In this document: piece by piece, positions 1 through 64,000 of the stretch
Layout: each line of letters starts with the position of its first letter
Numbering within the stretch: the first letter of the stretch is position 1
DNA from: a virus
Taxonomy: Duplodnaviria > Caudoviricetes
Length of the DNA stretch: 64,000 nucleotides
IMG/VR virus record: IMGVR_UViG_2933348407_000001
Coordinates: 1-64,000 of that record
Strand: one strand, 5' to 3'
Made by a program: the position numbers and the translations under genes
The notes under the pieces: model-generated
Databases searched by the model: none
The model's input: the letters and a program-made list of their open reading frames with translations, nothing else
Told to the model about the DNA's origin: nothing

Positions 1-1161
1 GTGAACACTGCCCGCCTGACCCCCGGCATCGCGTTCAAGGACGCCGAGGACGCTGTGTGCGCCGCTGCTGGCGCGATGATCCCGCTGATCTCCGCCACGC
101 TGCGCGCCCAGTTCCCGACCGGTGCGTTCCTGGTCATCGCCCGCAAGGACGGCGATGACGGCCAGTACCTGGCACTGGACTCCGTCCGGGACGACAAGGG
201 CGTTGCGCTGTGCCGGTTCCCCAGCAACCTGGACCGCGCCCGAAAGCTCCCGCCCGTCCCGCTGGAGCTGGCGGTCCTGTGGGGGACGAACCAGCCGCAG
301 CGGCCGAAGGTGATCCTCGAACTCCTCCAGAGGATCGAGGACACCGCCCCGCACGCGTTCATTGACTACCTGCCCGCGGAGTTGCGGACGGCCGCCGAGC
401 AGAAGGCCGAGGACAAGGGCGGGAACTCGCTGCTGGGTATCCCCCTGGTCGACGCTGACCTGCGGTCGCTGCGCGTGCACCGCCCTGGCGAGGACCCGCT
501 CCCCGACGAGCGCTTGCAGGAGATCCGTGCGACGGCCGTGGCGCCGGACGTGCGCGATCTGCTGGGGGAGCTGGACCGCGTCCGCGCGCTGCTGAGCACC
601 ACTCTGGAGGCGAACGGCACGCTCCTCGACAACTGGGCCCGGCTGGAGGGCGTAGCCCCGCACCCGTTCCTCGGTGTGTTCTGCCGGACGTGCCGCTCCG
701 AGGTGCAGGTGGGCACGGAGGGGTGCCCCCGGCACTCGCCCACGGTGATCAGTCGCGCCCTGTACGCGATGCACGCGGAGAACCGGTCGCTCCTCGACGC
801 GGAGGAGGCGGGCAACCGGGCGGTCGCGATGCTGGACACGGCGCTGCCGCTGCTCGCCGCGGTGCTGAACCCGGTGGACCACAGGGAGGGTTGCCGTCCG
901 CACGACTGCCGGTGTGCGTGCGACCGGCGGCAGAACTGCCAGGACTGCCACCGGTGCGTGTGCTGGCGGTCGGAGTGCTGCGCGGAGAAGGCGATTCGGT
1001 GGCACGCCGAGGACCGGTGGGCGCGGCTGGTCGCCGAGGCCGGCCTCGAGCCCGCGGGGTCCGGCTCCGACGCGGAGGGCCCGAAGTGCGCGGTGTGCCT
1101 GACCCCGATCGCCGAGCACGAGGGACGGCACTGCGAGCGCCCGGCCACCCGGAACTGCTGA
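1..1161 (+). CDS. Hypothetical protein with Cys/His-rich C-terminus (may extend upstream of window)
   Basis: 386-aa ORF with high GC3; many CxxC/CxC motifs (CRTC, CRCAC, CQDCHRCVC, CAVC); followed by a GC hairpin. Confidence 0.7.
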   Translation: MNTARLTPGIAFKDAEDAVCAAAGAMIPLISATLRAQFPTGAFLVIARKDGDDGQYLALDSVRDDKGVALCRFPSNLDRARKLPPVPLELAVLWGTNQPQRPKVILELLQRIEDTAPHAFIDYLPAELRTAAEQKAEDKGGNSLLGIPLVDADLRSLRVHRPGEDPLPDERLQEIRATAVAPDVRDLLGELDRVRALLSTTLEANGTLLDNWARLEGVAPHPFLGVFCRTCRSEVQVGTEGCPRHSPTVISRALYAMHAENRSLLDAEEAGNRAVAMLDTALPLLAAVLNPVDHREGCRPHDCRCACDRRQNCQDCHRCVCWRSECCAEKAIRWHAEDRWARLVAEAGLEPAGSGSDAEGPKCAVCLTPIAEHEGRHCERPATRNC

Positions 1162-1165
1162 GCGC

Positions 1166-1203
1166 TGCGCCCGGTTCCCTCCGGCCACAGGGGGCCGGGC
1201 GCA
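1166..1203 (+). terminator. GC-rich hairpin, probable terminator
   Basis: tgcgcccggttccct ... agggggccgggcgca just after the stop codon. Confidence 0.5.
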
Positions 1204-1256
1204 CCCCGCCTTAATGGTGCAGCCGTGAGACTCGCGCGGGCATTTTCCCTGCCACC

Positions 1257-1285
1257 CTGTCACGCGAGTCTTATTGCTGTACTAT
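1257..1285 (+). promoter_or_regulatory. Housekeeping-sigma-like promoter
   Basis: CTGTCA-N17-TACTAT; same architecture as CTGACA-N17-TATCAT at 13422-13450, both with GCTG before the -10. Confidence 0.5.
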
Positions 1286-1292
1286 CAGGCGT

Positions 1293-1342
1293 GTTGGTGG
1301 AGAGCAGCCGCCGACAGTCCCGAACGAAGGAACGCCGCAATG
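1293..1342 (+). repeat. Conserved hairpin+RBS leader, copy 1
   Basis: GTTGGTGG-agagcag-CCGCCGAC then AGTCCCGAACGAAGGAAC..ATG; other copies at 25146, 26013, 31075. Confidence 0.8.
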
Positions 1343-2671
1343 AGGACCCTCCCGGCCAAGGTGCAGACCGCCGTCCACGTCGCCACGCTCGCCCGCAAGG
1401 CCGGTCTGCCCATCCCCGCCAAGGTCCTCCCGGTCCTCGAAGAGGCCGCCGCCCCCTGGCCCGCCGAGTGGCTCCTCGCCCCGCTCCCCGGCGACCCGAT
1501 CCGCGTCGTCGAGCTGTTCGCGGGCCCCGGCGGCTGGTCCGAGGGCATCTCCGCCGTCCTCGGCGTGGCCGTCGACTCCTGCGGCGTCGACATCTCCCCG
1601 GACGCCTGCGCCACCGCCCGCGCCGCCGGACACCGCCGCATCTGCGCCGACATCACCACCCTCGACCCCGAGCACATCGCGCTGCGCCACACCGCCGCCG
1701 TCATCATCAGCCCGCCGTGCCCCACCTTCTCCCCGGGCGGCAAGCTCTCCGGCCGGGAGCTGGGCAACATCCAGATCCTCGGCGACGCCATCGCCTACGT
1801 CGGCGAGACCGCCGGGTTCATCCCCATGGACTGGCACCACAGCGACTACGACGACGGCGAGTGCGAGTGCGACCCGGACGCCCCCGACGGCAAGGGATGC
1901 CACGGCGACGGCTTCGCCCCCCGCGCCGGCACCACCTGGGACGAGGTCCGCGAGATGGCTGCGGGCGTCAGTGACCCGCGCATCGCCCTCATGCTCGAGG
2001 TCGCCATCTGGCCGATCGCCCTGCAAGCCGCCGGTGCGCCAATCCGCTGGATGGCCATGGAGCAGTCCAGCAACCTGCCCGAGGAGATCATCAGCGACCT
2101 GACCATCGAGTTCCAGTGCGCCGAGTGGTTCTACACCAGCCACGAGATCAAGGAGGCCGCCGACTACGGCCTGCCGTCCCGCCGCAAGCGCGTCTACATG
2201 ATCGCCTCCCGCTCCTACTCCCCCACCGTCACCCGCTGCATCCGCCCGCTGCCCGCCACCACCATGGCGCAGGCCCTCGGCTGGCAGCCGGGGGAGCGCG
2301 TCAACACCCGCGGCAACCGCCCCACCGACCCGAAGACCGGCCGCGCCAAGGGCGGCAACGCGTTCTCCGCCGACGGCCCGTCCTGGTGCCTCACCGGCAA
2401 GTCCCGCACCTGGAAGCGCGAGAGCGACGGCTACCGCCTCACCGCGGCCGAGGCCGGGCTGCTCGTCGGATTCCGCCGCTCCTACCCGTGGCAGGGAAGC
2501 CGCTCCAGCGCCTTCCAGCAGGCCGCCGACGTCGTCTCCCCCGTCATGGCCGCGATCGTCCTCAGCGGCGTCCTGGGCGGCCTCGCCGAGGCCCTGGTGC
2601 GCGACTACCTCGCCCAGCTCTACGAGATGGACGACATGCTCAGCCCAGACGACTATGACCTAGTCAGCTAG
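1340..2671 (+). CDS. DNA (cytosine-5) methyltransferase
   Basis: Motif I VELFAGPGG, catalytic SPPCPTFS, motif VIII YGLPSRRKRVY, motif IX/X-like LTAAEAGLLVGF...QQAADVV; ATG 1340 after GAAGGA. Confidence 0.9.
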   Translation: MRTLPAKVQTAVHVATLARKAGLPIPAKVLPVLEEAAAPWPAEWLLAPLPGDPIRVVELFAGPGGWSEGISAVLGVAVDSCGVDISPDACATARAAGHRRICADITTLDPEHIALRHTAAVIISPPCPTFSPGGKLSGRELGNIQILGDAIAYVGETAGFIPMDWHHSDYDDGECECDPDAPDGKGCHGDGFAPRAGTTWDEVREMAAGVSDPRIALMLEVAIWPIALQAAGAPIRWMAMEQSSNLPEEIISDLTIEFQCAEWFYTSHEIKEAADYGLPSRRKRVYMIASRSYSPTVTRCIRPLPATTMAQALGWQPGERVNTRGNRPTDPKTGRAKGGNAFSADGPSWCLTGKSRTWKRESDGYRLTAAEAGLLVGFRRSYPWQGSRSSAFQQAADVVSPVMAAIVLSGVLGGLAEALVRDYLAQLYEMDDMLSPDDYDLVS

Positions 2672-3124
2672 GCCCCAGAACGCCCGGCCCCCTCCAGCGG
2701 AGGCTGGGCGTTGTAGTTCTGCACGTACAAACAGCAGTGCGGGGGTTTGACCCGCCAGGACTACTCCAGGAGGAGCCGCACCGCCTGGTCCAAATCTTCG
2801 GCATACGGAGAGTCGAGGAGCACCTGGCACACCGTTTGCCGGAGCCTCACATAGTTCTTCGACTCTTCCAAGTCGAGTTCGGCCACACGCTCGGCCTCCA
2901 GTGTGGGTTGCCGGGGTGAGCACAGGGATCGGCAGCTCCCACACGGGCTTGTCGATGCCCCGCTCGTCTTTGCCGTACGACACTCCATGGTGCGCAGCGC
3001 CGTGCGTGGTCACACCCTTGTCGGCCGGAATTCCCTCGGGCAAGCCGATTTCGCAGCACGCGACGCGAGGCGCACTCACGCGGCATGTATGGCAGCTGGG
3101 AATACCCCGGAGCTCAGATTGCCA

Positions 3125-4672
3125 TTATGCGATCTCGCGTGAAGAGCTCCGATAAAGAGTAAGGTAATCTTGGTGAAATCCACTGCCGTCGCCTGGGTCA
3201 CTGAAGAAGCTGGCGGACCATGATTCCGCACCAGGCGTCCAGCTGACGATATTGTAAGAGAGCGGCTTTCCCCCTATTCCGAGTGATGTACCGCACCCAA
3301 CAGCCGTTATTTCCATGGGGGGCACGCGTCCTGGCCTGACGATTTCGGCGCGATGTCTGGCTACGTGTTTGTGTCCATGCAGAATGAGTGATGTACGGCG
3401 AGCTGCGCACCACGATAGGAACCGATCCGAATCCTCCATCTGAATGTATCGCTCGTTTCCTACGAAGAGCCGCTTGCGACCCCTTTGAACGGGTAGCTCC
3501 TCCGGTGCATACGGGAATGGATGATGATGGAGGACTGCGATTCGTTCGTAATTGTTGAGCTCTTCCCTTCGGCCCAGTTGAATCTGAAGTTCTGTGGCAA
3601 CTTCCCGTAGTTGCGAGTCTGACATTCCCCCGCGCGCCCAGTTTCCTTTCTCAGAGGAGTTGAAACAGAGGAACGTGCATAGTAGGTCGTCATCGACGAC
3701 TACTCCCGGACCCCACTTCATGTTGGCTAGCTGTCGGTATTCCTCACCTATTCGCCCTAGGTTGTTGCCGAATGCCCGCTGATCGTGGTTGCCTGGGACG
3801 ATGACGGGGTCCTTTGCGTTCCAGTTCCTGAGCGAGGTCAAGAATCGATAGAACGCCGCATAGTCATCCGATCGCGGGTTGTCGAAGAGGTCTCCGGATA
3901 TGACTACCCTGTCGAAGTCATTCTTTCTGTCCAGCAGGCACCTCTCCAAGTATGGTTCCTTTTTCAGGGCATCGCGGCTGCCGAAATGCAGGTCACTGAG
4001 ATGCAAAATGCGACTGCGTCGGCAATCGGGGGTTTGCCGATTGTAGTCGCTCATTATTTGCTCCAGCTTTGCAGGGGTGGAGTCAAGCTGTTCGACAAGC
4101 TGACGGAAGAGGGGTTCTGCATCTCGAACCGGAGCAAACGCTGATTCTCCTGTTTTGAGCCAGAAGAGCACCCCGGGCAAATTTTCAGGGTGGCTGGCGA
4201 TTTGTTGCACTGGGGGGATGGGGTCGAAAAATTCCAAGCTTCCTTGCCCCATTCCGCCGTGCGGCATAAGAATGAGTGCGTTGTGTTCGGTCGTATAGGC
4301 GGCGTGCCGAAAGAAGGCGTTTACTCGGTCGTAACTCTCGTGATCTCGACTCGCTACAAGAGCATACAGTTCAAAGTTCTTGAAAACTCGGCGCAAATCT
4401 GCAAGCGCCTCCTTGATCAGAGGCGGACTCAAGAACTCCTGCCAACTTTCTCCGCGCAGTCTTCGATCGAGGCTCCGGCTTGATTCACCTGCGACGGCTG
4501 ATACCCTATCGACCCAAAAAGGTTTACTTGATATCAGGGAGTACGTGTCATGTTCCAACGCGCCCAGGAATCGAACCAAATCCCCCGCCCTCATCCGAGG
4601 AGGTTCGTCGGATATAGGGCGCGTAAGGTAAGCCGCGATGTTGGCGTCGCGAAGCTCGAATAGCCAGCCCAT
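3125..4672 (-). CDS. Calcineurin-like metallophosphoesterase with uncharacterised N-terminal domain (possible defence gene)
   Basis: HLSDLHFG, ISGDL, PGNHD, LHHHP, LHGHKH motifs; lower GC than flanks. Confidence 0.85.
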   Translation of the reverse strand: MGWLFELRDANIAAYLTRPISDEPPRMRAGDLVRFLGALEHDTYSLISSKPFWVDRVSAVAGESSRSLDRRLRGESWQEFLSPPLIKEALADLRRVFKNFELYALVASRDHESYDRVNAFFRHAAYTTEHNALILMPHGGMGQGSLEFFDPIPPVQQIASHPENLPGVLFWLKTGESAFAPVRDAEPLFRQLVEQLDSTPAKLEQIMSDYNRQTPDCRRSRILHLSDLHFGSRDALKKEPYLERCLLDRKNDFDRVVISGDLFDNPRSDDYAAFYRFLTSLRNWNAKDPVIVPGNHDQRAFGNNLGRIGEEYRQLANMKWGPGVVVDDDLLCTFLCFNSSEKGNWARGGMSDSQLREVATELQIQLGRREELNNYERIAVLHHHPFPYAPEELPVQRGRKRLFVGNERYIQMEDSDRFLSWCAARRTSLILHGHKHVARHRAEIVRPGRVPPMEITAVGCGTSLGIGGKPLSYNIVSWTPGAESWSASFFSDPGDGSGFHQDYLTLYRSSSREIA

Positions 4673-5243
4673 TTGCAGTGCCCCTTGGTTTTAGGTAACA
4701 GCTACAGTCCACGGGTCAATGCGCGGTGTGACCTGACGAATCAAGCTTAGTTCTGCACATGTCGCTTGTCCTGTTGAAGTCGTTCGAGAATCAATATTTG
4801 ATCCGCCGCATCTTGGGGGCGCGCGAAAACAGCGAAACCCCCGCGCTCCGCGAGGGAGCCGACCTTCGTCATCGTCGCGTTTCTTATGTTCCTGGCGGGC
4901 CTGCTGCTCGCTGCGTCCAAGCTCGGTGACGACTCCTCCGGCGACACGGACCCGACGCCGTCCAACTCCCCGTCGGCCCCGGGCCGACCGCGCCCGCCGA
5001 CTGCTCGCCCAGCACCCGTCCACAAGCAGCCCGACGTCCGTGCCAATGCCGGCCTCGACAACCGTCCGGCCGCGGCCGCCGTCGGCGTCACGGGCTCCGC
5101 CATCTATCAGCGACGCCGAGTTCGCCAAGGCCATGGACGCGGCACGGGCCGCCGCTCGTTAGGGGAGATCGAACGGAACGTGATGGCACGCCCGCATCAC
5201 CGGGACAGCGACTGCCACGGGATCCGTACGCGAACGCCTTCGA

Positions 5244-6155
5244 CTACTTCTTCCGAATGCTGCCGCTGGAGATCCAGTGGACCAGGATCGCAGCCGTGTG
5301 TACGGCCGTTTCCGCTGCCTCCTGGGTCACGGGGGCACTGGTGGGTCCCCCCTCGTGACGGTCCCGCTGTCCGTGCCAGAGCAAGCTGACCATCGCGAAG
5401 ACCGCCTCAGTGTCTGCGGGCGCCCCCGTCTTGTCGGCCACGACCATCTCGTACTTGTGCCGTCCCTGGTCCAGATGAGCGCGGACTTTGCCGAGGGTGG
5501 GCTCGGGCGCGTTGGGAAGGAAGAACGGGTTGGCGACGGCCTCAACGGCCTTGATGGCACGGGAGTAGGCGGCACTCGGGTCGGGCTTGATCCCGTACGC
5601 CTCGGTGAACGCAACACGGAGATGATCGGCGGCCGTCTCCGTTCTTGAAGCTCCAGCGTCCACGGCTTTGTCGTAGCTGGCACGGAGCGCCTCGTCCATC
5701 CGGCGTTCAAGCCTGCTGCCGTCTTCGGAGACTGTGAAAGCGGAATCGCCCTCGCGCAGGATGCCTTCCAGTTGGCGAGCGAAGCCAGCGGCCGTTTGGA
5801 GGTGGTGCCAACTTGCCCCCAGTAGCGCTTGCTCTACGCAGCCCAGCGTTGCGTCGATGACCTCCACGCGCAGCATCGGGTTCTTCGGGTCATCGAGAGT
5901 GGCCAGCTCGGCGTACGGGTCGCGGCTCTTGAGGATCTTCGACGGCAGTTTCAGTCGCACCGCTACGGGGGTCGCCATGTCATACGTGCGCAGCACCTCG
6001 TACAGCCATTCACGGATGGGCACGTCAAGGTGGTCCGGCACACCCTCTGCCCACAGGGGCTCCGGCTCGGTCTTCCCCGCCAGACGGTCAGTCAGCCTGC
6101 TGGTCACAGAGCGACTGTAGGCGGCCCGAGATGAGAAGACGACCGACTTGTTCAT
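5244..6155 (-). CDS. Hypothetical protein, possible abortive-infection/HEPN-like
   Basis: 303 aa; C-terminal helical region AYSRAIKAVE...LGKV...RDRH resembles Abi C-terminal domains; family not confirmed. Confidence 0.5.
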   Translation of the reverse strand: MNKSVVFSSRAAYSRSVTSRLTDRLAGKTEPEPLWAEGVPDHLDVPIREWLYEVLRTYDMATPVAVRLKLPSKILKSRDPYAELATLDDPKNPMLRVEVIDATLGCVEQALLGASWHHLQTAAGFARQLEGILREGDSAFTVSEDGSRLERRMDEALRASYDKAVDAGASRTETAADHLRVAFTEAYGIKPDPSAAYSRAIKAVEAVANPFFLPNAPEPTLGKVRAHLDQGRHKYEMVVADKTGAPADTEAVFAMVSLLWHGQRDRHEGGPTSAPVTQEAAETAVHTAAILVHWISSGSIRKK

Positions 6156-6446
6156 GAGACCGAATGGACCGGAGCGTCCATACAGTCTGAGCTCATGGTC
6201 GACCCGGCCACGGCCGGGTCCTGGCTCAGCGCAGCCGAACCACGGTGACTAGCGCGTGCCGTGCGCCTGGTGAGGTACTCCGTCCGCTCCGGACAATCCG
6301 CTCACCGCCGCGCCCCGGCGTCAACAGCCGGGAATCCCGCGAGCGGACGCAAGGGTTCCGCGAGCGGCAGGGTGTGCCCCCTTGCCCGCGTCGTGTCCCG
6401 CGGCCGCCATCCGACGGCCCCGCGACCTGGGCAGATGGGAGGCGAC

Positions 6447-6929
6447 GTGCAGCCACACGTCACACAGGCACTCGATACCTGGTACGGCGCGTGGAAGCTC
6501 CACCAGGAGACGGCTCAGGACGCCTTCACCGCGGCGTTCCCGGCTCTCAACCCAGCCGCCCGGTGCCAGTGCTTTGGTCCCACGCTGCGCTGGGTGACGC
6601 CCGGCGAAGGCGCGGGCAAGGTGTGCCTCGACGACCACGGCCGCGCGACGATCGAGTTCGAGAACGTCCCGAAGACCGCGGTCGGCACGGCCATGACGGA
6701 GTGCTGGGGCGCGGACTGGTTCGACGAGAGGCCGGGAGGGTTCGCCGAGGCGGAGCCCGGCCAGTTCCACTACGAGGACGAGCAGACCTACGCGGAGTAC
6801 GAGTTCGACGTGAACGCCGACGGCACCGTGACGTTCGGGATCTCCTACGTGAAGGTCGACGACATCGTCACGATGCTCGACGCCCTCGAGCGAGCGCTCG
6901 CCGAACACCGCACCGCTCGACTCGGGTGA
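6447..6929 (+). CDS. Hypothetical protein
   Basis: GTG after GGAGG; high GC3; acidic/aromatic globular sequence. Confidence 0.7.
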   Translation: MQPHVTQALDTWYGAWKLHQETAQDAFTAAFPALNPAARCQCFGPTLRWVTPGEGAGKVCLDDHGRATIEFENVPKTAVGTAMTECWGADWFDERPGGFAEAEPGQFHYEDEQTYAEYEFDVNADGTVTFGISYVKVDDIVTMLDALERALAEHRTARLG

Positions 6930-7548
6930 TGTGAGGAGACCCGACCGCGTCCGCCAGAGATCGTTCCCAGAGTGCCGGGAACCGGCGGGGGCGTGGAGGG
7001 CAGCATCTCCACGCCCCCGGCCTTCAAGATCAGCGGAGGTTAACCTCGACCTTGACCTGCAGGCAGGTCCCGGCGGTGATGAGCGGGCCGCCGACGAAGG
7101 GGAAGCCGGTGAAGCACAGGGCGACTCCGGAACCGACGCAAAGTGCGGAGAATCCGAGCTGGCACCAGCCGAACGCCCCCTCGGAGCGCCTCCTGCTCAC
7201 GGAGACGACGGGCTGGTGCTGTGCCGGATCTGCTGGGGTACCGTCGTTGGTAGTCAGGATGGACCACCTCTTTCCTGTAGGCGCAGGCCCAGGGCAGTTC
7301 TGCTTGCCGGCTCTCTGCCCGGGGCCTGCGGGACTTCTACGGCTGGAGGGTTCCAGCTCGTGAGATCCATGGTGCGCGGGCTTGACAGGCCCTCGGGGTA
7401 CACTGACCTACGGATTGATCCGCATGCGTCGAGTCTCAGGTAAATGGAGCTGAAACCAGGAGATGGATAACTGGACTAGTAACCCATCATGCGGATCAAT
7501 CGGTAGCGGATAAACCACCGTAGCAGTTTTTTTGAGGAGGCCGGGGCT

Positions 7549-8613
7549 GTGGCCCTTGAGAGGGACGGCAAGGTCGAGGTCCGCATGGAGCAACTGGCGG
7601 CCTTGATGGGGAACGACCTCCCCGAGGCGGTCCGGAAGGCTCGGGAGATCTACGAGCGGGGCAGGAAGCCGAAGACCGTGCGCGTCCGGCGGTCCTTCGT
7701 GCGGCTGGAGAAGTTCGGCGGGACGGTCGAGAACGAGCGCAAGCCTCTGCCTAGGTCCGAGCGCCCCTTCTCCGCCCAGATGATCACGCCGAAGGGGCTC
7801 AGCCTGAAGCTCTACCTCGTGATGCTGTTCGCGGCGCAGTGCGAGGCAGCAATCGGGAAGGAGTGGCCCCAGCCGTACCCGATCGAGCCGAACACCCAGA
7901 CGACCGACTCGTGGGAGGGGTTGGTAGCGACTGTCGCCAAGTACGCCGGTCCCGGGGTTCAGGCGTCCTCGGTCCGCACGAACAAGCTGAGGCAGATCAC
8001 CCAGGCGATGAAGACGCTGGAGGGGATGGAGCTGCTGAGATCGGCGACCGGGGTCAAGGGTCAGGTCAGCCGCGGCGTCCTGCTCCTGTGCGAGAACGGG
8101 AAGAGCAAGGACACCGGCGCAGCGAGCATCGCGTACACGGTGCCGGCGGATGCCGAGCTCTTCCTGGAGATCCCCGTGGGGTTCTTCACCAACGGCTGGA
8201 TCTACGCGCTCACCAACAGCGAGATCGCCGCCATGTTGATGTGGTTCGACGTCCTGAAGTTCGACGGCATGAAGGTGACGCCGGAGGGCGGGACACCGAT
8301 GATCCTCGGCTTCGTGCTGAGTAACGTGCGCCACGGCTTCTACGGCCTCGGCCGGGACGCGTACGAGACGCACAGGCCGTTGGAGGCCTTCGGGGTGCTT
8401 GAGGTCCACCGCCACTGGAAGCGGTACGACAGCGGCAAGTGGATGGACTTCAAGGAAGAGAGCAGCGACATGGTGTGCCACCGAGTGACGCTCCAGGACG
8501 GCGCCTTCGACAGGGAGGCGGGGGCGGTCGTGCACGAGGTGCTCCGACGGCGTGACGCCACCAACGAGTGGCGGCAGCCCATGAGCGGGTTCCTACAGCC
8601 CGGAAGGCTGTAG
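7549..8613 (+). CDS. Hypothetical protein, possibly winged-helix DNA-binding/replication related
   Basis: 354 aa, GAGGAGG RBS, high GC3; preceded by relatively AT-rich segment 7440-7532; function speculative. Confidence 0.6.
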   Translation: MALERDGKVEVRMEQLAALMGNDLPEAVRKAREIYERGRKPKTVRVRRSFVRLEKFGGTVENERKPLPRSERPFSAQMITPKGLSLKLYLVMLFAAQCEAAIGKEWPQPYPIEPNTQTTDSWEGLVATVAKYAGPGVQASSVRTNKLRQITQAMKTLEGMELLRSATGVKGQVSRGVLLLCENGKSKDTGAASIAYTVPADAELFLEIPVGFFTNGWIYALTNSEIAAMLMWFDVLKFDGMKVTPEGGTPMILGFVLSNVRHGFYGLGRDAYETHRPLEAFGVLEVHRHWKRYDSGKWMDFKEESSDMVCHRVTLQDGAFDREAGAVVHEVLRRRDATNEWRQPMSGFLQPGRL

Positions 8614-8648
8614 AAACCCGCCGCGGCAGAGTGTCACGCGCGCCTGAT

Positions 8649-8679
8649 CGCGACGTAAGCCTCCTCGGCCCCCCATGGT
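8649..8679 (+). promoter_or_regulatory. Element-specific promoter motif, copy 1
   Basis: CGCGAC-gtaagcctcctcggccccc(19)-CATGGT. Confidence 0.65.
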
Positions 8680-8756
8680 CCTTCCTCGCTCCAGCCGTCC
8701 TCCCGCGGCCGCCGTTCCTGGCCGGTCCGACGAGCCGGGGCAGGACGGACGGACCT

Positions 8757-10238
8757 GTGGCGGCAACGAACCTCGCCCCCGCCGGGCAGGAAGCCCTGAT
8801 ACCTGTGGAGGAGCTGACGGGCCCCGAGCCGGTCGTCCACTGCGCGGACGCCCTCGACCACCTTCGGGCCCTCCCCGACGCCTCGGTGGACGCGATCGTG
8901 ACCGATCCGCCGTACGAGCTGGGCTTCCTTGGGAAGGCGTGGGACGCCTCCGGCATCGCCTACAGCGTGGGCATGTGGGCGGAGTGCCTGCGCGTCCTCA
9001 AGCCGGGCGGGCACCTGGCCGCGTTCGGCGCGACCCGCACCTACCACCGCATGGCCGTGGCCGTCGAGGACGCCGGATTCGAGATCCGTGACTCCCTGCA
9101 CTGGCTGTACGGCACCGGCTTCCCCAAGGGACAGGACGTCGGGAAGCTGATCGACCGGCGCCGCGACGACCACCCCGCCCGCCGCCGCTTCACCGCCGAG
9201 TTCGCCGCGCTCCGCGACTCCGTCGGCTGGACGAACCCGCAGATCGACGCCCTGTTCGGCTTCAACGGCATGGCACAGCACTGGACGACACAGAGCAAGA
9301 CCGCCGCCGTCCCGACCGTCGAGCAGTGGGAGCAGTTGAAGGCGGAGATGGGGTTCGAGGCCCCGATCAGCGTCGAGGACCTGGTGCACGAGCTGAACGG
9401 GCGGAAGAACGCGCCCGGGGAGGCGTGGGAGGACCGGGAGGTCATCGGCAAGGGGCACCGAGCCCGGGGCGGTTCCGGGGTGTTCCCGCAGCTCCAGTCC
9501 GACACGTTCGACGTGACCGCACCGGCGACCGTCGAGGCCGCCCGCTGGGACGGCTGGAACACCGCCCTCAAGCCCGGCCATGAGCCGATCGTCCTGGCGC
9601 GGAAGCCGCTCGAGGGCACGGTCGCCTCCAACGTCCTGGCGCACGGCACCGGCGCGATGAATACCGCGGCGTGCAAGACCCCGCCCGGCGACGCCGAGGG
9701 GCGTTGGCCGACCAACGTGCTGCTGTCGCACGCGTGGGCCGTCGACGATGTGGGATGGATCGTTGACGGTTGCGCGGACGGCTGCGCGGAGGGGTGCCCG
9801 GTCGCCGAGCTGGACGGCCAGTCGGGGCGGCTCACCTCCGGGGCGAACCCGCGGCGCCGAGGGTCGGACAAGTTCCGCGACGTGTACGGCGACTTCAAGG
9901 GCCAGACCGCGTGCAAGCCGGTCCGGGGCGCGGACTCCGGCGGCGCCTCCCGCTTCTACCCGGTGTTCCGCTACCAGGCCAAGGCCCCCACCAGTGAGCG
10001 GCCGCGCCTCCCGGACGGCACCGTGCACCCCACGGTGAAGCCGGTCGCGCTCATGCGCTGGTTGGTCCGGCTGCTCACCGCGCCCGGCGGGATCGTCCTG
10101 GACCCGTTCGCCGGTACCGGCACGACACTCGAGGCCGCCCGCCTGGAGGGCTTCGACTCCATGGGCGTGGAGGCCAAGGCCGAGTACGCCGAGCTGTGCC
10201 GCCTCCGGCTGCGCCGCGAGACCGTGAGGAGCAACTGA
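8757..10238 (+). CDS. DNA methyltransferase, N4-C/N6-A beta class, with HTH-like insertion
   Basis: IVTDPPY near N-terminus; HPTVKP and LDPFAGTGTT at C-terminus; insert FAALRDSVGWTNPQIDALFG..AQHW. Confidence 0.9.
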   Translation: MAATNLAPAGQEALIPVEELTGPEPVVHCADALDHLRALPDASVDAIVTDPPYELGFLGKAWDASGIAYSVGMWAECLRVLKPGGHLAAFGATRTYHRMAVAVEDAGFEIRDSLHWLYGTGFPKGQDVGKLIDRRRDDHPARRRFTAEFAALRDSVGWTNPQIDALFGFNGMAQHWTTQSKTAAVPTVEQWEQLKAEMGFEAPISVEDLVHELNGRKNAPGEAWEDREVIGKGHRARGGSGVFPQLQSDTFDVTAPATVEAARWDGWNTALKPGHEPIVLARKPLEGTVASNVLAHGTGAMNTAACKTPPGDAEGRWPTNVLLSHAWAVDDVGWIVDGCADGCAEGCPVAELDGQSGRLTSGANPRRRGSDKFRDVYGDFKGQTACKPVRGADSGGASRFYPVFRYQAKAPTSERPRLPDGTVHPTVKPVALMRWLVRLLTAPGGIVLDPFAGTGTTLEAARLEGFDSMGVEAKAEYAELCRLRLRRETVRSN

Positions 10239-10278
10239 TGCGCATGACCGGCTTCGACTCCATGCGCCTGCCCGGGGC

Positions 10279-10659
10279 GTGTACCTCGTCTTCCAGCGGT
10301 TCGCGGACGAGGGCGCCACCTCTCGCACCTGGTCCCTGAGCAGGCTGGGGGAGCCGAAGCTGTCACTCAGCAGCCTCGTGCAGACCCGAGAGGAGTTCTA
10401 CGGGCCCCGGGGCAAGCGGCCGCCGGGGCTGTGGAAGCGAGTGCTGCGCGCGGCCGTCAAGAGCAACGGGCGTACGGGGTCGTACTACTGCCCGGACATC
10501 CCGCCATCCCGGCTCGGGATCTTGCTGGCCGTGCCCCGCTACGTCCTCCACCTGCGATGGGAGACGCGCCGCTTTCGCCAGACGGCGACCGAGCACCTGG
10601 GACGGCCGTGCCTGGCGTACACGGTCGCGGGCTGGCGCCGGGCCAAGGACGCGACGTAA
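10279..10659 (+). CDS. Hypothetical protein
   Basis: 126-aa ORF co-oriented between MTase and HNH; start uncertain. Confidence 0.5.
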   Translation: MYLVFQRFADEGATSRTWSLSRLGEPKLSLSSLVQTREEFYGPRGKRPPGLWKRVLRAAVKSNGRTGSYYCPDIPPSRLGILLAVPRYVLHLRWETRRFRQTATEHLGRPCLAYTVAGWRRAKDAT

Positions 10660-10680
10660 GGCGCGGCCGCCGTCCACTCT
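10650..10680 (+). promoter_or_regulatory. Element-specific promoter motif, copy 2
   Basis: CGCGAC-gtaaggcgcggccgccgtc(19)-CACTCT. Confidence 0.65.
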
Positions 10681-10760
10681 CCCCGCCTCGCCCGGGGCGT
10701 GCCCGACCAGGACCGCGACTCAGCGGTCCGGCGCCCGGGGCAGACGAGGAGACCAGTGCT

Positions 10761-11114
10761 GTGGCACGACGACGGACCGGCCCCACCGACGTGGTGAAGG
10801 CCATGGTCTACGACCGCGACGGCGGCGCCTGTGTGCGCTGCGGAGCGCTGGAGAACCTGACCATCCACCACAGGGTGAACCGCGGCATGGGCGGGGCGCG
10901 GGAGCCCTGGATCAACCAGGCGCACAACCTGCTGACCGCCTGCACCGTGTGCAACGGCTGGTTCGAGGACAACCCGCGGGAGTCATACGAGGCCGGGTGG
11001 AAGGTGCGCCGGCCGCAGCTCCCCGGCGAGGTCCTGGTGCGCTACCCGGACGGCAGCCAATACCGGCTCACCCCGGACGGCGTCCGCGCCACGACCGTGG
11101 CGGCCGCCCGATGA
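10761..11114 (+). CDS. HNH endonuclease (phage type)
   Basis: RDGGACVRCG..LTIHHR..GG..NLLTACTVCN; GAGGAG RBS before GTG. Confidence 0.9.
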   Translation: MARRRTGPTDVVKAMVYDRDGGACVRCGALENLTIHHRVNRGMGGAREPWINQAHNLLTACTVCNGWFEDNPRESYEAGWKVRRPQLPGEVLVRYPDGSQYRLTPDGVRATTVAAAR

Positions 11115-11230
11115 AGCGCCGCCGCCGCACCCGTGGCTCCTCGACGTCCCGAACGGACTGGATCGCCGCCGCGGTGGACGGCCTCTTCGACGCCGTGGCC
11201 GAGTTCCTGTGCTCCTGGGGGCGGCGATGA
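11111..11230 (+). CDS. Small hypothetical protein
   Basis: ATGA overlaps at both ends suggest translational coupling. Confidence 0.45.
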   Translation: MKRRRRTRGSSTSRTDWIAAAVDGLFDAVAEFLCSWGRR

Positions 11231-11817
11231 AGCGCCGTCGCCAGTGCTCCGCGATCCCGGCCGCGCTCGTCGGCTCCCAGGGCTGGCGATGCCAGCGCCT
11301 CGTCGACCACGACGGCCCGCACAAGGCCTCGTACTCCGACCGGTCAACCATGCACTACTCGTGGGAGGGCGACGCCACCAGCATCTTCGGGTACCGGACC
11401 CTCCCCGGCACCGTCCGCTTCCGGACGCCGTTCTGGACGCCGCAGCGCCGGTACCGCGCTGGTGAATGGACCATGAGCCTGCTGATCGCCCTGGTGCTGG
11501 GGTGGTGCTGGTCGCTGAGCGCGGCCGCCGTGTTCCTCGTGCCCGAGCTGTTCACGTCCATCCGGCGGGCGCACTTCGTCGACGTCGGCCGGTTCACCGC
11601 CGGCGTGTACCTCGTACGCCGGGACAACTACCCGGCGTTCTTCGCGATCGGCTTCGCCCGGTATGGGCCGGAGGCCAACGCGAAGAGGAGCGGCCTGCAG
11701 GTTGTCGTTGGGCGCCTGTCGCTGATCGTGTGCGCACTGCTGCCGCGAGGCGAGTGGGCCGACTACCAGCACCGTAAGGCCGAGCGCGAGGCACGTCGGA
11801 AGGACGTCACCCATTGA
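11227..11817 (+). CDS. Hypothetical membrane protein
   Basis: ATGA-coupled; hydrophobic segment LLIALVLGWCWSLSAAAVFLV. Confidence 0.6.
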   Translation: MKRRRQCSAIPAALVGSQGWRCQRLVDHDGPHKASYSDRSTMHYSWEGDATSIFGYRTLPGTVRFRTPFWTPQRRYRAGEWTMSLLIALVLGWCWSLSAAAVFLVPELFTSIRRAHFVDVGRFTAGVYLVRRDNYPAFFAIGFARYGPEANAKRSGLQVVVGRLSLIVCALLPRGEWADYQHRKAEREARRKDVTH

Positions 11818-11990
11818 GACAGAGTATGGACGAGAGACGTCGGCCGGGGCTGAGCGTAGTCGTCTGCTGGCGAGCGACTCGAACGGCCCCAGGTCTCGTT
11901 CAGATGCTGTGACTGGGAAGCGAAAAAATCAGTACAGAGCCGGTTACTCGCAAGCTAAGATGCCGACCAAACTAGCCGCAGAAGGTCTCC

Positions 11991-13109
11991 ATGTTCCAGA
12001 AGTTTCGCCGTTCCCGCCACGCCGGAGATGACGACTTCCTCAGGCGAATGATCAGCGACGCCGTGATGGATAAAGTTCGGGATGGTTTCGACCCCGAGCG
12101 TGTCGACGAGCTGGTCTACAAAGCGGTACCTGAATTCATCGACATGATGGCGCCCCAGCTGGCCCTCTCGATGATGCGCAATAAGCGGTCTCTCAGGGCC
12201 AATAATCGAATGGAGCGTGGGTATGACCGGCGGATCCGGAAGCGTTGGGGCAAGGCATTCGACCTCTATGTCATAGTCCATGCTGTATGTATCGAATTGG
12301 GCGAGAAGGTGTCTAATAGGGAGAGGGATGGCCTCACCTCCGCCCAGGTGCACACGCTAGAAGCTCTCACGGGGCTCCATGTCACTGCGTCTCGCATTGC
12401 AGGCGAGGTTCTGGCCCTCCTCTCCCAAGGATACCCCAGGGGAGCCCTGGCGCGTTGTCGCACGCTGCACGAGGCGGCTGTCATTGCTTGCATCATCGCG
12501 GACTCGGCTGCGGATCCAGACCATAGCGACCTGGCTGAACGGTTCCTGGATCATGAAATTGTCACCTTGCGGCGAGACGCTCTTCAGTTCCAGAAGGATC
12601 ACGAGATCCTTGGCGAGGAGCCGCTGGAGCAGGAATATCTCGATGAACTAGAGGCAAGGTACGACGACGTAATTGCGAAGTACGGGCAGAGCTTCGCGCG
12701 TGAGTATGGCTGGGCTAAAAAGTTTTCGCCCGATGACAATTTGCGCGCACTTGAAAAGAAGGCATCCCTTAGTCACGTTAGGCCGCACTATCAGTCGGCC
12801 AGTAGTGAAGTGCATTGCGGTTCCAGGGGGCTTGCCAACAACTTCATCGAAATGCGTGGCGTCACGCTTCGGCATTCAGGAAAGATCAACGTTGGCCTGA
12901 CCGGACCAGCCGACTTGGCGCTTAGTTCGCTACTTCAAGTCACTTTCTCGCATGCAGTACAAGGACATCCTGACGGCCTTAACGTTGAGTCGCTTCTGTG
13001 CATGAAGGCACTGGAAGAAATACGTTCGGCCTGTTTGGAGGAGTTCTTGGCTACGCAAAAATCCATTGACCGTGCAGAAGAAAAGATCCTGAAGCGCATG
13101 CAGCGGTGA
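11991..13109 (+). CDS. DUF5677-like (HEPN-related) protein
   Basis: ALARCRTLHEAAV and YQSASSEVH patterns; low GC and atypical codons indicate acquired cargo. Confidence 0.6.
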   Translation: MFQKFRRSRHAGDDDFLRRMISDAVMDKVRDGFDPERVDELVYKAVPEFIDMMAPQLALSMMRNKRSLRANNRMERGYDRRIRKRWGKAFDLYVIVHAVCIELGEKVSNRERDGLTSAQVHTLEALTGLHVTASRIAGEVLALLSQGYPRGALARCRTLHEAAVIACIIADSAADPDHSDLAERFLDHEIVTLRRDALQFQKDHEILGEEPLEQEYLDELEARYDDVIAKYGQSFAREYGWAKKFSPDDNLRALEKKASLSHVRPHYQSASSEVHCGSRGLANNFIEMRGVTLRHSGKINVGLTGPADLALSSLLQVTFSHAVQGHPDGLNVESLLCMKALEEIRSACLEEFLATQKSIDRAEEKILKRMQR

Positions 13110-13421
13110 GCCGCAAGCGCCGCTAATGCGCGTTGTGGCGAGTCGGGGTTGTTGCTTGGCTCATCCTCACTCAGGGCACCGTTCAGAGGCTGGCCACAAG
13201 ACCCGCGTACGGCGGCCGCGCGGACTGCGGCTCGGGCCGTGGCTCCTCTGGGTCGTCCGTCTCCCCCAGGGCCCGAACCTCGGCCTTGGGCGGATCGCGA
13301 TCACGGACACCCCCCGCGACCCAGCTCCCGGCCAGACCCGGGCGAGAAACGGCCAAGGACGGGTTCTGATCGTCGGCGGCGTCGCGTTCGTAGTGCTTCG
13401 ATGCAGGTCAGTACCTGTGCG

Positions 13422-13450
13422 CTGACACTCCGCTCTCGTGGCTGTATCAT
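13422..13450 (+). promoter_or_regulatory. Housekeeping-sigma-like promoter
   Basis: CTGACA-N17-TATCAT upstream of the 13525 ORF. Confidence 0.5.
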
Positions 13451-13524
13451 TTCCGGCTGTGCGCAGGCGTGGGGTAACCCCAGTCGGCGTGAGGCGCAGC
13501 CCCGCGCCACAGCTTGAGACGGGA

Positions 13525-14175
13525 ATGGCAGCCATGCCCAAGGCCGGGATCACCTACTCTAAGAAGAAGATCGAGAAGACCGACTTCAAGGCCCTCCGCG
13601 ACGCCGCGGAGCGCGCCGTGACGGAGGAGCTGGGCCGGATCACTCGCCCGGACGACCGGATCGAGCGCGCCGCCGAGGTCATCCGCCAAGCGGACGCCGA
13701 GGTCGCACTGCACCTCGATGACCGCGACAAGGCCGTGGCCTCCCTGTGGTTCTACGAGCACGTTCCTGGTCTCGCTGGCGCGATCGGTGTCACGCCGACC
13801 GCCTACCGCGAGGTCCTGAGCAAGGCGTTCTACGGCGGCCCTGAGCGAGTGCGCACCGAGAGCGGCCACTACGAGCTGCGGCCCGTTCCCGACCTCCCGG
13901 GCACTGAGCTGGTCAAGGCGGCCCGGGAAGCGGGCGTGCCGTTCGTTGAGGACGCCGACGAGAAGCTGCCGAAGCTGGCTACCGTCGTCGCCGAGGCGCG
14001 TGCCCGCCGCGGCGCCGCCGTGGTGTTCATGCGGGATGCCGCGCTTGCCCTGTCGGAGGAGCCGTACGGATGGGACGGGCCGAGGATCGCCGAGCACGCC
14101 GGCGTGCAGAAGAAGCTGATCTGGCAGCAGCAGGCAGCCGCACGCGCGGCCCGCGAGCGCGCCGCCAAGCGCTGA
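13525..14175 (+). CDS. Hypothetical protein, possible HTH DNA-binding
   Basis: High GC3; two HTH-like segments (GLAGAIGVTPTAYREVL; PRIAEHAGVQKKLIWQ). Confidence 0.65.
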   Translation: MAAMPKAGITYSKKKIEKTDFKALRDAAERAVTEELGRITRPDDRIERAAEVIRQADAEVALHLDDRDKAVASLWFYEHVPGLAGAIGVTPTAYREVLSKAFYGGPERVRTESGHYELRPVPDLPGTELVKAAREAGVPFVEDADEKLPKLATVVAEARARRGAAVVFMRDAALALSEEPYGWDGPRIAEHAGVQKKLIWQQQAAARAARERAAKR

Positions 14176-14196
14176 CCGATCCGCCGCACACTCCCA

Positions 14197-14233
14197 GGCC
14201 GGCCCCGAGCACCTTCGGGGCCGGTCTCCTTTT
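14197..14233 (+). terminator. Intrinsic terminator
   Basis: ggccggccccga-gcacct-tcggggccggtc followed by tcctttt. Confidence 0.7.
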
Positions 14234-14480
14234 GCCCGCAGGTCAGGCCGGGGCCTGATTATCAGGCGCCGGTCACCGGGGCCTGGAAATCCGGCTTCCG
14301 GTGGGACGGGCACCGGTAGTCCGGTCGCCGGTAGATCAGGCGCCTTTAGTAACAAGATCAAGCACCACAATGAAGTAAGAGTTCCGATGCCTTCGCTTCG
14401 CTCAGGCATCGGCGTGCATCGCCTCCGAAGGACCCTCGAAGCGTCCCCAAGCGCAGCAACAGGGCGGCAAGGGGGAGGGG

Positions 14481-14508
14481 TGTCACAGAATCCGGCCGTT
14501 GGCGTTCC
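14481..14508 (+). promoter_or_regulatory. ECF-type promoter, copy 1
   Basis: TGTCAC-agaatccggccgttgg(16)-CGTTCC, 7 nt before ATG 14516. Confidence 0.55.
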
Positions 14509-14515
14509 CCCAGAC

Positions 14516-15217
14516 ATGACGATGCGATCCATGCCCCCGCGCACGGTGCTCCCGCCGAACCTGACCCGGCACTTCTACGAGACCCGCCGGGCGTTCCTCC
14601 AGAGCGCCGGACAGGACTCCACCCCGTGGTTCCAGCTCTCCCCGCTGGAGCGCGGCGTCGTCGAGTCGGAGATGGAGATCTTCCGGCAGTCGATACGGCG
14701 GGCTGAGGAGGAGCAGGACCTGCTCGCCAGCCTCGACGCCACCCGGGCCGCCGCCGTCGAGGAGCCGGCCGCCGAGGAAACATCGGAACCCGCGGCCGCC
14801 GACGAGGACGCCGAGGAGGAGTGCTGCCTCGGGTGCGCGGCCGTCGCCGCGGTCCTGACCCTCATCGAGGGGGTGAGCCAGAACCCGAAGCCGTCCGCCG
14901 AGACCCCGGTGACGAACCGCTTCCCGTTCAGCGTCGCCGAGGTCACCACCGTCCCCCTCGACACCCGCCCGTGGGGCGTGCCGCTGAGCGAGGAGGAGAA
15001 GGCCCGCGTGAAAGCCGCCGAGGGCAAGCTGCCCGCGTGGCTTATGACCGCGGGCATCGAACTCAACGTCCTCGACGGCACCGCGCCGCGCATCCCCGTC
15101 ACCCTCGACGCCCGCCCGATCAGCGTCGAGCGCCTGCTGATGATGGATCGCTCCCCCTTCGGCGACGTCCGCGCCGAGTTCTGGCGCAAGAAGCCGCCGA
15201 CCGTCAACAAGGCGTAA
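14516..15217 (+). CDS. Hypothetical protein
   Basis: High GC3 from ATG 14516; probably leaderless. Confidence 0.7.
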   Translation: MTMRSMPPRTVLPPNLTRHFYETRRAFLQSAGQDSTPWFQLSPLERGVVESEMEIFRQSIRRAEEEQDLLASLDATRAAAVEEPAAEETSEPAAADEDAEEECCLGCAAVAAVLTLIEGVSQNPKPSAETPVTNRFPFSVAEVTTVPLDTRPWGVPLSEEEKARVKAAEGKLPAWLMTAGIELNVLDGTAPRIPVTLDARPISVERLLMMDRSPFGDVRAEFWRKKPPTVNKA

Positions 15218-15240
15218 CAGAATCCGGCGCGCGACGTACT
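15213..15240 (+). promoter_or_regulatory. ECF-type promoter, copy 2
   Basis: CGTAAC-agaatccggcgcgcga(16)-CGTACT. Confidence 0.55.
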
Positions 15241-15408
15241 ACAGAGTGCGGCTGGCCCCCTGCCCCCGAGATCCCCCCGGGGAAAGCACTCCAGCCAGCA
15301 CCCCCCGGCCGGGGTGACGGCCCTGCTCCACCTCCCCGGTGCAGGGCCTCACCCCGGCAACAGACTTCCGGCAGGCCGCGGCCGCTCAGTGCGGGCCTCG
15401 CCGGACCC

Positions 15409-15526
<118 letters not shown>

Positions 15527-15620
15527 ACCTGCCGGCGGCCGGGGGGGGCCGTGGGGGGGCGCCCCCGCCCCCCCCCGGGCGGGCGGCCCGCGGGTGGGTG
15601 ACGGCCCCGCGCGCCCCCCC

Positions 15621-15651
15621 CGCGACACTAGATCCCCGCGGGCGGCACCTT
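15621..15651 (+). promoter_or_regulatory. Element-specific promoter motif, copy 3
   Basis: CGCGAC-actagatccccgcgggcgg(19)-CACCTT, 6 nt before terminase ATG. Confidence 0.7.
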
Positions 15652-15657
15652 CCCGCC

Positions 15658-17454
15658 ATGTCCCGCACGCAGCTCTCGCCCACCACCCGCCCCCGCGTGG
15701 TCCCACCGGCCCGGGAGCTGCGCAACGGGCGTCAGCCGGGTGTCAAGTCCCGCGACGCGGCCAACGTCGCCGACCTTCTCCTCCGGGCCCCCGTGCCCGC
15801 CAGGCGCCGCGCCTTCAAGCACGACCTCACCGCCCGCGAACGGCCCCACGTCATGCGGGAGGTCGAACGGGCCACCGGCTCGATGTATGGGCTCTGGCAC
15901 GACACCCCCAGCGGCTTCATCGAGGACGTCCTCGGCGAAAGCATCTGGAGCCGTCAGCGCGAGATCGTCGACGCCGTCCCGTTCCACAAGCGCATCGCTG
16001 TACCGGCCGGCTTCGGCGTCGGGAAGACCTGGATCGCCGGACGCCTGGTCGCCTGGGCCGGAGCCGTCAACGCCCCCGGGACCATGATCATCGTCACTAC
16101 CGCGACCCGATTCCGACAGGTACGAAACCAGCTCTGGCCGCACATCAGGAAGACCGTCGCTCGCGCGGGCCTGCCCGGATACTGCGACACCACCCAGTGG
16201 AAAATCCCTGATCAGTGGGGCAATGACGTCATCGTGGCGTACGGCTTCACGGCGCCCGAGAACGACGAAGCGGCGATGCAGGGCATCCACGGCACGCCGA
16301 AGTTGCTCATCGTCGTCGACGAGGCCGGCGGTATCGCCCGCACGATCGGCAACGGCACGAACAACCTCCTCACCGGCGATGCGCGGATGCTGGCCATCGG
16401 CAACCCCGCGATGGATGACCCGCGGAGCTGGTTCGAGACGCTGTGCGAGGAAGGCGAGGACCCCGAGGAACGGGGAACGGTCACGATCCCCATCGCGACG
16501 TTCGCCTCCCCGGCCATCACGAAGGAACGGGTCCCGTACTGCAATGACTGTCCCGACGGCGTCCCCCCACACTCCCTCGCCGTTCACCTCCCCGATCAGG
16601 AGTGGGTGGACCGCACGATCCGCGAGTACGGCGAAGATCATCCGTACGTCATCGCCAAGGTGCACGCCCGCTTCCCGAAGGGCGGTGGCGGCCTCGCGAT
16701 ACCCGTGACCTGGGTCGAGGACGCTCAGAACAACGACGACCCGACCGGGGCCTGCTGGCACCGGCTGTGCGACCTCGGCCTGGAAGGTGAGACCGCCAAG
16801 CACACCGTGCGCGAAGGCGCCTGGGTTCGCCTCGGCGTCGACGTCGCCGCGGACGGCGGCGACGAATTCACGATCTACAGAGCCGTGGGCGATGCGATCG
16901 AGATGCGACACGCCAGCTCTGGCATGGCCAACGACAACCAGGTGAAGGTCGCCGAGAAAATCTTGGAGGAGATCCGCGCGGCGCAGCGCCTCGCGGACGC
17001 CCTGAACTCGCCCCACCCCGTACGCGTGAAGATCGACAAGAACGGCATCGGCCACGGCGCCACCAGCATGCTGGAGGTATGGGCGGAGAACGGCACCCAC
17101 CAGGCGCAGATCGTGGGCGTCATGGTGTCCGAATCACCGTCGCAGGACGACCCGGGCGCCGTCATGCGCCCGTACCGCAAGCGAGACGAGATGTGGCTCG
17201 CCACCCGGGCGCTCCTCCAGCCTGACCCGTCGACCGGCACCGGCCGGCTGCGCCTGCGCGTCGACCGGCAGGCCGGCATCCAACTCTCCACGCCCAAGCT
17301 CGGATCGAACACCGCCGGGTACAGCATCATCGAGTCGAAGAAGACGATGAAGGCCCGGGGAATGAAAAGTCCTGACCGGGCCGAGGCCGCTCTGCTGGCC
17401 GTGTACGAGCCGGAGCCGCTGAACCAGCCGCGCCGTCGCGGCCTCCTCAACTGA
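15658..17454 (+). CDS. terL: Phage terminase large subunit
   Basis: Walker A AGFGVGKT, Walker B LLIVVDEAG, LAIGNP coupling motif, RNase H-like LGVDVAADGGD, IDKNGIG, SPDRAEA. Confidence 0.9.
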   Translation: MSRTQLSPTTRPRVVPPARELRNGRQPGVKSRDAANVADLLLRAPVPARRRAFKHDLTARERPHVMREVERATGSMYGLWHDTPSGFIEDVLGESIWSRQREIVDAVPFHKRIAVPAGFGVGKTWIAGRLVAWAGAVNAPGTMIIVTTATRFRQVRNQLWPHIRKTVARAGLPGYCDTTQWKIPDQWGNDVIVAYGFTAPENDEAAMQGIHGTPKLLIVVDEAGGIARTIGNGTNNLLTGDARMLAIGNPAMDDPRSWFETLCEEGEDPEERGTVTIPIATFASPAITKERVPYCNDCPDGVPPHSLAVHLPDQEWVDRTIREYGEDHPYVIAKVHARFPKGGGGLAIPVTWVEDAQNNDDPTGACWHRLCDLGLEGETAKHTVREGAWVRLGVDVAADGGDEFTIYRAVGDAIEMRHASSGMANDNQVKVAEKILEEIRAAQRLADALNSPHPVRVKIDKNGIGHGATSMLEVWAENGTHQAQIVGVMVSESPSQDDPGAVMRPYRKRDEMWLATRALLQPDPSTGTGRLRLRVDRQAGIQLSTPKLGSNTAGYSIIESKKTMKARGMKSPDRAEAALLAVYEPEPLNQPRRRGLLN

Positions 17455-17616
17455 AGGGGTTCCGGTCTCGGATGTAGCCATGCTGATAGCGGGCCGGGAA
17501 TCTGCGGGTGCCAGAGGATCGATTCAGCCCCTCGGCCTAAGGCTCACCAGTAGGGTTACGGGGATTCCGGTGTTAAGCCACGCAGCGCGCACCTGCGCGC
17601 TACCAAGTGTGATGGG

Positions 17617-20600
17617 GTGCGAAGCGCGTTGAGCGGGACCACGACGACGGTGCACGACGTTCTCAGGGCGATCCGTGACGGCTCCACCGGGAACCGGGAC
17701 CGGGGGACCCGCTTCGAGGAGTTCATGGTCCAGTACCTGAGCACCGATCCGCAGTGGACCGAGCAGTTCAGCCGTGTGTGGATGTGGGCCGACTGGCCGG
17801 GCGCCGAGCACGACAAACGGGACACAGGTATCGACCTGGTCGCGCAGGACCGGGAGACCGGCGGCTTCTGTGCCATCCAGTGCAAGTTCTACGAGCCGCA
17901 GCACACGATCCACAAGGAGGACATCGACTCCTTCTTCACGGCCTCTGGCAAGGGCGCCTTCACCCGCCGGATGATCATCTCCACCACGGACAAGTGGAGC
18001 GTCCACGCCGAGGAGGCGCTGGACGACCAGCAGATCCCCGTCACCCGGCTCGGCCTGTCGGACATCGCGAGCAGCCCCGTGGAGTGGCGCATGCCCACGC
18101 CGGGCCTGCACGTCGAGTTCGAGATGACGCTGCGGGAGAAGAAGAAGCCGCGCCCTCACCAGCGTGAGGCGATCGACGACGTCTTCGCCGGCTTCGCCGA
18201 GCATGAGCGCGGCAAGCTCATCATGGCCTGCGGAACCGGCAAGACCTTCACCAGCTTGAAGATCGCCGAGCGTCTCCAGCACGAGCGGGCGGAGGCAGGC
18301 CAGGGGGAGCACACCACTGTCCTGTTCCTGGTCCCCTCCATCGCGCTTCTTTCGCAGACACTGCGCGAGTGGTCGTACGAGGCTGAGGTGCCGCTGCGCG
18401 CCTTCGCCGTCTGCTCCGACACCAAGGTCGGCAAGCAGAAGGCCCAGGGTGACGACAAGGACATGTCCACCCATGACCTGGCCCTGCCCGCCACCACCGA
18501 CCCGAACCGACTGGTCGCGCAGATGGCGAGCGTGGAGGCGACGCCGGGCCTCACAGTGGTGTTCTCCACCTACCAGTCGATCGCGACCGTCTCGGCGGCC
18601 CAGCAGCAGGGCCTGCCCCGCTTCGATCTGATCCTGTGCGATGAAGCCCACCGCACCACGGGCGTCACCCTCTCCGGTCACGACGAGTCCGCGTTCGTCC
18701 GCGTCCACGACGACTCCTTCCTCGGCGCGGACCGCCGCCTGTACATGACCGCGACCCCGCGCGTGTACAACGACGACACCAAGCAGGACGCCAAGCACGC
18801 CGACGCGGCCGTCGCCTCAATGGACGACGAAGCGACATATGGCCCCGAGTTCCACCGGCTCGGCTTCGGCAAGGCCGTGGAGCAGGGGCTGCTCACCGAC
18901 TACAAGGTCCTCATCCTCACGATCGATGAGGGCGCCGTCGCCAAGACCCTCCAGGAGAGCCTGGCCGGCGCGGACGCCGAGCTGAGCCTCGACGACGCAG
19001 CGAAGATCATCGGCTGCTGGAACGCGATGGCCAAGCGCACCGGCACCTTCGCCGACGGCTCCGGTTTCGGCAAGGACGAGTCCCCGATGAAGCGGGCCGT
19101 CGCCTTCGCCCGCTCCATCGCCGACTCCAAGTCCGTCGCCGCCCGGTTCAACGAGGTCGTCGACGCCTACGACGACGCGGATGACGAGGTGCTGCACTGC
19201 GAGGTCGACCACGTCGACGGCACCTTCAACACCCTCCAGCGCAACCGGCTCCTCGACTGGCTCAAGCAGGACCCGGGCCCGGCCAACGCCCGCATCCTGT
19301 CCAACGCCCGCTGCCTGTCGGAGGGCGTCGACGTGCCAAGCCTGGACGCGGTGCTGTTCCTGCACCCGCGCAACTCCGTGGTGGACGTCGTCCAGTCCGT
19401 CGGCCGCGTCATGCGCACCGCCCCTGGCAAGAACTACGGCTACATCATCCTGCCTGTCGCCGTCCCCGCGGGTATGCCGCCGGAGAAGGCGCTCGCGGAC
19501 AACCAGCGCTTCAAGACTGTCTGGCAGGTCCTCCAGGCCTTGCGCGCCCACGACGACCGCTTCAACGCCACCGTCAACCAGATCGAGCTCAACAAGAAGA
19601 AGCCCGACACCATCGGCATCGGCCACATCGGCGCGGGCGACGAGACGGTCGGCGACCAGGACGGCTCCAGTACCGCCGACAGCGCCCAGGCCGCCAAGGA
19701 GAAGGAAGCTCAGAGCGCCCAGCACATCCAGGACGCCCTGTTCTCCGTGAGCGACTGGCGGGACGCCATCTACGCCCGCATCGTCGACAAGGTCGGCGAG
19801 CGCCACTACTGGGAGGACTGGGCCAAGGACATCGCCCAGATCGCCGACCGCCACGTCACCCGCATCAAGGCCGCCCTGGCGATCCCCGAGAAGCAGGCCG
19901 CCTTCGAAGAGTTCGTCGCCGAGCTGCGCGCGACGATAAATCCTGGTGTCTCCGACTCCGACGCCATCGACATGCTCGCGCAGCACATCATCACCAAGCC
20001 GGTCTTCGACGCGCTGTTCAAGGACTACGCCTTCACCGACCACAACCCGGTCTCCCAGGCGATGCAGCGCATGCTCGACGTCCTCGACGACACCGGCCTG
20101 GACGCCGAGACCAAGACCCTTCAGGACTTCTACCACTCGGTCCGTGTCCGCGCCGAAGGCATCGACAACCACGAAGGCCGGCAGCGCGTCATCGTCGAGC
20201 TGTACGACAAGTTCTTCAAGACCGCCCTGCCCAAGACCGCCGACGCTCTTGGCATCGTCTACACCCCGGTCGAGGTCGTCGACTTCATCCTCCGCTCCAC
20301 CGAACAGGCCCTCACCAAGCACCTCGGCCGCTCGCTGAGCGACGAGGGCGTCCACATCATCGACCCCTTCACCGGCACCGGCACATTCCCCGTTCGCCTC
20401 CTCCAGTCTGGCCTCATCCAGCCCGAGGCCCTCGCCCGCAAGTACGCCCAGGAGCTGCACGCCAACGAGATCGTGCTGCTCGCGTACTACATCGCGGCCA
20501 TCAACATTGAGGCGGCGTACGCGGACCTGACCGGCCGGCAGGACACCTACTCTCCCTTCGAGGGCATCGTCCTGACCGACACCTTCCAGCTCGCCGAGGG

Positions 20601-22518
20601 CGGCGTGGCCAAGCTCGACGGCATGGAGGTACTGGAGGGGAACAGCGAGCGGGCGAGGAAGCAGCGCAAGCAGCCCGTCAAGGTCGTGATCGGCAACCCG
20701 CCCTACTCGATGGGGCAGGAGAGCATGAACGACAACAACCAGAACCTCAAATACGAGGTGCTGGACGGTCGAATCGCTGAAACGTATGTAGCTCGGTCGG
20801 CAGCGGGCAACAGGAGTAGGCTGTACGACTCCTATATTCGCGCCATCCGTTGGGCCTCGGATCGCATCGAGAGTGAAGGCGTCGTGGCGTTCGTCTCCAA
20901 TGGCGGATATATCGACAGTAACGCAGCTGACGGAATGCGTAAATCCCTCATCGGAGAGTTTGATGCAATCTACTGCTACAACTTGCGCGGCAACCAACGC
21001 ACCGCCGGTGAGCAGTCCCGGAAGGAAGGCGGCAAGATCTTCGGCTCGGGTAGTCGGAACACCGTCGCTGTCCTGATCCTCGTCAAGGGCAGCCAGACCG
21101 GGACTACCGGCACGGGGTGCGCGCTCTACTACCGTGATATTGGTGACTACCTCACCCGTGAACAGAAGCTCAGCATCCTCAGCACTCAGAGCCTGGACGC
21201 CGTGGCGTGGGAACAGGTCACCCCGAACGCCGAGGGCGACTGGATCAACCAGCGGGACGAAAGCTACGCGACCTTCCAGGGCATCGGCGACAAAGACAAG
21301 GCCCTCGCCGGTCGGTCCGTTTTCGCGCTCTACTCGAATGGCCTGGACACCTCTCGTGACGCTTGGGTGTACAACTTCTCCGAGGAGAAGGTCCGCACCA
21401 ACATGGAGTCGATGATCGACTTCTACAACGATCAAGTGCAGGGCTTCCGTGACTATTGCGCAACCCATGGGCTGATTGATCCCAGCGCAAAGGACGTGGA
21501 ACAGTGGATTGACACGGATTCAAGGCGAATTAGTTGGAACCGTTCCGATAAGGCAAGGCTCGCGAAGGGGAGGGAGTACGAATTTGACTCCGCATGCCTT
21601 GTTACTTCATGCTATCGCCCCTTTGCTAAGCAGCACGTCTACTTCAACTCGCTGCTCAATAACACGACTTACCAGTTGCCTAAGATTTTCCCAACGGCAG
21701 AGCATGAGAACTACGGTTTCTACAACGTCGGGAGCGGTTCTACCGTGCCCTTCTCCGTCTTGATGTTGGACACCCTCCCGAATTACCACGTCACGGGCGC
21801 AGGCAGCGGGGGTGTGTTCTTCCCTCGCTACACCTACCGCGAGCTTGCTGTCGAGGGCGGCTTCGACTTCGGTGAAGACGAAGGCTACGAGCGCGTTGAC
21901 AACATCACCGACGCCGTCCTCGCGGACTACCGCGACGCCTGCAAGGACCTGTCCATCACGAAGGATGACATCTTCTACTACACCTACGCGCTCCTCCACT
22001 CTCAGGAGTACCGCGACCGCTTCGCCGCCGACCTCAAGAAAACCCTCCCCCGTATCCCCAAGGTGCGCGACTTCCACAGCTTCGCCGAGGCCGGCCGCAA
22101 GCTCGCCGACCTGCACCTCAACTACGAGCAGGCCGAGCCCTACAAGGGCATCGTCGAGACGCCGACCGGCGACATCTCGGCGACCCCGCCGAGCGAGCTG
22201 TACCGCGTCGCCAAGATGAAGATCCCGAAGGTGAAGGGGCAGGCCGACCGGTCCACGATCATCTACAACAACCGGATCAAGCTGACCAACATCCCGGAGG
22301 AGGCGTACCGGTACCAGCTCGGCGCCCGTTCCGCGATCGAGTGGATCATCGACCGCTACCAGGTCAAGGTCGACAAGGCTTCGGAGATCGTCAACGACCC
22401 CAACGACTGGTCCGACGACCCGCGCTACATCATCGACCTGCTCAAGCGAATCGTGACCGTGAGCCTGGAGACCATGAAGATCGTGGATGCACTGCCTGCC
22501 CTGGACATCCTGGAATAG
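17617..22518 (+). CDS. Type ISP restriction-modification enzyme (Mrr-like nuclease, SF2 helicase, N6 MTase, TRD; LlaBIII-like)
   Basis: DTGIDLVA..IQCK; MACGTGKT; DEAHRT; LSEGVDVP; QSVGRVMR; DPFTGTG; VIGNPPY; 1633 aa. Confidence 0.92.
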   Translation: MRSALSGTTTTVHDVLRAIRDGSTGNRDRGTRFEEFMVQYLSTDPQWTEQFSRVWMWADWPGAEHDKRDTGIDLVAQDRETGGFCAIQCKFYEPQHTIHKEDIDSFFTASGKGAFTRRMIISTTDKWSVHAEEALDDQQIPVTRLGLSDIASSPVEWRMPTPGLHVEFEMTLREKKKPRPHQREAIDDVFAGFAEHERGKLIMACGTGKTFTSLKIAERLQHERAEAGQGEHTTVLFLVPSIALLSQTLREWSYEAEVPLRAFAVCSDTKVGKQKAQGDDKDMSTHDLALPATTDPNRLVAQMASVEATPGLTVVFSTYQSIATVSAAQQQGLPRFDLILCDEAHRTTGVTLSGHDESAFVRVHDDSFLGADRRLYMTATPRVYNDDTKQDAKHADAAVASMDDEATYGPEFHRLGFGKAVEQGLLTDYKVLILTIDEGAVAKTLQESLAGADAELSLDDAAKIIGCWNAMAKRTGTFADGSGFGKDESPMKRAVAFARSIADSKSVAARFNEVVDAYDDADDEVLHCEVDHVDGTFNTLQRNRLLDWLKQDPGPANARILSNARCLSEGVDVPSLDAVLFLHPRNSVVDVVQSVGRVMRTAPGKNYGYIILPVAVPAGMPPEKALADNQRFKTVWQVLQALRAHDDRFNATVNQIELNKKKPDTIGIGHIGAGDETVGDQDGSSTADSAQAAKEKEAQSAQHIQDALFSVSDWRDAIYARIVDKVGERHYWEDWAKDIAQIADRHVTRIKAALAIPEKQAAFEEFVAELRATINPGVSDSDAIDMLAQHIITKPVFDALFKDYAFTDHNPVSQAMQRMLDVLDDTGLDAETKTLQDFYHSVRVRAEGIDNHEGRQRVIVELYDKFFKTALPKTADALGIVYTPVEVVDFILRSTEQALTKHLGRSLSDEGVHIIDPFTGTGTFPVRLLQSGLIQPEALARKYAQELHANEIVLLAYYIAAINIEAAYADLTGRQDTYSPFEGIVLTDTFQLAEGGVAKLDGMEVLEGNSERARKQRKQPVKVVIGNPPYSMGQESMNDNNQNLKYEVLDGRIAETYVARSAAGNRSRLYDSYIRAIRWASDRIESEGVVAFVSNGGYIDSNAADGMRKSLIGEFDAIYCYNLRGNQRTAGEQSRKEGGKIFGSGSRNTVAVLILVKGSQTGTTGTGCALYYRDIGDYLTREQKLSILSTQSLDAVAWEQVTPNAEGDWINQRDESYATFQGIGDKDKALAGRSVFALYSNGLDTSRDAWVYNFSEEKVRTNMESMIDFYNDQVQGFRDYCATHGLIDPSAKDVEQWIDTDSRRISWNRSDKARLAKGREYEFDSACLVTSCYRPFAKQHVYFNSLLNNTTYQLPKIFPTAEHENYGFYNVGSGSTVPFSVLMLDTLPNYHVTGAGSGGVFFPRYTYRELAVEGGFDFGEDEGYERVDNITDAVLADYRDACKDLSITKDDIFYYTYALLHSQEYRDRFAADLKKTLPRIPKVRDFHSFAEAGRKLADLHLNYEQAEPYKGIVETPTGDISATPPSELYRVAKMKIPKVKGQADRSTIIYNNRIKLTNIPEEAYRYQLGARSAIEWIIDRYQVKVDKASEIVNDPNDWSDDPRYIIDLLKRIVTVSLETMKIVDALPALDILE

Positions 22519-22603
22519 CAACCACCCTGGCACGGGTACGCGCTCACCGAGGCGTATCCGTGCGGCCCGTCAGCGCTGGGAAGCCGCCCGCTGTTTGTCC
22601 AGA

Positions 22604-23776
22604 TCACCTCTGCGTTTTGGCCTGTGGGTCGTGCATCGGGACCTTCTTGAAGGGGTCCTTGGACGTGTCCTTAGCCGGGCGTACGTACCTTTCCCGGGGG
22701 ATGCGCGAGCCCTTCTTCCAGCGGCCGGCCTCCTCGAGTTCTTCGTCCGTCGCGCCGTTCATGCCAAGGTCGGTGGCTCCGCCGGCGCGAAGGCTGTGCG
22801 AGGACACGGGGCGGCCGTCCGTCTTGAGCCCGGCCTTGTGGAACCACAGTTTCACCCGCTCGTTGACGGTCTGCGGGCGGAGGTAGTCACCGCGCTTGGT
22901 GGCCGTCTTCGCCCGAGTCTCCGACGAGGCGACGGCGCCGTTGCGCTTGACCTCCCGGAAGACGGGCCCGGTGGTGATGCACTGCTCAGCGAGGTAGCCG
23001 ACCCAGCGACGCATCCGGAAGACCAGCCGCAAGTCCTCCCGGTCGTGGAGGTAGATGGTCTGTTCCTCGCCCTTATGCGTCTTGTCCTCGGCGAGCCACA
23101 CCACGACCATGTCGTCGAGGATCGTCAGGTCCTCGAGGTCCAGGTCGACGTCTTCGACGCTGCGCCCGAGGAACCGGTATCCGAAGGCGAGCATCGCCGA
23201 ATCACGCCAGCCGATCGGCCGGTCGTCCGCCTCCGCCTTCTCCATCATCGGCAACAGGTACGGCAGCGTGATCGGGAACGCTTCCTTCCTGCGCAGCGCC
23301 CGTTTGTTCTTCTTCCGGTACTGCGTCAGGAGCAGCAGGAACAGGCTGTTGTCCGGCTTCTTGCCCGGCGGCATGGACGTCCGGATCAGCGACATGTAGT
23401 GCCGGATCGTGGTGACCTTGAGCTTCCTCGACATCAGGTGACGGCCGTACTCGGTGTACGTCGCCGTCGTACACGGCTTCGCCACCCGCCCCTGCTCGGC
23501 ACACCACGCCTCGAACAGGCCCATGGCGGTGCGGCGTTGCGGCGATCCTTCCTCTTCGGCCTCCTTTATGGCCTGGGCGGTCTCCTCGCTGACGTACAGG
23601 TCCCGCTCCGTGTAGGTCGTCCCCGGATCATCACTGGTCGGTATGTGCTCGCCGGGCAGCAGCACCGTGTGCTGATCGACGAGCGGGCGGCCGGCGGGCT
23701 CGTCGACGGGCACCAGCTCCCCGTCCTCGACGAGTTCGGCGTCGACGATCTCCTCGTCCGCGGCGTCGACGCTCAC
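22604..23776 (-). CDS. Tyrosine recombinase, Cre-like
   Basis: RDSAML..GRSVE, KTH, HSLRAG, AGRW, RYV catalytic set with Trp at the second His position; N-terminal core-binding-like region. Confidence 0.88.
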   Translation of the reverse strand: MSVDAADEEIVDAELVEDGELVPVDEPAGRPLVDQHTVLLPGEHIPTSDDPGTTYTERDLYVSEETAQAIKEAEEEGSPQRRTAMGLFEAWCAEQGRVAKPCTTATYTEYGRHLMSRKLKVTTIRHYMSLIRTSMPPGKKPDNSLFLLLLTQYRKKNKRALRRKEAFPITLPYLLPMMEKAEADDRPIGWRDSAMLAFGYRFLGRSVEDVDLDLEDLTILDDMVVVWLAEDKTHKGEEQTIYLHDREDLRLVFRMRRWVGYLAEQCITTGPVFREVKRNGAVASSETRAKTATKRGDYLRPQTVNERVKLWFHKAGLKTDGRPVSSHSLRAGGATDLGMNGATDEELEEAGRWKKGSRIPRERYVRPAKDTSKDPFKKVPMHDPQAKTQR

Positions 23777-23937
23777 AGCGTGTGCCAGGGACTAAAGCCG
23801 TGGGGGACCGGGCTCATGCCTGAACGCCCGGGTCGACGGAGAATCGCCCCTCGGGGACTTTGTTCGACCGTGCTCTGTAGGAAGTCCAAGCCGTTGATGA
23901 CCGGCGGGAAGTCCACCGCCGCGGTGTTTGGCTTCAT
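23773..23937 (-). pseudogene. Truncated paralogue of the adjacent HEPN-like gene
   Basis: MKPNTAAVDFPPVINGLDFLQSTVEQ matches LDFTPVRNGMDFLLSAFEH of 23934-25040, then diverges. Confidence 0.55.
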
Positions 23938-25040
23938 CGGGCAGTCTTTTCCGTCTCGAACGCGAGTGGGCCCCCAGCGTCGGGCCGCCGTCGCGGCCGT
24001 GGGGTCTCGGCGCTCGTGGGCTGTTCAATTGACTCCCCAGCGCAATGGGGACACCGCAGCGTGTCCTGTCCCGGAGGGACGAGGCAGTCACAATCCGGCC
24101 CGCAAGTGACCCACCCCGTGTAGTCCTTGCCGCAGCCGAAGCAGATGTCTACGTTGGCCCTCCTGTTCTCGAACACGACAGCGCCGAAGACGACCGTGCA
24201 GGCGTTGCAGTCAGGGCAGGCCCTGATCGGGTGGGGGGCGTCGGCGTCGTAGAAGGAAGAGGTGTACGACTCCGCGTACCAGGCCGCGAACGCCGAGGGC
24301 GAGAGGGCCACCAGGCAGAACCGGCAGCGGAGCTCTTGCTCTCTGGAGCCGAGAACGAGTGTCCACTGCTGGCACTCGGCGCACTGCACCGTACGCCCGG
24401 CAAGAGGCTTCAACTCCGTCTCGAGACGCTGAGACCGCTCCCTGACGAGGGCCTTGACGTTCCGCAACTCGCCGCCGAGCTCCTCCATTTTGTTCTCAAC
24501 GTAGGCCAATTCCGACGTGAGGACCGGCTGCAGGTGATCGATGATGAAGGTGATCAGAAAGTCCAGTACGAGCGCTGCCTGAGACTCGACCGCGAAGGCA
24601 CTCCCGGTGTGGCCGAGATGGGTCAGGGCGTTGCGCGTGGCCGCCAACGCCCTGACGGCCTGCGCCTGATCCTTGCTGATGTCCAAGGACACGATGTTGT
24701 TCAGCCGGTCGATCGCGGCCTGGACCCCGCAGCTTGTGAAGCTTCCCAAATCGTAGTCGGACTTCTTGGCTTTGCCCGGGTCGTTGAAGACGAGGCTCCA
24801 GTGTTCCCGGATGAGTCGGGCTTTCAGGAGCACCTCGACGGCGGCCTGAAGGTGCAGCACGGCGTACTTGAGGTCACGCGCGTCCGGCTCCCCGCCGTTC
24901 TGGCTCAGGTGCTCGAAGGCGCTGAGGAGGAAGTCCATCCCGTTGCGGACAGGAGTGAAGTCCAGGTCATCGCGATGATGGGCAGCCTCCCCCCTCCGAC
25001 CCTCGGTGTGCTGCTGTCTCCCGTTCGGCACACCGGACAC
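23934..25040 (-). CDS. HEPN-like domain plus C-terminal zinc-ribbon repeats
   Basis: AVLHLQAAVEVLLK, RNALTH (Rx4H); several CxxC pairs. Confidence 0.7.
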   Translation of the reverse strand: MSGVPNGRQQHTEGRRGEAAHHRDDLDFTPVRNGMDFLLSAFEHLSQNGGEPDARDLKYAVLHLQAAVEVLLKARLIREHWSLVFNDPGKAKKSDYDLGSFTSCGVQAAIDRLNNIVSLDISKDQAQAVRALAATRNALTHLGHTGSAFAVESQAALVLDFLITFIIDHLQPVLTSELAYVENKMEELGGELRNVKALVRERSQRLETELKPLAGRTVQCAECQQWTLVLGSREQELRCRFCLVALSPSAFAAWYAESYTSSFYDADAPHPIRACPDCNACTVVFGAVVFENRRANVDICFGCGKDYTGWVTCGPDCDCLVPPGQDTLRCPHCAGESIEQPTSAETPRPRRRPDAGGPLAFETEKTAR

Positions 25041-25080
25041 GCGGGACCCCCTAAGTGCAGTTCTTTAAAGTCCCGCCAAG

Positions 25081-25123
25081 GTTACCGACAACAATCACAG
25101 TTGTTGTCGGCTACTGATCAGTA
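25081..25123. repeat. Inverted repeat (lox/operator-like) plus 12-bp palindrome
   Basis: CCGACAACAA-tcacag-TTGTTGTCGG; TACTGATCAGTA at 25112-25123. Confidence 0.65.
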
Positions 25124-25145
25124 ACCCCGTATCGTGTTTCCCGAA

Positions 25146-25192
25146 GGGCGGAGAGCACCGCCCCGAGTCCCGAACGAAGGAGCACCGCCATG
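25146..25192 (+). repeat. Conserved hairpin+RBS leader, copy 2
   Basis: GGGCGG-agagca-CCGCCC cgAGTCCCGAACGAAGGAGC..ATG. Confidence 0.8.
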
Positions 25193-25381
25193 GCGGGCTG
25201 GATCAGCACGGGCCAGCAGAAGCGCGACCACGAGGGCCTGCGGAACGTCTGCGCGGCCGACGGACACCCGGGCACCGCCGAGGACCCGCTGGTGAAGACG
25301 ACGGACGGATGGCGCGTCCACCTCTCCGACACCACCAACCCGAACAGCGGCTTCTACGGCCAGCAGCAGACGGAGGGGTGA
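25190..25381 (+). CDS. Small hypothetical protein
   Basis: 63 aa, AAGGAG RBS, high GC3. Confidence 0.7.
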   Translation: MAGWISTGQQKRDHEGLRNVCAADGHPGTAEDPLVKTTDGWRVHLSDTTNPNSGFYGQQQTEG

Positions 25382-25385
25382 ACTC

Positions 25386-25655
25386 ATGCTCTCCATTGCG
25401 AAGTTGAAGCTCCTCGCGTACGCCTTCGCCCTCCTGGCCCTCGCGTACCCCGCCCTCGTCCCGCCCGTCCTCGGCACGCTCGGAGTCGTGGTCGCCGCGG
25501 TGATCGACACCCTCGGATGGGTCCTGACGCACCTGTCGCTCGCCCTCACGATCGCGGCTGGCCTGCTCCTGGTCCGCGTCTTCCCCGGCGTTCCGCGGTG
25601 GTTGGGCCGCGCGTTAGTCGCTTCGGTCGCTTCCGTGGCCCCCGTCAAGGCGTGA
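25386..25655 (+). CDS. Small membrane protein
   Basis: Almost entirely hydrophobic 89 aa; GGAGGGG RBS. Confidence 0.7.
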   Translation: MLSIAKLKLLAYAFALLALAYPALVPPVLGTLGVVVAAVIDTLGWVLTHLSLALTIAAGLLLVRVFPGVPRWLGRALVASVASVAPVKA

Positions 25656-25732
25656 CAACCCGCCCGTTCGAGTTGTTCGATTCTTCGCTCAGAACGATTC
25701 TCCGCTCAGCCCTCCCGAGGAGCACATCCCGC

Positions 25733-25963
25733 ATGTCCGTCTCAGAAACGCCAGAGCCATCAGCCGAAGAGCTCGTGAAGGGACTGTTCGAGGAGACCGG
25801 ACTTCGCCAGTCCCTCGTTCCCACCTACACCGCCGCGGTGCTCGCCCTGCGCGACCGCGAGAAAGCCGCGGAACTCCGCGCAGCCGGTTTCGGCGCCGCC
25901 GCTGATCTCATCGAGCCGGACTCTGCCGTCATTGCCGAGGCGTTCGGCCCCGAGGACCAGTAG
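25733..25963 (+). CDS. Small hypothetical protein
   Basis: GAGGAG RBS; helical acidic sequence. Confidence 0.6.
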   Translation: MSVSETPEPSAEELVKGLFEETGLRQSLVPTYTAAVLALRDREKAAELRAAGFGAAADLIEPDSAVIAEAFGPEDQ

Positions 25964-26012
25964 CCCCAACTCTCGTGCACCGCAAGACCGTTCGGCGCCC
26001 GGCATGGCGCTA

Positions 26013-26058
26013 TCCGGCGGAGAGCACCGCCGGAGTCCCGAAGGAAGGAACCGCGATG
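26013..26058 (+). repeat. Conserved hairpin+RBS leader, copy 3
   Basis: TCCGGCGG-agagca-CCGCCGGA GTCCCGAAGGAAGGAAC..ATG. Confidence 0.8.
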
Positions 26059-26967
26059 TACCGTCGCCACGTCGTCACCATCCTGCTCCCCCCGCCCGAG
26101 CCGGAGCCGGAGTACGAGCTGTACCAAGAGCTGAGGCACGACGCCGAGTTGCGGAGCCGCCCCCCGCTGGGACCGGACGACCTTCGGCGCATGACGGAGG
26201 TGTCCGCGCGCCGCGGCCGCGACTGGTGCACGGCCGTACTGGGACGGGGCTTCCCTGGGATCGACCGCGTCTCCAGCGTCGACGGCTGGATGCTGGTCGC
26301 CGCCGACGAGCTGAACCTCGACCCGCCGCTCCCCCGCCGGATCGTCGAGGAGCGGGAAGCCGTAGAGCAACGGCGCAAGACCGAAGCAACCCTGGCCGCA
26401 GTGAAGTTGGAGACGGAGAAGCGCCAGTGGGGCCTGCTGGTCGGCAGTGCGCCCGTCACTCTGACGGTGCACGAGAACACGCGGCACACGGGCCCGAATG
26501 GCTCCACCCGGCACGCCGTGCCCCCGGTCGATGTCGTCTCCGGGAAGGCGCGGAAGCATCCCGCAGGCAGGGGGCTGTGCGAGACGCCCGGCCGCGCTGA
26601 CCCGCTTCACCTGGGCGATGCGGTCGACCTCCCGCCCAACTGCGTGCGCTGCCTGGACTACGCGGCCAAGATCCGCGCCGCGGACGCTCCAGCCCCGCCG
26701 ACGGATGCCGAGGTGGCGCTGCTGCGGCTCATCTCCTCCGGCGTGGTCTTCACCTTCAGCGTCCGCGCAACCATCACGATCCGGGACACCAGCCAGCGCA
26801 GCCGCGCGGCCTGGGGACACCTGGGCCGGAAGGTCGACGTCGCCGTGCGGAAGCTGGAGAAGAAGGGCTGGGTGCTCCAGGCCCCGGAGTACAGCGCGAC
26901 GCAAAAGGGGGTCCGCGGCCACTGTTGGCGGCTGACCGAAGCCGGCACCGCTGCCCTGGAAGGCTGA
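26056..26967 (+). CDS. Hypothetical protein with C-terminal winged-helix-like segment
   Basis: High GC3; H..LC..CVRC; VDVAVRKLEKKGWV..WRLTEAGTAAL. Confidence 0.7.
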   Translation: MYRRHVVTILLPPPEPEPEYELYQELRHDAELRSRPPLGPDDLRRMTEVSARRGRDWCTAVLGRGFPGIDRVSSVDGWMLVAADELNLDPPLPRRIVEEREAVEQRRKTEATLAAVKLETEKRQWGLLVGSAPVTLTVHENTRHTGPNGSTRHAVPPVDVVSGKARKHPAGRGLCETPGRADPLHLGDAVDLPPNCVRCLDYAAKIRAADAPAPPTDAEVALLRLISSGVVFTFSVRATITIRDTSQRSRAAWGHLGRKVDVAVRKLEKKGWVLQAPEYSATQKGVRGHCWRLTEAGTAALEG

Positions 26968-26970
26968 CCA

Positions 26971-27237
26971 ATGACCCGTACCATCCGCCTCGCCGCCGTC
27001 TCCGCTGTCGCAGCCCTGCTCCTGGCCGCCTGCGGTGAACTGCCGCAAGGGCCCGCCGGCCGGGTCATCGACAAGGACACGGACTACCAGCCCGCCACGA
27101 AGACGAGCGACTACTTCCTGACCGTCCGCACGCCCGAGGGGGAGGAGGACGAGTTCGAGGTGAGCAGCGACGACTACGACCGGTGTTACCGCGGTTCGGC
27201 TTACCCCGGCTGCATAAAGCGGACGGACCGCGGCTGA
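26971..27237 (+). CDS. Small lipoprotein
   Basis: Signal peptide with lipobox LLAAC. Confidence 0.75.
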   Translation: MTRTIRLAAVSAVAALLLAACGELPQGPAGRVIDKDTDYQPATKTSDYFLTVRTPEGEEDEFEVSSDDYDRCYRGSAYPGCIKRTDRG

Positions 27238-27830
27238 TGGTCGCCAGGATGACCGCGGCGCAGTACCGCGAACTGATGGCCTCCCGCGGCCGCCGGGGTG
27301 GCCAGTCCACGCCGGCGGCCGCCGCGGTGCCGAAGAAGACCCGGAAGAAGCCAGCCCCGCACCCGGGCCTCCCATCTGTCCCGGAGCCGCCCGCGCTCGA
27401 GCCCTTGCTCGCCGGGCTCTCCGGCATCGGCTACGTGAAGACGATGCTGATGCCGTACGTGGAGGAGATGCTGACCAGCAATCAGCGCCTCCACCACATG
27501 GCCGAGTACAAGATCAAGAAGCAGCTTCGCGCTGACGCGGCCCAGATGATCCGGCGGGAGAACCTGCCTCACCTGCAGCGCGCGGCCATCTTCTACGTGC
27601 TGCACCCGCGCCCCATCAACCGGAAGCGGGACCCGGGCAACTGGGCGCCGACTGCGAAGGCGTACCTGGACGGCCTCGTGACGCCGAACCCGCACCAGCC
27701 GAAGGAGCACCACCTGCTCCCGGACGACGACCACGAGCATCTGCTGGGCCCCAATCCCGTCATGGGGCCCCGGTCACCAGCGGATTCGCCCGAATGTCCC
27801 TCGTCATCGTCGAACTGTGTGGGCCCGTGA
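27237..27830 (+). CDS. RusA-like resolvase homologue, C-terminus possibly frameshifted
   Basis: NQRLH..RKRDPGN..KAYLDGL..LPDDD pattern; alternative frame after ~27765 gives RMSLVIVEL. Confidence 0.6.
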   Translation: MVARMTAAQYRELMASRGRRGGQSTPAAAAVPKKTRKKPAPHPGLPSVPEPPALEPLLAGLSGIGYVKTMLMPYVEEMLTSNQRLHHMAEYKIKKQLRADAAQMIRRENLPHLQRAAIFYVLHPRPINRKRDPGNWAPTAKAYLDGLVTPNPHQPKEHHLLPDDDHEHLLGPNPVMGPRSPADSPECPSSSSNCVGP

Positions 27831-27849
27831 CCAGCGAAAACGGCGAAAC

Positions 27850-27878
27850 CGTAACGGGAACCGGTACTTCGACGTACA
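27850..27878 (+). promoter_or_regulatory. ECF-type promoter, copy 3
   Basis: CGTAAC-gggaaccggtacttcga(17)-CGTACA. Confidence 0.5.
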
Positions 27879-27927
27879 GGAACTGAGGGCTGGCCCGCCC
27901 TCGCCCTAACCCAGGAGATGCCCCTCC

Positions 27928-28569
27928 ATGAGCACCAGACACCCCGTGTCCCTCCAGATCTACGACCGCAACGGCGTGCCCGAGCACCCGCCGGTCTGGG
28001 ACCGGGCGCGCTCCGTCAACACGGTCATCGCCGCGTTCGCCCGCGGCGGCACCCTCCTCGACCGCGACGGCGTCGACGAGCGCCTCGCCGAGATCGCCGA
28101 CAAGGCCGCGTGCTCGCTCCTCCGCGACCGCTGGAAAGACGACTTCCCGATCGCCGCGTACGGCGAACTGCTCTGCACCATCGCCGCCCTGCGCGGTCTC
28201 CTCGGCTACTCCCCCACGCCCACGGCCGTTGAGGTCTTCGACTGGGCCCGCCAGCAGAAGCAGAAGGCCGCCGAGGCGATCGACGGCCCCGTGCAGGACT
28301 TCGTCATCCAGTTCCTCAACGGGCCCTACTCCGGAGTGATCCTGACGTTCCCGGGCGAGACGCAGGGGCCAGGCGGAAGGCCGGGCCTATCCCTCACCGT
28401 CCCGATCGCCTGGGGGGACGACAGCGAACCCGGCCGCGGTGAAGCCCGGTACGCACGGACCGACGAGCCCACCAGCGAAGGGCTGTGGCTCTACCGGCTC
28501 GCCGAGGACGTTCCCGACGGCGCTCGCCCGCACATCACCGTCCCGGACCCGAAGGATGGCCGCGCGTGA
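27928..28569 (+). CDS. Hypothetical protein
   Basis: AGGAG RBS, high GC3, first gene of a coupled array. Confidence 0.7.
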   Translation: MSTRHPVSLQIYDRNGVPEHPPVWDRARSVNTVIAAFARGGTLLDRDGVDERLAEIADKAACSLLRDRWKDDFPIAAYGELLCTIAALRGLLGYSPTPTAVEVFDWARQQKQKAAEAIDGPVQDFVIQFLNGPYSGVILTFPGETQGPGGRPGLSLTVPIAWGDDSEPGRGEARYARTDEPTSEGLWLYRLAEDVPDGARPHITVPDPKDGRA

Positions 28570-28807
28570 TACCCCTGCTTACCGCCGTCATCCCGTCCCC
28601 GGCCGCCGACGCCGCCCACGACGCCGCGCACGCGACCGCCGCCCGCTTCCGGCAGGGCGCCTACTCCGTGCCGTGCCCGGAGTGCCACGTCCCGGCCGGT
28701 GTGCTGTGCCTCGCCCGACGCATCGTCCACACCGCCCGCCGGAACGCGTACCGGCAGAACCCGAGACCATCGGCCTCGTGCCCCTCCTCGTGGCGCGTGT
28801 CCGATGA
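28566..28807 (+). CDS. Small zinc-finger protein, probable frameshift near 28760
   Basis: VPCPECHVPAGVLC..HTARR; GTGA overlap at start; alternative frame ends at the ATGA overlap 28804-28807. Confidence 0.45.
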
Positions 28808-29064
28808 GCGAAACCACCGCGGCCGAAGCCGCCCGAAGGGCCGCCACTTGGGCGCACTGCGCCGAGGACGCGAACAAGTACGCGCACGAGCATGAGCAGC
28901 AGGCGAGGGAGCACGCGGTCCAGCGGGACAGTGGCCAGGCCGCCGCCTACACGTCGCGGGCCGAGGAGTGGGTGCGGCTCCGCGGCACGGCTGTGGACAT
29001 GGCGAACATGTGGGCCAACGTTGTGGGTGCCCTGCAACTCGCTGAGCTGGGTGAGCACTCGTGA
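28804..29064 (+). CDS. Hypothetical helical protein
   Basis: Coupled overlaps at both ends. Confidence 0.6.
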   Translation: MSETTAAEAARRAATWAHCAEDANKYAHEHEQQAREHAVQRDSGQAAAYTSRAEEWVRLRGTAVDMANMWANVVGALQLAELGEHS

Positions 29065-29726
29065 CGGCCCTCGCGGTCGAGGTCCCGGCCGCCCGGCCTG
29101 AGTGGGACGGCCGCCTGGTCGTGCGCGCCGCGGGCCGCCCGCTCCTGCACATCGGCGCCGAGGGCGTCACCGCGCCGCCGGTGCCGATGTTCACCGTGGC
29201 GCTGGAGTGCGCCCCGGACGCCGAACAAGCCCCCGGAGTACGGCCGTGGGACGGACCGGTCACCGAAGCGAGTATCTGCCCAGCCTGCCTGCGCTCCCTA
29301 CGCGGTGAACCGGAGCCCGAGGCGCCCCGCCTCGTCCGCGCCAGCGTCGCCGAGGCACTGCCCCGGCCTGTTCCCGAACCAGCCCGCGACGGCCGCCACC
29401 TCCACGCTGTTCCCGACCTCCCGGTGTACGCCGAGGCGCCTCTTCCCGCCGAGCACGGCGGCCGCCCGATCACCTGGTCCCGTTGGACGACCGCGCCCGT
29501 CATCACCCACCACGATTCCTCGTGCGAGTGGTGCGGGGACCCGGGCCCCGGCGAGATGGCCGGCGGCCGCCAGGGCAATCCGATGTCGCGGACCGACCCC
29601 TTGCGCCGCTACGTCGCCTACCGCTGCACCGCATGCCAGGAGATGACCGCGTACGAGCAGGTCGGCAGCGAGCTCAACACCATCGCACACCACAAGTCGC
29701 GCGCCCCGAAGGACTGCAACCGATGA
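29061..29726 (+). CDS. Hypothetical zinc-binding protein
   Basis: CPAC, CEWC, CTAC; GTGA overlap. Confidence 0.65.
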   Translation: MTALAVEVPAARPEWDGRLVVRAAGRPLLHIGAEGVTAPPVPMFTVALECAPDAEQAPGVRPWDGPVTEASICPACLRSLRGEPEPEAPRLVRASVAEALPRPVPEPARDGRHLHAVPDLPVYAEAPLPAEHGGRPITWSRWTTAPVITHHDSSCEWCGDPGPGEMAGGRQGNPMSRTDPLRRYVAYRCTACQEMTAYEQVGSELNTIAHHKSRAPKDCNR

Positions 29727-29986
29727 GCACCACCCTCACCCCCGTTCGCGACACCAGCGCCCTCGAGCAGCGCGTCGCCCTGATCGCATGCGGTCAGCGT
29801 CCCGGTAAGACGCAGGCGTGCGCCACCCACCGGGGCAAGGGCGCCGCCCTGCTGAACATCGCCTCCACGGGCGCCGCGGACGCCCTCGCAGCGGCGATCT
29901 GCGGAACCGGGAAGGGGCCCGCCTGCCACGACTGCAAGGACAAGGCCGCGGAGATCATCAGCACCTACAACGAGGAGATCCGGTGA
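29723..29986 (+). CDS. Small Cys-containing hypothetical protein
   Basis: ATGA overlap; internal duplication IACG..ACATH / ICG..ACHDC. Confidence 0.6.
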   Translation: MSTTLTPVRDTSALEQRVALIACGQRPGKTQACATHRGKGAALLNIASTGAADALAAAICGTGKGPACHDCKDKAAEIISTYNEEIR

Positions 29987-30441
29987 CAACGGCCGTCGCG
30001 CTCCAGGATGCAGAGATCTTCGACGCGGACGGCACGCTCGTCGACGTCGCACCCATCCGACACCTGATCAAGGGCCCTGGCGGATTCACCGCCTTCCACC
30101 GGGCCAGCATCAACTGCCAACCGCACCAGTACGTCGTCGACGCCGCTCGCGAAGCCCACGCCAGAGGTCGGGCCGTACTCATCGTGACCGGCCGCGATCG
30201 ACGCTGGGAACGCCTGACGGCCATGTGGCTCGCCCTGCATGGTGTGCCGTCGGACGGGCTGTGGATGCGCGGCCGCGGCGACTACCGCCCGGACTACGTC
30301 ATCAAGCGGGAGCTGCTGCGCTCCATCCGCCGGAAGTACAACGTGGTCCGAGCCTGGGACGACAACCCGAACGTCATCCGTCTGTGGCAAGAGGAGAACA
30401 TCCCCGTCGAGGTGGTCCCCGGTTGGGTGGACGAGCAGTGA
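29983..30441 (+). CDS. HAD-family phosphatase (polynucleotide kinase 3'-phosphatase-like)
   Basis: FDADGTL, VTGR, MR..DYRPD..IK, WDD motifs. Confidence 0.85.
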   Translation: MTTAVALQDAEIFDADGTLVDVAPIRHLIKGPGGFTAFHRASINCQPHQYVVDAAREAHARGRAVLIVTGRDRRWERLTAMWLALHGVPSDGLWMRGRGDYRPDYVIKRELLRSIRRKYNVVRAWDDNPNVIRLWQEENIPVEVVPGWVDEQ

Positions 30442-30683
30442 GCCGGCCAGGGAACCACGAGATCACCGCCGCTGATCTGGCGAGGGGGGAGCTGTCCTAC
30501 GCGCTCCCCCTTGAAGGCTGGAGCGGCATGACGCTGCACTGCCAGGTCGACGCCATCGGCCCGTCCGAGCTGCACCCCGACCTGGTGAAGCTCGAGGTGT
30601 CGTTCCCGCCGGTCGCACGAGACCTGACGGTCCGACGGCTCGTCGACGACCAAGACCCCGTCTCTCCATCTCGCCGAGATTGA
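30438..30683 (+). CDS. Small hypothetical protein
   Basis: GTGA overlap, high GC3. Confidence 0.55.
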   Translation: MSRPGNHEITAADLARGELSYALPLEGWSGMTLHCQVDAIGPSELHPDLVKLEVSFPPVARDLTVRRLVDDQDPVSPSRRD

Positions 30684-30720
30684 CGAATCTCGGCGAGATC
30701 TTTCAATCTCCCCGAAAGAT
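30668..30720. repeat. Nested perfect inverted repeats
   Basis: ATCTCGCCGAGATT-gacg-AATCTCGGCGAGAT; then GATCTTTC..GAAAGATC. Confidence 0.7.
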
Positions 30721-30737
30721 CGGCACAATGAGGGCTG

Positions 30738-31019
30738 TTGCTGATCACGATGGGAGTACCGATGCCGGCCGAGACCGACTCGCCACGAGTCCTACGGCTC
30801 ACGTTCGAGTTCCACGTCCCGCGCGGCCTGCGGGTCAACATCCGGAACGACCGCCGTTTCACCGCCGTTGAGGCCCTGGTCGCCGCGGTGCAGAGCCTCG
30901 CTGGGCAGGTCTTCCCATGGGCCAGCAAGATGACGGTCCGGCACGAGTGGTCCTACGCCTGGTGGGACGAGACCCTGGAACGCGAGTTGCCGACCACGGA
31001 CAAGAACACACCGAAGTAG
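30738..31019 (+). CDS. Small hypothetical protein
   Basis: High GC3; start may be 30750 or 30762. Confidence 0.6.
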   Translation: MLITMGVPMPAETDSPRVLRLTFEFHVPRGLRVNIRNDRRFTAVEALVAAVQSLAGQVFPWASKMTVRHEWSYAWWDETLERELPTTDKNTPK

Positions 31020-31074
31020 CCGCAGCCGCGCGGCAGATCCAGAACCGAACACCTGGCGTCATGGCCAGACCCCA

Positions 31075-31121
31075 CCGGCGGAGAGCACCGCCGGAGTCCC
31101 GAACGAAGGAACACCGCGATG
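31075..31121 (+). repeat. Conserved hairpin+RBS leader, copy 4
   Basis: CCGGCGG-agagca-CCGCCGG AGTCCCGAACGAAGGAAC..ATG, opening a 20-codon ORF (31119-31181). Confidence 0.8.
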
Positions 31122-31187
31122 CCCTCGCGCAGTCCAGCCGCAGCCTCCCGCCGTCCGTCCGCCCTCACCCTGTCGAGGTGAGGTGAC

Positions 31188-33194
31188 GTGTTCCGACCTG
31201 CAGATGAGCAGTATCACGTCACCTCGCCCGTCGAGAAGATCCCTTCGGGGAGCCGTGTCCGCCAGGCCCTGGGCACCGTGTGCCGGCTGTGCGGCCGCCT
31301 CCGCTATGAGCTGATCCCTGCCGCGGCCACCACCGGCATGACGTGCCTGGGCTGGCTGCACCACGCCGTCGGTGTCGGCCTGGAGGGCTGGGGCGGGTAC
31401 GGCCTGGGCCTCACGGCCGCCGGCGCCCTGACGTACGGCGGGCTCAAGTTCAAGAACGCGCCCGCCGCATCCCTCGGCGTCGCCTCCACCGGCGCCCTCG
31501 TAAACACCGCGGTCGGCGCGATAACCGGCCCGTCCGTCCCGTCGCTCATCGCGGGCGGCGTCGTCACGATCGCCTCGTACGGCGTCTACGTCCCGTGGCT
31601 TATCAAGACCCGCCACGAGCGGATCGCCTTGCAGATCAAGGCCGCCAAGACCGCCCCTCTGCCCGACGGAATGGGCGTCAACGTCACCCAGCCCGGCGTA
31701 ACCGGCGACAGCGTCGAGGAGACTGCCCTGCGGCGTGCCCTGGTCGCCCTCGGCGTCCCCGCTCAGGACGTCTCCCGCATCGTGTTCACCGACACCGGAT
31801 GGCACGCCGCGGTGACGCTGCCGCCCGGCAAGAACACCTCCGCCGAGGCCGTCATCGCCAAGCAGACCCAGCTCGAGGCGAACCTCGACCTCCCCGGGAA
31901 GCTCCGCCTGGCCGTCGGCGCCCAAGCCAACCAGCTCATCGTCCGCATGCAGACGCACGACCCGCTCGCCGAGACGATCGTGTGGCCGGGTCCATCCATC
32001 AACTCGGTGGAGATGGCGCTGCCCATCGGGCTGTACCCCGACGGAGGGGGCATCTTCGTCGACCTGGTGGCCGGGCACGTCCTCATCGCGGGCGGCACGG
32101 ACATGGGCAAGTCCGGCGTCATCAACTGCGTGATCGGCAACCTCGTTGCGTGCGAGGACGCCGAGATCCTGGGCATCGACATGAAGCCCGGCGCGCTCGA
32201 ACTCGGCCCGTGGCGCCGCAACATGCTCGCCCTGGCCGACGACGCCGACGGCGCCCGCCAGGTCCTCACCATGGTCAAGGCGGAGATGATCCGCCGCGGC
32301 AAGTACCTGTCCACCCTCCGGGGCCCGAACGGCGAACCGGTCCGGAAATGGACGAGCGAGCACGGCCCGTACTGGATTCTGGTCGTCGACGAGCTTGCCG
32401 AGCTTCTGCGCCAGGCCCCGGACGTGGCCTCGGAGCTGGTCACGATCAACCAGGTGGCCCGCGCCATGGGTATCCGCGTGATCGCGGCCACGCAGTCCCC
32501 CAGCGAGCAGGCGTTCGGCGGCAAGGGCACGGACGCCCGGCAGCAGTACAGCACCCGCATCGGTCTGCCCGTGTTCGAGACCGAGCCCATCAACATGATC
32601 TTCGGCCGGGGCGCGTACGGCCGCGGGTGGCGCCTCGACTGGCTCGACCTGCCCGGCAAGGTCATGGTCTCGTCGCGGCGGTACGAGAAGCCCCGTGAGG
32701 GCCGCTGCTACTACGTGACGGACGGCGACATCGTCGTCGTCTCCACGGAGCACGCCCGGTACGAGGACGAGGAGCCCGCCGAGCCCGCGCGGCCGCACCC
32801 GCAGCATGAGCCGGACCCCGACCCTGAGCCGCCGGGCCCCCCGCCCGGCGGTGGCGGTGGGGGCCCGCGCGGCGGCCGGCCTCACCTCCGGCCCGTGCCG
32901 ACCTTCCCGGACGGCTCCCGCATCCCCGACAACCGCATTGCGCTGTGGGAGGCCCTGCAGAAGGCAGGCCCCGACGGTGTGACGAAGCCCGAACTCGTCG
33001 CTGACGGAATCGTCGGGCACGGCTCCAGTGCCACCCAGCCGCTCACGCGGTGGACCAAGCAGGGGTGGCTGGACGACTCCGGCAAGCGCGGCCAGGCCAA
33101 GGTCTGGCGCTTGGTCGCCGCAGCCCACACCCCCCGCCCCGAAGCGACGAGCAGCACCGATGAGGAGAACTCCGCATGTCCCGCAAGCCTGTAG
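31188..33194 (+). CDS. traB: Conjugative DNA translocase, FtsK/SpoIIIE family (Streptomyces TraB-like)
   Basis: N-terminal TM segments, Walker A GGTDMGKS, Walker B LVVDELAE, AATQSP, Pro/Gly linker, C-terminal wHTH-like domain. Confidence 0.85.
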   Translation: MFRPADEQYHVTSPVEKIPSGSRVRQALGTVCRLCGRLRYELIPAAATTGMTCLGWLHHAVGVGLEGWGGYGLGLTAAGALTYGGLKFKNAPAASLGVASTGALVNTAVGAITGPSVPSLIAGGVVTIASYGVYVPWLIKTRHERIALQIKAAKTAPLPDGMGVNVTQPGVTGDSVEETALRRALVALGVPAQDVSRIVFTDTGWHAAVTLPPGKNTSAEAVIAKQTQLEANLDLPGKLRLAVGAQANQLIVRMQTHDPLAETIVWPGPSINSVEMALPIGLYPDGGGIFVDLVAGHVLIAGGTDMGKSGVINCVIGNLVACEDAEILGIDMKPGALELGPWRRNMLALADDADGARQVLTMVKAEMIRRGKYLSTLRGPNGEPVRKWTSEHGPYWILVVDELAELLRQAPDVASELVTINQVARAMGIRVIAATQSPSEQAFGGKGTDARQQYSTRIGLPVFETEPINMIFGRGAYGRGWRLDWLDLPGKVMVSSRRYEKPREGRCYYVTDGDIVVVSTEHARYEDEEPAEPARPHPQHEPDPDPEPPGPPPGGGGGGPRGGRPHLRPVPTFPDGSRIPDNRIALWEALQKAGPDGVTKPELVADGIVGHGSSATQPLTRWTKQGWLDDSGKRGQAKVWRLVAAAHTPRPEATSSTDEENSACPASL

Positions 33195-33502
33195 TACCGA
33201 CCAACGTCTACCCGGGCATCATGGCGTCCCACATGCCCGTCGAGCAGTACCAGGCGGCGCACGGCTGCACCTGCGGGCACTCGCACGGCCACGGTCAGGC
33301 GCCTGTCCAGCAGATCATCATCAAGCAGTCCGACCCGTGGGTCCGGTACATGGCGATCGGCTTCGCCGGGGCCAGCATCGGCCTCCTGGTCCTCGCCAGC
33401 GTAGTGGCGACGCTGATCGCCGCCGGCCTGTGCGCCCTGTGCATCGCGGTCGCCACCTGGGCAATAAGGGCCCTGCTCAGCGGCCGCAAGGACTCCAAGT
33501 AG
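33176..33502 (+). CDS. Spread (Spd)-like membrane protein
   Basis: Directly after traB; long hydrophobic C-terminal half. Confidence 0.6.
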   Translation: MSRKPVVPTNVYPGIMASHMPVEQYQAAHGCTCGHSHGHGQAPVQQIIIKQSDPWVRYMAIGFAGASIGLLVLASVVATLIAAGLCALCIAVATWAIRALLSGRKDSK

Positions 33503-33527
33503 CCGTAGCGCGCGCCTGCTTCGGGGA

Positions 33528-33557
33528 AGGGCCCTGGCCGACCGGCCGGGGCCTTTG
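33528..33557 (+). terminator. Hairpin terminator
   Basis: aagggccctggccg-a-ccggccggggccttt. Confidence 0.55.
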
Positions 33558-33596
33558 GCGTGTGCGTGTCGGAGGGCCGTGCGATGATCCTCCGTC

Positions 33597-34052
33597 ATGG
33601 GGAGATACACATGGGGGAAGAGGGTCGCCGGGCTGTTCCTGGCCGCGACCATGGCGGCCGTGAGCGGTTGCAGCAGCTCGGACGACGAGAGCGACGCGAA
33701 GCCGACCGCGAAGGCGAAGACGGTGAGCGTGGAGGCCGCGTCTACCAGGTTCCAGGATGCGGTGACGAAGTTCGACACGGACGGCGGGTGCCTGGAGCAG
33801 GAGCCCGGTACGTGCTGGAAGCAGATGACCGCCCTGATGGAGCCCGCGCGCGACCTGCGGAAAGCGATGAACACGGAGAAGTCCGTGGGCGCCGACTTCT
33901 GGACGGACGCGTACGCCCTGATCGAAACCATGGAGGACGGCATCGCCGTGGGTGAGGACCAGGGCGCCACGGCGTACGGCACGAACCGGCCGAAGGTGCT
34001 TGGGTCCGCGCACGACTTGTCCGACTGGCTCGACGAGAACCCGATCAAGTAG
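33597..34052 (+). CDS. Lipoprotein
   Basis: Signal peptide with lipobox VSGC. Confidence 0.75.
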   Translation: MGRYTWGKRVAGLFLAATMAAVSGCSSSDDESDAKPTAKAKTVSVEAASTRFQDAVTKFDTDGGCLEQEPGTCWKQMTALMEPARDLRKAMNTEKSVGADFWTDAYALIETMEDGIAVGEDQGATAYGTNRPKVLGSAHDLSDWLDENPIK

Positions 34053-34104
34053 CAGAAACTAAGCGGCATCCGCGCGCGGCCGGGGCCCGCCGGATGCCGC
34101 CGGC

Positions 34105-34599
34105 CTACTCGCCCTTCGGCTTCCCCGCGGCCAGCCGGGGGGCGAGCCGGGCGCACCGCGCGGCGTACGCGGACAGGTGCTTGGCCTCGAACTCCGCGGC
34201 GTTCCAGTCCTCGTCGAGGACGTCGCCGCCCGGCCAGATGTAGGCCCACCCGGTCGCACCGGTGGACAGGGTCACTTCACGAAGGTCGTACTGCTCGTCC
34301 TCGAACGCGTCGAGGATGCGCCACTCCTCATTGCTCAGGTCGGTCAGGACCACCCCGGACGCGGAGCCACCGAGAGCGCGCACGACGAGCCCGGGATAGA
34401 GGCGGTCCACGAGCGCAGCCGCGCGGTACCCGGGAGCAGCCGCCGGGGCCTGCTCGGGTACCCGCCCCAACAGGGCCTTGAGGACGGCGGCGAACTGAAG
34501 CGTGCCGTAGCAGAACAGCACGTCGGGGTGTTGCGCGAGTCGGTCCCGGCGACCAGAGGTCTCCGAGACCGGGGCGGGGCTGGTTATCGTCTGGATCAT
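34105..34599 (-). CDS. Gamma-glutamylcyclotransferase (AIG2-like)
   Basis: LFCYGTLQ, YPGL, LDAFE..Y, AYIW. Confidence 0.85.
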   Translation of the reverse strand: MIQTITSPAPVSETSGRRDRLAQHPDVLFCYGTLQFAAVLKALLGRVPEQAPAAAPGYRAAALVDRLYPGLVVRALGGSASGVVLTDLSNEEWRILDAFEDEQYDLREVTLSTGATGWAYIWPGGDVLDEDWNAAEFEAKHLSAYAARCARLAPRLAAGKPKGE

Positions 34600-34612
34600 T
34601 GGCGTTCCGGTT

Positions 34613-35185
34613 TCAGGGAGAGGGCAGGTACATCGCGTCGTAGACGGGCGATTCTGGGGCGTGCTTGATCTGTCCCATAATCGTGTACCCCCACCGCAGG
34701 TATGCATCGTGGGCAGGCTGGTTATCGACGATGCACGTCAGTGCCGTGACGGTCTCCGCGCGGCCAGCAATGACCGTGTCGTGGATCTGGCGGCCGAGCC
34801 CCTTGTTCTGGAACTCGGGCAGCACCATCAGTTCCCGGAGCCAGAAGATTCCGCCGGCGTCGGCCAGGACGACGAGGTCGTTCGGCCGCCTGTTGCCAAG
34901 TGACGTCCACCAGGGCTTGTCTGCGGGCAAGGTCGCGCCGTGCACGTACCCGATGATTCGGCCGTCCTGCCAGGCAGTCACGGTCTCGAACCCCGGGCTG
35001 TCGAACGCCATCTCCAGTCGCTCCCGGAAGGAGTCGGCAGAGAAGAATGGGTCTCCGATGTACGGCGGGACGTCGTACACGTGGGCGTAGACGTCGACCA
35101 GCTCGGAGGTTATGCCCATCGCCGACTTAGCATCGTGCCGCTGGAACTGCGGTGCCACTGTGTGCACTCTCCTTTTCTCGCTCAC
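34613..35185 (-). CDS. GNAT acetyltransferase
   Basis: ELMVLPEFQNKGLGR acetyl-CoA motif; NQPA..AYLRWGY. Confidence 0.88.
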   Translation of the reverse strand: MSEKRRVHTVAPQFQRHDAKSAMGITSELVDVYAHVYDVPPYIGDPFFSADSFRERLEMAFDSPGFETVTAWQDGRIIGYVHGATLPADKPWWTSLGNRRPNDLVVLADAGGIFWLRELMVLPEFQNKGLGRQIHDTVIAGRAETVTALTCIVDNQPAHDAYLRWGYTIMGQIKHAPESPVYDAMYLPSP

Positions 35186-36525
35186 GCGACGTGAGCCCGG
35201 ATCTGTTCAAGCAAGTCCCCCACCCCGCGGGCGCGCTGATGGGGGAGCATCCCGTTATGGACGATCTTCAACTGCGCGGCGGTCCGAGTCGAGGACATGC
35301 CGCTCTCGACTAGCCGTAGGGCTTCGGTGGCAGCCGCAAGGCCGTGATCGACGTCACCGTTCTCCACGGCCGCGACCGAGAGCCGACCGAGGCACATCCC
35401 GCGGTTCCGGGAATGGGCGGCATCCTGCATCGCCTCAGACCGGGCCAGTAGCGCCTGCGCGCGGGCCGTTTGGCCAAGGTCGAGGCGGCACATGCCTTCA
35501 AGGCAGGTCAGCTCCGCGAGGTTGAGGAACAGGGCCCAGTCCGGATCTCGCTCGTCGCCACCGCGCTCCCACTCCTTCCAGGCCCGCTTGATGGCAGCCT
35601 CGCAGTTGAAAGTGTCACCGAGGCGGGCGTAACCCTGTGCCTCTCGGATCGCGAGGAGAGCTATGACGCGGGTGGGCGCATCCCACAGTTCCGCATGCCG
35701 CTGTCCGAGCTTGGCGAAGCGCACGGCCTCACGGCCCTTGTTCAGGTCGACGGCCTGTCGGGACATGTTGCTCAACGTGCGGCTGGCCAGCTTGTCGTCG
35801 CTGGTGTAGTTGGCCGCGTTCAGGGCCTCGGAGAAGTATTGGCGGGCCTTGTCCTGGAGGCCGGCGTCGTAGCAGAACCATCCGAGCGATGTCGTGAGCT
35901 TGCCCGCCAAAGCATGGAGCTGCTGGCCCAGGGCGTCATCGTAGATACCTCGGTCGATCATGTGGTGAGTCCAGAGCAGGTGCGCCCGGGTCGGCCGCCA
36001 CAGCCTGTTGGCGCCGAACTGCTGGTCGATCGCGTAGTTGTCATCCGCAGCGGCCGAAAGGAATGACACTTCTTCCGGGACGATCCGCCACTCGCCGGAC
36101 CGGTCAGTGCCGGTAGTGGTCTCGGCCAGCCACGGCGGCGGCGCCTCGTCGGTGAGAGGGGCCGGGCCGGTGGCAACCAACAAGGGGCCGACTGCGGGCT
36201 CTTGGGTGATCAGGGGCACTGGGGTGAGCACGATGGGGCCACCATCGCTCTTGGCCCCCCGTGGCCGCAGACCTAGCTCCTCGACGGGGCGCTTCCAGTA
36301 GGCGGCCAGCACCGCGCGGGCGTCGGGGTGCGGCCACGGAGGAGGCTCCTTGCTCTCCCACTTCGAGAGCTGGCGGACGGTGAAGGTGGGGAGCTTGCCT
36401 ATCCGCCGCTCGGCGAAGAGGCGCTTGGCAAGGGTGGTGAGGTGGTCGACCATCTCCTCTTGCGTCAGGTTCGCGTGCTCGCGTAACCGCTTGAGTTCAC
36501 GCATCTCCACCGCCCCCATCGCCAT
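35182..36525 (-). CDS. XRE-HTH plus TPR-like transcriptional regulator
   Basis: LKRLREHANLTQEE..LSKWE N-terminus; LGWFCYDAG and helical repeats typical of Streptomyces regulators. Confidence 0.8.
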   Translation of the reverse strand: MAMGAVEMRELKRLREHANLTQEEMVDHLTTLAKRLFAERRIGKLPTFTVRQLSKWESKEPPPWPHPDARAVLAAYWKRPVEELGLRPRGAKSDGGPIVLTPVPLITQEPAVGPLLVATGPAPLTDEAPPPWLAETTTGTDRSGEWRIVPEEVSFLSAAADDNYAIDQQFGANRLWRPTRAHLLWTHHMIDRGIYDDALGQQLHALAGKLTTSLGWFCYDAGLQDKARQYFSEALNAANYTSDDKLASRTLSNMSRQAVDLNKGREAVRFAKLGQRHAELWDAPTRVIALLAIREAQGYARLGDTFNCEAAIKRAWKEWERGGDERDPDWALFLNLAELTCLEGMCRLDLGQTARAQALLARSEAMQDAAHSRNRGMCLGRLSVAAVENGDVDHGLAAATEALRLVESGMSSTRTAAQLKIVHNGMLPHQRARGVGDLLEQIRAHVA

Positions 36526-36598
36526 CTGGTCCGCCTCACGGTAGCGACTCCCGTGGCGGTGCGTGAGGGTTCGTCAACTGAACGCCCTGGTCAGGAGG

Positions 36599-36632
36599 AA
36601 AGGGCGGGCGAAAGGGCGGGCAAAGGGCGGGT
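36599..36632. promoter_or_regulatory. Direct repeats in divergent intergenic region, possible operator
   Basis: AAAGGGCGGG(C/T) three times at 11-12 bp spacing. Confidence 0.5.
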
Positions 36633-36741
36633 AGGAGGCGGGCAGAGTTCCGGCGAAAAGACCTGTTCACCGCCTGGCGTCTTCGCTGCACTGGGTCACG
36701 CCGCACACACCGCGTGTGCCGTCGTGATGCCGGGAGGGCTC

Positions 36742-37341
36742 ATGAAGACCCGCGAGATCGCCGAGCACGAGGCCGTGTCCGCGTGGCTCTCCGCGGCGAC
36801 GGCACACCCGGAGACGGCCACCGCCCGCTGGCACCAGAACCCCCACCTACCGCGGCGCCTCGGGTGCGGCGTGACCTTCGACATCGTGCTGTCTGATCGA
36901 TCCCTGGTCGAGGCGGCGTATCAGCTTCTCGACCAGTACGAGCAGCCGCTCGGGCCCGCCGTGCTGTTCTCCAACCTTCGCTCCGCAGCCGTGCTGGTCC
37001 CGCGCGGCACAGCGGCGGGCTGGTACGGCCTGATGGCAGCCTCACAGTGGCCCGAACGGCTCCCCCGGCCGGCATGCCTTGGCGAGGGGCACGCGATTCT
37101 CGTGCCCGCGCTCGTCCCTCGGCCGACGGCAGGGCTCGTGCGCTGGCTGGTCCCTCCCGACGGCGAACAGTCCGTCGGCGGGACGCCGCTGCTCACCAGC
37201 CCCGTTCCGCTCGCACGATGCCTCTCCGAGGCGGGCGCCCTCCTCGCGCCCGTGGAGCGGACTCCCCTCAGCAGGGCCGTGTCGGCAGTCAGGTCGGTCC
37301 TGCCGTCGCCGTCAGTCCTGCCATCCCCCAAGAGGACGTGA
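36742..37341 (+). CDS. Hypothetical protein (degenerate prim-pol-like)
   Basis: WL..A..P, GVTFDIV, GPAV, LVP, WLVPPDG..LT pattern common in Streptomyces. Confidence 0.55.
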   Translation: MKTREIAEHEAVSAWLSAATAHPETATARWHQNPHLPRRLGCGVTFDIVLSDRSLVEAAYQLLDQYEQPLGPAVLFSNLRSAAVLVPRGTAAGWYGLMAASQWPERLPRPACLGEGHAILVPALVPRPTAGLVRWLVPPDGEQSVGGTPLLTSPVPLARCLSEAGALLAPVERTPLSRAVSAVRSVLPSPSVLPSPKRT

Positions 37342-37817
37342 TGACGACGACAGCCGTACCACCGTCCCGCGCGGTCCCCCTCCGCGACACGGACCTGATG
37401 GACCAGTGGATCGACGTCGCGCCCCACCGCGGTAACGGCCCGCTCCGCAAGGCAGACGCCCACCGCGTACGCGTCCTACGCAGGATCGCCGCCGCCCAAG
37501 TCCGCTACTACGGCCTGGAAGACCTGATCGACGAGGTGATGCTCCTCGTCTCCGAGTTGGTGACCAACGCGGTACTGCACAGCGGAACCGACAGGGTTGG
37601 CCTGGTGATGGCCGTACGAGACGGCTTCCTGCACATCGACGTCATCGACGGCGTGCCTGGTCACGCGACGCCCAGACAGGTGAGCGCCAACGCCGAGTCG
37701 GGGCGCGGCCTCGCCCTGGTCGAAGCCGTGGTCACAGAGTGCGGCGGGACCTGGGGGACGAGCGACGCCGGCGCGAAGACCTGGTGCCGCCTCGCCTTGC
37801 CGGAGGAGTCGCAGTGA
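37341..37817 (+). CDS. HATPase_c-like ATP-binding protein (anti-sigma-like)
   Basis: VSELVTNAVLH, VID, ESGRGLALV, WG..KTWC. Confidence 0.85.
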   Translation: MTTTAVPPSRAVPLRDTDLMDQWIDVAPHRGNGPLRKADAHRVRVLRRIAAAQVRYYGLEDLIDEVMLLVSELVTNAVLHSGTDRVGLVMAVRDGFLHIDVIDGVPGHATPRQVSANAESGRGLALVEAVVTECGGTWGTSDAGAKTWCRLALPEESQ

Positions 37818-38245
37818 CGGCTATCCCCGCTCTGGCCCCCGGTTGGGCTCATCCCGTACGTGCGGCCGTGCCGCCCTTCACCGAGGCCGGACTGAAAAGG
37901 GTCCTGGAGAAGGTGCAGCGGTGGGCCCCGTACGTCGACGGCTCCTTACTCGACGACGTTGCGGCCGTCCTGGACGACTACACGCCCCCCGAGGACGAGG
38001 TCGAGGAGCACGCGCAGCGGCTCCGCGGCCACCTGATGCGACTCGTCAATCTCGCCCTCACCTCCCAGATGGACCAGAAGGACCAGCGAATAGCCGACCT
38101 CGTCGAGCGGGGCCGCACCATCCGATCCGAGGAAGTACCCAGCGACCACCGCCGGGCCGTCGGACACGTCCGACAGATGGCGTGGACGCTCAACGAACTC
38201 CTCGAACTGCTGGTGAAGAACCAGTGCCTTACGGAGGAGCCGTGA
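37814..38245 (+). CDS. Helical hypothetical protein (DUF6415-like)
   Basis: LRGHLMRLV..GHVRQMA..ELL pattern; coupled gene. Confidence 0.55.
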   Translation: MTAIPALAPGWAHPVRAAVPPFTEAGLKRVLEKVQRWAPYVDGSLLDDVAAVLDDYTPPEDEVEEHAQRLRGHLMRLVNLALTSQMDQKDQRIADLVERGRTIRSEEVPSDHRRAVGHVRQMAWTLNELLELLVKNQCLTEEP

Positions 38246-38952
38246 CCTTCCCGTCCCTCAGACTCGCGTACAACCCGCGGGCCATAGACCCTCGGGCCCC
38301 GCGCCTGTCCCTAGTTCCCTACATCACCCAGAGGGCCGGGGAAGACGCAGCGCCAGAAAACCTCTTCATCATCCGGCACTCGTCCGGCCCGCGGCTGTAC
38401 TACCGAGACGAGGACCCCAGGGATCGAGACCCGCGAGGCGCCCTGTGGGCCCGGTGCGGCTGGAACCCCGTCGACGCGCAAGGCAGAATCACCGGCGAAC
38501 CGCAATGGAAGCTGATGCACCCCCACCGGCAAATGGTGTGCATGCAGACGATGCTCTGTCAGATCTGCTCGCTCCCCGCCCGGACGCCGCTCGGCTTCAT
38601 CTTCCTCGCCGGCCCCAGGGACCACGACCCAACCCAGGCGAGCATCCTCACGAATCAGCCGCCCGTGTGCCGCAAGCACGCCCGTGCAGCCGCGAAGCTC
38701 TGTCCTCACCTGGAGGACAACCCGATGGTGTTCCTGGCCAGGAGCGCGCCCTTATACGGCGTGCACGGCACCCTGTACGGCCTCGACGACGGAGGCGTGA
38801 AGGTCGTCGCCCAGCCGGACGCGCCGTTGCCGTACGGCCACGCGAACATCGGGACGTTTCTCGCCTCGCAGTTGGTTCGCCGCCTCCAGTCGTTCCGCAC
38901 CGTCGGCCTCGACGAGCTGCTCGAGGACCTGGCGGCGCCCGCCGCCGCATAG
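38242..38952 (+). CDS. Hypothetical zinc-binding protein
   Basis: VPYIT..W..HPHRQ..CM..LCQIC..PPVC..H..CPHL. Confidence 0.65.
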   Translation: MTFPSLRLAYNPRAIDPRAPRLSLVPYITQRAGEDAAPENLFIIRHSSGPRLYYRDEDPRDRDPRGALWARCGWNPVDAQGRITGEPQWKLMHPHRQMVCMQTMLCQICSLPARTPLGFIFLAGPRDHDPTQASILTNQPPVCRKHARAAAKLCPHLEDNPMVFLARSAPLYGVHGTLYGLDDGGVKVVAQPDAPLPYGHANIGTFLASQLVRRLQSFRTVGLDELLEDLAAPAAA

Positions 38953-39002
38953 ACCCCTGCCTGGTGACCACACGACCGGCTCTGTGGCCATCAGGCAGGC
39001 AG

Positions 39003-39084
39003 CAAGCTCCGCCCGTAGACAACGGCATTCGGCGCGGGCGGAGGAACGGCGCTGGGGCCCACATCCCCCATAGGCCCCAGCGCC
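39003..39084 (+). repeat. Structured intergenic element, copy 1
   Basis: Two hairpins, homologous to 41058-41138. Confidence 0.7.
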
Positions 39085-39143
39085 AGCCGGACGTTCAGAA
39101 CGGCATCCGAAGACACCTCAAGCCCCCGAAGGGGAGGAACCTG

Positions 39144-40088
39144 TTGAACTCGACCGATGAGTTTCGCGTCGTTTCGTGGAACGTCGAGCACAACGGCATC
39201 AGCAACAGCGGTGATGATGCCAAATGGCACCTGGCCATGGACGTCCTCGTCGAACTCCAGCCCCACGTACTCCTCCGCCAGGAGATCACCCGCGGGGACA
39301 TGTTCGGCGGGCGAGCGATATGGGCGGAGGCTGCTCGTCTCGGCGGCAACGGCCCGGCGCACACGGCGTTCCTCGCTACTGCCACCCCGGAGTCAGCCAA
39401 TCCGACCGGTGTCTACACCGACCCGTCTCTGTGTACGCCCGTCCAATACTTCGAGCACGTCACCAGCATGTGGCATCCGATCTGCAACCCGGTCGTACGG
39501 CTCAAGGGCGCGCCGTCGACGCTGAGCCTGGCCTCATTCCACCTGTGTTCCTTCGACCCAGCCCAACGGGCGAGCGAAGCGAAGCGGCTTGCCATGTTGG
39601 GGCAACCGGGCATGGCGGCGATTATCGGCGGCGACTGCAACTCCTATCCACACCGATCCGACGACGAGACGGCCGCGTTACCCGAATGGGACAAGATCAC
39701 TGACCGGTCTCACTTTGAGGCCCGCACGATCGAGCGGGGCGGCGAACGCGTCTCCGACACCCGGCCGGACGAGATCCTCGCTGGCGAGCACGATGGACGA
39801 CCGCCGGTCTTCAAAGAACTGGGGCACCACGCCGCGACGGTGCTCGGCCAGCCGGATGCGCTCGACCCCACGGCATCGCTGTGGCGCATGGACCAAGGCC
39901 CTATGCGGCGGATCGACCGCATCTATGCGACCCCGCAGGTAGCCGAGGCCCTGACCAGGCTGGAGGTCATCGTCACCGACGACGTTCGCGAGGTATCCGA
40001 CCACGCTCCTCTTGTCGCCACCTTCAGCCTCGCCAAGCTGCGCCGCGCCCTGTCTGGGGCCCCTGGTGAGAAGGAGGTCGCAGCATGA
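39144..40088 (+). CDS. Endonuclease/exonuclease/phosphatase (EEP) family protein
   Basis: SWNV, LRQE, GGDCN, RIDRIY, SDHAP; GGGAGG RBS. Confidence 0.88.
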   Translation: MNSTDEFRVVSWNVEHNGISNSGDDAKWHLAMDVLVELQPHVLLRQEITRGDMFGGRAIWAEAARLGGNGPAHTAFLATATPESANPTGVYTDPSLCTPVQYFEHVTSMWHPICNPVVRLKGAPSTLSLASFHLCSFDPAQRASEAKRLAMLGQPGMAAIIGGDCNSYPHRSDDETAALPEWDKITDRSHFEARTIERGGERVSDTRPDEILAGEHDGRPPVFKELGHHAATVLGQPDALDPTASLWRMDQGPMRRIDRIYATPQVAEALTRLEVIVTDDVREVSDHAPLVATFSLAKLRRALSGAPGEKEVAA

Positions 40089-41008
40089 GCACCCGAATCA
40101 CCGTGCTGTCCTGGAACTTTGAGAACAACGGTGGTGGTGACTCCGCCAAGCGCCTTCAGGCGCACGAGAGGCTGGTGTCCCTCAGCCCACACCTGGTGCT
40201 TCGTCAGGAGATGTGGCGCGCGGACACCGACGGCAACGCGATCTTGTACGAGCTGGAGGGCGTTCTCGGTATGCGCGGCTGGCTCGGCCCAGAATCGTGC
40301 ACCGCGATCTTCGCCGATCCGCGCTTCTTCCACCCGGTGCGTGAGTGGCCCAAGCCCGGCCCCATGTGGGTGCTGCCGCCCACAGCGCTGACCATGCGCT
40401 ACCTGCCCGCTGGCACCGAAGCCACACCGCTCGCCCTGGCCTCGTACCACCTCAACTACGCATCGAGCACCAACCGTGCTGCCGAGGCGGAATGGCTGTC
40501 GACGTGGGCCGACAAGAAGTGGACCAACCCACAGGGTGAGACCGTACGGATGCCGTGTCTTGTCGCCGGCGACAACAACAGCTATCCAGTCCCCGGCATC
40601 GAGGGCGACCCGGCGCTGCCGGTGCTGAACGAGATCAAAGACCGGCCGCACCGCCTACACCGCTCGTTCATGGGCCCGGACGGTACCCGGGTAATGGATA
40701 CCCGCCCGGATGAGGCGCTGCGCACCGCCGGCCTGGAGGACGTGGCCCGCCACTGGTCTGCCAAGCACGGAGACAAGGCCGCAGTCTCCCGAACGGTCAA
40801 CGCCTGTGAGACGCACGGGCCGGACTCCCGCATCGACCGCCTTTACGCCACCCCCGACTTGTTGGACGCGGTGACTGGTGTGGATGTGATCGAGGTCCCC
40901 GAGGAGGTTTCGGACCACCACATCGTTCGGGTCACGCTCGACGGCGACCGCCTTTCGGACATCCTCAACCAGCAGCCGAACACGCTCGAGTCGCTGGTCG
41001 CCCCCTGA
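40085..41008 (+). CDS. EEP family protein (tandem paralogue)
   Basis: SWNF, LRQE, AGDNN, RIDRLY, SDHH. Confidence 0.88.
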   Translation: MSTRITVLSWNFENNGGGDSAKRLQAHERLVSLSPHLVLRQEMWRADTDGNAILYELEGVLGMRGWLGPESCTAIFADPRFFHPVREWPKPGPMWVLPPTALTMRYLPAGTEATPLALASYHLNYASSTNRAAEAEWLSTWADKKWTNPQGETVRMPCLVAGDNNSYPVPGIEGDPALPVLNEIKDRPHRLHRSFMGPDGTRVMDTRPDEALRTAGLEDVARHWSAKHGDKAAVSRTVNACETHGPDSRIDRLYATPDLLDAVTGVDVIEVPEEVSDHHIVRVTLDGDRLSDILNQQPNTLESLVAP

Positions 41009-41057
41009 GACTGCCGCTCGGTGGGACGGATGCCCGCCCTGGCCACCCGGCGGGTAA

Positions 41058-41138
41058 CAAGCTCCGCCCGTGCGACAAGCGGCATTCGGTACGGGCGGAG
41101 ACGCGGCGCTGGGGCTATACCCCATGGGCCCCAGCGCC
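41058..41138 (+). repeat. Structured intergenic element, copy 2
   Basis: Same two hairpins and loop motif as 39003-39084. Confidence 0.7.
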
Positions 41139-41292
41139 GGACCAATTCGCCGCAATCCGACAGTTGATCGCTGCTCCCGAGGCCCCACGGCCCCACGAGA
41201 CCCACCCGCTGTCGGACCGCCTTCGGCGCCCGGGCGGCAGTACCAGCACCAGAGCGACACCCCGAGGACCCCAAGAGAGAAGGAAGCTCCGC

Positions 41293-42195
41293 GTGTTCAT
41301 CGACATCCCGAGCGAACTCGAAGCCGACCTGATCGACCTTCCTCTCCCGAAATGGGAACTGGACGGTTCGTTCCTGGCGCAGTCCACCATGGAGCGGTAC
41401 CGGACCGACCTGACGGCCACCCCGCGGTTCGAGGAGACCGCCACGACGCTGCGCCACGCGCTGAGCGGGGAGGGCGGCGGATACGCCGTGCTGCGCCTGG
41501 GGAACCTCGCCAAGGCGCTGGGGACCGACGACAACAGGTTCCTGCGGCTGGCGACGGCGTTCGCCGCCGAGGTGGCCATCCCCTTCTCGCCCTTCCCGCG
41601 GTGGCCCCTGTGGAAGGACATCGGGGTCAAGGTCGACAAGGACCCCGGCAAGTCCAGCGGTATCGGTTACAACGCGTTCCACATGGACCTGGTGAACGGG
41701 ACCCTGCCCCCGGACTACACCACGCTCCTGTGCGTTCGCCCCGACCCGCTCGGCGGTGGCCTCAGCATCCTCTCCGACGCCCACGCAGCGGCGGCGCGGC
41801 TGTCGGAGGCCAGCCGTGCCCTGCTGGCCGAGTCCGCCTACCACTACGGGACTTTCTTCGACCTGTTCGGCGTGGGCGAGGAGTACAAGCCCTTCCCGAT
41901 CCTGGACGGCTCCGAGCCAGGCGAGGGGTTCGTCCGGTTCACCGCCAAGATGCTGGAGCGGTCCCAGCTCGGCCAAGCCCACGCCGACGCCGCCCGGGAA
42001 CTCGCTGAGGAGCTTGTCCGGGGCCAGGTCTCCTTCATGCTCCAGCCCGGGGACTACCTCATCGTGAACCAGCGCCGCTTCCTGCACGGCCGGGAGGCGC
42101 TCCACAGCGGTCAGGAGACCGTCCCGGTCGCCGACCGGCGGCTGCTCCTCCAGTTGTTCCTGCGCGCGGGGGCCGGCGACGGCTCGGCCGCATAG
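41293..42195 (+). CDS. Fe(II)/2-oxoglutarate dioxygenase, TauD/clavaminate synthase-like
   Basis: FHMD, PDYTTLLCVR..GG.S, LQPGD.LIVNQ..LHGR, RLL. Confidence 0.85.
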   Translation: MFIDIPSELEADLIDLPLPKWELDGSFLAQSTMERYRTDLTATPRFEETATTLRHALSGEGGGYAVLRLGNLAKALGTDDNRFLRLATAFAAEVAIPFSPFPRWPLWKDIGVKVDKDPGKSSGIGYNAFHMDLVNGTLPPDYTTLLCVRPDPLGGGLSILSDAHAAAARLSEASRALLAESAYHYGTFFDLFGVGEEYKPFPILDGSEPGEGFVRFTAKMLERSQLGQAHADAARELAEELVRGQVSFMLQPGDYLIVNQRRFLHGREALHSGQETVPVADRRLLLQLFLRAGAGDGSAA

Positions 42196-42334
42196 CCGGC
42201 CGACGGCACCGGTGACCCACCGAGTCTCGCCGCCGGGTCCAGCCCCCGAGCACGCGGCACGGCCACGGGGCGGGGCCCGGTCGGGCACCCCCGGAAACCG
42301 TCGCGCACCGGGCTCCCCAGGCCCGTGCACGGAT

Positions 42335-43108
42335 TTAGATGCGCGAGTTGCTCAGCGACTGCCATACAGCGCCGGCCAGCGCCCGCGTCGCCCGCGGGAC
42401 CGACAGGCGCTCGTGCCGGCGGTACAGGGCCCAGTTGTATTGCACGAGCGACAGCTTGTTGGAGGACAGCGATCCCGCCTGGTGGGCCCTGTACACCGCA
42501 AGGGGCTCAGCCAGGCCCCGGGCGTCGGCACCGTCCCGCATGATCGACAGCCACAGGGCGTAGTCCTGGCGCTTGCGCATCTCCGGCATCAGCCTCGTGC
42601 CCAGGACATTGCGGTCGTACATGGCGGTGAGAGCACCGATGTGGTCTCGGACCAGCATCGCGCGGTAGTCCACGTGCTCCCGCGCACGGACCACCCGCCC
42701 GTTCGGGACCCAGTCGGTGCTCTCGCCGTCGTAGTCGGCATCCATCTTGAAGTACGAGGTGAACGTCAGCGGCGCATCACCTTCCGCGGCGAAGGCGAGC
42801 TGCTTCTCGGTCTTCTCCGGAAGCCACATGTCGTCGGAGTCGAGAAAGGCGATGTAGTCCCCGCGGGCCCGCGCAATCGCCAGGTTGCGGGCCCGGCCCG
42901 CACCGCCCCGTTCGGGTGCCGACTCCGGCAGAACGCGCTCGTCCTGCTCGGCGAACTCGCGGAGCAGGTCCATGGAGCCATCGGAGGACTGGTCGTCGGT
43001 GACCAGCAGCTCCAGGTCGCTGTGGGTCTGCGTGAGCACCGATCGGACGGCTGCGCCGAGGGTGGCTGCCGAGTTGTACACGGGCATCACGACGGACACC
43101 AAGGGCAC
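42335..43108 (-). CDS. Family 2 glycosyltransferase (TuaG-like)
   Basis: VSVVMPVYN, DDQSSD, ARNLA, FLDSDD.W, QDYALW. Confidence 0.9.
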   Translation of the reverse strand: MPLVSVVMPVYNSAATLGAAVRSVLTQTHSDLELLVTDDQSSDGSMDLLREFAEQDERVLPESAPERGGAGRARNLAIARARGDYIAFLDSDDMWLPEKTEKQLAFAAEGDAPLTFTSYFKMDADYDGESTDWVPNGRVVRAREHVDYRAMLVRDHIGALTAMYDRNVLGTRLMPEMRKRQDYALWLSIMRDGADARGLAEPLAVYRAHQAGSLSSNKLSLVQYNWALYRRHERLSVPRATRALAGAVWQSLSNSRI

Positions 43109-43174
43109 AGCGCTTCTCCTTACCAGATCAGGAACGACGGTCCATTCAAGCACCGCATCCGAGTAGGAGCTGCC

Positions 43175-44425
43175 ATGCAGGTTGTTGTCGCTGGTCAGGG
43201 CTACGTAGGGCTTCCCCTGGCCGTACGCGCGGCCGAGGTGGGACACCGTGTCGTCGGCTACGACGTGGATACGGACCGTGTCCAGCAGCTCGCCGCTGGC
43301 CAGTCCTACGTGCGGGATGTGGACCCCTCGCGGCTGCGCGCAGTGCTGGACTCCGGGGCCTACTCCGCGACCGCCGACGGTGCCGCGCTGGCCGGCTTCG
43401 ACATCGCGGTGATCACCGTGCCGACCCCGCTGCGGGACGGCGTGCCCGACCTGACCTACATCGAGTCCTGCGCCCGGACACTGGGTGAGCTCCTGTGCCC
43501 TGGCGCGACGGTGGTCCTGGAGTCCACGAGCTATCCCGGCACCACCGAGGAGCTGCTGCTGCCGATCTTGGAAGAGACCTCGGGCCTCAAGGGCGGGGCG
43601 GACTTCCTGGCCGGCTTCAGCCCCGAGCGGATCGGAAACAAGCGGTGGTCATTCGACGGGACGCCGAAGCTGGTGTCCGGAATCGACGCCAAATCGCTCG
43701 ACGTGATCAAGGGCTTCTACGACGGCATCTTCGACACCACGGTGCCGGTGTCAGGGCCGAAGGTCGCCGAGCTGGCCAAGCTGCTGGAGAACACCTTCCG
43801 GTTCGTCAACATCTCCATGATCAACGAGATGGCGATGCTGGCCGATGCCCTCGGCGTGAACATCTGGGAGGCGATCGACGCCGCCGCGACCAAGCCATTC
43901 GGATTCACGAAGTTCACCCCGGGGCCGGGGGTCGGCGGGCACTGTCTGCCCGTCGACCCGATGTTCCTGTCGTGGAAGGCGCAGCAGGAGCTTGGCATCC
44001 CGTTCCGGTTCGCGGAACTCGCCGCCGACGTGAACCGGCACATGCCCGACTACGTCGTCCGGCGCCTCGTGGAAGCACTCAACAAGCGGGGCATGCCGGT
44101 CAGCGGATCTCGGATTCTGCTGCTCGGCCTGACCTACAAGTTCAACGCCACCGACCTTCGCAATTCCCCGTCGGCACGTGTCGCCGAACTTCTCATCGGC
44201 CTCGGCGCCGATGTCTGCGGCGCCGAACCCAACATCCCGGACGGCGACGACACCGGGCTGAACGTGGCCCGGGTCCATGCCACCCCGGAAGAGGTGGCCG
44301 CCGCTGATGCGGTGGTTCTTCTCATGGATCATCCGCGATTCGACCTCGCGATGATCGAGGAGCACGCGCCGTACGTGCTCGACTGCCGAAACCGTCTGTC
44401 CGGAGCGAACGTCGAGACCCTGTAG
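43175..44425 (+). CDS. Nucleotide-sugar (UDP-HexNAc) 6-dehydrogenase
   Basis: GQGYVG, VPTP, ESTSYPGTT, SPER, KLLENTFR, GVGGHC, DLRNSP. Confidence 0.92.
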   Translation: MQVVVAGQGYVGLPLAVRAAEVGHRVVGYDVDTDRVQQLAAGQSYVRDVDPSRLRAVLDSGAYSATADGAALAGFDIAVITVPTPLRDGVPDLTYIESCARTLGELLCPGATVVLESTSYPGTTEELLLPILEETSGLKGGADFLAGFSPERIGNKRWSFDGTPKLVSGIDAKSLDVIKGFYDGIFDTTVPVSGPKVAELAKLLENTFRFVNISMINEMAMLADALGVNIWEAIDAAATKPFGFTKFTPGPGVGGHCLPVDPMFLSWKAQQELGIPFRFAELAADVNRHMPDYVVRRLVEALNKRGMPVSGSRILLLGLTYKFNATDLRNSPSARVAELLIGLGADVCGAEPNIPDGDDTGLNVARVHATPEEVAAADAVVLLMDHPRFDLAMIEEHAPYVLDCRNRLSGANVETL

Positions 44426-44473
44426 CTCCCGAACTCCCCTGGCCTGCTGCTGACTTCAACCCCCGGAGTTCCC

Positions 44474-45859
44474 TTGCGTGAAGAATGGGAGCACGTGCAC
44501 ACGGACTACGCCCGGCCCGCGCAGCGCCCCGCTCCTGCCTCGTTGGCCGAGAGCGAGGGCGACTGGCGCCGCTACCTGGAAGGTGACACCCCGAACGGTT
44601 GGCTGATCCAGCACAGCGCGATGGCGGAAGCACTCGCCAGCGGCCGACCCATGTACCTGCTGCACACCACCAAGGACATCGCCGCGATCCGCACCAGCGG
44701 TGAGCTGCACGTCTCCACCGGGTGCCTGGTCGGGGCCCTGTATTGCTCCCCTCTGGTACGTCAGCGTGAAGGAATGCGTCCGCACAATCTCGGCGCCTAC
44801 CTGATGCAGACGAAGCCCGACACCACGCCCATGATCTTCGAGGTCATCCCGGACGCTCCGGTCCCAACCAAGGGTGTGGATTATCTGCATCTCGGTGCCA
44901 TCCACCTGCGTACCTACCTGCGCTACCGGAGCTTTCTCACCCGGGCCGAGAACGACCGGCTCGACCATGCCGTGCTGGCCGGACTGGGCGCCGCGGCCGG
45001 ATTTCTCGACATGGCCCTGCGCAACGCAGTCGGCCGCGCCACGGCGGCCCCCGAGTTCATCGACCAGTTGGCCGCTGCTGTGCCCGCCGTACCGTTTCTC
45101 GGCTACCTGTACTTCGAGGTCTTGTCCGAGTACCTGATGCTCCACTCCAGGACTCCGGAGACCAAGGGCTACGCCCAGGTCGGAGAGCTGAACAACTGGC
45201 TGTACAAGCGACTCGCGTTCGCCGCCGTGGATGGCATGCACCAGTTGTTCGACCTGGCTCGCTTCCATCCGCGCCACCAGCAGCTCGTCCAGCTCATCGC
45301 CGGCGTGGAACAGGCACTCGCTCCGGGAGCCGCCGACTACGTACGGCGGCGGCTGTCCCACCTGTTCGCCCGGATCGCGCTGCACCCGTCCCAGGACGCG
45401 GCCACGGTGACCTTCCGGGGCATTGATCTCAGCGCGCTCCGGTACGTCGCGCCGGGACTGATCGGGCAGATGATCTTTCGCGAGATCCGGTACATGCCGC
45501 GCTATCGGCAGCTCTACCACTGCTTCGAGAAGGCCAAGGCGCTGGAGGCTTGGGACTACTGGAACCACGAGGGCATCCCCACGCCGTTCAACGGCATCCT
45601 CCCCAAGGGCGAGATCGGGATACACCCCGTCTACCCTCGGTCGGCCGTCAGGGGGTGGACGGCAAAGCAGGACAGCAGAGGCTTCCTGCATCCAGCCGAG
45701 GAGATCACCGCGGTCCTCACGCCGCACCTGGCGTCGTGGTGGGCGCCCCCTCGCAGCCACGGACGGATGATCACCACTGATCCGCAGGTCACAGTGGACT
45801 GTAGTGCCCCGTCCTCGGTTCCCGCCCACCGATCATCCATTGAGGGGATCTCCGCGTGA
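44474..45859 (+). CDS. Hypothetical protein, possible ADP-ribosyltransferase-like fold
   Basis: 461-aa ORF; YLLHTT..IRTSGELHVSTGCLVGALYCSP; fold call speculative. Confidence 0.6.
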   Translation: MREEWEHVHTDYARPAQRPAPASLAESEGDWRRYLEGDTPNGWLIQHSAMAEALASGRPMYLLHTTKDIAAIRTSGELHVSTGCLVGALYCSPLVRQREGMRPHNLGAYLMQTKPDTTPMIFEVIPDAPVPTKGVDYLHLGAIHLRTYLRYRSFLTRAENDRLDHAVLAGLGAAAGFLDMALRNAVGRATAAPEFIDQLAAAVPAVPFLGYLYFEVLSEYLMLHSRTPETKGYAQVGELNNWLYKRLAFAAVDGMHQLFDLARFHPRHQQLVQLIAGVEQALAPGAADYVRRRLSHLFARIALHPSQDAATVTFRGIDLSALRYVAPGLIGQMIFREIRYMPRYRQLYHCFEKAKALEAWDYWNHEGIPTPFNGILPKGEIGIHPVYPRSAVRGWTAKQDSRGFLHPAEEITAVLTPHLASWWAPPRSHGRMITTDPQVTVDCSAPSSVPAHRSSIEGISA

Positions 45860-47037
45860 CCACGAAACCCTTGACGATCCTCACCGGCATCAACCGCACG
45901 TCCGAGCCTTCGTCCGGCAGCATGATCCTCGTCAGCGACCTCTACCGCGCTATGCCCGACACGCATACGACCTTCCTCGGCCGGACACCGGTCCATCAGG
46001 GTTGGAAGACCGCGTTCGATCAGCTGATCCCCCTCTCCACGACGAAACGACCCCAGGGCCCCGGCTTCGACACCTACGTGGACGAGCTGACTCAAGAGGT
46101 AGGGACGCTCATCGGGCAGATCCAACCGACCGCCATCCACGCCCAGAACGTCGGGTTCGCCCTCAGCCTCGCGTTCAGTCGCACCGCCGGCACCATCCCG
46201 ATCATCTCCATCGCTCACGGCCCCGAAGTGATGGCGGCCGAGCGCAACACGGCGGAACACGAGGCCGTGCTCGAAGTCGTCGGCGCCAGCGCCGCGATCG
46301 TCACCCCGACCTCCGTCCTCGCCGACCGCATCGACCACCTCACCGGGCGCCGGTTCACCGACCGCATCGCCATCATCCCGTGGGGCATCCGTCTGGCCGA
46401 TGCCCATGTACGCGATCAGCCTTCCGCAGGGACCGGACCCCTGTCTCTGGTACAAGCCGGTCGCCTGGACGACAACAAATCCACAATCACCGCCATCGAA
46501 TCCCTCGCATTCACCGATCAGCCGCACCAATTGACCGTGATCGGCAACGGACCCCTACGGGAGCATCTGGAACAGCGGGCTATCGACCTCGGCCTGCGGG
46601 ATCGGGTCCACTTTCATCCGTTCCTGCCCCGCGCCGAACTGTGGCGCCGCCTGCCGAACTTCGACGCCTGGGTCTTCACAACCACGGGTCTGGAGGCTTT
46701 CGGGCTCGTCCTCATTGAGGCTCAAGCCCACGGACTCCCGGTTGTCTACTCCGATCTTCCCGGAGTGAGGGAAATCCTCGGAGGCACTGGCATCGCCTAC
46801 ACTCCGGGCGACCCGCGCTCGCTGGCTGTGGCCCTAGACGAGATGGGCCGGGACTCCCACCAGCGCCGGGCCCTGAACAAGGCGGCTCTCGATAACGCGC
46901 GCCGATACGACATCACTACCACCGGCCGCCAACTTCGCGAACTGACGCTCCGCATTACCTCCCTACGGGGCACATCGGTGGGGCCCGTGCACCAAGGGCC
47001 CCACCGATGTTGGGGTGTAACAGAACGCGGTCGTTGA
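45856..47037 (+). CDS. Family 4 (GT-B) glycosyltransferase
   Basis: AGRLDDNK, IGNGP, EAFGLVLIEAQAHGLPVV; last ~25 codons run through a terminator-like hairpin. Confidence 0.88.
   Translation: MTTKPLTILTGINRTSEPSSGSMILVSDLYRAMPDTHTTFLGRTPVHQGWKTAFDQLIPLSTTKRPQGPGFDTYVDELTQEVGTLIGQIQPTAIHAQNVGFALSLAFSRTAGTIPIISIAHGPEVMAAERNTAEHEAVLEVVGASAAIVTPTSVLADRIDHLTGRRFTDRIAIIPWGIRLADAHVRDQPSAGTGPLSLVQAGRLDDNKSTITAIESLAFTDQPHQLTVIGNGPLREHLEQRAIDLGLRDRVHFHPFLPRAELWRRLPNFDAWVFTTTGLEAFGLVLIEAQAHGLPVVYSDLPGVREILGGTGIAYTPGDPRSLAVALDEMGRDSHQRRALNKAALDNARRYDITTTGRQLRELTLRITSLRGTSVGPVHQGPHRCWGVTERGR
46972..47010. terminator. 15-bp perfect inverted repeat
   Basis: ACATCGGTGGGGCCC-N9-GGGCCCCACCGATGT. Confidence 0.65.
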
Positions 47038-47043
47038 CGTTCC
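47016..47043 (+). promoter_or_regulatory. ECF-type promoter, copy 4
   Basis: TGTAAC-agaacgcggtcgttga(16)-CGTTCC. Confidence 0.55.
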
Positions 47044-47096
47044 TGCTGTGAAGGGGATTGCGCTTTACGTCAACCCCGCATTGATCCGGAGGAACG

Positions 47097-47606
47097 GTGA
47101 CGACCGCTATAGCTGCCCTTTCGTCCACGCCCGGCAGGTCGCACCTGCAGGAGTCTCTGTTCTCCTGGCTCGCCCCGGAGAGCACTCCGCCCCTGCCCGA
47201 GACCAAAGCCCTGGTGGAGTCCGACCCCGAAGGCCCGCCCGAGCCCCCCGCCGAGGAGGAGAAGGCCGACCTCTCCCACGTCTGGGTTGTGGCCGCGGAG
47301 ATCGAGGTCATCCCGAAGATTGCGAAGGTGGCCGACTACCGCGGCAGCTTCAAGGCGACCGAGGGCCAGCGCATCGACGCGCTCGAGGTCTACTGCAAGG
47401 GATGCCGGCGCCCGTACGACGAGGTCACCGGCCAGGACTGCTCAGCGAAGATCGACAACCGGCACTTGATCGGCGGAGACCAGAGCACCCGGGCTAAGCG
47501 GAAGATTCCCGTCCCGCCCCGGAACGCCCGGGTCGTGCCCGGCGGCCGTATCCAGCGCCGCGGTATCGAGGCTTACGTGGGAGGGGTGTCGCGGCCCCCG
47601 CGCTGA
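47097..47606 (+). CDS. Hypothetical protein with H/CxxC/C motif
   Basis: GGAGGA RBS; HVW..YCKGCRRPY..C..HL. Confidence 0.7.
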   Translation: MTTAIAALSSTPGRSHLQESLFSWLAPESTPPLPETKALVESDPEGPPEPPAEEEKADLSHVWVVAAEIEVIPKIAKVADYRGSFKATEGQRIDALEVYCKGCRRPYDEVTGQDCSAKIDNRHLIGGDQSTRAKRKIPVPPRNARVVPGGRIQRRGIEAYVGGVSRPPR

Positions 47607-47609
47607 CCA

Positions 47610-47640
47610 CGCGACACTAACTCCGCCCGCTGTCCACTGT
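47610..47640 (+). promoter_or_regulatory. Element-specific promoter motif, copy 4
   Basis: CGCGAC-actaactccgcccgctgtc(19)-CACTGT, 7 nt before GTG 47648. Confidence 0.7.
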
Positions 47641-47647
47641 GCGCGGC

Positions 47648-48001
47648 GTGACTACTCAGCGAACCTCCTGGGCGCTCGCGCGTGAAGCCGCCGGCCTGTT
47701 CCTCACCGCGTTCGGCCTGCTCGGCGTCCTCGTGGCGTTGGGCGCACTCCACTGGGCCGCCGGACTTTCCGCCGCGATGGCCGGTCTCCTCGCCACGGGC
47801 CTGTTCATGCGCCCGAAGCCGACCGCAGCGCGCTGGGCGCACCTTGCCCGTGCCGCCGTCTGCATCCTCGGCTACGGCGGTCTCACCGGCTGCGCGTTCG
47901 CCCTCTGCACCCCCCTGGGCTGGATCGGCGTCGCCCTGGCGGTCGTGCTCCTCGGCCTGTGGCTCACCACCCGTGAGCACGAGGACGAGGGGGCCGCCTG
48001 A
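47648..48001 (+). CDS. Small multi-pass membrane protein preceding portal
   Basis: Four hydrophobic segments; TGATG overlap with portal. Confidence 0.75.
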   Translation: MTTQRTSWALAREAAGLFLTAFGLLGVLVALGALHWAAGLSAAMAGLLATGLFMRPKPTAARWAHLARAAVCILGYGGLTGCAFALCTPLGWIGVALAVVLLGLWLTTREHEDEGAA

Positions 48002-50463
48002 TGCCCCGCCAGTTCCTCCCGACGCTCCGGGGACTCCTCGTACCGCGCTTGGCTGCTCCCCCGCCCACACCGACCGCTGAGACCAAGGACCTGCTCGCGG
48101 GCAACGCCTACGTGTCGATGACGTACGCCGGCGTCACCAACGTGTGGGGCACGCCCGGCCGCGCGGACGGCTGGGACATGGAACGCGTCATCGTCGAGGG
48201 CTACGAGCGCTCCATCTGGACCTTCAAGTCCATCGAGGCGATCAGTAAGCACGCCAGCACCCTCCCGATCCAGATCGGCCGGGGCGGGGACGAACGGCGC
48301 TTCGAGGAGACCCTCGACGACCACCCGCTGCTGAAGCTGCTCAACAAGAAGGCCAATCCGCTCGAGACCGGCGATGTCTTCAAGAAGCGGCTGAGCGCAC
48401 AGCTCCTTCTGTCGAAGAAGGGCGTCTTCATCGAGAAGACCTACAGCCGCGGCGGCAACCTCGTACGCCTCGACCTGCTTCCGCCGGACCGCGTCCAGAT
48501 CATCCCGGACGACCGTAACGCCGACTACGTGAAGCACTTTGAGTTCACGGACTACAGCGGCCACGTCCGGGAGCTGCTGCCCAAGCACGTCATATGGATT
48601 CGCGACCCCCACCCTCTCGACCCTTTCTGTGGCGTCACCCCGCTCGAAGCGGCGGGCCTGTCCATCGACTTGGACGTCAAGGCCCGCACCTACAACATCA
48701 GTTTTATTGACAATGACGGCAGACCGGGCGGAATTGTCGGTATCGACCTGGAAGGAGTCGACCAGCGCGAAGTCGACCGCATCCAGAAGCGATTGGCGCC
48801 CGGCGCGCACAGCGCCGGCCAGCTCACCCTCGTTGGCACCGGGCCCGGCGGCGTCACCTACGTCGACACCTCCGCCCGCCCTCGCGAGATGGCCTACGAG
48901 ACGCTGTCCGGCACCTCTAAGGGCGAGATCCTGGCCGCGTTCGGTGTCCCCGAAAGCATCGTCGGCAACGCCTCTGAGCGGACCTACGCGAATGCTGACC
49001 GCGAGGAATACAACTTCTGGGACCACACGGAGCTGCCCCACCTCAACCTGATCGCCTCCGGGTTCGACCCGGACCTCGATGACGAGTGGATCGTCCGCTT
49101 CGACACTTCCAGTGTTCAGGCACTGGAGTTTCCCCGCCGCCAGGCCCGCGAGGAAGCCCGCAAGGAGTGGGAAGCCGGCCTCATCACGATCGACGAGTAC
49201 CGGGAGATCGCGGGGCGACCGGCATTCAACGTCCCACAGTCCCGGGCCCTTTGGATCTCTCCGCAGAAGGCCCCCGTACCCGCCAACGACCAGGACGCCG
49301 CCGCACTGGGCCTCGGCCCCGACCCGGCCGCGGGCGGAACACCCGGAGCGGTGCCCACCGGCGCCCCGCTCCCGCCGGGCACCGCTCCGGACACCGCGGC
49401 CGCCGACGTCGCCGCCGCCCGCGCTCTGGACGCTGGCCCGAGCGCCGCCGCGGATGTCGCCGCCGCACGAGCGCAGGGCACGCCCCTCGCCCTGCCCGCC
49501 GGTTCGACGGCTACCGACGCCGTCGCAGCGGCCCGCGCCGCCACTACCGACAGCGGCCCCGGCGACGCGGCCGCCGACGTCGACCGCGCCCGCAGCGCCC
49601 AGAACGCTGCACTCCCCGGCGACGCCGCCGAGGACGTCGACGCCGCACGCGCCACGGTCGAGACCAAGGCCCTGCCCGAGGACGACGGATACGAGGTCAC
49701 TGACGACGACTTCGACGCTCTGTCCATGGCCGTGGCCGCGGCCGTCACCGCGCTCCTCGCACGCCAGGAAGGCGTCATACTCGCCCGGCTACGCGCTCCG
49801 AAAATCCGCAAGTACACGCGGTACTGGGAGCCCGAGAACGACGACGACGTCCGGCACGTCGACGCCGACCTCGACCAGGACCGTGTTGTCAGCGCCGCCC
49901 GCTGGGCCGAGGAGACCAGCCAGACGCTGACCCCGATCCTCCAGCAGGCGGCCATCGCCACGGCACGCAAGGTCGGCCAGGCACTCACCGGCACCGACGA
50001 AGTCCCGCCGGCCGCGGCAGCGGCCGCCATCGTTACCGCGGCGTACGCCAGCGAGGCCATGACCACGTTCCTCCGTGAACTGGCCACCGCCCTGTTCGAC
50101 GCACAGCACGGAGTACCGACGATCAGCGACCTCGAGAACGCTGTCGCCTTCTTCTACCGCTCCGCGGCCCCCAGCCTGGTGGCACGACTAGCCGAAGCCT
50201 GCGCCGTGGCAACCATCAACGGCGCCGCAGACGCGGCCGCGGAGCACGCCGGCCCCGACGTCGTCCGGACCTGGATCACCCGCGGAGACACCCGCGTACG
50301 GCCCGCCCACAAGGCACTCCACGGCACGACGCTGCCCGTCGGCACCCCGTACACCGTCGACGGTGCCACCCTCCGCTACCCCGGCGACCCCTTCGCCCCC
50401 ATCGCCCTCACGATCAACTGCCGCTGCCGCCTGCACTACGCCACCGACAAGGAGCCCCAGTGA
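48001..50463 (+). CDS. Phage portal protein fused to MuF/gp7-like head morphogenesis domain
   Basis: HPLLKLL..NP, GVTPLEAA, ILAAFGVP, TYANA, GLITIDEYRE (HK97-type portal); C-terminal TWITRGDTRVRPAH..LRYPGDP..INCRC. Confidence 0.88.
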   Translation: MPRQFLPTLRGLLVPRLAAPPPTPTAETKDLLAGNAYVSMTYAGVTNVWGTPGRADGWDMERVIVEGYERSIWTFKSIEAISKHASTLPIQIGRGGDERRFEETLDDHPLLKLLNKKANPLETGDVFKKRLSAQLLLSKKGVFIEKTYSRGGNLVRLDLLPPDRVQIIPDDRNADYVKHFEFTDYSGHVRELLPKHVIWIRDPHPLDPFCGVTPLEAAGLSIDLDVKARTYNISFIDNDGRPGGIVGIDLEGVDQREVDRIQKRLAPGAHSAGQLTLVGTGPGGVTYVDTSARPREMAYETLSGTSKGEILAAFGVPESIVGNASERTYANADREEYNFWDHTELPHLNLIASGFDPDLDDEWIVRFDTSSVQALEFPRRQAREEARKEWEAGLITIDEYREIAGRPAFNVPQSRALWISPQKAPVPANDQDAAALGLGPDPAAGGTPGAVPTGAPLPPGTAPDTAAADVAAARALDAGPSAAADVAAARAQGTPLALPAGSTATDAVAAARAATTDSGPGDAAADVDRARSAQNAALPGDAAEDVDAARATVETKALPEDDGYEVTDDDFDALSMAVAAAVTALLARQEGVILARLRAPKIRKYTRYWEPENDDDVRHVDADLDQDRVVSAARWAEETSQTLTPILQQAAIATARKVGQALTGTDEVPPAAAAAAIVTAAYASEAMTTFLRELATALFDAQHGVPTISDLENAVAFFYRSAAPSLVARLAEACAVATINGAADAAAEHAGPDVVRTWITRGDTRVRPAHKALHGTTLPVGTPYTVDGATLRYPGDPFAPIALTINCRCRLHYATDKEPQ

Positions 50464-50705
50464 GACGCACAGCCAGCTTCATCCGACGGAACCTCAGCGC
50501 GTTTCTCTGGGGCGGCTGGGCGCTGTTCTTCGCGGTCTACGAGACGATCGCGCTGCTCACCAAGAAGGACGACGACACGCTGAGCGAGAACACGCGCAAG
50601 CTGTTCCGCATACGGAGCTCGAAGGCAGGACGCGCCGCGTTCACGGTCATCTTGGGCGGAGGCGCAGCGTGGTTCCTGCTGCACATCCTCACCGAGACGA
50701 TGTAA
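50460..50705 (+). CDS. Small two-TM membrane protein
   Basis: GTGA overlap; two hydrophobic helices. Confidence 0.7.
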   Translation: MRRTASFIRRNLSAFLWGGWALFFAVYETIALLTKKDDDTLSENTRKLFRIRSSKAGRAAFTVILGGGAAWFLLHILTETM

Positions 50706-50774
50706 GCGCGGGCCCGAGGGCGGCTTGCACAATTGTGCAAGAACGATCTTGGGCGCGGAGGGCCGCCCGCAGCG

Positions 50775-50805
50775 CGCGACGCTAACCACCCGCACTGTGC
50801 ATGGT
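50775..50805 (+). promoter_or_regulatory. Element-specific promoter motif, copy 5
   Basis: CGCGAC-gctaaccacccgcactgtg(19)-CATGGT, 7 nt before ATG 50813. Confidence 0.7.
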
Positions 50806-50812
50806 CCGCGCC

Positions 50813-53800
50813 ATGCTGAATCGCCCCACTGCACAGGCTGAGTCGCAGGACCTGAGTCGCGACCTCGAGGTCAAGGTCACGCGCCGGCCGTGGAACCCTG
50901 CCCTGCACCCCCGGGACAGCAAGGGCCGCTTCATCGAGACCGGCGGCGTGGTGAGGACCTGGGGCGGCAAGCTCGCCCGCGTCATCCGCGCGCTCCCCCA
51001 CGACCGCATCCTCGTCCAGGACCAGACCGGCCCGAACGAGTTCAACGGCCGCAGGCACACCACCAGCGCCAAGTGGGTCAGCATGGTCGCGCGCCCCGAC
51101 GGCAGCGCGCCCACCGACGACGAAGAGAAGGTCGCCGAAGAGGACGAGCGGCGCACCCAGGACCCGCGCCGCGGCAACGGCGTAGCCCGCGACGACGACG
51201 GCGACCCGGATACCCCGAACGAGCCTCACGACCAGGACGACAAGGGCCGCCCGATCGGCGACGACGACGGCGACGGCCCGGACAACGATGACGACCAGGA
51301 CGAGCCCGAGGACGGCGCCCATCCGGTCAACGTCGATGCCCTCCCGAACCGGCAGCACGCGGCCGGGGCCCGGCATAAGGACACCGCCGCCGTCCGTCGT
51401 CACTTCACGCAGCTCGCCGAGCAGCCCGGCACGAGCCCCGACATGGCCACGTTCCTGCTCTCGGTGGCCCACGACGACGACCTGCAGACCGCCCCGTCCG
51501 GCCGCCTCGCGATCCTCCGCGACGAGAGGAACGGCCGCTTCTACCTCACGGCAACCGGCACCGGACAGCGCGTCGATGCCGCCGGCGACTTCGACACCGC
51601 TCAGGACGCCGAACGATTCGCCGAACACCTCGACAAGACCGCCGTCAACGGTCAGCTCACCAAGTTCCAGCAGCCGTTCGACTTCTCCGACCCGCAACTG
51701 GACCGGGAGGCCCGCGACTGGCGCACCACCAGGGGAGAGAACATCCAGGGCGCCATCCAGCGGGCCCGAACAGAGTTCGCCGGCACCCCGGCGCCCACGG
51801 CTACGCCGAAGACCTCCGCGGACAACCGGACCGACGGCAGCGGCCAGCGCTTCAGCACTCTCCAGGCCGCTCGCGCCCACTGGCAGCAGCGCCTCGGCCA
51901 GATCAACGACCTTGGCCCGGACAGCCTTCGAGAGCAGCGAGCCGCGCGACACCTCGAAGGACTGATCAGCAACGACCGGATCAAGCTCGTCGGCCGCGGC
52001 CAGTTCGTCGTCGGCCAGGACCAGAACGGCGAGTGGTACCTGGTCGCAACTGGCAACGGCCTGCCCCTCCGCCGTCGGTGGACCTCCCAGCGCGGCGCAC
52101 AGGCATTCGCCGAGTCCTTCGCCGAGAACCCGCCCATGGGAGACGACGGCAAGCCGCTGGACCTGTCGGACCCCAACGTCCGCATCGCAACCTGGCGTTC
52201 CGAGGACAACCGGTCGATCAGTGAGGTCATCGACGCGGCCGCCGAGAAGTTCCAGCGCGAGAACGCCGCAGGGGAACCACCAGCCGTCACCCCGGCGCCG
52301 GCCGCCGTTCCAGAGACGCCCGCCGCTCCGCAGGCGCCGGAGACCCCGGAGGAGCCGCAGGCGCCCGCGCTGCCGGGCAACGCCGAGCCCGTCGAGGGCG
52401 TCGACGGCTACCACTACGTCAACGATGGCGGATCAATCACCCTGTACGGCCCGGACGGACAGGTCGCCGCGACGAGCGAGCGCGGCTACCCGCCGCAGGC
52501 CAAGATCGACGGCGTCACCGTGCCCGTCCCGCAGTACCCGAAGCAGGGCGCCGCGGTGATGGCCCGCCTGCACCGCGCTGCGAAGAACCCGGACCAGCGT
52601 GACCGGATCACTGCGGCGTGGGTCATGAAGCCCGGCAAGGACGGCAAGCCCGCCAAGCGGGTCATGGTCTTCCGGGGCACCATCAAGGGCGACGATCGGG
52701 ACTACGACGCCGTGGGCTCCACCCGCGCCATCAAGTGGGCCCCATCCCTGCGCGCCTACTCGACCCAGTCGAACATGACCGAGGCCACGCGCGATGAGCG
52801 GATCTCGGAGGTCCTGTCCAACCTCGCCCGTCAGGGCCGCAACGTCCACGTCACCGACGAGACCGCTGCCGGCGCCCCGGGCGCCCCGGCCAACGCCGTC
52901 GACGAAACCGAGGCCCTGCGCAAGGCCATCGCCAACGCGGATGACGCCCGCCTGTCGCAGATGAAGTACGAGCGGTGGGGAACGATCAACCGCACCCGCT
53001 CCGAAGCCAACCGCCGACGCCTCAACTCCGAAGTCGAGATGATCGACGACGAGTTGAAGCGCCGGCGCAAGGAGCGGGACGAGGCCGCCGCCCGAGACGC
53101 CACGTCGCTCAGCGACGACGACATCGCCAACCGCATCCGCGAGTCGCAGGAGGAACGCGGAACCTACGGCGTTCGCAAGGGCCAGGAGGCCAACGACGTT
53201 GAGCGGGCCATTTACAGCGAGCGCCGCCGCCGCTCGCAGGCCCTCGTCGACGACGACACCGACCTGACCACGGCCGCCGAGGACGACCTGGCCAAGGCCC
53301 GCGAGACCGTCGCCGAACGCGTCCGCATGCACCAGGCCGCCGGCGACGACCCCGAGGCCGAGCGCACCATGCGCCAGGCCCTGCAGAACCGGCACGACGT
53401 CATCGTCGGCGAGCAGCAACGCCGCCACGCCCAGCAGATCGCCGACCGACCGCCGGTCGTCGACCTCACCGACGAGGAACTGTCGCAGGAGTACAACGAC
53501 TTGCTCCGGCGCGACTTCCGGAAGGCCCCGCCGGAGGCCCAGCAGGTCCTCGAGGGCCGCATGGAGGACGTCAAGCGGGAGCGCCGCGACCGGGAAAAGC
53601 GGGCCATCACCGACCGCGATGCCCCCGAGAACCTGAGCGATGAGGACCTGAAGGAGGAGTACACCGAGCTTCGCCGTACCCGCTCCTCGTACACCGGGAC
53701 CGACGACGTCAAGGCGGCCCGCAAGGAACGTATGGCCGCGCTGGAGGCCGAGCAGAACCGCCGCGACACCACGCCGGAGACTGAGCAGCTCCTCGCCCGC

Positions 53801-56800
53801 GTCGACAACCCCGACGCCAACGGCATGATCAGCATCGACGGCCGCAGCGGGTACGGCTACGTCGACTACCGGGATCAGACGCACGGGTACGCGGGCCGTC
53901 AGCTCGGATGGACCTGGGGCAAGCAGAGACACAGCCACGGAGACACGGCGTACCCGTCTCGTGCCGCGGCCCTGGCCGCGATGGTTCAGGCGTACGACAA
54001 CGACCCCGACACCCGCGGTGAGCGGACCTGGGGCACCAAGCGCCGCGTATTCGTGCCGAAGATGTTCGTCGAGCTGTACCAGAACGAGCGTCTTCGCGAC
54101 CGGCTCGCCGACGCCAGCGAGGAGCGGCAGTTCCTCTACAGCCTGTTCCGGGACCGGTACGGCTGGGACGACGGCGTGAACCCCCTGGTGCCCAGTAACA
54201 AAAAGGGCCACAACATAAAGGGCCGGAACCTGTGGGTGCCCGAAGGCCTCCTCGCCGAGCTGAACCGGGTGACGGAGGAGCTGTCACGGGACATGTCCGT
54301 GCGGGCCACGGACCGGGACGCGGACAGTTCCGACCGACAGAAGGCCAAGACCCGGCTCGCTTCCATCAACGTGGCTCTGCACGGCATTGAGGCGCAGCGC
54401 GAGTCAGTCCGCAAGAATGGCGGGGACGACGACCGGAAGGTCATCTCCCGCGAGGAGATCGAGGCACAGCAGGCCGCGCTCCGTGCAGCGCTGGGAGGCG
54501 ACGATGACGAACATGTTCAGTCCGATGGTCCGGGATCACTGGAGGACGTACCTGCCCAAGGAGTGGGCGGCGATGACCGATCCGGAGGCGTTCGTCGAGA
54601 CGAAGGCCAGGGAGATCGAGACTCAGATTCTGAAGGCCGAGGAGGCTCTGGAGCAGACAGTTCCGGAGCCGACGGAGTACGAGGAGCAGGTCGGCCGGCA
54701 CAAGCAGATCAGGGCGGACGCAACAGCGATGGTCCTGGCGGAGCTTCTGCCGGAGCCGGAGCCCGGGGCGGAGAAGGCGCCGGAGCAGACGCCAATGGAG
54801 AAGCACCTGCAGGAGATCAGGGACCTGATGTACGACGCGTAGCGCGGTTCCGGCCGGACCCGGCCAACGCGCCCAAGGGCGCCCGCGCGCGTGCGACGGC
54901 CAACGTCGAGGCCATTCGCGTCCTCAAGAAGCTGGAGGCAGAGAACCGGCCGGCCACCGACGAGGAGCGCCGTATCCTCGCCCGCTGGTCCGGCTGGGGA
55001 TCGGTGCCGATCCTCTTCGCCAACGAGCCGAACGAGAAGGAGCCCCGCTACCAGCAGGGCGGTACCCGGTACGGCAAGTTCGCCAAGGACCACGAGCGGT
55101 GGTCCGAGTACAGCGACGTCCGCAGCGAGCTGCAGCGCGTGCTCACGCCGGTGGAGTTCCGGCAGGCATCCCGCGGCGTGCTGTCCATGCACTACACGCC
55201 GCAGCCCATCGCCGAGGCGATGTGGGAGGGCCTTCGGGCGTTCGGCTTTGACCGCGGTGACGTCCTCGAAGCCGGTTCCGGCGCGGGCACGTTCTTCGGC
55301 GTCGCTCCGAACGGTGCCCGTCTGACCGGTGTCGAGCTGGACCCGACCACGGCCCGGATCGCCCAGGCGATCTACCCGCACGCCAATGTCCTGAACGAGT
55401 CCTTCGCGGAGACCGACGTCGGTCCCGGCACCTTTGACGCCGCGATCGGCAACGTCCCCTTCGCCCGGGTCCCGTTCGATGACAAGCGGTACCCGGCGGA
55501 GAGCCTGCACAACGGCTTCGTCACCAAGGAGATCGCCCTCGTCCGGCCCGGCGGCATCACCGCCGTCATCACCTCTCGCCAGACCCTCGACTCCAAGGGC
55601 GACAGGGCCCGCCGCCAGATGGCCAAGTACGGCGACCTGGTCGGCGCCGTCCGCCTGCCCTCCGGCGTCTTCACCGACGCCGGCACCGGGGTCACCACCG
55701 ACGTCCTCGTGTTCCGTCGCCGCGAGGACGGCACCGAGCCGGCTGACCCGTCGTGGCTGGACGCCCCCGAACGGGACATCAACGGCACCGCGCACCACAT
55801 CAACGCCTACTTCGACGAGCACCCCGAGCACATCCTCGGCACGCTGACCACGCAGTCCGGCCCGTACGGGCCCGAGGTGACAGTCAAGGGCGACCCGGCC
55901 AAGGCCGCCGAGCAGCTTCGCGCCGCGCTCGACGACATCGCCGCCAAGGCGAAGGCTGACGGCCGCGGCTACGAGCCGCACCCCGACGGCGACAACCGGC
56001 CTCCGGTGCAGCTCCAGACCGCCCGGGAGAAGCACGCGAACGACTGGACGGGCCGCCTGTACGAGGGCGACGACGGCCAGTTCTACCAGCACGTCAACGG
56101 TGCTGAACCGGTCCTGCTGGAGCCGGCCGACGGCAACACCGCCCAACTTCGTGCCCTCATGCAGCTCCGCGACGTCGCCGCCGAGCTGCGCGAGCTGGAC
56201 CGGAAGAACGACGAGGAGGAGCGCGCCGAGGCCCTGCGCGCCCAACTCCGGGACCTGCACGCCGACTACGTCGCCGAGTACGGGCCCCTGTCCAAGCCGG
56301 GCCAGCACCGCACCAAGGGCGGCCGCCCCACGGCATGGGGCTACTTCCGGGCCGACCCGGACGCCGCGGCCGTCCTCGCCCTGGAACGGTGGGACGCCAG
56401 CAAGGGCGAGCCCGCCCTCTCCCGCGTCTTTACCGAGCGCGCCGCCGCTCGCCGACAGCCGCTCTCCTCGACCAACGACCCGAAGGCGGCCCTGGCCGCG
56501 GTCGTTGCTGCCAAGGGTGAAGTGGACCTCGGCGAGATTGCCCGGCTCCTCGACGTCACCCCGCAGGAGGCGGTGAAGCGCCTCGGCAACGAGGTCTTCA
56601 CCGACCCGGAGACCGGCGGCCTCGAACTGGCCGGCGCCTACCTGTCCGGCGCCGTCCGCGACAAGCTCGATGCCGCCCGCAAGGCCGCCGAGCGCGACCC
56701 GGGGTACGCGGTCAACGTAGCCGCGCTGGAGGCCGTTCAGCCGCCGGACCGCACCATCGGCCAGTTCACCCCGGAGATGGGCGCCCACTGGACGCCCCCG

Positions 56801-59800
56801 GAGCTTCTGCAGGGCTTCCTGCGCGAGTACCTGGGCGACCGCACACTCCGCGTCGCGCACGACGACCGGTACGGCTGGGTTCTCAACACCGGCCGCGTGC
56901 CCGAGGCCAACAACGTCATGTACGGCGTCCCGGCCGTCGAGCCCGACCCGGACAAGGGCATCAAGGGCAACAAGGGCAAGAACGCCGTTGAGATCGCCCG
57001 CGCGATCCTCGGCTTCGGCTCGCTGACCGTCTACGAGGACGACAAGCGCAAGGAAGTCGACGAGGCTACGTCACGTCTGATCCGGCAGAAGGCCGATCAG
57101 ATGCGGGCCGAGTTCGCCAAGTACGCCACGGCGAACGCCGAGCGGCTGAGCGTCCTCACCGACTCGTACAACCGCATCATGAACGGGCACATCGTCCGTT
57201 CGTACGAGGGCATGTCGCCCACGCTCGAGGGCTTCACCCCCGACCGCAACCCGCACGCCTGGCAGCTCGCCGGCGCGGCCCGGATGCAGTTCGAGCGGGG
57301 CGTGATCCTCGCCCACGAGGTGGGCCTCGGCAAGACGTCGACGCTCGTCATGGGCACCCAGGCTCTCAAGGCGTCCGGGCAGATCGAAAAGCCCATGGCC
57401 GTGGTGCCCAACCACGTCTCCAAGCAGTTCTACGACGAGGCCCGACTTCTCTACCCGAACGCCGACATCCACCTGATCACTTCGGCGGACCTGGCCGGCG
57501 ACCGGCGAGGCAGCACGCTGGAGTGGCTGCGCGCGAACAAGCCGGACCTGGTCATCTTCACCGAAGAGGCGTTCGGCTCGATCAAGATGAGCCCGGAGGC
57601 TCAGGACGACTACGAGTTCCGGGAGCTGGAGGCGCTGCGCGAGCAGCTTGACCGCCAGTACGAGGACGCCGACAACCCGAACCACCCGTTCATCGTCGCG
57701 AAGATCGAGCAGCGCATCGCGACGGTCAGCAAGAACATCAACAAGAACGCCGCCCCGATGCGGCGGCCGGGCGAGACGTACTGGGACGACCTCGGGTTCG
57801 ACTACTTCGTCGTCGACGAGGCCCACAGGTACAAGGGCGTCGGCTTCCGCTCCAAGGAGGGAGGCGGCGACCCCGCGTCCATCCGCGGCGTCGACCTGCA
57901 CCAGAAGACGACCGATCTGCACCGCCGCCGCCAGGGCCGGGCCACGATCACGCTCGCCACCGGTACGCCGCTGTCGAACAGCATCAGCGAGCAGTTCACC
58001 ATGCTGATGTTCGCGGCGCCGTGGGTGCTGGACGCCTACAAGGCGGGCGCTCCGGACCTGTGGGCCAACACCTTCGGCCGCAAGACCCTGCGCATCGAGA
58101 ACGCGCCCGACGGCTCCGGCCTGCGCGTCGTGGAGCGGTTCTCCGAGTTCCACAACAAGCGCGCCATGAAGACCATGTGGGGCCTGGTCGCGGACACCAA
58201 GCGCGGTGACGACGTCGGCATTCCCCGCCCGAAGCTCAAGGGCGGCAAGCCGAATCTGATCATGGTCGACGCGACGCCCGACCAGAAGAAGCGCCTCAAG
58301 GGGCTCGTCGCCCGCGGCCGCGCGATCCACAACGGTGAGGTCGACCGCCACCAGGACAACATGCTCGCGGTGTCCAACGAGGGCACCAGCGTGGCCCTCG
58401 ACCCGCGGCTCATCGACGCCAAGGCCCCGGCCGGCAACAAGCTCAAGGCCGTCGCAGACCGGCACATCGAGCGCTACTTCCAGCACAAGGACCGGATCTA
58501 TCCGGTCACCCGCGACAGCCTCGTCGACCACCCCGTCCCGGGCGCCCTCCAGATGATCTTCCTGAACGAAGGCGTCCCGGGAGGCAAGAACAAGGGCAAC
58601 TTCGACGCCTACGCCGAACTCAAGCGGCTCATGGTCGCGGGCGGCATCCCCGCGCACAAGATCGCCTTCGTCCAGGACGCCAAGAAGTCCGGCAAGCCCG
58701 AGGACATGACGGAGCTGTTCCGGAAGGCCCGCGAAGGAGAAATCGCGGTCCTCATCGGCTCCAGCGCCGTCGCGGGTACGGGCATGAACGCCCAGGACCG
58801 CATGATCTCCCTCTCGCACGTCGACCTCGACTGGGGCGCCGCGCAGATGGAACAGCGCAACGGCCGCATCCTGCGCTACGGCAACCTGAACCCCGAAGTC
58901 GAGATCGACATCTACGCGACCAAGGGCTCCATGGACGGCTGGAAGGCCGGATTCGTCGCCGCCAAGGCTGAGGGCCTGGTCGACATCCAGCGGCCCGAGC
59001 CGGAAGACGGCGACTCCAGCGACGTCGTCCAGGAGATCGACGGCGCCGAGTTCGACTACGAGACGATGGAAGCCGAGATCGGCGGCAACCCCTTCATGAG
59101 CCAGCTCATGAAGGCGAAGCGCCGTCTCAAGGACCTGGAGATCGACCAGCACAACGAGGCCGCCGAGCGTATCCGCCGCGCCGAAGCCCTCGATGCGCTG
59201 CGCCAGGAAGCCCAGGCCACCCGCGACGGCATCCAGCGCCGCGAGCAGGCCCTGCCCCGCATCCAGGAGGCCGACGACCGGTTCCGCATGACCATCGGCG
59301 GCTCCCCGTATGGCGAGCGCTCCGACGCTGGCAAGGCCCTGCACCGGCAGATCACCTCCCGCCTCCTCGAGCACAATCGTGAGGGCCTGAGCGACTGGCA
59401 CGTCCTTGGCCAGTTCCGCGGCCTGGACTTCGGTGTCCGCACCGAGAAGACAGCGGACGGCAAGCTCGTCGCGCACGTCGGCTTCCCCGACCTGCGGCAC
59501 TCGGACTTTGAGCGGACCGTGGAGGACCTGCAGAAGAAGGGCGCCGGGGCGGGCATGATCACCCGCCTCGGCAACGCCCTCGACAAGGCGCCCGCGTTGC
59601 AGGAGTCGGACCAGGCCAAGGTTCCGGAACTGGACGAGCAGATAGCCCTGCTCCAGTCCGCACACGCGGCCGCGGACCTCACCCCGCAGATCGACCACGC
59701 TCGCAAGCGGTCGAACCTGCTCGAGGAGATCGTCGCCCGCGTCACCAACCTGGACGCGAAGCCGGAGATCGACCCCGACGAACTCGACAAGGAGCGGTAC

Positions 59801-62800
59801 AAGAACAAGGACGACCGCGAGAAGATCGCCAAGGGGCGGCGCGAGGAACGCGAGCCGCTGCAGGCCGCCGTCGACGAGGCCGTCGCGAACCTGCACCGCT
59901 GGGACGAAGAGAACCCGGCACCCGAACAGGACGACACGGTCCGCCTCTCCGAAGACGAGGTGCGCGAAGCCCTCGCCCGCCTCACCCCGGAGCCCAGCAC
60001 CCCCCCGAAGCCGGGCGCCCCGGAGACCAACAACCGCAGTTCCGCGGATGCCGACACCGACGTCGACGAGCCGAACCCTGACGAGACGGAGGCACCTGAC
60101 ACCACCGGATCAGGCAGCAGCGACGAGCCGCCGGCCGCCGTACCGGCCGAGGGTGACACCGACGCCCAGAACGACGGCCAGGACCAGGACGACGTCGTTC
60201 GCCTCTCCGAGGAAGAGGTGAACGACACCCTCGCCAGCATCCAGCCGGACGCCGACACGACCGGAGGCGACGAGCCGGACGAGCCGCTGCGGTACGCGTG
60301 GGACAAGCCCGAGGACTTCGTCACCCTGACCATGCCGGCTGCACTCGCCGACTTCCTCAACGTCGACGAGACCGCCGCCATGGAGGACCCCGACACCCGA
60401 AAGGCCCTCAAGGAGGCCAAGCCCGGCCGCCGCGGCACACTCCAGGTGACCGGCCCGATCGAGGTACACCGCGCCCTCCTCCAGTGGGCATGGACGCTCG
60501 AGGGCGGCGAAGGACTGGAGTCCGACCCCAGCGATGTCCGGGCCTACAAGGCGTACGCCAAGCGCATCGACGAGGCCGACGCAGACCTGCAGCGCCGTCG
60601 CGCCGAGCGGGAGGCCGCGGCCTCCGCGGACACCGACGAGAACAACACCCCGGACACGGACAACACGAACGACGGCGGCAGCGACGCGCCGCCGGCCGAC
60701 GCCCCCAGCACGGCTGAGCCGGACGGCGAGGACGACCAGGACCAGAGCACCGACGACGACACGGAGGCCAGTGACACCGTCACCCTGACTCCGGATGAGG
60801 TGTCCGACCAGCTCGACGCTGTACGCCCCGAGGGGTCCAAGGCTCCGTCCTCGATGGACGATGGCGAGATCCGCGACGAGATCGTCGACCTGATGGGCCG
60901 TGAGATGGCGGATGAGCTGTCCGGCGCGGACCGTACCCGCCTGCAGGTCCTGGAGGCGGAGGAGGCCCGCCGTGCCGGCCGGGCCCCGAAGCCGGAGCCC
61001 AAGCCGAAGCGGACGACCGAGGAGCCCGGGGGACTCTTCGACGTCGACCAGCCCACCACCCAGCAGCCGAGCAGCGCCGCCGATGTCGACAACCCTGAGG
61101 ACCAGCCCGACGACCTCTTCGGCACGCCGGACATGATCGCCGACGCCGAGGGCCGCAGCACCGAGGGCCTGCGCCCGGCGCGCATGCGCAACGCCGCCGA
61201 CTTGGAGCAGGGCGACCGGTACACCGACGCAGACGGCCGCACGCACACCGTGTCCGAACCGCCGGTCAAGACGCCTCGTGGCCGGACTCGCATCGTCACC
61301 GACGACGGCGAGGAGCGCTTCTACAACGCCGACGCCCAGGTGCGCCTGCGCTACCCGGACGAGGAGATCCCCGACAACGAGACCGACGAGCGGTCCGCCG
61401 ACGACGATGCGGACAACGTCCCGGCCGTCGACGAACCGGAGACCTCCGAGCCGGACGTCGACGGGACTCCCGCCGACGAGCCGGAGTTCACCCCCGACAG
61501 CTACCGCAGCAGCGCCAAGGACCGCGCCGACCGCATGACCGGCCTCATCGACCAGGCCACCGACGGGGCAGGCGGTGACGAGCTGCCCGAGGTCAGCGAG
61601 GTCCGTGATGCGTTGGGCAGGGCCGAGGACTCCGACGACCCGGACGCCGAGCTGCGTTCCGCCGCCGACCGGCTCGACGACCTCGCAGAGATGTATGAGC
61701 TGGGAGGCCCCGACGGAGAGCGCGCCGCAGACCTGTTCCGGCAGGCCGCCCGCATCGCGAGGGGTGAGGACGAGGACGATCGCCGCGGCGACGACGACCG
61801 CAACGAGGACGACAGCGAAGCCCCCGACGCTACGAACCAGGACTCCGAGGAGGACCAGGACGACGACGAGGAACGCCAGCAGCGTCGGAATGGGGACGCG
61901 GACAGCGACGCCGCCGACCCGGACGGTGCCCCCGACGGAGGCGGCGCTGGCACCCCGGCCGCTCCCACCGACGAGGAGGACGAGGACGGCAGCCCCGACG
62001 ATGTGCCCGACAACTCCGACGACGAGCAGGACGAGCCGGAGGCCGAGGAAGACGACGAGCAGGACGACCGTCGCCGACGTCGCCGTCGGCGTCGCCGCAA
62101 CGGCGGTGGCGGCAGCGGCGGCCCCAGCGGGCCCGGCCTGCCGCACCTGAACCTGCCCGACCTCAACACGCCGGACACCGGAGGCGCCGACGGCAACGGG
62201 GATGGCGGAGACGGCCGCGGTACGCGCGACCGCGGGCGGACCCCTGTACGGCACAGCGACGTCAATTCGCTGCGCCGCGCCTGGAAGAACGGCGATGGGC
62301 TCACTCCTGCCGAGGACACTCCGCAGCGGCGCGAGGCCCTGGCACAGGCGGCCGACCGGGACGGCTTGGCTCTGTCTCCGGGCGGGGGCCTGGTGACGTG
62401 GCCCGAACAGCAGGAAGACGGCACCACCCTGTGGCGCTTCGCCCAGGCACGCAACGGCGCCAACCTGACCGGACTGTCCCTGACCACCGAAGACCCCGAA
62501 GAGGCCCGCGCGCTCGCAGGCCGCTTCGAGGAGATCACCGGTCGCGACGGGCAGCCCTTCGACTGGCAGCAGGCGTGGGGCCCGAGCACCGTCGGGCAGT
62601 GGCGCGACGGGGAGGGCCGCAACCTGCAGCGGGCGCTCCAGGCCGTCCTCGACGACTTCGAGCAGCAGCGGGACGCCTCCGCCCAGCCGGAGCCGACGCC
62701 AGAACGGAGGGCGCTGCCAGACGACCTCACCGGCCTCGACGACGACGAGCTGGTCGACGCGTGGAGCAACGACCTCAGCGACGAGGACCAGAAGCGCCTC

Positions 62801-64000
62801 ATGGCGGAGATGGACCGCCGCGACGGCTACACGGACCAGCGCGTTCGTGACGTGCTGCCGGACACCCCGCCAGCCGACGCCGAAGAGGCCGAGCGCCGCG
62901 CAAAGGCCGTCGACGAGGCCCTCGGCTTCGCAGGCGCCGACGTTCCGCGCGTGCGTCGCACCCGTGAGGACATCATCCGTGCGGAGTTCGCCGACTTCGA
63001 CGAGGCCCGCTACCAGGCCGCCATTGCCGCCACGAACGGCTACTTCTACGCCCGGAAGTACAAGTACGGCAGCGGCATCAACGAACGAGAGCTGTTCTCC
63101 GGCGGTGAACTCGCCAAGTTCGGCCGCTGGGAGGAGTACGCCAGCGAGGAACTGAAGGACTGGTACAAGGCCAACGGCGGCCGCATCACGTACAACCAGT
63201 TCCGGCAGACCTACCGGGACAACGACCGCCGAGACCGGCAGCAGTTCGAGGAGGAGCAGCGCCGCCAGGCGGAAGCCGGGCAGACCACGGAGCCCACCAC
63301 CCCGGAGACGGAGCCGTACGACCCGGTCACGCCGCGCTTCGCGGATGAGGCGGCCCTTCGGGATCACATCCGCAGCGGGCAGCTCGACGAGGTGCCCGAA
63401 GACCAGCGTGGAGACGTGCCCTCAGCCGAGGAACGCGCGCAGATCGCCGATGCCGAAAGCACCCAGCTCTCCGACGGCGGCCGACTGCTCATCTACGGCA
63501 ACGAGGCCGGTCGCACCGGCAGCCGCAGCGGGCAGCGGTTCGACGTGGCCCTTCCGGGCAGCATGCAGCCCCTGTTCCGCAGCGGCTTCCACAGCGCCGA
63601 GAAGGCCCGCCAGTACGCCAGCGTCCTCGAGGGCATCAAGGACGCGGACGGCAACCCGTTCCCGTGGGACGCCCCCGACGTCGCCGAGCGCGCCCGCGCG
63701 TTCCGGACCGCCGACGGCAACCGGCTGTTCGACGAGATCACGGAACGCCTGTACGGCTTCAACGACCTCTACGAGCAGTGGAACAGCGACCGCGGCCAGG
63801 CATTGCACCACCGGACGTGGAGCCAGCAGGAAGCCGACTGGAACACCCGCGAGGAGGAAGCCGGCTACTCGATTCCCGTCGACCTGACGGACATTCGCCC
63901 GGGTGACGAAATCAGCTTCCCCGTGGCCACGAGCCGCGGACAGAACACGCGGCCGCAGGACGAGTACGTGGGAACCGTGCACGCTACGGTGACCGGCGAG
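50813..64000 (+). CDS. Giant polyvalent protein (at least 4,396 aa, 3' partial) with DarB-like N6-adenine MTase + SNF2 helicase core
   Basis: Same frame at start, middle and end with no terminated ORF listed in it; WNPALHPRDSKGRF; ANVEAIRVLKKLEAENRPAT..RWSGWG; LEAGSGAG; GNVPF; HEVGLGKT; DEAH; TGTP; QRNGR; alternative start 50801. Confidence 0.9.
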   Translation, partial: MLNRPTAQAESQDLSRDLEVKVTRRPWNPALHPRDSKGRFIETGGVVRTWGGKLARVIRALPHDRILVQDQTGPNEFNGRRHTTSAKWVSMVARPDGSAPTDDEEKVAEEDERRTQDPRRGNGVARDDDGDPDTPNEPHDQDDKGRPIGDDDGDGPDNDDDQDEPEDGAHPVNVDALPNRQHAAGARHKDTAAVRRHFTQLAEQPGTSPDMATFLLSVAHDDDLQTAPSGRLAILRDERNGRFYLTATGTGQRVDAAGDFDTAQDAERFAEHLDKTAVNGQLTKFQQPFDFSDPQLDREARDWRTTRGENIQGAIQRARTEFAGTPAPTATPKTSADNRTDGSGQRFSTLQAARAHWQQRLGQINDLGPDSLREQRAARHLEGLISNDRIKLVGRGQFVVGQDQNGEWYLVATGNGLPLRRRWTSQRGAQAFAESFAENPPMGDDGKPLDLSDPNVRIATWRSEDNRSISEVIDAAAEKFQRENAAGEPPAVTPAPAAVPETPAAPQAPETPEEPQAPALPGNAEPVEGVDGYHYVNDGGSITLYGPDGQVAATSERGYPPQAKIDGVTVPVPQYPKQGAAVMARLHRAAKNPDQRDRITAAWVMKPGKDGKPAKRVMVFRGTIKGDDRDYDAVGSTRAIKWAPSLRAYSTQSNMTEATRDERISEVLSNLARQGRNVHVTDETAAGAPGAPANAVDETEALRKAIANADDARLSQMKYERWGTINRTRSEANRRRLNSEVEMIDDELKRRRKERDEAAARDATSLSDDDIANRIRESQEERGTYGVRKGQEANDVERAIYSERRRRSQALVDDDTDLTTAAEDDLAKARETVAERVRMHQAAGDDPEAERTMRQALQNRHDVIVGEQQRRHAQQIADRPPVVDLTDEELSQEYNDLLRRDFRKAPPEAQQVLEGRMEDVKRERRDREKRAITDRDAPENLSDEDLKEEYTELRRTRSSYTGTDDVKAARKERMAALEAEQNRRDTTPETEQLLARVDNPDANGMISIDGRSGYGYVDYRDQTHGYAGRQLGWTWGKQRHSHGDTAYPSRAAALAAMVQAYDNDPDTRGERTWGTKRRVFVPKMFVELYQNERLRDRLADASEERQFLYSLFRDRYGWDDGVNPLVPSNKKGHNIKGRNLWVPEGLLAELNRVTEELSRDMSVRATDRDADSSDRQKAKTRLASINVALHGIEAQRESVRKNGGDDDRKVISREEIEAQQAALRAALGGDDDEHVQSDGPGSLEDVPAQGVGGDDRSGGVRRDEGQGDRDSDSEGRGGSGADSSGADGVRGAGRPAQADQGGRNSDGPGGASAGAGARGGEGAGADANGEAPAGDQGPDVRRVARFRPDPANAPKGARARATANVEAIRVLKKLEAENRPATDEERRILARWSGWGSVPILFANEPNEKEPRYQQGGTRYGKFAKDHERWSEYSDVRSELQRVLTPVEFRQASRGVLSMHYTPQPIAEAMWEGLRAFGFDRGDVLEAGSGAGTFFGVAPNGARLTGVELDPTTARIAQAIYPHANVLNESFAETDVGPGTFDAAIGNVPFARVPFDDKRYPAESLHNGFVTKEIALVRPGGITAVITSRQTLDSKGDRARRQMAKYGDLVGAVRLPSGVFTDAGTGVTTDVLVFRRREDGTEPADPSWLDAPERDINGTAHHINAYFDEHPEHILGTLTTQSGPYGPEVTVKGDPAKAAEQLRAALDDIAAKAKADGRGYEPHPDGDNRPPVQLQTAREKHANDWTGRLYEGDDGQFYQHVNGAEPVLLEPADGNTAQLRALMQLRDVAAELRELDRKNDEEERAEALRAQLRDLHADYVAEYGPLSKPGQHRTKGGRPTAWGYFRADPDAAAVLALERWDASKGEPALSRVFTERAAARRQPLSSTNDPKAALAAVVAAKGEVDLGEIARLLDVTPQEAVKRLGNEVFTDPETGGLELAGAYLSGAVRDKLDAARKAAERDPGYAVNVAALEAVQPPDRTIGQFTPEMGAHWTPPELLQGFLREYLGDRTLRVAHDDRYGWVLNTGRVPEANNVMYGVPAVEPDPDKGIKGNKGKNAVEIARAILGFGSLTVYEDDKRKEVDEATSRLIRQKADQMRAEFAKYATANAERLSVLTDSYNRIMNGHIVRSYEGMSPTLEGFTPDRNPHAWQLAGAARMQFERGVILAHEVGLGKTSTLVMGTQALKASGQIEKPMAVVPNHVSKQFYDEARLLYPNADIHLITSADLAGDRRGSTLEWLRANKPDLVIFTEEAFGSIKMSPEAQDDYEFRELEALREQLDRQYEDADNPNHPFIVAKIEQRIATVSKNINKNAAPMRRPGETYWDDLGFDYFVVDEAHRYKGVGFRSKEGGGDPASIRGVDLHQKTTDLHRRRQGRATITLATGTPLSNSISEQFTMLMFAAPWVLDAYKAGAPDLWANTFGRKTLRIENAPDGSGLRVVERFSEFHNKRAMKTMWGLVADTKRGDDVGIPRPKLKGGKPNLIMVDATPDQKKRLKGLVARGRAIHNGEVDRHQDNMLAVSNEGTSVALDPRLIDAKAPAGNKLKAVADRHIERYFQHKDRIYPVTRDSLVDHPVPGALQMIFLNEGVPGGKNKGNFDAYAELKRLMVAGGIPAHKIAFVQDAKKSGKPEDMTELFRKAREGEIAVLIGSSAVAGTGMNAQDRMISLSHVDLDWGAAQMEQRNGRILRYGNLNPEVEIDIYATKGSMDGWKAGFVAAKAEGLVDIQRPEPEDGDSSDVVQEIDGAEFDYETMEAEIGGNPFMSQLMKAKRRLKDLEIDQHNEAAERIRRAEALDALRQEAQATRDGIQRREQALPRIQEADDRFRMTIGGSPYGERSDAGKALHRQITSRLLEHNREGLSDWHVLGQFRGLDFGVRTEKTADGKLVAHVGFPDLRHSDFERTVEDLQKKGAGAGMITRLGNALDKAPALQESDQAKVPELDEQIALLQSAHAAADLTPQIDHARKRSNLLEEIVARVTNLDAKPEIDPDELDKERYKNKDDREKIAKGRREEREPLQAAVDEAVANLHRWDEENPAPEQDDTVRLSEDEVREALARLTPEPSTPPKPGAPETNNRSSADADTDVDEPNPDETEAPDTTGSGSSDEPPAAVPAEGDTDAQNDGQDQDDVVRLSEEEVNDTLASIQPDADTTGGDEPDEPLRYAWDKPEDFVTLTMPAALADFLNVDETAAMEDPDTRKALKEAKPGRRGTLQVTGPIEVHRALLQWAWTLEGGEGLESDPSDVRAYKAYAKRIDEADADLQRRRAEREAAASADTDENNTPDTDNTNDGGSDAPPADAPSTAEPDGEDDQDQSTDDDTEASDTVTLTPDEVSDQLDAVRPEGSKAPSSMDDGEIRDEIVDLMGREMADELSGADRTRLQVLEAEEARRAGRAPKPEPKPKRTTEEPGGLFDVDQPTTQQPSSAADVDNPEDQPDDLFGTPDMIADAEGRSTEGLRPARMRNAADLEQGDRYTDADGRTHTVSEPPVKTPRGRTRIVTDDGEERFYNADAQVRLRYPDEEIPDNETDERSADDDADNVPAVDEPETSEPDVDGTPADEPEFTPDSYRSSAKDRADRMTGLIDQATDGAGGDELPEVSEVRDALGRAEDSDDPDAELRSAADRLDDLAEMYELGGPDGERAADLFRQAARIARGEDEDDRRGDDDRNEDDSEAPDATNQDSEEDQDDDEERQQRRNGDADSDAADPDGAPDGGGAGTPAAPTDEEDEDGSPDDVPDNSDDEQDEPEAEEDDEQDDRRRRRRRRRRNGGGGSGGPSGPGLPHLNLPDLNTPDTGGADGNGDGGDGRGTRDRGRTPVRHSDVNSLRRAWKNGDGLTPAEDTPQRREALAQAADRDGLALSPGGGLVTWPEQQEDGTTLWRFAQARNGANLTGLSLTTEDPEEARALAGRFEEITGRDGQPFDWQQAWGPSTVGQWRDGEGRNLQRALQAVLDDFEQQRDASAQPEPTPERRALPDDLTGLDDDELVDAWSNDLSDEDQKRLMAEMDRRDGYTDQRVRDVLPDTPPADAEEAERRAKAVDEALGFAGADVPRVRRTREDIIRAEFADFDEARYQAAIAATNGYFYARKYKYGSGINERELFSGGELAKFGRWEEYASEELKDWYKANGGRITYNQFRQTYRDNDRRDRQQFEEEQRRQAEAGQTTEPTTPETEPYDPVTPRFADEAALRDHIRSGQLDEVPEDQRGDVPSAEERAQIADAESTQLSDGGRLLIYGNEAGRTGSRSGQRFDVALPGSMQPLFRSGFHSAEKARQYASVLEGIKDADGNPFPWDAPDVAERARAFRTADGNRLFDEITERLYGFNDLYEQWNSDRGQALHHRTWSQQEADWNTREEEAGYSIPVDLTDIRPGDEISFPVATSRGQNTRPQDEYVGTVHATVTGE
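54504..54842 (+). CDS. Nested TnpV-like protein (112 aa) in a different frame inside the giant ORF
   Basis: GGAGG RBS + ATG; GC3 bias switches to this frame; HWRTYLPKEWAAMTDPEAF..EYEEQVGRHKQIRADATAMVLAELL. Confidence 0.75.
   Translation: MTNMFSPMVRDHWRTYLPKEWAAMTDPEAFVETKAREIETQILKAEEALEQTVPEPTEYEEQVGRHKQIRADATAMVLAELLPEPEPGAEKAPEQTPMEKHLQEIRDLMYDA

Follow-up and report, generated by a model that had tools for sequence, protein, structure and literature searches.

The window analysed here (64,000 nucleotides, the first 64 kb of the 108.5-kb virus record IMGVR_UViG_2933348407_000001) is, judged by its gene content and order, the left 59% of the genome of a temperate siphovirus of Streptomyces that resembles phage Gilgamesh. 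Taken as a whole, the record is in our view likely to represent a siphovirus of this kind, probably as a trimmed provirus, with a cargo zone between the genes for the large terminase subunit (TerL) and the portal, a set of genes regulated through a common leader, an arm that is swapped among relatives, and a putative DNA pump. Genes were called using our own GC3 heuristic and no trained gene finder. In profile searches, the record proved complete for virion, packaging, and lysis genes; beyond the window, protease, HK97 capsid, tail, lysin, and small terminase subunit (TerS) genes make up the full siphovirus set. The initial annotation, made from the window, had proposed a phage-plasmid able to move both by virions and by TraB conjugation and had pointed to capsid and tail genes as its check, and both are thus present in the record. 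The TerS gene is located at a third locus (record positions 101162-102100), away from both TerL and portal, and is adjoined by a gene for a ParB-like domain protein.

All called proteins were compared with relatives by tblastn, and the backbone proteins matched those of the isolated phage Gilgamesh (MN234216 / NC_073461; 129,136 bp; host S. lividans JI 1326) in order at 41-89% identity, and likewise those of the closest integrated relative, the prophage G003. The gene order is collinear with that of Gilgamesh (TerL 87%, portal 74-78%, capsid 84%, tape measure 75%, and FtsK-like protein 68% identical), and the two genomes have in common the separation of TerL from portal, a giant DarB-like gene 3' of the portal gene, a TerS gene beside a ParB-like gene, a sigma factor, and leaders at orthologous sites. 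Gilgamesh differs in possessing a ParA arm of about 30 kb, in lacking a terminal Xis/Int pair of the type seen here, in the opposite orientation of the FtsK module, and in lacking the Type ISP restriction-modification (R-M) enzyme, the NsdA-like regulator, and this enzyme cassette. Seven circular Streptomyces plasmids of 125-133 kb (CP108533.1, CP109288.1, NZ_CP107934.1, NZ_CP070374.1, NZ_CP108441.1, NZ_CP122459.1, and NZ_CP107821.1) share the portal (52-86% identity), TerL (79-87%), the giant gene, the capsid, the recombinase, and the DUF6415 cassette, but are deposited as closed extrachromosomal replicons, and three of them carry a ParA of the Gilgamesh type where this copy has Xis/Int instead. 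The integrated relatives (loci L009-L018, in 10 Streptomyces genomes) are collinear with the last 11 kb of the record, from a DnaC-like gene to Xis and Int, and all contain the portal gene, whereas 7 of the 10 lack the FtsK-like gene. G003 is the most similar (TerL 96%, portal 92%, capsid 95%) and retains remnants of the FtsK module in the same orientation; it differs in a lasso-peptide-like cluster within the TerL-portal interval and in a left arm about 18 kb longer. By these sequence records, Gilgamesh-like relatives occur as virions, circular plasmids, or chromosomal prophages, and the element belongs with the Gilgamesh-like temperate Streptomyces siphoviruses, which are recognized by the split between TerL and portal and by a giant gene directly after the portal-MuF gene. 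No description of a Gilgamesh-like family was found in the accessible part of the literature on phage-plasmids and Streptomyces, and published lists from phage-plasmid censuses may already include these plasmids; the name Gilgamesh was not found together with the term Streptomyces phage.

Two other systems were considered for comparison. The plasmid pZL12 is reportedly a Streptomyces plasmid-phage; portal and FtsK searches gave no sign of close sequence kinship, with no 90-kb pZL12-type record rising above weak partial matches. Coliphage P1 is temperate and has a tyrosine recombinase, a DarB-like methyltransferase-helicase protein, RepA/ParAB, and a lox site. The present element likewise is temperate, has relatives in the plasmid state, and encodes a tyrosine recombinase and a giant protein of the DarB-like methyltransferase-helicase kind, but it is a siphovirus with an HK97 capsid, its giant protein has 5680 aa and is encoded directly 3' of the portal gene, and neither P1-type RepA/ParAB nor a lox-like site was found. 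The analogy with P1 drawn earlier therefore holds loosely, for the giant protein and the recombinase, and fails for replication and partition.

The open reading frame of TerL extends from 14821 to 17454, and the gene start was set at the ATG at 15658 from homology to relatives. The gap to the portal-MuF gene is 30,546 nt, in agreement with the distance of about 30.5 kb noted initially. Measured from match coordinates, the gap was 19-37.5 kb in 13 of 13 Streptomyces relatives: 27.4 kb in Gilgamesh, 24.8-37.5 kb in the seven plasmids, and 19.0-36.0 kb in the five integrated relatives measured. Since the split is found in every one of these relatives and the gap is 1.0 kb in a Thermobispora plasmid outgroup, it is read as a lineage-wide cargo zone and not as an insertion into this copy. 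The content of the interval varies among relatives, with lasso-peptide-like, radical SAM, and GluRS genes in G003 and radical SAM and dnaE genes in CP108533. The R-M gene, recombinase, FtsK-like gene, and enzyme cluster that had been listed for the interval are all present; the labels traB and spd given to some of its genes were interpretation and not observation. Features of the window are compiled in Table 1.

Table 1. Features of the window, with positions, strand, and supporting matches.
Feature	Position	Strand	Evidence or remark
Leader copy 1, outside the TerL-portal interval: hairpin, GTCCCGAACGAAGGA, and ATG 1340	1286..1348	+	66.3 bits; 5' of C-5 methyltransferase
C-5 cytosine DNA methyltransferase	1340..2671	+	PF00145 3.6e-16; 60% to Gilgamesh gp137 region
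N6/N4 DNA methyltransferase	8568..10238	+	PF01555 1.6e-28; 84% to CP108533
Conserved gene 5' of TerL	14387..15217	+	tblastn to Gilgamesh, CP108533, and G003; GC3 frame
Terminase large subunit (TerL), 598 aa	15658..17454	+	phrog_2 8.6e-19; 87% Gilgamesh gp1; 96% G003
Type ISP single-polypeptide R-M enzyme, cargo	17617..22518	+	PF13156, PF04851, PF22240, PF18135; PADLOC REase_MTase_IIG 2286 bits
Tyrosine recombinase	22604..23776	-	PF00589; ortholog of Gilgamesh gp32; homologs in 54 Streptomyces plasmid records
DUF3644/HEC-08-like candidate defence protein	23934..25040	-	PADLOC 5.9e-24
Leader copy 2, 5' of 63-aa ORF 25190-25381	25137..25198	+	66.4 bits
Leader copy 3, 5' of gene 26056-26967	26006..26066	+	67.4 bits; orthologous leader 5' of Gilgamesh gp24
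RusA-like Holliday junction resolvase	27183..27830	+	phrog_34 5.3e-9; 63% Gilgamesh gp23
PNKP-type HAD phosphatase	29818..30441	+	PF25109 5e-19
Leader copy 4 and 20-codon upstream ORF 31119-31181	31067..31181	+	74.4 bits; orthologous leader 5' of Gilgamesh gp10
FtsK/SpoIIIE-type dsDNA translocase	31188..33194	+	PF01580; NF041214 52 bits vs cut-off 800; AF2 model
Small 2-TM protein 3' of translocase, conserved	33176..33502	+	70% to CP108533
Lipoprotein-like protein 3' of translocase, conserved	33597..34052	+	66% CP108533, 62% Gilgamesh gp8
GGACT-like cyclotransferase and GNAT acetyltransferase, cargo	34105..35185	-	PF06094, PF00583
NsdA-family TPR-like regulator	35182..36525	-	NF053720 265.9 bits, cut-off 75
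DUF6415 protein heading variable enzyme cassette	37739..38245	+	PF19979 2.2e-18
Enzyme cassette: EEP (two), TauD-type dioxygenase, NDP-sugar dehydrogenase fusion, unknown 461-aa protein, GT4 glycosyltransferase	38445..47037	+	
Two small genes, always 5' of portal; the second encodes a 3-TM protein	47097..48001	+	Comparison with kin
Portal-MuF fusion	48001..50463	+	PF04860 1.3e-41, PF04233, phrog_2662 1.1e-82; 78% Gilgamesh gp46
DarB-like giant protein, methyltransferase and helicase core	50801..64000, on to record position 67843 (5680 aa)	+	phrog_10089 9.2e-270

In the Streptomyces branch, a cargo zone of 19-37.5 kb with plastic content lies downstream of TerL and reaches to the pair of small genes ahead of the portal gene. 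The packaging gene products presumably meet as proteins, so that their genes would not need to be neighbours. Three kinds of content may be distinguished in the zone. A module that appears old in the lineage would comprise the tyrosine recombinase, RusA, the PNKP phosphatase, and the FtsK-type pump with two envelope proteins. An enzyme cassette headed by a DUF6415 gene appears to differ in every relative; the DUF6415 family also occurs 5' of the portal gene in CP108533, CP109288, and G003, and no counterpart of the cassette at 38445-47037 was found in Gilgamesh, G003, or CP108533. Defence cargo of probably recent origin would consist of the Type ISP R-M enzyme, in which the whole domain set (Mrr-like nuclease, helicase, coupler, and methyltransferase/specificity) is located in one chain and for which Gilgamesh, G003, and CP108533 gave no match, and of the DUF3644-like gene. 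On the other side of the portal gene, residues 1182-3043 of the giant protein matched phrog_10089 at 899.9 bits and are DarB-like by sequence; apart from this methyltransferase/helicase core, Pfam gave no match in the N-terminal 1500 aa or the C-terminal 2680 aa.

A leader word, GTCCCGAASGAAGGA (two mismatches or fewer), was found four times in the window, at 1317, 25167, 26035, and 31096, always on the plus strand; the chance expectation was 0.47, and four copies were reached in none of 100 shuffles. Of these, the copy at 1317 lies outside the TerL-portal interval and the other three lie within it, and a further copy is present beyond the window at record position 95611 on the minus strand. 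The leader consists of a covarying hairpin and a ribosome-binding site, with hairpin pairing of 92.2% versus 65.3% in shuffles (0/500) and a covariation score of 0.685 versus 0.171. A covariance model recovered copies that were not used for training 5' of Gilgamesh gp10 (FtsK), gp24, and gp77 (AAA-ATPase), and no Rfam family scored above threshold in the window or in three loci covering record positions 68-108.5 kb. The 20-codon ORF that follows the fourth copy is in frame with the FtsK-like gene, just 5' of its start. The initial annotation had reported both leader and promoter motifs inside and outside the interval; the leader was recovered on both sides, but the promoter part was not reproduced, as the sole promoter/operator-like word, AGTCTCATTGCTGYACTAT, occurs only outside the interval (window 1217-1232 and 1267-1285; record 95680-95698 and 100525-100543). 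The occurrence of the leader inside and outside the interval and at orthologous Gilgamesh sites supports one co-regulated element, and since it is common to genes of the module and of the backbone (the C-5 methyltransferase and the AAA-ATPase of the replication arm), the genes that bear it are probably expressed as one regulon.

The segment from the recombinase to the FtsK-like gene (22.6-34.1 kb) resembles an independent actinomycete integrative conjugative element (AICE) that landed in the prophage in being bordered on one side by an integrase-family gene and on the other by an FtsK-like gene with small membrane proteins, about 11.5 kb in all, and it is inverted relative to the 10 other FtsK-carrying elements, which indicates that rearrangement has happened in the cargo zone. 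This origin is nevertheless very unlikely, because a search for att-like direct or inverted repeats at the borders of the segment gave only chance-like matches of 70-84% overall and of 70-80% for direct repeats, the same module is found in the same interval in Gilgamesh, six plasmids, and three prophages, and its identity to CP108533 (FtsK 84%, g28 79%, recombinase 75%) tracks that of the backbone (TerL 85%, portal 86%). Its genes also carry the phage's own leader, as do the orthologous Gilgamesh sites, and Pfam, PHROG, and NCBIfam searches yielded no Rep or Xis family match within it. The earlier view of one co-evolved element is upheld by the same evidence, including the lack of att-like repeats flanking the FtsK region, which had been named as a finding that would speak for an independent integrated element. 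GGAAGTCCA repeats beside the recombinase gene were considered and dropped, as neither Gilgamesh nor CP108533 shows them conserved next to its recombinase. That the record is the remnant of a decayed prophage, or a chimera of phage and plasmid made in assembly, might be suspected from the unusually scattered packaging genes, the abundant non-phage cargo, and record ends that are cut at gene edges. It is extremely unlikely, given that all structural genes are full length, 58-96% identical to those of relatives and unchanged in order, that an identical gene order is found in an isolated phage, closed circular plasmids, and 10 chromosomes, and that contigs from the source run match the record with 0 differences; the odd-looking genome can be accounted for without invoking a chimera.

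The right end of the record consists of an Xis-like gene and an integrase gene that are orthologous and syntenic to those of the 10 chromosomally integrated prophages. Relatives of the integrase were located in 11 chromosomal loci, 10 of them collinear with the record's last 11 kb, and at the collinear loci nothing of the element was found beyond the integrase. In G003, a perfect 24-bp direct repeat is present at both ends of the prophage of about 123 kb, and the same 24-mer occurs 3' of the integrase in a second genome. The record begins at a start codon, ends at the integrase stop codon, and contains no 24-bp att core; in the likely source run, the contig extends 6,449 nt past the record's end, and the record's last 47 nt had 0 exact matches in the genome contigs searched. 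No family match to ParA was obtained in the whole record, where the best tblastn hit of Gilgamesh ParA had an E value of 1.4, so that the search for par genes proposed initially had a negative outcome for ParA, and there is only the ParB-like domain protein encoded beside TerS. From the Xis/Int end, the lack of ParA, and the lack of att DNA, together with the state of its relatives, the most likely reading of this copy is an integrated provirus that was trimmed at gene boundaries, and the record may lack part of the left arm. In read depth, the integrated state would not differ from a plasmid of low copy number. Relatives would change lifestyle by exchanging a ParA-bearing arm, as in the circular plasmids and Gilgamesh, for Xis/Int, as in the chromosomal prophages. 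The proposed phage-plasmid nature accordingly fits the family, with its seven plasmid members and the capsid and tail genes, but is not supported for this copy, which has no ParA and ends in Xis/Int.

The FtsK-like protein is composed of hydrophobic N-terminal helices, a motor, a Pro/Gly linker, and a C-terminal winged-helix-like domain predicted in an AF2 model (residues 581-642, H-H-H-E-E, pLDDT 76-87), which is the FtsK/TraB architecture. It contains Walker A (GGTDMGKSG) and Walker B (LVVDE) motifs, and its best fold match was the chromosomal FtsK motor 2ius (E 1.2e-16). Among NCBIfam families, plasmid_TraB (NF041214) scored best, with 52.1 bits where the cut-off is 800 and with a match over model positions 149-406 of 639, which cover the motor only. 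The likeness to TraB therefore comprises the FtsK-type motor, the Walker motifs, the predicted C-terminal domain, and the family ranking; the differences are the low score, the lack of clt-like repeats, and a phage context in place of a plasmid or AICE. The winged helix of TraB reads 8-bp repeats of the clt locus, and nowhere near the pump gene did a stretch of 300 bp contain a cluster of at least four identical 8-mers or at least five identical 7-mers. The 2-TM and lipoprotein-like proteins encoded behind the pump had no family match in Pfam, PHROG, or NCBIfam. The FtsK-like gene is absent from 7 of 10 integrated relatives and 1 of 7 plasmids and thus is commoner in the plasmid state (6/7) than in the integrated state (3/10); since many relatives lack it, it is dispensable, and its role is not readable from conservation alone. 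Most likely, the protein would be anchored in the membrane and act as a sequence-reading pump for dsDNA, carrying DNA of the element itself through septa or from one hyphal compartment to another.

That this copy is an extrachromosomal phage-plasmid spreading by virions and TraB-type dsDNA conjugation, as first proposed, is unlikely. The seven circular relatives and the presence of the pump gene in six of them are in its favour, as are the 26 of 113 homolog clusters whose longest contig falls at 124-139 kb, the architecture of the pump and its best NCBIfam match, and the two conserved envelope proteins encoded directly behind it. Against these stand the missing ParA and the terminal Xis/Int shared with the 10 integrated relatives, a TraB score far below cut-off that reflects the motor alone, and the failure to find clustered repeats near the gene; furthermore, none of the 113 homolog clusters was named TraB, the Tra proteins of classical Streptomyces plasmids share only some 25-27% identity, over roughly half the length, and FtsK-like genes are common among phages of Streptomyces, with 92 records recovered by tblastn, and have been reported in other isolated ones. 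The pump and the Xer-like recombinase could instead form a maintenance pair that resolves multimers and clears DNA from sporulation septa and cross-walls, with no transfer between cells. This is possible, though on balance doubtful: the recombinase matched only XerC/XerD in NCBIfam, and weakly, it has the plasmid-borne homologs given in Table 1, and the fold match to chromosomal FtsK and the bias of the pump gene towards plasmid-state relatives agree with such a role, but no dif- or lox-like site was found in the search for one, a distance of 7.4 kb separates the two genes, which lie on opposite strands, the pump is missing from one plasmid, and FtsK-like genes are also found in further phages of Streptomyces, which were not checked for such a recombinase. 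A broader scheme can be put forward as speculation and is rather unlikely to hold in full: Gilgamesh-like phages of about 110-135 kb would be a widespread family that alternates between plasmid and prophage, the pump trio would spread the genome within a mycelium or from one to another without virions, and a novel RNA leader would govern an early/maintenance regulon. If true, one replicon would have two routes of horizontal transfer, and a previously undescribed leader would control the pump as well.

For the family, the gap between TerL and portal is a stable trait and serves as a cargo bay, which in different relatives holds genes for defence, for a DNA pump, for regulators, or for small biosynthetic clusters, such as the lasso-peptide-like cluster carried by one prophage. 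The covarying leader is a concrete and testable lead, and the pump trio is another, on virion-free movement of DNA by phages of mycelial bacteria. One backbone is shared by an isolated phage, closed circular plasmids, and prophages in chromosomes, and because the lifestyle arm appears to be swapped within this one family, the Gilgamesh-like phages may offer a natural and convenient system in which to study changes in the mode of inheritance of temperate phages in Streptomyces.

Because the G+C content of the DNA is about 68%, third-position GC was used for gene calling, a heuristic applied with no trained gene finder to this single-contig virus record of 108,523 bases, of which the window is bases 1-64000. 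Gene order within the window was assigned with Pfam, PHROGs, NCBIfam, and PADLOC (see table). The geometry described in the initial annotation was reproduced, as 30,546 nt lie between TerL and the portal gene and this interval holds the gene classes that it had named. That annotation, which proposed a single phage-plasmid-like element, had reckoned a replicon without capsid genes as evidence against it; an HK97-type capsid gene was found beyond the window. The prohead protease-NUDIX fusion that precedes it is kept in Streptomyces phage Gilgamesh, where it is annotated 'hydrolase', and in the Streptomyces plasmid CP108533. The NsdA-family regulator scored 265.9 bits (cut-off 75); NsdA is a repressor of sporulation and antibiotic production in Streptomyces, and the phage-borne gene may act in host manipulation.

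Features of the virus record in gene order, followed by sequence signals (record coordinates)
Feature	Position	Strand	Remark
Two DNA methyltransferases, small cargo genes	1-14 kb		
Metallophosphoesterase	3125-4672	-	lower-GC, defence-like; weak likeness to DS9 antiphage phosphoesterase
DUF5677 protein	11991-13109		lower-GC, defence-like
Conserved gene	14387-15217		
TerL	15658-17454		
Type ISP R-M enzyme	17617-22518		lower-GC, defence-like
Tyrosine recombinase	22604-23776	-	
DUF3644/HEC-08-like gene	23934-25040	-	lower-GC, defence-like
RusA, PNKP-type phosphatase		+	block with FtsK/SpoIIIE-type gene
FtsK/SpoIIIE-type gene	31188-33194	+	followed by 2-TM and lipoprotein-like proteins
GGACT, GNAT		-	after lipoprotein-like gene
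NsdA-family regulator	35182-36525	-	after lipoprotein-like gene
Enzyme cassette			DUF6415 gene at head; two EEP proteins, TauD dioxygenase, NDP-sugar dehydrogenase fusion, GT4
Two small genes			between cassette and portal
Portal-MuF fusion	48001-50463		
DarB-like giant gene	to 67843		after portal, past window end; 5680 aa
Prohead serine protease-NUDIX hydrolase fusion	69095-71014		first beyond window
HK97-type capsid protein			after fusion
Tail tube, tape measure, minor tail proteins, fibre			after capsid
AAA/Sak4-like ATPase, DnaC-like loader, HTH initiator-like protein			after tail genes
ParB-like protein			adjoining TerS
TerS	101162-102100		
Endolysin, SSB			after TerS
Sigma factor	105795-106463		after TerS
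HTH_17 Xis-like gene, tyrosine integrase			integrase is final gene
Leader copies, window	1286-1348, 25137-25198, 26006-26066, 31067-31127		
Leader copy beyond window	95594-95654	-	
Weaker leader matches	97383-97451, 100364-100399	-	
20-codon upstream ORF	31119-31181		begins at leader ATG
AGTCTCATTGCTGYACTAT, inverted pair	1217-1232 (+), 1267-1285		before C5 methyltransferase
AGTCTCATTGCTGYACTAT, single copies	95680-95698, 100525-100543		before replication-arm genes
GCGCGCCA / AGGCGCGC array	93250-93850		at least 8 copies
Palindrome on TTGCACAATTG	50724-50741, 68132-68149		before giant gene; about 290 nt beyond it, at next called gene's start
11-mer CAGCGCGCGAC	50770, 71120, 78556, 84449		before giant gene and capsid (late genes); after tail-tube and one minor-tail gene

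The closest phage record was that of Gilgamesh (129,136 bp; host S. lividans JI 1326), with which the element is collinear gene by gene in tblastn searches of all called proteins. Portal and TerL searches of a plasmid collection returned seven Streptomyces plasmids of 125-133 kb and one 145-kb Thermobispora plasmid, and the three plasmid records inspected are all circular. The portal, giant gene, capsid gene, recombinase, and DUF6415 cassette are present in these, and three of the seven Streptomyces plasmids have a Gilgamesh-type ParA. The terminal integrase matched Streptomyces chromosomal contigs, of which one measures 7.46 Mb, at 11 loci. At 10 of these loci the 10 kb upstream are collinear with the last 11 kb of the record and no element DNA follows the integrase, and the portal was found in all 10 of these genomes. 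The closest relative, the integrated element G003 (TerL 96%, portal 92%), has a 24-bp perfect direct repeat 510 nt beyond the integrase with a second copy about 123 kb upstream (contig C19, 58528-58551 and 181864-181887). The identical 24-mer occurs beyond the integrase in a second genome (L012, 11989-12012), which makes it a candidate att core of the integrative subgroup, and the DNA beyond the integrase is conserved among six genomes. The integrated relatives are att-flanked prophages at a common site. Seven of them (loci L009, L011, L014-L018; about 3.1-3.5 kb in each) carry a tRNA-Arg (gcg) between the replication arm and the ParB-like/TerS genes, a place corresponding to about 100.4 kb of the record; no tRNA genes were found in the window. 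A distantly related FtsK-like gene (31% identity) was also seen in the host DNA of two genomes, a few kb beyond the integrase of the prophage (L015, 16168-16737; L019, 14932-15501), and it may be part of a neighbouring AICE.

TerL-portal gaps were calculated from the returned search coordinates. The gap of 30.5 kb in this record compares with 27.4 kb in Gilgamesh, 24.8-37.5 kb in all seven Streptomyces plasmids, and 19.0-36.0 kb in all five integrated relatives in which TerL was located, whereas in the Thermobispora plasmid, the outgroup, it is 1.0 kb with two small ORFs inside; the split is thus a derived trait of the Streptomyces branch rather than one specific to the present copy. The packaging genes of Gilgamesh are split three ways alike, with TerL at base 1, the portal at 29.1 kb, and TerS at 80.6 kb. 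Contents of the interval differ between relatives: G003 has a lasso-peptide-like set (Asn synthase, transglutaminase/PqqD, ABC transporter), two radical SAM proteins, GluRS, an ATP-grasp protein, and LuxR; CP108533 has radical SAM and dnaE; and a second plasmid, CP109288, has a metalloprotease, an EEP protein, a radical SAM protein, and PIMT, while a DUF6415 gene is common to the three. The lasso-peptide-like set of G003 (C19 97177-101773, loci L022) is biosynthetic cargo on a prophage. The four defence-like cargo genes have no ortholog in Gilgamesh or G003, and in CP108533 the DUF3644-like gene alone finds a match, a weak one (32%).

Whether the stretch from the recombinase to the FtsK-like gene (22.6-34.1 kb; the module) is an independent insertion, as att-flanked boundaries of the presumed traB region would have indicated, was judged from its borders, where neither att-like direct repeats nor clean inverted repeats were found, and from its distribution. 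The module is present in Gilgamesh, six of seven plasmids, and three of ten integrated relatives; it lies between TerL and portal wherever TerL was located (Gilgamesh and the six plasmids), and in the three prophages 17-31 kb upstream of the portal. Its identity to CP108533 (FtsK 84%, g28 79%, recombinase 75%) tracks that of the backbone (TerL 85%, portal 86%), and its genes bear the leader of the family. The borders, shared location, matched divergence, and leader support the proposal of one co-evolved element. In all 10 other elements for which the orientation of FtsK is known, the module runs the opposite way from the one here. Module remnants in G003 share the orientation of this record, which places the inversion before the split from G003, and G003 lost the FtsK-like gene and recombinase after that split.

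The FtsK-like protein (the pump) is an FtsK-type motor with a PF01580 match and both Walker motifs (A and B). Among solved structures it is closest in sequence to EccC, TcpA, and FtsK, and in fold to the E. coli FtsK motor (E 1.2e-16, target TM 0.60). The AlphaFold model (mean pLDDT 74) comprises four to five long, moderately hydrophobic N-terminal helices, the motor, a disordered Pro/Gly linker, and a C-terminal helix-helix-helix-hairpin domain resembling a winged helix, which is the FtsK/TraB architecture. Membership in the TraB family was not borne out: TraB model NF041214, with a cut-off of 800, gave 52.1 bits and matched the motor alone, the name TraB is attached to none of the 113 homolog clusters, classical plasmid Tra proteins share about 25-27% identity over about half the length, and no cluster of repeated 8-mers or 7-mers of the clt type was found near the gene. 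The TraB idea is kept alive by the 2-TM and lipoprotein-like proteins conserved behind the pump, together with the greater frequency of the gene in plasmid-state (6/7) than in integrated (3/10) kin. It was concluded that the protein most likely works like a membrane-anchored, sequence-reading dsDNA pump, which may serve either transfer between mycelia or only segregation or spread of the element within one; conjugation by this copy is improbable. FtsK-like genes are widely annotated in Streptomyces phages (92 records by tblastn), and published accounts report them in other such phages.

Four copies of the leader word GTCCCGAASGAAGGA are present in the window (0.47 expected), a count reached in none of 100 shuffles. 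One copy, outside the interval, precedes the C5 methyltransferase, and the three within the interval precede a 63-aa ORF, the gene at 26056, and the 20-codon upstream ORF; a fifth precedes the AAA-ATPase gene at 95.6 kb. The leader consists of a 6-bp covarying hairpin with the conserved loop (A)GAGCA, then GTCCCGAACGAAGGA, about 7 nt, and the start codon. Ten copies were found in G003, at least two in CP108533, and weaker ones at orthologous genes in Gilgamesh. In an alignment of 17 copies from three elements, compensatory changes were present in five of the six pairs, 92.2% of cells were paired (65.3% in shuffles), and the covariation score was 0.685 (0.171 in shuffles), neither value being reached in 500 shuffles; slid controls scored far lower. 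A covariance model made from this alignment recovered Gilgamesh copies that had not been used in training, before the FtsK-like gene (E 2.5e-6), gp24 (E 7.6e-7), and the AAA-ATPase gp77 (E 1.3e-6), which are orthologs of three leader-bearing genes in this record. No Rfam family matched, and the leader is a candidate new structured RNA leader. Of the motifs reported earlier from both inside and outside the TerL-portal interval, the leader held, while the promoter was not reproduced: the single promoter- or operator-like word found, AGTCTCATTGCTGYACTAT, is confined to the outside of the interval. This word precedes the leader hairpin by about 10 nt and may be recognized by the sigma factor that the phage itself encodes. 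Two codons separate the 20-codon ORF from the GTG start of the FtsK-like gene, with which it is in frame, and the ORF may act in translational coupling or control. The dense, iteron-like GCGCGCCA / AGGCGCGC array lies within 400-600 nt of non-coding DNA before the AAA-ATPase gene and may be an origin or operator array; the TTGCACAATTG palindrome and CAGCGCGCGAC are candidate late-gene signals.

The family includes true phage-plasmids, yet the present copy looks integrative. No ParA family match was found in the whole record (best E for Gilgamesh ParA, 1.4), and the place of the ParA arm of Gilgamesh (about 30 kb) is taken by the Xis/Int pair seen in the integrated relatives. The record starts at a start codon, finishes at the integrase stop codon, and does not contain the att core, which in relatives lies 0.5-0.8 kb past the integrase; sequence is thus missing at the ends, as expected for a provirus cut at gene edges. 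About 18 kb of extra DNA left of the record's first gene in G003 and Gilgamesh, including queuine tRNA-ribosyltransferase-like and PAPS-reductase-like genes, suggests that the left side may be truncated too. In an isolate-size sequencing run (11 million letters) all sampled words of the right end were present, and one contig matched that end with 0 differences and extended 6,449 nt beyond the record at a depth of 58-65, similar to the 60-69 of other contigs of the run. We infer that this copy is integrated; the reading of a single co-evolved element with phage-plasmid kin is supported, but a plasmid state for the copy itself is unlikely, given the absence of ParA and the Xis/Int pair. Exchanges of integration for partition modules occur in other phage families.

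The proposed analogy to P1 is loose, as a DarB-like protein (phrog_10089, 899.9 bits) and a recombinase are present, whereas replication and partition systems of the P1 type are absent and no lox-like site was identified. Streptomyces plasmid-phages with conjugal transfer, pZL12 and its relative pSLE1, have already been described. No paper describing the Gilgamesh-like lineage or its plasmid forms was found, and the supplementary lists of phage-plasmid censuses may include these plasmids. The element is a new member of this lineage, and the leads it offers, namely a cargo bay, a lifestyle swap, a pump trio, and a covarying leader, are none of them surprising in kind.

Follow-up and report, generated by a model that had tools for sequence, protein, structure and literature searches.

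The window analysed here, a 64,000-nt stretch of a 108.5-kb element (G000), carries four copies of a short leader, all on the + strand and each made of a hairpin followed by a tail that ends in a Shine-Dalgarno sequence. The first copy serves a C5 cytosine DNA methylase of 443 aa (1340–2671; PF00145, E 2.9e-16), as the preliminary description had assigned it. A promoter-like motif, GAGTCTTATTGCTGTACTAT, kin of CATTGCTGTACT, lies at 1266–1285, and its -10-like TACTAT (1280–1285) ends 6 nt before the base of the hairpin. The hairpin itself (1292–1316; TGTTGGTGG / AGAGCAG / CCGCCGACA) has 9 bp, including two U·G pairs, and a minimum free energy of −13.1 kcal/mol. It is followed by the single-stranded tail GTCCCGAACGAAGGA (1317–1331), in which the Shine-Dalgarno GAAGGA is separated by 8 nt from the ATG at 1340. 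A covariance model of the leader, built from 20 relatives, matches this copy at 1292–1331 with 40.9 bits.

The second and third copies precede rightward genes for which the Pfam scan matched no family. Upstream of copy 2 lie a perfect 12-bp palindrome, TACTGATCAGTA (25112–25123), and a -10-like TATCGT (25130–25135), a TAnnnT hexamer 10 nt upstream of the hairpin; these probably serve the rightward operon as operator and promoter. Relatives, phage Gilgamesh and plasmid CP108533.1 keep the block ...AGTAAC..GTAGAGT... in front of the orthologous leader. The copy 2 hairpin (GGGCGG / AGAGCA / CCGCCC, 25146–25163) and tail (AGTCCCGAACGAAGGA, 25166–25181) are matched by the model at 25143–25181 with 50.2 bits, and an 8-nt gap separates GAAGGA from the ATG at 25190, which opens the first gene of the operon, encoding a 63-aa protein (25190–25381). 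Copy 3 is directly preceded by a second hairpin, GGCGCC-cggcat-GGCGCT (25994–26011), which lies beyond the stop codon that ends the previous ORF and is kept, at the orthologous site, by Gilgamesh and by both circular plasmids of the clade. The copy 3 hairpin (TCCGGCGG / AGAGCA / CCGCCGGA, 26013–26034; −16.5 kcal/mol) leads into a G variant of the tail, GTCCCGAAGGAAGGA (26035–26049), common to the orthologous leaders in all four lineages. The model match (26012–26049) scores 64.7 bits, and the gap from GAAGGA to the ATG at 26056 is 6 nt; the protein served has 303 aa (26056–26967).

Copy 4 consists of the hairpin CCGGCGG / AGAGCA / CCGCCGG (31075–31094) and the tail AGTCCCGAACGAAGGA (31095–31110), with a model match of 61.7 bits at 31073–31110. 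Its GAAGGA lies 8 nt from the ATG at 31119, from which a 20-codon upstream ORF, MPSRSPAAASRRPSALTLSR (31119–31181), is putatively translated. This ORF, whose start MPSR... is kept in relatives and in Gilgamesh, stops 6 nt before a gene for a TraB/FtsK-like DNA translocase of 668 aa (31188–33194; PF01580), which shares 67.9% identity with Gilgamesh gp10 across 100% of its length. The gene, for which the preliminary description named a traB leader, is probably coupled to the upstream ORF.

The 16-mer AGTCCCGAACGAAGGA occurs exactly at 1316, 25166 and 31095 and with one mismatch at 26034. With up to three mismatches allowed, 0.80 matches are expected by chance and four were reached in 1 of 100 shuffles; three exact 16-mers lie far outside what chance would give. 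AGAGCA is present in all four loops, and the stems differ from copy to copy and still pair, with G-U pairs in copy 1, in agreement with the first reading of the window. The count of four given there stands for the window; the whole element has five strong copies, the fifth at 95611–95648 (−), as well as decayed ones. These five score 40.4–64.7 bits with the covariance model, each in the same orientation as the next gene, after which the score drops to 16.6 bits. Beyond the window, decayed copies lie at ~97400 (−) and ~92300 (+), and at ~100500 (−) the hairpin and promoter-like motif occur without the tail, as they also do at the orthologous site in Gilgamesh (~79700 (−)). Within the window the pattern also matches at 42629 and at 42702; both sites fall within a glycosyltransferase gene and were rejected as chance.

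Across lineages, the stem has 7–9 bp and the loop, G-AGAGCA(A)-C, hardly changes, with AGAGCG, CGAGCA, AGAGCTA and GTGAGCA as rare variants; it is retained in lineages whose TraB shares only 68% identity. Covariation of the stem, which the preliminary description proposed to check, is strong in two sets of sequences, with about 92% of cells paired against about 66% in shuffles. The first set, of 77 distinct sequences, has 92.9% of its cells paired and its shuffles 67.0% (0/500 as high); seven of the eight pairs changed on both sides, and the covariation score is 0.530 against 0.118. These figures, like those of the second set, were counted on alignments of related sequences fitted to the model, a procedure that favours structure. 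When the 3′ partner was slid, at most 71% of cells paired. The second set, 34 matches in Gilgamesh and two circular plasmids, none of them used in building the covariance model, gave 91.6% against 65.1% (0/500 shuffles), again with double changes in 7/8 pairs. At one stem position C-G, U-G and U-A are all found (GTTGGCGG/CCGCCAAC, GTTGGTGG/CCGCCAAC and GTTGGTGG/CCACCAAC). Read on the sense strand, G·U cells number 17 and 9 in the two sets and A·C/C·A cells 8 and 2 (26 against 10 in total), a modest excess counted without correction for shared ancestry. Variable arms around a fixed loop are the opposite of a protein-bound DNA palindrome. Together with the fixed orientation and distance to the start codon, these observations support the earlier suggestion of a cis-regulatory RNA folding as a single strand.

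The leader is restricted to one clade of ~110–130 kb Streptomyces phage-plasmids, at ~5–17 copies per genome. A strict-pattern search of the genomes of 185,579 species returned 53 matches, in 8 Streptomyces genomes plus one chance match; the carriers include these 8 genomes, two circular plasmids, several proviruses from IMG/VR and Gilgamesh, a cultured phage. Hairpin-compatible matches in a 10-Mb host chromosome are concentrated in the integrated element. The genes behind the leader are early, non-structural ones, among them DNA methylases, a DpdA-like gene, TraB, a replication ATPase and many small ORFs, and the leader always shares its orientation with a gene. In 98 of the 106 context-distinct copies the start codon follows GAAGGA, part of the tail consensus CCCGAA(C/G)GAAGGA, at a distance of 6–9 nt. 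In 30 of these 106 copies, CATTGCTGTACT (≤2 mismatches) occurs 7–9 nt upstream of the model start; G000 has three copies of this conserved motif, whose -10-like TACTAT/TACTGT sits inside a conserved 18-mer. It lacks a -35 and escapes a sigma-70 consensus scan, so its promoter function is something we infer. Standing 6–8 nt before about a third of the copies, it would place the hairpin at the 5′ end of the mRNA; 61 of the 106 copies have no recognised upstream motif.

Stems follow gene orthology across four lineages, and the bases just 5′ of CCCGAA switch lineage-wide. The prefix is AG in 8/14 copies in CP108533.1, mostly AC or CC in CP109288.1 and ACCACGAAG in Gilgamesh; it is GT in 80/101 G000-type copies, a count that is partly by construction because these loci were fetched with a pattern requiring GTCCCGAA. 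Gene-wise stems combined with a lineage-wide tail prefix are consistent with co-evolution with a trans partner.

We propose, with about even confidence, that the leader is a sense-strand RNA module which affects translation or the stability of the mRNA and whose loop is recognised by a conserved trans-acting factor. The transcribed 5′ leader would present a covarying stem with a constant loop and a single-stranded tail bearing the Shine-Dalgarno. The hairpin would stand at, or very close to, the mRNA 5′ end, directly behind the -10-like motif in about a third of the copies and behind another structure or a processing point in the rest, and in that place could shield the message from 5′-end-dependent decay. 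The invariant loop may serve as the recognition handle for one factor and the tail as the ribosome landing site, and together they would put the gene set under common control of translation initiation, mRNA life or both. A Pfam scan of 64 element proteins found no known RNA-binding domain and hence no candidate loop binder. The gap between hairpin and tail varies from 0 to 6 nt, which argues against a single protein reading both as a rigid unit.

The same two observations fit a purely cis-acting standard leader, in which a 5′ stem-loop stabilises or insulates the mRNA ahead of a good ribosome-binding site and the whole is copied as a plug-in module without any trans factor. We consider this unlikely, though the strongest of the alternatives. 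Stem-loop stabilisers of the ompA type and their Gram-positive equivalents act singly and require no particular loop. The leader resembles them in its stable hairpin a few nt from the predicted 5′ end (where it starts in 30/106 copies), followed by a ribosome-binding site, and differs in its fixed loop and tail, repeated before many unrelated genes. Leaders are also able to recombine and move between genes: in one genome two copies have recombined and the gene between them is deleted, a single case which leaves the recombination-prone expression cassette of the preliminary description standing as a side effect. However, a plain stabiliser needs no fixed loop, yet AGAGCA(A) persists as stems diverge and TraB falls to ~68% identity; CCCGAAC, 5′ of the Shine-Dalgarno, is fixed without pairing to 16S rRNA; the tail prefix switches by lineage; and predicted Shine-Dalgarno accessibility is no higher in leader genes than in other element genes (0.46 against 0.45), a result that also counts against the RNA module proposed here.

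Alternatively, an element repressor might bind the double-stranded tail GTCCCGAACGAAGGA as a stoperator-type DNA operator and silence many units, the hairpin being a separate, adjoining RNA feature. The multi-copy leader motif does resemble cluster A stoperators. These are mentioned in passages of PMC3203893. The motif is asymmetric, oriented with transcription and found only in non-structural regions, and its lineage-wide prefix variants resemble immunity specificities. Such an operator would need no Shine-Dalgarno at a set distance from the start codon, and the motif is welded to a covarying RNA hairpin; we therefore hold this reading to be improbable.

Slightly less probable still is the boxB/nut-like site suggested earlier, at which a loop-bound factor would modify RNA polymerase, or a related processing site at which an endoribonuclease would cut to yield monocistronic messages. 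For the MS2 coat, T4 RegA and gp43 operators and for lambda N–boxB, the loop rather than the stem sequence matters, and the leader is similarly a small hairpin whose loop has a set sequence, found close to a translation start or beyond putative promoters; the intercistronic copies 3 and 4 come after another hairpin. Position and copy number speak against this reading: a genome has 5–17 copies, all joined to a Shine-Dalgarno, many more than the one or two nut sites that would be expected per early operon, and the loop is not of the GNRA boxB type. U-tailed terminators sought near the leaders were not found, Pfam shows no N-, Q- or Cas6-like protein, and RNase III needs a stem longer than 7–9 bp. 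To our knowledge, no regulon-wide leader of this form has been described for phage translational operators or boxB/nut. A hairpin promoter, or other structure, of single-stranded DNA used on entry into a new cell, also raised in the preliminary description, is very improbable: a G·T-tolerant stem would fold in such DNA too and the served genes include early anti-restriction-type functions such as methylases, but the hairpin comes after the -10-like motif, with the Shine-Dalgarno directly behind it, it is present in a cultured phage, phage entry is double-stranded, and Streptomyces TraB-type conjugation, according to PMC4447253, moves double-stranded DNA.

The closest known systems are the start-associated sequences (SAS) and extended SAS (ESAS) of cluster K mycobacteriophages, as described in sections of PMC3203893. 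Like the leader, SAS are multi-copy, asymmetric and in one orientation, and the start codons are only a few nt downstream of their Shine-Dalgarno core. They are limited to the non-structural genes of one group of actinobacteriophages and missing from the host; roughly half of them follow closely on an inverted repeat, comparable to the leader hairpin. Their sequence, GGGATAGGAGCCC, is unlike the leader, and the same sections propose a translational role while giving their function as unknown. In ESAS the 17-bp arms are conserved and the spacer varies, and since departures fail to support RNA pairing, the authors favoured a DNA-binding protein (PMC3203893, in these sections). In the leader, by contrast, compensated variation in the arms surrounds a fixed loop, which points to RNA. 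The promoter/stem-loop (PeSL) cassettes of T4-type phages, in the portions of PMC2839356 that treat them, likewise repeat a promoter, stem-loop and Shine-Dalgarno before small accessory genes, and recombination between copies deletes or moves genes, as in the one deletion seen in the leader clade. PeSL stem-loops, however, are effective transcription terminators with consensus sigma-70 promoters (same portions of PMC2839356), whereas the leader hairpin lies downstream of the -10-like motif in a putative 5′ UTR, without a U tract; the scans call neither a consensus promoter nor a terminator there, and its loop sequence is under selection.

An Rfam search with the leader, likewise proposed at the outset, matched no family, so the claim of novelty holds, and its motif strings had no match in the literature searched. 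Transcription of the hairpin, the site of the 5′ end, the binding of a factor to the loop and the direction of the effect are our inferences; the leader looks like a previously undescribed RNA control site shared by the Streptomyces phage-plasmids.

The four-copy leader recognised in the preliminary description holds up in the window. The 16-mer AGTCCCGAACGAAGGA occurs three times exactly (1316, 25166 and 31095) and once with a single mismatch (26034), always on the plus strand. Each occurrence lies 3′ of a G+C-rich hairpin with the loop AGAGCA, or AGAGCAG in copy 1, and an ATG follows 6–8 nt beyond. Copies 1–4 are placed at about 1292, 25146, 26013 and 31075. In copy 1, TGTTGGTGG pairs with CCGCCGACA, and the G–U pairs claimed for this stem proved on reading to be two U·G pairs. 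A looser pattern also matched at 42629 and at 42702, both within a family-2 glycosyltransferase gene, and these matches were discarded as chance. The window takes up the first 64 kb of its source record, a 108,523-bp IMG/VR "provirus". Beyond the window, in the coordinates of the whole record (G000), a fifth good copy at 95611–95648 (minus strand; stem GCGCGGG/CCCGCGC, loop CAGAGCAA) precedes the gene for a 566-aa AAA_24-type ATPase. Decayed copies lie at ~97400 (minus) and ~92300 (plus), and a hairpin-only copy at ~100500 (minus). With a covariance model seeded by a gap-free alignment of 20 relatives, the five good copies scored 40.4–64.7 bits, and nothing else in the whole 108,523-bp record exceeded 16.6 bits. 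This model and seed alignment replaced RNAalifold on a plain MAFFT alignment, which missed the stem because MAFFT misaligned the 3′ arm.

Applied to loci fetched from a collection of 185,579 species' genomes, the model returned 107 matches, of which 77 were distinct. These formed a first set for covariation analysis; a second comprised 34 matches from the Streptomyces phage Gilgamesh, a cultured relative, and two related circular plasmids, none of them in the model seed. Because both alignments are fitted to the model and the sequences are related, the percentages lean towards structure: 92.9% of cells were paired in the first set, compared with 67.0% in shuffles, and 91.6% in the second, compared with 65.1%, with 0 of 500 shuffles as high in either case. 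Both sides had changed at seven of the eight pairs in each set, and slid controls of the first set reached at most 71% pairing. Since the effect is large and a C–G, U–G, U–A series is visible at one stem position, there is little doubt that the stem pairing is real. The expectation of a single-stranded fold whose stems differ yet still pair is thus supported by this covariation.

On the sense strand, G·U cells outnumber A·C/C·A cells (17 vs 8 in the first set, 9 vs 2 in the second), which lends modest support to sense-strand folding. The arms vary and the loop is fixed, the opposite of what a palindromic DNA site for a protein shows. This pattern, taken with an orientation that is strictly kept and with the joining to a Shine-Dalgarno sequence, argues that the hairpin would be located in the mRNA. 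The window gave no Rfam match at gathering thresholds, and at E values up to 10 the regions 25100–26100 and 31000–31250 yielded two unrelated weak matches, neither on a leader; no existing Rfam entry therefore removes the novelty of the motif.

The TraB region of the element shares 79% DNA identity with Gilgamesh (MN234216, 129 kb, isolated on S. lividans), and the TraB proteins are 67.9% identical over their full length. The two have a common gene order comprising an FtsK-like translocase, a portal-MuF fusion, a giant ORF, capsid, tape measure, AAA-ATPase, ParB, amidase, SSB and a sigma factor. There are close relatives among circular plasmids of 126–130 kb as well (CP108533.1 and CP109288.1). 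From this synteny and these plasmid relatives, the element is a member of a Streptomyces phage-plasmid clade with a TraB motor. The giant ORF (5680 aa; window 50801–64000, continuing to G000 67843) lies 3′ of the portal-MuF gene, and its 4625-aa counterpart, Gilgamesh gp48, is annotated as hypothetical. A 69-aa ORF outside the window (G000 68826–69035, plus) matches the position of Gilgamesh gp51, annotated "ribosome modulation factor"; the likeness of the 69-aa protein to RMF is by eye only, and it has no Pfam match. The window cargo includes an N6/N4 methylase, a Type ISP restriction enzyme, a metallophosphoesterase, an integrase and sugar-modifying enzymes. The Type ISP restriction-modification enzyme (17617–22518) is complete at 1633 aa, with Mrr_cat_2, ResIII, coupler and Type_ISP_C domains, and belongs to a block of cargo genes that separates leader copy 1 from the early operon. 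This block also holds the N6/N4 methylase (8631–10238), the metallophosphoesterase of low G+C content (3125–4672, minus) and a DUF5677 gene.

A strict pattern, AGAGCA-N5-10-GTCCCGAANGAAGGA, found 16 matches in four viral records of IMG/VR, with eight and six in two records of ~120 kb. In the species' genome collection it found 53 matches at 32 loci, in eight Streptomyces genomes plus one Corallococcus match (L045), which has no stem, was attributed to chance and was dropped from the compiled sets A1 and A2, though A3 keeps it as a row. Each Streptomyces genome holds up to ~10 matches, on contigs of ~100–200 kb or in one chromosomal region. Among the covariance model matches the loop varies to AGAGCG, CGAGCA, AGAGCTA and GTGAGCA, and the tail varies too. 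In Gilgamesh, which lacks the leader 15-mer, the hairpin is kept. A purine-rich Shine-Dalgarno sequence and then a start codon come after 15 such hairpins, of which 14 have an AGAGCA(A/G) loop and one has CGAGCAT, and there is one additional hairpin-only copy. Its tail reads ...ACCACGAAG-N-GAGGAAC..., and only two AGAGCA-loop hairpins occur there besides the leader copies. In the two circular plasmids, GGAGAGCA(A/C)C has 15 and 11 exact matches, compared with 0 for the reversed control; leader-like copies number ~16 and ~10, with tails (AG)CCCGAACGAAGGA and (AC/CC)CCCGAACGAAGGA. On a 10-Mb host chromosome, hairpin-compatible matches are grouped in ~41 kb, taken to be an integrated element, with only one or two elsewhere, so the motif belongs to the element and not to the host. 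Looser patterns run on the collection gave many single matches on metagenome contigs, in a number that fits a rough chance estimate; in these scans multi-copy records alone were accepted as real.

The distance from GAAGGA to the first start codon is 6–9 nt in 98 of 106 context-distinct copies. Judged by N-terminal peptides, these 106 copies serve ~19 gene families, among them the C5 methylase, the TraB uORF and the AAA ATPase; those served in Gilgamesh include a DNA methylase and a queuine-tRNA-ribosyltransferase-like gene, and the non-structural arms of that genome hold all copies but one. The uORF, a conserved frame of 20 codons (MPSR...) in the region 31119–31194, is driven by copy 4. Because it ends 6 nt 5′ of the traB GTG start, translational coupling between the two is suggested. 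An equivalent uORF lies without annotation between gp11 and gp10 of Gilgamesh.

A putative promoter is marked by a conserved motif, (G)TCTCATTGCTGTACTAT in the window lineage and TTTCCnnTGGTGTACTAT in Gilgamesh, found 7–9 nt 5′ of the model start in 30 of the 106 copies and 21–44 nt upstream in 15 more. This promoter-like motif, GAGTCT(C/T)ATTGCTG(T/C)ACTAT (18–20 nt, no −35), occurs at window 1266–1285 and at G000 95676–95695 (+) and ~100531–100550 (−). In the 30 copies the −10-like TACTAT lies ~6 nt 5′ of the stem (6 nt in copy 1), so the transcript is predicted to start where the hairpin stem begins. Upstream of copy 2, a TAnnnT hexamer lies at a distance of 10 nt, and a perfect 12-bp palindrome, TACTGATCAGTA (25112–25123), stands where a −35 would be expected, an arrangement kept in relatives. 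A second palindrome, CCGACAACAA-TCAC-AGTTGTTGTCGG (25085–25110), lies in the same divergent control region, and both are likely operators. Copies 3 and 4 are intercistronic, and a further conserved hairpin or palindrome precedes each. An ECF-type sigma factor encoded by the element itself (G000 105795–106463, minus; gp92 in Gilgamesh) may read the promoter-like motif. An anti-sigma-type histidine-kinase-like ATPase (HATPase_c_2, 37338–37817) that adjoins an uncharacterised gene (region 36724–37817) may be tied to this sigma factor. At G000 ~100465–100515 (−) the motif and an AGAGC(G/A)A hairpin are followed by a non-coding stretch of ~50 nt, ACCTGGGCCTAGGTGTAACAAA..., as at Gilgamesh ~79650–79700 (−). 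The stretch, nearly identical in both lineages, may represent a small RNA or an extended leader.

We propose, with about an even chance of being right, that the leader acts at the RNA level. The stem-loop would stand at the 5′ end of the message or close to it, shield the message, and offer the fixed loop to one conserved factor, and the tail would be the landing site of the ribosome. The outcome would be shared post-transcriptional control of early/plasmid-mode genes. Stem-loop stabilisers at the 5′ terminus lie within a few unpaired nucleotides of the true mRNA 5′ end, and the leader stem would resemble them in its predicted nearness to that end, given the upstream hexamers of copies 1 and 2 and the motif in 30 of 106 copies. 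Several observations count against the proposal. The spacing between hairpin and tail varies. The Shine-Dalgarno sequence is predicted to gain no accessibility (unpaired probability 0.46 in 98 leaders vs 0.45 in 81 other genes). It pairs with 16S rRNA through AAGGA, and no pairing was found beyond it: the tail gave only scattered 6-mers against Streptomyces 16S rRNA, and the loop had no complement of at least 6 nt in a Streptomyces 16S rRNA. A translational enhancer working by extended rRNA pairing was accordingly rejected. Finally, Pfam found no RNA-binding domain among 64 of ~90 predicted proteins, the ~26 outside the scan being mostly structural and including the giant ORF. As a rival to the proposal, a standard leader that works without any factor is rather unlikely. 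A search of the element for an antisense partner of the 16-mer found no other complementary site; the complement of 9 nt at 94056 is no more than chance would give.

A bearing on a partner comes from how stems and tails are distributed. In at least six gene families, orthologous leaders share the same or nearly the same stem in the G000 type (the lineage of the window element), both plasmids and Gilgamesh (for example GCCCCGG/CCGGGGC, GGGCGG/CCGCCC and TGTTGGCGG/CCGCCAACA), so the leaders predate these lineages. The bases just 5′ of CCCGAA vary by lineage, across all families. The prefix GT occurs in 80 of 101 G000-type copies, partly by construction since these loci were fetched with a GT-demanding pattern; it occurs in 1 of 12 in CP109288.1 and once in CP108533.1, which has AG in 8 of 14, and Gilgamesh has ACCAC.... 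The tail played no part in finding the two plasmids and Gilgamesh. Gene conversion that homogenised the tails should also homogenise stems 0–6 nt away, but the stems differ, and we therefore read the prefix as probably co-evolving with a trans-acting partner. If that partner is an RNA-binding factor, a wider and more tentative reading is a post-transcriptional regulon that spans the phage-plasmid. A single factor encoded by the element, of an unrecognised RNA-binding type, would read the AGAGCA loop and the lineage tail, switching the translation or stability of an early/plasmid-mode set (DNA modification, TraB spread, replication), and the tail variants would be RNA-level specificity classes co-evolving with it. 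The lineage-wide change of the tail could instead reflect a DNA-binding repressor, for which the tail would be a stoperator-like DNA site; we hold this to be improbable.

A lambda-type nut site consists of boxA and boxB, occurs once or twice per genome after early promoters, and is served by an N-type protein. The leader, in contrast, is present in 5–17 copies per genome, each fused to a Shine-Dalgarno sequence, and none of the 64 scanned proteins belonged to an antiterminator family. The boxB/nut-like antitermination first suggested thus finds little favour, and a nut-like or processing site is a poor candidate. In an ssDNA (Frpo-type) promoter, used on ssDNA entry, a folded single strand forms −35/−10 boxes. 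The earlier suggestion of such a promoter is very improbable here, as the G+C-rich stem has no promoter boxes and Streptomyces TraB-type transfer is of double-stranded DNA (PMC4447253).

The closest systems are, besides 5′-terminal stabiliser hairpins and loop-specific phage operators, the start-associated repeats of cluster K mycobacteriophages and the PeSL cassettes. As described in PMC3203893, the SAS is a 13-bp motif, GGGATAGGAGCCC, 3–7 bp 5′ of start codons; the position of the leader is analogous and its sequence different. The ESAS described there has conserved 17-bp inverted-repeat arms, a variable spacer and non-compensatory departures, whereas the leader arms vary with compensation and the loop is fixed. 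The logic and placement are therefore the same, but the conservation of the repeat is opposite. PeSL cassettes, as described in PMC2839356, join a consensus sigma-70 early promoter to a stem-loop that terminates transcription, and recombination between copies shuffles the flanked genes. Consensus scans around copies 1–3 found no sigma-70-type promoter and no U-tailed terminator, and the leader hairpin lies 3′ of its −10-like motif, so the cassette idea is common to both, but the order and the role of the stem-loop differ.

Recombination between leader copies, the likeness to PeSL, was seen in one case. At L020 (a contig of Streptomyces sp. NPDC059850) two leaders ~610 nt apart flank a gene of ~89 aa, and in another genome (L037) the leader usual to one gene family is joined directly to the gene of the next. 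The difference is a deletion or an insertion in the reverse direction, and its junction falls within the leaders. A poly-G/poly-C run with masked N between the two L020 leaders (~1900–2150) is probably poorly assembled, so the length of the interval is uncertain. The recombination-prone cassette of the preliminary description thus survives as a property, not as the primary function; we treat recombination as a consequence of the repeats.

Literature searches on Gilgamesh, the motif strings and Streptomyces phage-plasmids, main texts being covered, found no description of the motif or the phage clade. The leader would add a structured RNA motif that Rfam lacks, one whose covariation is unusually clean for a motif this small and which comes in dozens of natural variants. 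Because Gilgamesh, a cultured phage grown on Streptomyces lividans, carries it, experiments are straightforward, and so compact and portable a leader could serve as a Streptomyces expression part. What start-associated repeats do in actinobacteriophages has been an open question ever since the SAS was described, and the leader offers a tractable test case. It would mark genes under common control in a little-studied Streptomyces phage-plasmid clade of ~125 kb that combines a virion, ParAB, integrases and the TraB conjugation motor. If the regulon reading is true, the tail classes would be the RNA counterpart of repressor–stoperator immunity.

Follow-up and report, generated by a model that had tools for sequence, protein, structure and literature searches.

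A 5,680-residue DarB-like polyvalent protein beside a phage portal gene: a candidate packaged carrier with an apparently exchangeable methylase-helicase payload

Close behind its portal gene, this virus encodes a single polypeptide of 5,680 amino acids (aa) (621.6 kDa, or ~622 kDa; pI 4.85) in which an N6-adenine methyltransferase and an SNF2 translocase, joined as in DarB and with all catalytic motifs intact, are set into a larger carrier. We propose that this giant polyvalent carrier is loaded into the procapsid and injected with the DNA, which the DarB-like payload would then protect, and we place the probability of this reading at roughly 55%. Packaging, injection, and anti-restriction are what we infer from the gene position, the relatives, and the sequence features laid out below. 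The window, that is, the whole stretch of DNA analyzed, comprises bases 1 to 64000 of a 108,523-bp virus record; features beyond it are given in the coordinates of that record (Table 1).

The frame opens at an ATG at 50801 on the plus strand and stays open for 4,400 codons to the window end at 64000, as expected from an initial annotation, made from the sequence alone, of an unterminated frame of more than 4,396 aa. Extended into the full record, as that annotation had called for, it ends at a TGA at 67841 to 67843, the 5,680 aa being counted from 50801. The annotation had begun at 50813, the second ATG (M5), and this is probably the true start because M5 is the sole start codon conserved across all 14 aligned relatives. 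Could such a frame be an artefact, either ordinary genes fused by sequencing or assembly errors or a pseudogene decaying in a dead prophage? Spurious long frames do arise in high-GC DNA, and the longest among the other frames of this region, in antisense, reaches 1,085 aa; in one relative (L020), moreover, the frame open at the C-terminal match is shorter, at 595 aa. Against this, the GC3 coding signature spans the entire giant frame, with values of 0.84 to 0.96 in 18 of 19 segments (900 nt each) and 0.71 in the one remaining segment, which covers the G/D/S-rich linker (aa 1230-1340). The homologous frame is stop-free over 3,990 to 5,781 aa in all 10 independent genomes of relatives, 122 relatives of full size were found, and the cultured phage Gilgamesh has an annotated gene of 4,624 aa. 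The giant open reading frame (ORF) is real, chance being ruled out by its coding GC3 and the intact frames in relatives, and the artefact reading is already refuted in practice.

Table 1. Features of the giant gene and its upstream neighborhood (window positions, which equal record positions; "record" marks features beyond the window).
Feature	Position	Strand	Remarks
Portal-MuF fusion gene, directly upstream	48001..50463	+	820 aa
Small gene between portal and giant genes	50460..50705	+	81 aa; PHROG 3555 (unknown function), E 4e-11
30-bp element GCTTGCACAATTGTGCAAGAACGATCTTGG	50723..50752	.	perfect 18-bp palindrome inside
Conserved upstream element CAGCGCGCGACGCTAACCAC...TGTGC, abutting ATG	50770..50800	+	candidate late promoter or short leader
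Giant ORF, window part	50801..64000	+	aa 1-4400; rest outside window, to 67843
Basic N-terminal module, tag then small beta domain	50801..51115	+	aa 1-105; pI 11.5
N-terminal tag WNPALHPRDSKGRF	50891..50932	+	aa 31-44
Conserved acidic stretch	51116..51358	+	aa 106-186; net charge -22
Repeat domains R1 and R2	51359..52267	+	R1 aa 187-333; R2 aa 347-489
Region specific to the methylase-helicase class	52268..54487	+	aa 490-1229; no family match
G/D/S/A-rich low-complexity linker ahead of enzyme block	54488..54820	+	aa 1230-1340; by composition
N6-adenine methyltransferase with N-terminal helical lead-in	54821..56020	+	aa 1341-1740; PHROG 10089/11801/1685
Inter-domain region of methylase-helicase block	56021..57250	+	aa 1741-2150
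SNF2-type helicase/translocase	57251..59110	+	aa 2151-2770
Post-helicase segment and acidic linker	59111..60697	+	aa 2771-3040; linker aa 3041-3299, net charge -43
Carrier module M1	60698..61480	+	aa 3300-3560; common to relatives with and without the pair
Very acidic linker with run of ten arginines	61481..62200	+	aa 3561-3800; net charge -50
Repeat domain R3, inside carrier module M2	62249..62677	+	R3 aa 3817-3959; M2 aa ~3800-4150
Repeat domain R4	63332..63733	+	aa 4178-4311; R1 HMM i-E 5.4e-7
Tandem small beta-barrel domains, beyond window	record 64331-65860	+	aa 4511-5020
Basic, mostly helical C-terminal module, beyond window	record 65861-67840	+	aa 5021-5680; pI 9.6

The giant gene lies in a head module. 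The order, which confirms the annotated position after portal-MuF, is portal-MuF gene, small gene, giant gene, and then the major capsid gene; the region is collinear with gp44 to gp65 of Gilgamesh, and the head-module synteny is kept in all relatives examined. The portal-MuF protein matches Pfam Phage_portal (E 1.3e-41) and the PHROG 2662 portal profile (E 1e-82) and is 84% identical to Gilgamesh gp46, a "portal and MuF-like fusion protein," while its Phage_Mu_F match at aa 736-811 (E 3e-5) scores 25.1 bits, below the cut-off of 29.6. The product of the small gene shares 88% identity with Gilgamesh gp47, a "membrane protein." Record 69095-71014 holds a "hydrolase" gene. The core CAGCGCGCGAC of the conserved element abutting the giant gene's ATG recurs on the plus strand upstream of the capsid gene (record position 71120) and at record positions 78556 and 84449; the giant gene, the capsid gene, and two tail-region genes have it in common. 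The shared promoter motif that had been annotated does exist as an upstream motif: it stands before the giant gene and three other late genes, with three of its four copies outside the window. The pattern CGCGACRYTAA...TGCATG precedes the giant gene in all 10 relatives. No GGAGG stands ahead of this gene's ATG, and a sigma-70 promoter scan of 47000 to 51500 returned 0 sites.

A second, palindrome-bearing upstream element, GCTTGCACAATTGTGCAAGAACGATCTTGG, is repeated without change a little way past the end of the giant gene (record 68131), and a variant in inverted orientation lies around record 74160-74182. We considered it as a family-wide operator and rejected this reading because only 1 of 10 relatives has the palindrome upstream of the giant gene.

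The enzymatic block is recognized by the profile phrog_10089, "DarB-like antirestriction," which matches aa ~1432-2854 at E 5.1e-250 and aa 1180-1500 at E 1.2e-28. This profile extends from the methylase through the inter-domain region into the helicase, and the inter-domain region falls within both this continuous match and a 1,467-column alignment with Bcep22 gp75. Of 140 phage records that match, 73 have 80% or more of the block covered. The catalytic motifs (methylase, aa 1488-1560; helicase, aa 2175-2695) lie inside the ranges drawn in the initial annotation (N6-methyltransferase, ~54840-55950; helicase, ~57250-59100). The SAM-binding motif I and the catalytic motif IV (N-P/V-P-F/Y) of the gamma-class N6-adenine methylases are present: motif I, VLEAGSGAGTFFG, aligns with TLEPSAGTGVF of P1 DarB and VLEPGMGIGLF of Bcep22 gp75, and motif IV, GNVPFA, with GNVPFG and GNPPFA, respectively. 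C-terminal to the methylase stand the SNF2-type ATPase motifs, all intact and aligned with both references (Walker A, GLGKTS; DEAH box, VVDEAH; motif VI, QRNGRILRYG). Pfam matches to the enzyme domains are marginal, lying below, at, or barely above the gathering cut-offs: the methylase has weak matches only (Methyltransf_25 and Eco57I), and the helicase has marginal ones to SNF2-rel_dom (E 1.1e-5) and ResIII (9e-5), both just above the cut-offs, and to Helicase_C (1.3e-4). The best NCBIfam matches of the helicase are partial and far below cut-offs (an anti-phage phospholipase D-like protein, DISARM DrmD, and DpdE). The helical lead-in, under the PHROG match, contains the residues GWGS near aa 1400. 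LPD36 is described as a helical domain N-terminal to the methylase and marked by GxG(G/A/S) (Iyer 2017, PMC5512222), and the Pfam scan gave no LPD36 family.

What, then, is conserved in this protein? Among 120 Streptomyces relatives, 70 carry the methylase-helicase pair, 7 a UvrD helicase, and about 43 no recognized enzyme, and the pair is missing with the carrier kept in 50 of the 120, cultured phage Gilgamesh among them. Because the payloads differ among relatives on the same carrier, we read the giant protein as a conserved carrier with a swappable payload. Based on this comparison, anti-restriction cannot be the conserved function since 50 relatives do without the pair, which is an optional payload, and the conserved role of the protein is something else. 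The candidate anti-restriction machine of the initial annotation may thus describe the enzyme pair but not the conserved role of the protein. "Much larger than DarB" is right, and such a size is not unusual: Bcep22 gp75 has 4,602 aa, JC1 gp69 has 4,515 aa, and relatives within the family, which comprises roughly 125-130-kb Streptomyces siphophage elements related to Gilgamesh, reach about 7,200 aa.

Around the enzymes, the carrier is built of small modules. The basic N-terminal module has 85% mean column identity over 14 sequences; its model (pLDDT about 50-55) bears a weak likeness to Tudor/KOW/SH3-type barrels at Z 4-5 only, VIA-align on this low-confidence model giving no Z of at least 5 except two ties at 5.0. 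The acidic stretch behind it has many invariant columns despite its low complexity. R1 and R2, alpha/beta domains of ~145 aa each that belong to no known family, are related to each other and to R3 (the R1 HMM finds R2 at i-E 1.6e-11 and R3 at 1.4e-5); R1 and R2 also give secondary tblastn matches in relatives, and R1 has a pLDDT of 66-81 in the AlphaFold model. A self-BLAST of the giant protein found no internal repeats, the R repeats being visible only by HMM. The region at aa 490-1229 is mostly covered in all 70 pair-bearing relatives and in almost none of the 50 others; it gave no Pfam, NCBIfam, or PHROG match beyond a weak DUF6158, and an ESM Atlas search with aa 520-1240 gave no usable match. 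M1 lies at aa ~510-1010 in the pair-less relatives, straight after the N-terminal part, and M2 is covered in 85-100% of relatives of both classes. Long acidic linkers had been annotated, and aa 3041-3800 indeed carry a net charge of about -140; the linker at aa 3561-3800 is poorly conserved.

Beyond the window, the AlphaFold model of aa 4500-5680 has confident beta domains at fragment residues 13-106, 190-250, 265-325, and 450-516, for which the best Foldseek matches were the Spt5 tandem KOW and the 53BP1/SETDB1 tandem Tudor domains, at low TM-score; against BFVD, Foldseek returned only unnamed phage proteins at very low TM-score. Both AlphaFold models are low-confidence overall (mean pLDDT 52 and 51). 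The C-terminal module is 73-96% identical in 15 Streptomyces loci. It has no PDB, Pfam, or PHROG match; when the last 1,181 aa were compared with the PDB by sequence profile, the single match, at E 0.14, was not meaningful. ESM Atlas leads for the C terminus ("DdrB domain protein," 0.86; Phage_min_cap2, 0.85) are both below 0.9, the level at which a match counts as more than a lead. Among shorter proteins, searches for stand-alone N-terminal and C-terminal modules gave 32 and 28 matches, respectively, all fragments of the same family. Pfam families PF28553/4/5 are precomputed on relatives of the giant protein.

The composition of the chain is also distinctive. It contains 0 cysteines in 5,680 aa versus 29 expected from the 0.51% in 14 other genes of the record, and 105 of 120 relatives are cysteine-free. 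The capsid, tape-measure, and adaptor proteins of the same record are likewise free of cysteine, such that extreme cysteine avoidance is common to this phage's virion proteins and not to its nonstructural genes. The protein consists of small folded beads on long acidic linkers, an acidic body between basic ends, with no membrane helix, and this bead-and-linker build fits passage as an extended chain.

The N-terminal tag WNPALHPRDSKGRF occurs once in the whole record. It is nearly invariant in 14 relatives (consensus WNPxLHPRDxxGRF), with E23, K25, and R28 conserved upstream of it, and in the AlphaFold model, it is of low confidence and without regular structure. Over 251 internal tag instances, which we examined for L-x-K cut sites ahead of the tag, L at -9 and K at -7 are each found in about one in five; the upstream residues conserved in the giant protein are in a different register. 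A profile of the tag reaches 395 protein clusters, in which its usual place is at the N terminus or between the modules of phage polyvalent proteins (ADP-ribosyltransferase, Zeta, and MuF), and the gene bearing it is often the next after the portal gene. Eight of ten distinct, unrelated IMG/VR tag proteins, whose payloads include Alt-like ADP-ribosyltransferases, are encoded in head modules: five directly after the portal gene, one with the tag fused behind the portal domain, one ~4 kb downstream of the portal gene, and one followed by protease and capsid genes. One tag-bearing protein (L049) adjoins an integrase, outside any head module. In a Pfam census of 38 scanned tag clusters, we found ART-PolyVal (5), ADPrib_exo_Tox (5), Phage_Mu_F (4), Zeta_toxin (3), InPase (1), RelA_SpoT (1), and 2H (1), which is the repertoire of phage-type polyvalent proteins. 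The initial annotation had tied the HPR..GRF peptide to head cargo, and the linkage with head-module cargo genes in unrelated phages bears this out. A literature search on the tag strings returned only irrelevant papers, and a word search of the main text of PMC5512222 found neither the tag nor the carrier modules.

We speculate, tentatively and at somewhat less than even odds, that the 14-residue peptide (W/F)(D/N)(P/E)x(L/K/Q)HPR(D/G)xxG(R/K)F is a general portable address label or protease-processing mark for head-carried proteins, heading stand-alone post-portal cargo genes as well as each module in fused polyvalent proteins, and that the Streptomyces family is a natural payload-swapping vehicle. 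If so, sequence alone could serve to predict injected phage effectors, and adding the tag might be a way to load capsids with foreign cargo.

In the mechanism that we favor, the carrier consists of the basic N-terminal tag module, four 145-aa R domains, SH3/Tudor-like barrels on acidic linkers, and the basic helical C terminus. The protein would be expressed late, alongside the head proteins, and enter the procapsid, where the tag would signal docking or processing close to portal-MuF. The chain, unfolded and free of cysteine, would then accompany the DNA out through the tail. Inside the cell, the methylase-SNF2 pair may track the incoming DNA and, like P1 DarB, protect it from restriction in cis by methylating or shielding it. 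For the annotated "head-packaged, co-injected" protein, gene position and tag links are thus in place, and packaging and injection are still a matter of inference. At 622 kDa, the chain exceeds every cargo whose packaging has been demonstrated; those considered here are podophage proteins of 4.5-4.6 kaa.

Two other readings of the same protein deserve weight. The conserved carrier could itself be essential inside the head or during ejection (for example, as an internal core, as an escort for the DNA end, or as a channel across the thick Gram-positive wall), the enzymes being opportunistic additions with little effect on fitness. This reading overlaps ours on packaging and moves the main function to virion assembly or DNA delivery. 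A universal carrier with a variable payload (the 70, 7, and about 43 of 120 given above) would be expected from it, as would a C-terminal module that is 77% identical to that of Gilgamesh, nearly as conserved as the portal (84%) and the capsid protein (85%); the acidic body flanked by basic ends and the weak C-terminal ESM Atlas leads point the same way. No fold or family, however, ties the carrier to a known ejection, scaffold, or tape-measure protein, and the intact catalytic motifs of the payload and retention of the pair in 70 relatives argue for selection on the enzymes too. We regard this reading as unlikely, albeit one to be taken seriously.

Alternatively, the protein may never enter the particle and act instead in the cytoplasm, expressed late or under its own control, either to methylate or remodel phage DNA during replication or to counter defenses other than classical restriction. 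Its very large size would fit, the palindrome-bearing 30-bp element that brackets the gene could be an operator for separate control, and the partial NCBIfam matches of the helicase, far below cut-offs as they are, are to defense-type SNF2 proteins. Yet every relative examined keeps the gene order of the head module, the upstream motif is common to the giant and capsid genes, cysteine is avoided to an extreme shared with virion proteins and not with nonstructural genes, the tag is tied to portal-adjacent genes in unrelated phages, and the bracketing palindrome is confined to 1 of 10 relatives. A purely cytoplasmic role is, in our judgment, distinctly improbable, and we retain the packaged, DNA-protecting carrier as the preferred reading.

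Giant polyvalent proteins are thought to deliver ready-made counter-defense enzymes along with the phage DNA. To our knowledge, few of them have been shown in particles, and the loading route is known only for P1 and T4. The class itself, DarB-like polyvalent proteins, is already described and common. The present Streptomyces family is well populated, numbering at least 122, and includes the protein of a cultured phage able to plate on S. lividans; because its members combine one carrier with different payloads, it is a natural experiment for telling carrier function from payload function. The tag connects the giant protein with hundreds of head-module cargo proteins and is a candidate loading or processing signal, and near-total cysteine avoidance is a simple sequence mark that may aid the recognition of translocated virion cargo.

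How does the giant protein compare with known systems? Short peptides that route cargo into the procapsid have a precedent in the T4 capsid targeting sequence, which stands at the N termini of the internal proteins and Alt. The MuF polymorphic toxins of Jamet 2017 reportedly join an N-terminal MuF domain and cargo in one polypeptide; Pfam finds no MuF domain in the giant protein, MuF here being the C terminus of the portal protein. For sheer size, the N4 virion RNA polymerase is a cargo of >3,000 aa that is packaged and injected (PMC5512222). The T4 sequence and the N4 polymerase offer a possible working likeness with no sequence relation to the giant protein or its tag. Polyvalent proteins as such combine several unrelated activities per polypeptide and are encoded beside the portal-terminase system, with the "DNA methylase-helicase dyad" as a recurrent core theme (Iyer, Burroughs, Anand, de Souza, and Aravind 2017, PMC5512222). 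Here, too, one polypeptide combines methylase and SNF2 ATPase with the four R domains, the small barrels in tandem, and the helical module at the C terminus, and its gene lies in a phage record near portal-MuF and ahead of the capsid gene. In the phage examples of that paper, the MuF/portal anchor is usually in the same polypeptide, whereas in this virus the portal protein carries MuF and a separate gene encodes the giant protein; the same source describes giant actinomycete polyvalent proteins with UvrD plus SNF2, one of 12,242 aa on a Streptomyces plasmid.

The annotated likeness to P1 DarB (2,255 aa) held for the methylase-helicase pair. In both proteins, an N6A methylase is followed by an SNF2-type helicase, the unusual motif IV NVPF is the same, and P1 darB adjoins the portal gene prt. 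Packaged in the head, P1 DarB is the archetype of proteins that guard injected DNA in cis against type I restriction (PMC5512222), and it needs the helpers DarA, Hdf, DdrA, DdrB, and Ulx (PMC9144972). However, only three short stretches align with the giant protein (24-32% identity; E 2e-26, 9e-12, and 6e-9), and P1 DarB is 2.5 times smaller, has 9 cysteines, and lacks carrier modules and tag.

The Bcep22-like podophage giants (Bcep22 gp75 and JC1 gp69) are likewise single giant polypeptides, each from a virion gene block. Over about 1,400 aa, these and their "PLxRFG protein" relatives (SopranoGao, LASTA, PEp14, and Itty13) are collinear with the present methylase-SNF2 block and 28-32% identical to it; the giants fall in PHROG 10089, as here, and the Bcep22 gp75 alignment has 32% identity (E 1.6e-153). 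Bcep22 gp75 is also devoid of cysteine (0 in 4,602 aa), and 51 unique peptides of its homolog JC1 gp69 were detected by mass spectrometry of CsCl-purified virions (PMC9144972). Unlike the Streptomyces family, these are phages of Proteobacteria in which the gene ends the morphogenesis block instead of following the portal, their records annotate a lytic transglycosylase, the HPR..GRF tag is absent, and nothing outside the enzyme block of Bcep22 gp75 is in common with the giant protein, in four segments of which no NCBIfam PLxRFG match, and in which no PL.RFG regex match, was found. Since the virion-proven Bcep22 gp75 and P1 DarB are both without the tag and carrier, packaging is not transferable by homology of the part that matters.

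The true positional counterpart is Gilgamesh gp48 (MN234216, 4,624 aa, "hypothetical protein"), which follows the portal-MuF and small membrane protein genes; a literature search found no paper on this phage. Its whole methylase-helicase block is missing, other sequence stands between M1 and M2, and it has zero Pfam or PHROG matches. Nonetheless, it has the tag and no cysteine, as in the giant protein, and the two have in common the N terminus (68%), M1 (54% identity over gp48 aa 658-996), M2 (46%), the barrel region (69%), and the C terminus (77%).

The initial annotation described an unterminated reading frame from 50813 to base 64000 and proposed that the contig be extended to the stop; counted from the ATG at 50801, the window holds 4,400 open codons. 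The source record is a 108,523-bp IMG/VR entry of the provirus class whose bases 1-64000 form the window; in it the frame is real, exceeds the window and closes with a TGA to give a protein of 5,680 aa. The start chosen at that time, 50813, is the second ATG (M5) and the sole start conserved in 14 of 14 aligned relatives. The giant frame is coding over its full length: of 19 windows of 900 nt, 18 have a GC3 of 0.84-0.96 and the other (0.71) coincides with a G/D/S-rich linker, and the region's other frames hold ORFs of at most 1,085 aa. Might the frame nevertheless be an artefact, with in-frame stops splitting it into ordinary genes? The homologous frame is free of stops for 3,990-5,781 aa in 10 of 10 other genomes, and an artefact is practically excluded.

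Features of the giant gene, its surroundings and its product
Feature	Position	Strand	Remarks
Giant ORF	ATG 50801 to TGA 67841-67843 of record	+	5,680 aa, 621.6 kDa, pI 4.85
Portal-MuF fusion gene	48001-50463		upstream of giant gene
81-aa gene	50460-50705		between portal-MuF and giant genes
Major capsid gene	record 71241-72524		85% to Gilgamesh
Shared motif CAGCGCGCGAC(R)(Y)(W)AA	window 50770-50800; record 71120, 78556, 84449		precedes four late genes
30-bp element with perfect 18-bp palindrome CTTGCACAATTGTGCAAG	50723-50752; record 68131-68160		identical copies flanking giant gene
Inverted variant of 30-bp element	record ~74160-74182		6 kb further on
Basic module	aa 1-105		pI 11.5; contains WNPALHPRDSKGRF at aa 31-44, then small beta domain
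Conserved acidic stretch	aa 106-186		
R domains 1 and 2	aa 187-333, 347-489		alpha/beta, ~145 aa, no known family
R domain copies 3 and 4	aa 3817-3959, 4178-4311		
Low-complexity linker	aa 1230-1340		
Methylase-helicase block	aa ~1340-2850		
Acidic linkers	aa 3041-3800		net charge about -140; broken up by M1
Conserved module M1	aa 3300-3560		
Module M2	aa ~3800-4150		
Tandem small beta barrels	aa 4511-5020 (record 64331-65860)		beyond window
Basic helical C-terminus	aa 5021-5680 (record 65861-67840)		pI 9.6; beyond window

The placement after the portal-MuF gene was also described correctly, with the 81-aa gene lying between the two. On the 3' side, small genes and a 639-aa "hydrolase" homolog precede the major capsid gene, and gene order is collinear with that of the cultured Streptomyces phage Gilgamesh over gp44-gp65; the giant gene is a late-module gene. 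The core CAGCGCGCGAC lies 30 nt 5' of the giant ATG and recurs in the same orientation ahead of three other genes, the capsid gene and two in the tail region; all 10 relatives compared have CGCGACRYTAA...TGCATG upstream of their giant gene. The giant ATG has no Shine-Dalgarno sequence in front of it, so the gene's transcript may have a short leader or none at all. Just one of 10 relatives has the 30-bp palindrome element, which may act as an operator or represent a small mobile repeat. The 81-aa protein is conserved, has two hydrophobic stretches (Gilgamesh gp47 is a "membrane protein") and is always wedged between the portal-MuF and giant genes. Two genes at window 42212-47037, just 5' of the head module, suggest that DNA or the cell surface is modified with sugar: one is UDP-glucose dehydrogenase-like (737 aa; Pfam E 3e-30, 9e-29, 7e-15), the other encodes a GT4 glycosyltransferase (E 6e-24, plus a weaker GT4-conflict match).

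Pfam gives only marginal matches to the enzyme block (SNF2-rel_dom, 25.2 bits versus a cut-off of 24.9; ResIII, 22.9 versus 22.5), with Helicase_C, Methyltransf_25 and Eco57I scoring under their cut-offs. PHROG 10089, "DarB-like antirestriction", matches with an E of 5.1e-250 across about 1,420 residues, and the motifs of the methylase (I and IV) and of the helicase (I, II and VI) are all intact, which bears out the N6-methylase and SNF2-type helicase proposed in the initial annotation. A tblastn search of 50,697 phage records with the block matched 140, chiefly giant proteins of Bcep22-like, PEp14-like and SopranoGao-like podophages; in 73 of the 140 the match spans 80% or more of the block, with 27-32% identity. 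The giant gene encodes a conserved carrier that bears an intact DarB-like enzyme pair. Elsewhere in the protein, the R copies are recognized by HMM (i-E 1.6e-11, 1.4e-5 and 5.4e-7), aa 490-1229 match no family, and no membrane helix is predicted (top 19-residue hydropathy, 1.2). Two AlphaFold models are weak overall (mean pLDDT 52 and 51) but contain confident small beta domains, which most resemble the tandem KOW domains of Spt5 and tandem Tudor domains (TM-score low, or Z 4-5); the N-terminal peptide itself is modelled as unstructured. Barrel number differs across the family: in most relatives (alignment of L008 and L011-L019) the barrel region is followed, ahead of the C-terminal module, by an extra small barrel (consensus ...GDVIDAPVSRTGYQ.NGHRRLTII...) that the giant protein lacks.

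Searching aa 1-350 among proteins of 3,124-9,940 aa gave 122 matches (120 of them listed), all from Streptomyces. By BLAST coverage, the methylase-helicase block is present in 70 of the 120 listed relatives and absent in 50; according to precomputed Pfam annotation, 7 of these 50 have a UvrD-type helicase and most have nothing. Relatives lacking the pair have M1 directly behind the N-terminal part and other sequence separating M1 from M2. Gilgamesh gp48 (4,624 aa, "hypothetical protein"), the positional counterpart, is 68% identical over aa 1-348, 54% in M1, 46% in M2, 69% in the barrel region and 77% at the C-terminus, yet it lacks the pair and has no Pfam or PHROG match. The giant protein thus combines a conserved carrier with a variable payload. 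Matches to the N- or C-terminal modules among shorter proteins were all fragments of this family.

Of the 120 listed relatives, 47 lie on contigs of 122-134 kb, and so do 9 of the 15 genome loci; the complete Gilgamesh genome (129,136 bp) is of that size. One relative's contig carries the label "plasmid" (S. subrutilus, 124,398 bp), and others lie in chromosome-size contigs, among them the 10.0-Mb chromosome of S. flavusporus HC307 (position 8.42 Mb); the Streptomyces element may occur in integrated form as well as on its own, as a free replicon (phage-plasmid or carrier state). The copy at locus L020 (Streptomyces sp., 47,969-bp contig) may be broken, given a frame open for only 595 aa at the C-terminal match and separate short protein calls on the same contig.

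The N-terminal peptide, WNPxLHPRDxxGRF, extends beyond the family. Back-translated NPxLHPRDxxGRF occurs at 51 IMG/VR loci, 38 in the giant-protein family and 13 (10 distinct proteins) unrelated beyond the peptide. Neighbourhoods cover nine of these ten (L035 left out): five genes directly follow a portal gene (L031, L064, L077, L040, L076), one lies about 4 kb 3' of a portal gene (L075), one is followed by prohead protease and capsid genes (L068), one adjoins an integrase (L049), and in L051 the tag sits just behind a Mu-type portal domain in one frame. In that ORF (1-2718, minus strand), the portal domain (E 1e-60) precedes the HPRD..GRF tag (aa 456), after which the frame continues for over 450 residues, an apparent fusion of portal and tag-led cargo. 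Payloads of the unrelated proteins include ADP-ribosyltransferases (E 6e-20, 8e-15) and weak PI3/PI4-kinase-like matches.

A 36-column profile from 12 windows holding the peptide, searched against 1.84 billion representative proteins, matched 395 at E <= 1e-3 and 36 at E <= 1e-10; since an exact pattern served to choose its seed windows, there is some circularity in the invariant core and none in the recovered variants. The best 150 of the 395 comprise 32 family members and 118 others, of which 36 have a single copy within the first 60 residues, 3 a single copy elsewhere, 75 have 2-9 copies (median spacing, 290 aa) and 4 no tag by regex. A Pfam census of 38 of the 118 (in E-value order, 300-2,400 aa long, to a total of at most 50,000 residues) gave ART-PolyVal and ADPrib_exo_Tox (5 each), Phage_Mu_F (4), DUF7178 and Zeta_toxin (3 each), NUDIX (2) and one each of InPase, RelA_SpoT, topoisomerase IB, 2H phosphoesterase, Acb1 and Peptidase_S78, the set given to phage-type polyvalent proteins by Iyer et al. 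(PMC5512222). The giant protein shares the peptide with head-module cargo. We found no description of it in the literature, and a word search of the main texts of PMC5512222 and PMC5576092 gave no match.

We propose a mechanism in which the giant protein would be loaded into the procapsid via its N-terminal module and would pass down the tail unfolded, whereupon the enzyme pair would track along the entering DNA and methylate or shield it. Could the carrier instead be essential in its own right, for assembly or for delivering DNA, and the enzymes be add-ons? The 50 pair-less relatives speak for this reading and the intact motifs of the pair against it, and we give it roughly one chance in four. 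Action in the cytoplasm, unpackaged, seems to us less probable still. The giant protein has no cysteine in 5,680 residues, whereas about 29 would be expected from 14 other genes of the record (50 in 9,743 residues, 0.51%); 105 of the 120 listed relatives are likewise cysteine-free and 119 have at most two. The record's capsid, tape-measure and adaptor proteins also lack cysteine, and its non-structural genes have it.

Like the giant protein, Gilgamesh gp48 (4,624 residues) and the virion-associated Bcep22 gp75 (4,602 residues) contain no cysteine, whereas P1 DarB has 9. Bcep22 gp75 aligns with the enzyme block over 1,467 columns (32%, E 1.6e-153); P1 DarB aligns in three pieces only and likewise has NVPF as motif IV, and neither carries the tag. 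PMC5512222 describes P1 DarB as a component of the head by which injected DNA is protected in cis, and PMC9144972 reports JC1 gp69 (4,515 aa), a relative of the block, in purified virions, with 51 unique peptides. The protein class is already known (Iyer 2017; Bcep22, JC1, P1) and common; what sequence comparison appears to add to that picture is the Streptomyces carrier-payload organisation, the tag distribution and the avoidance of cysteine.
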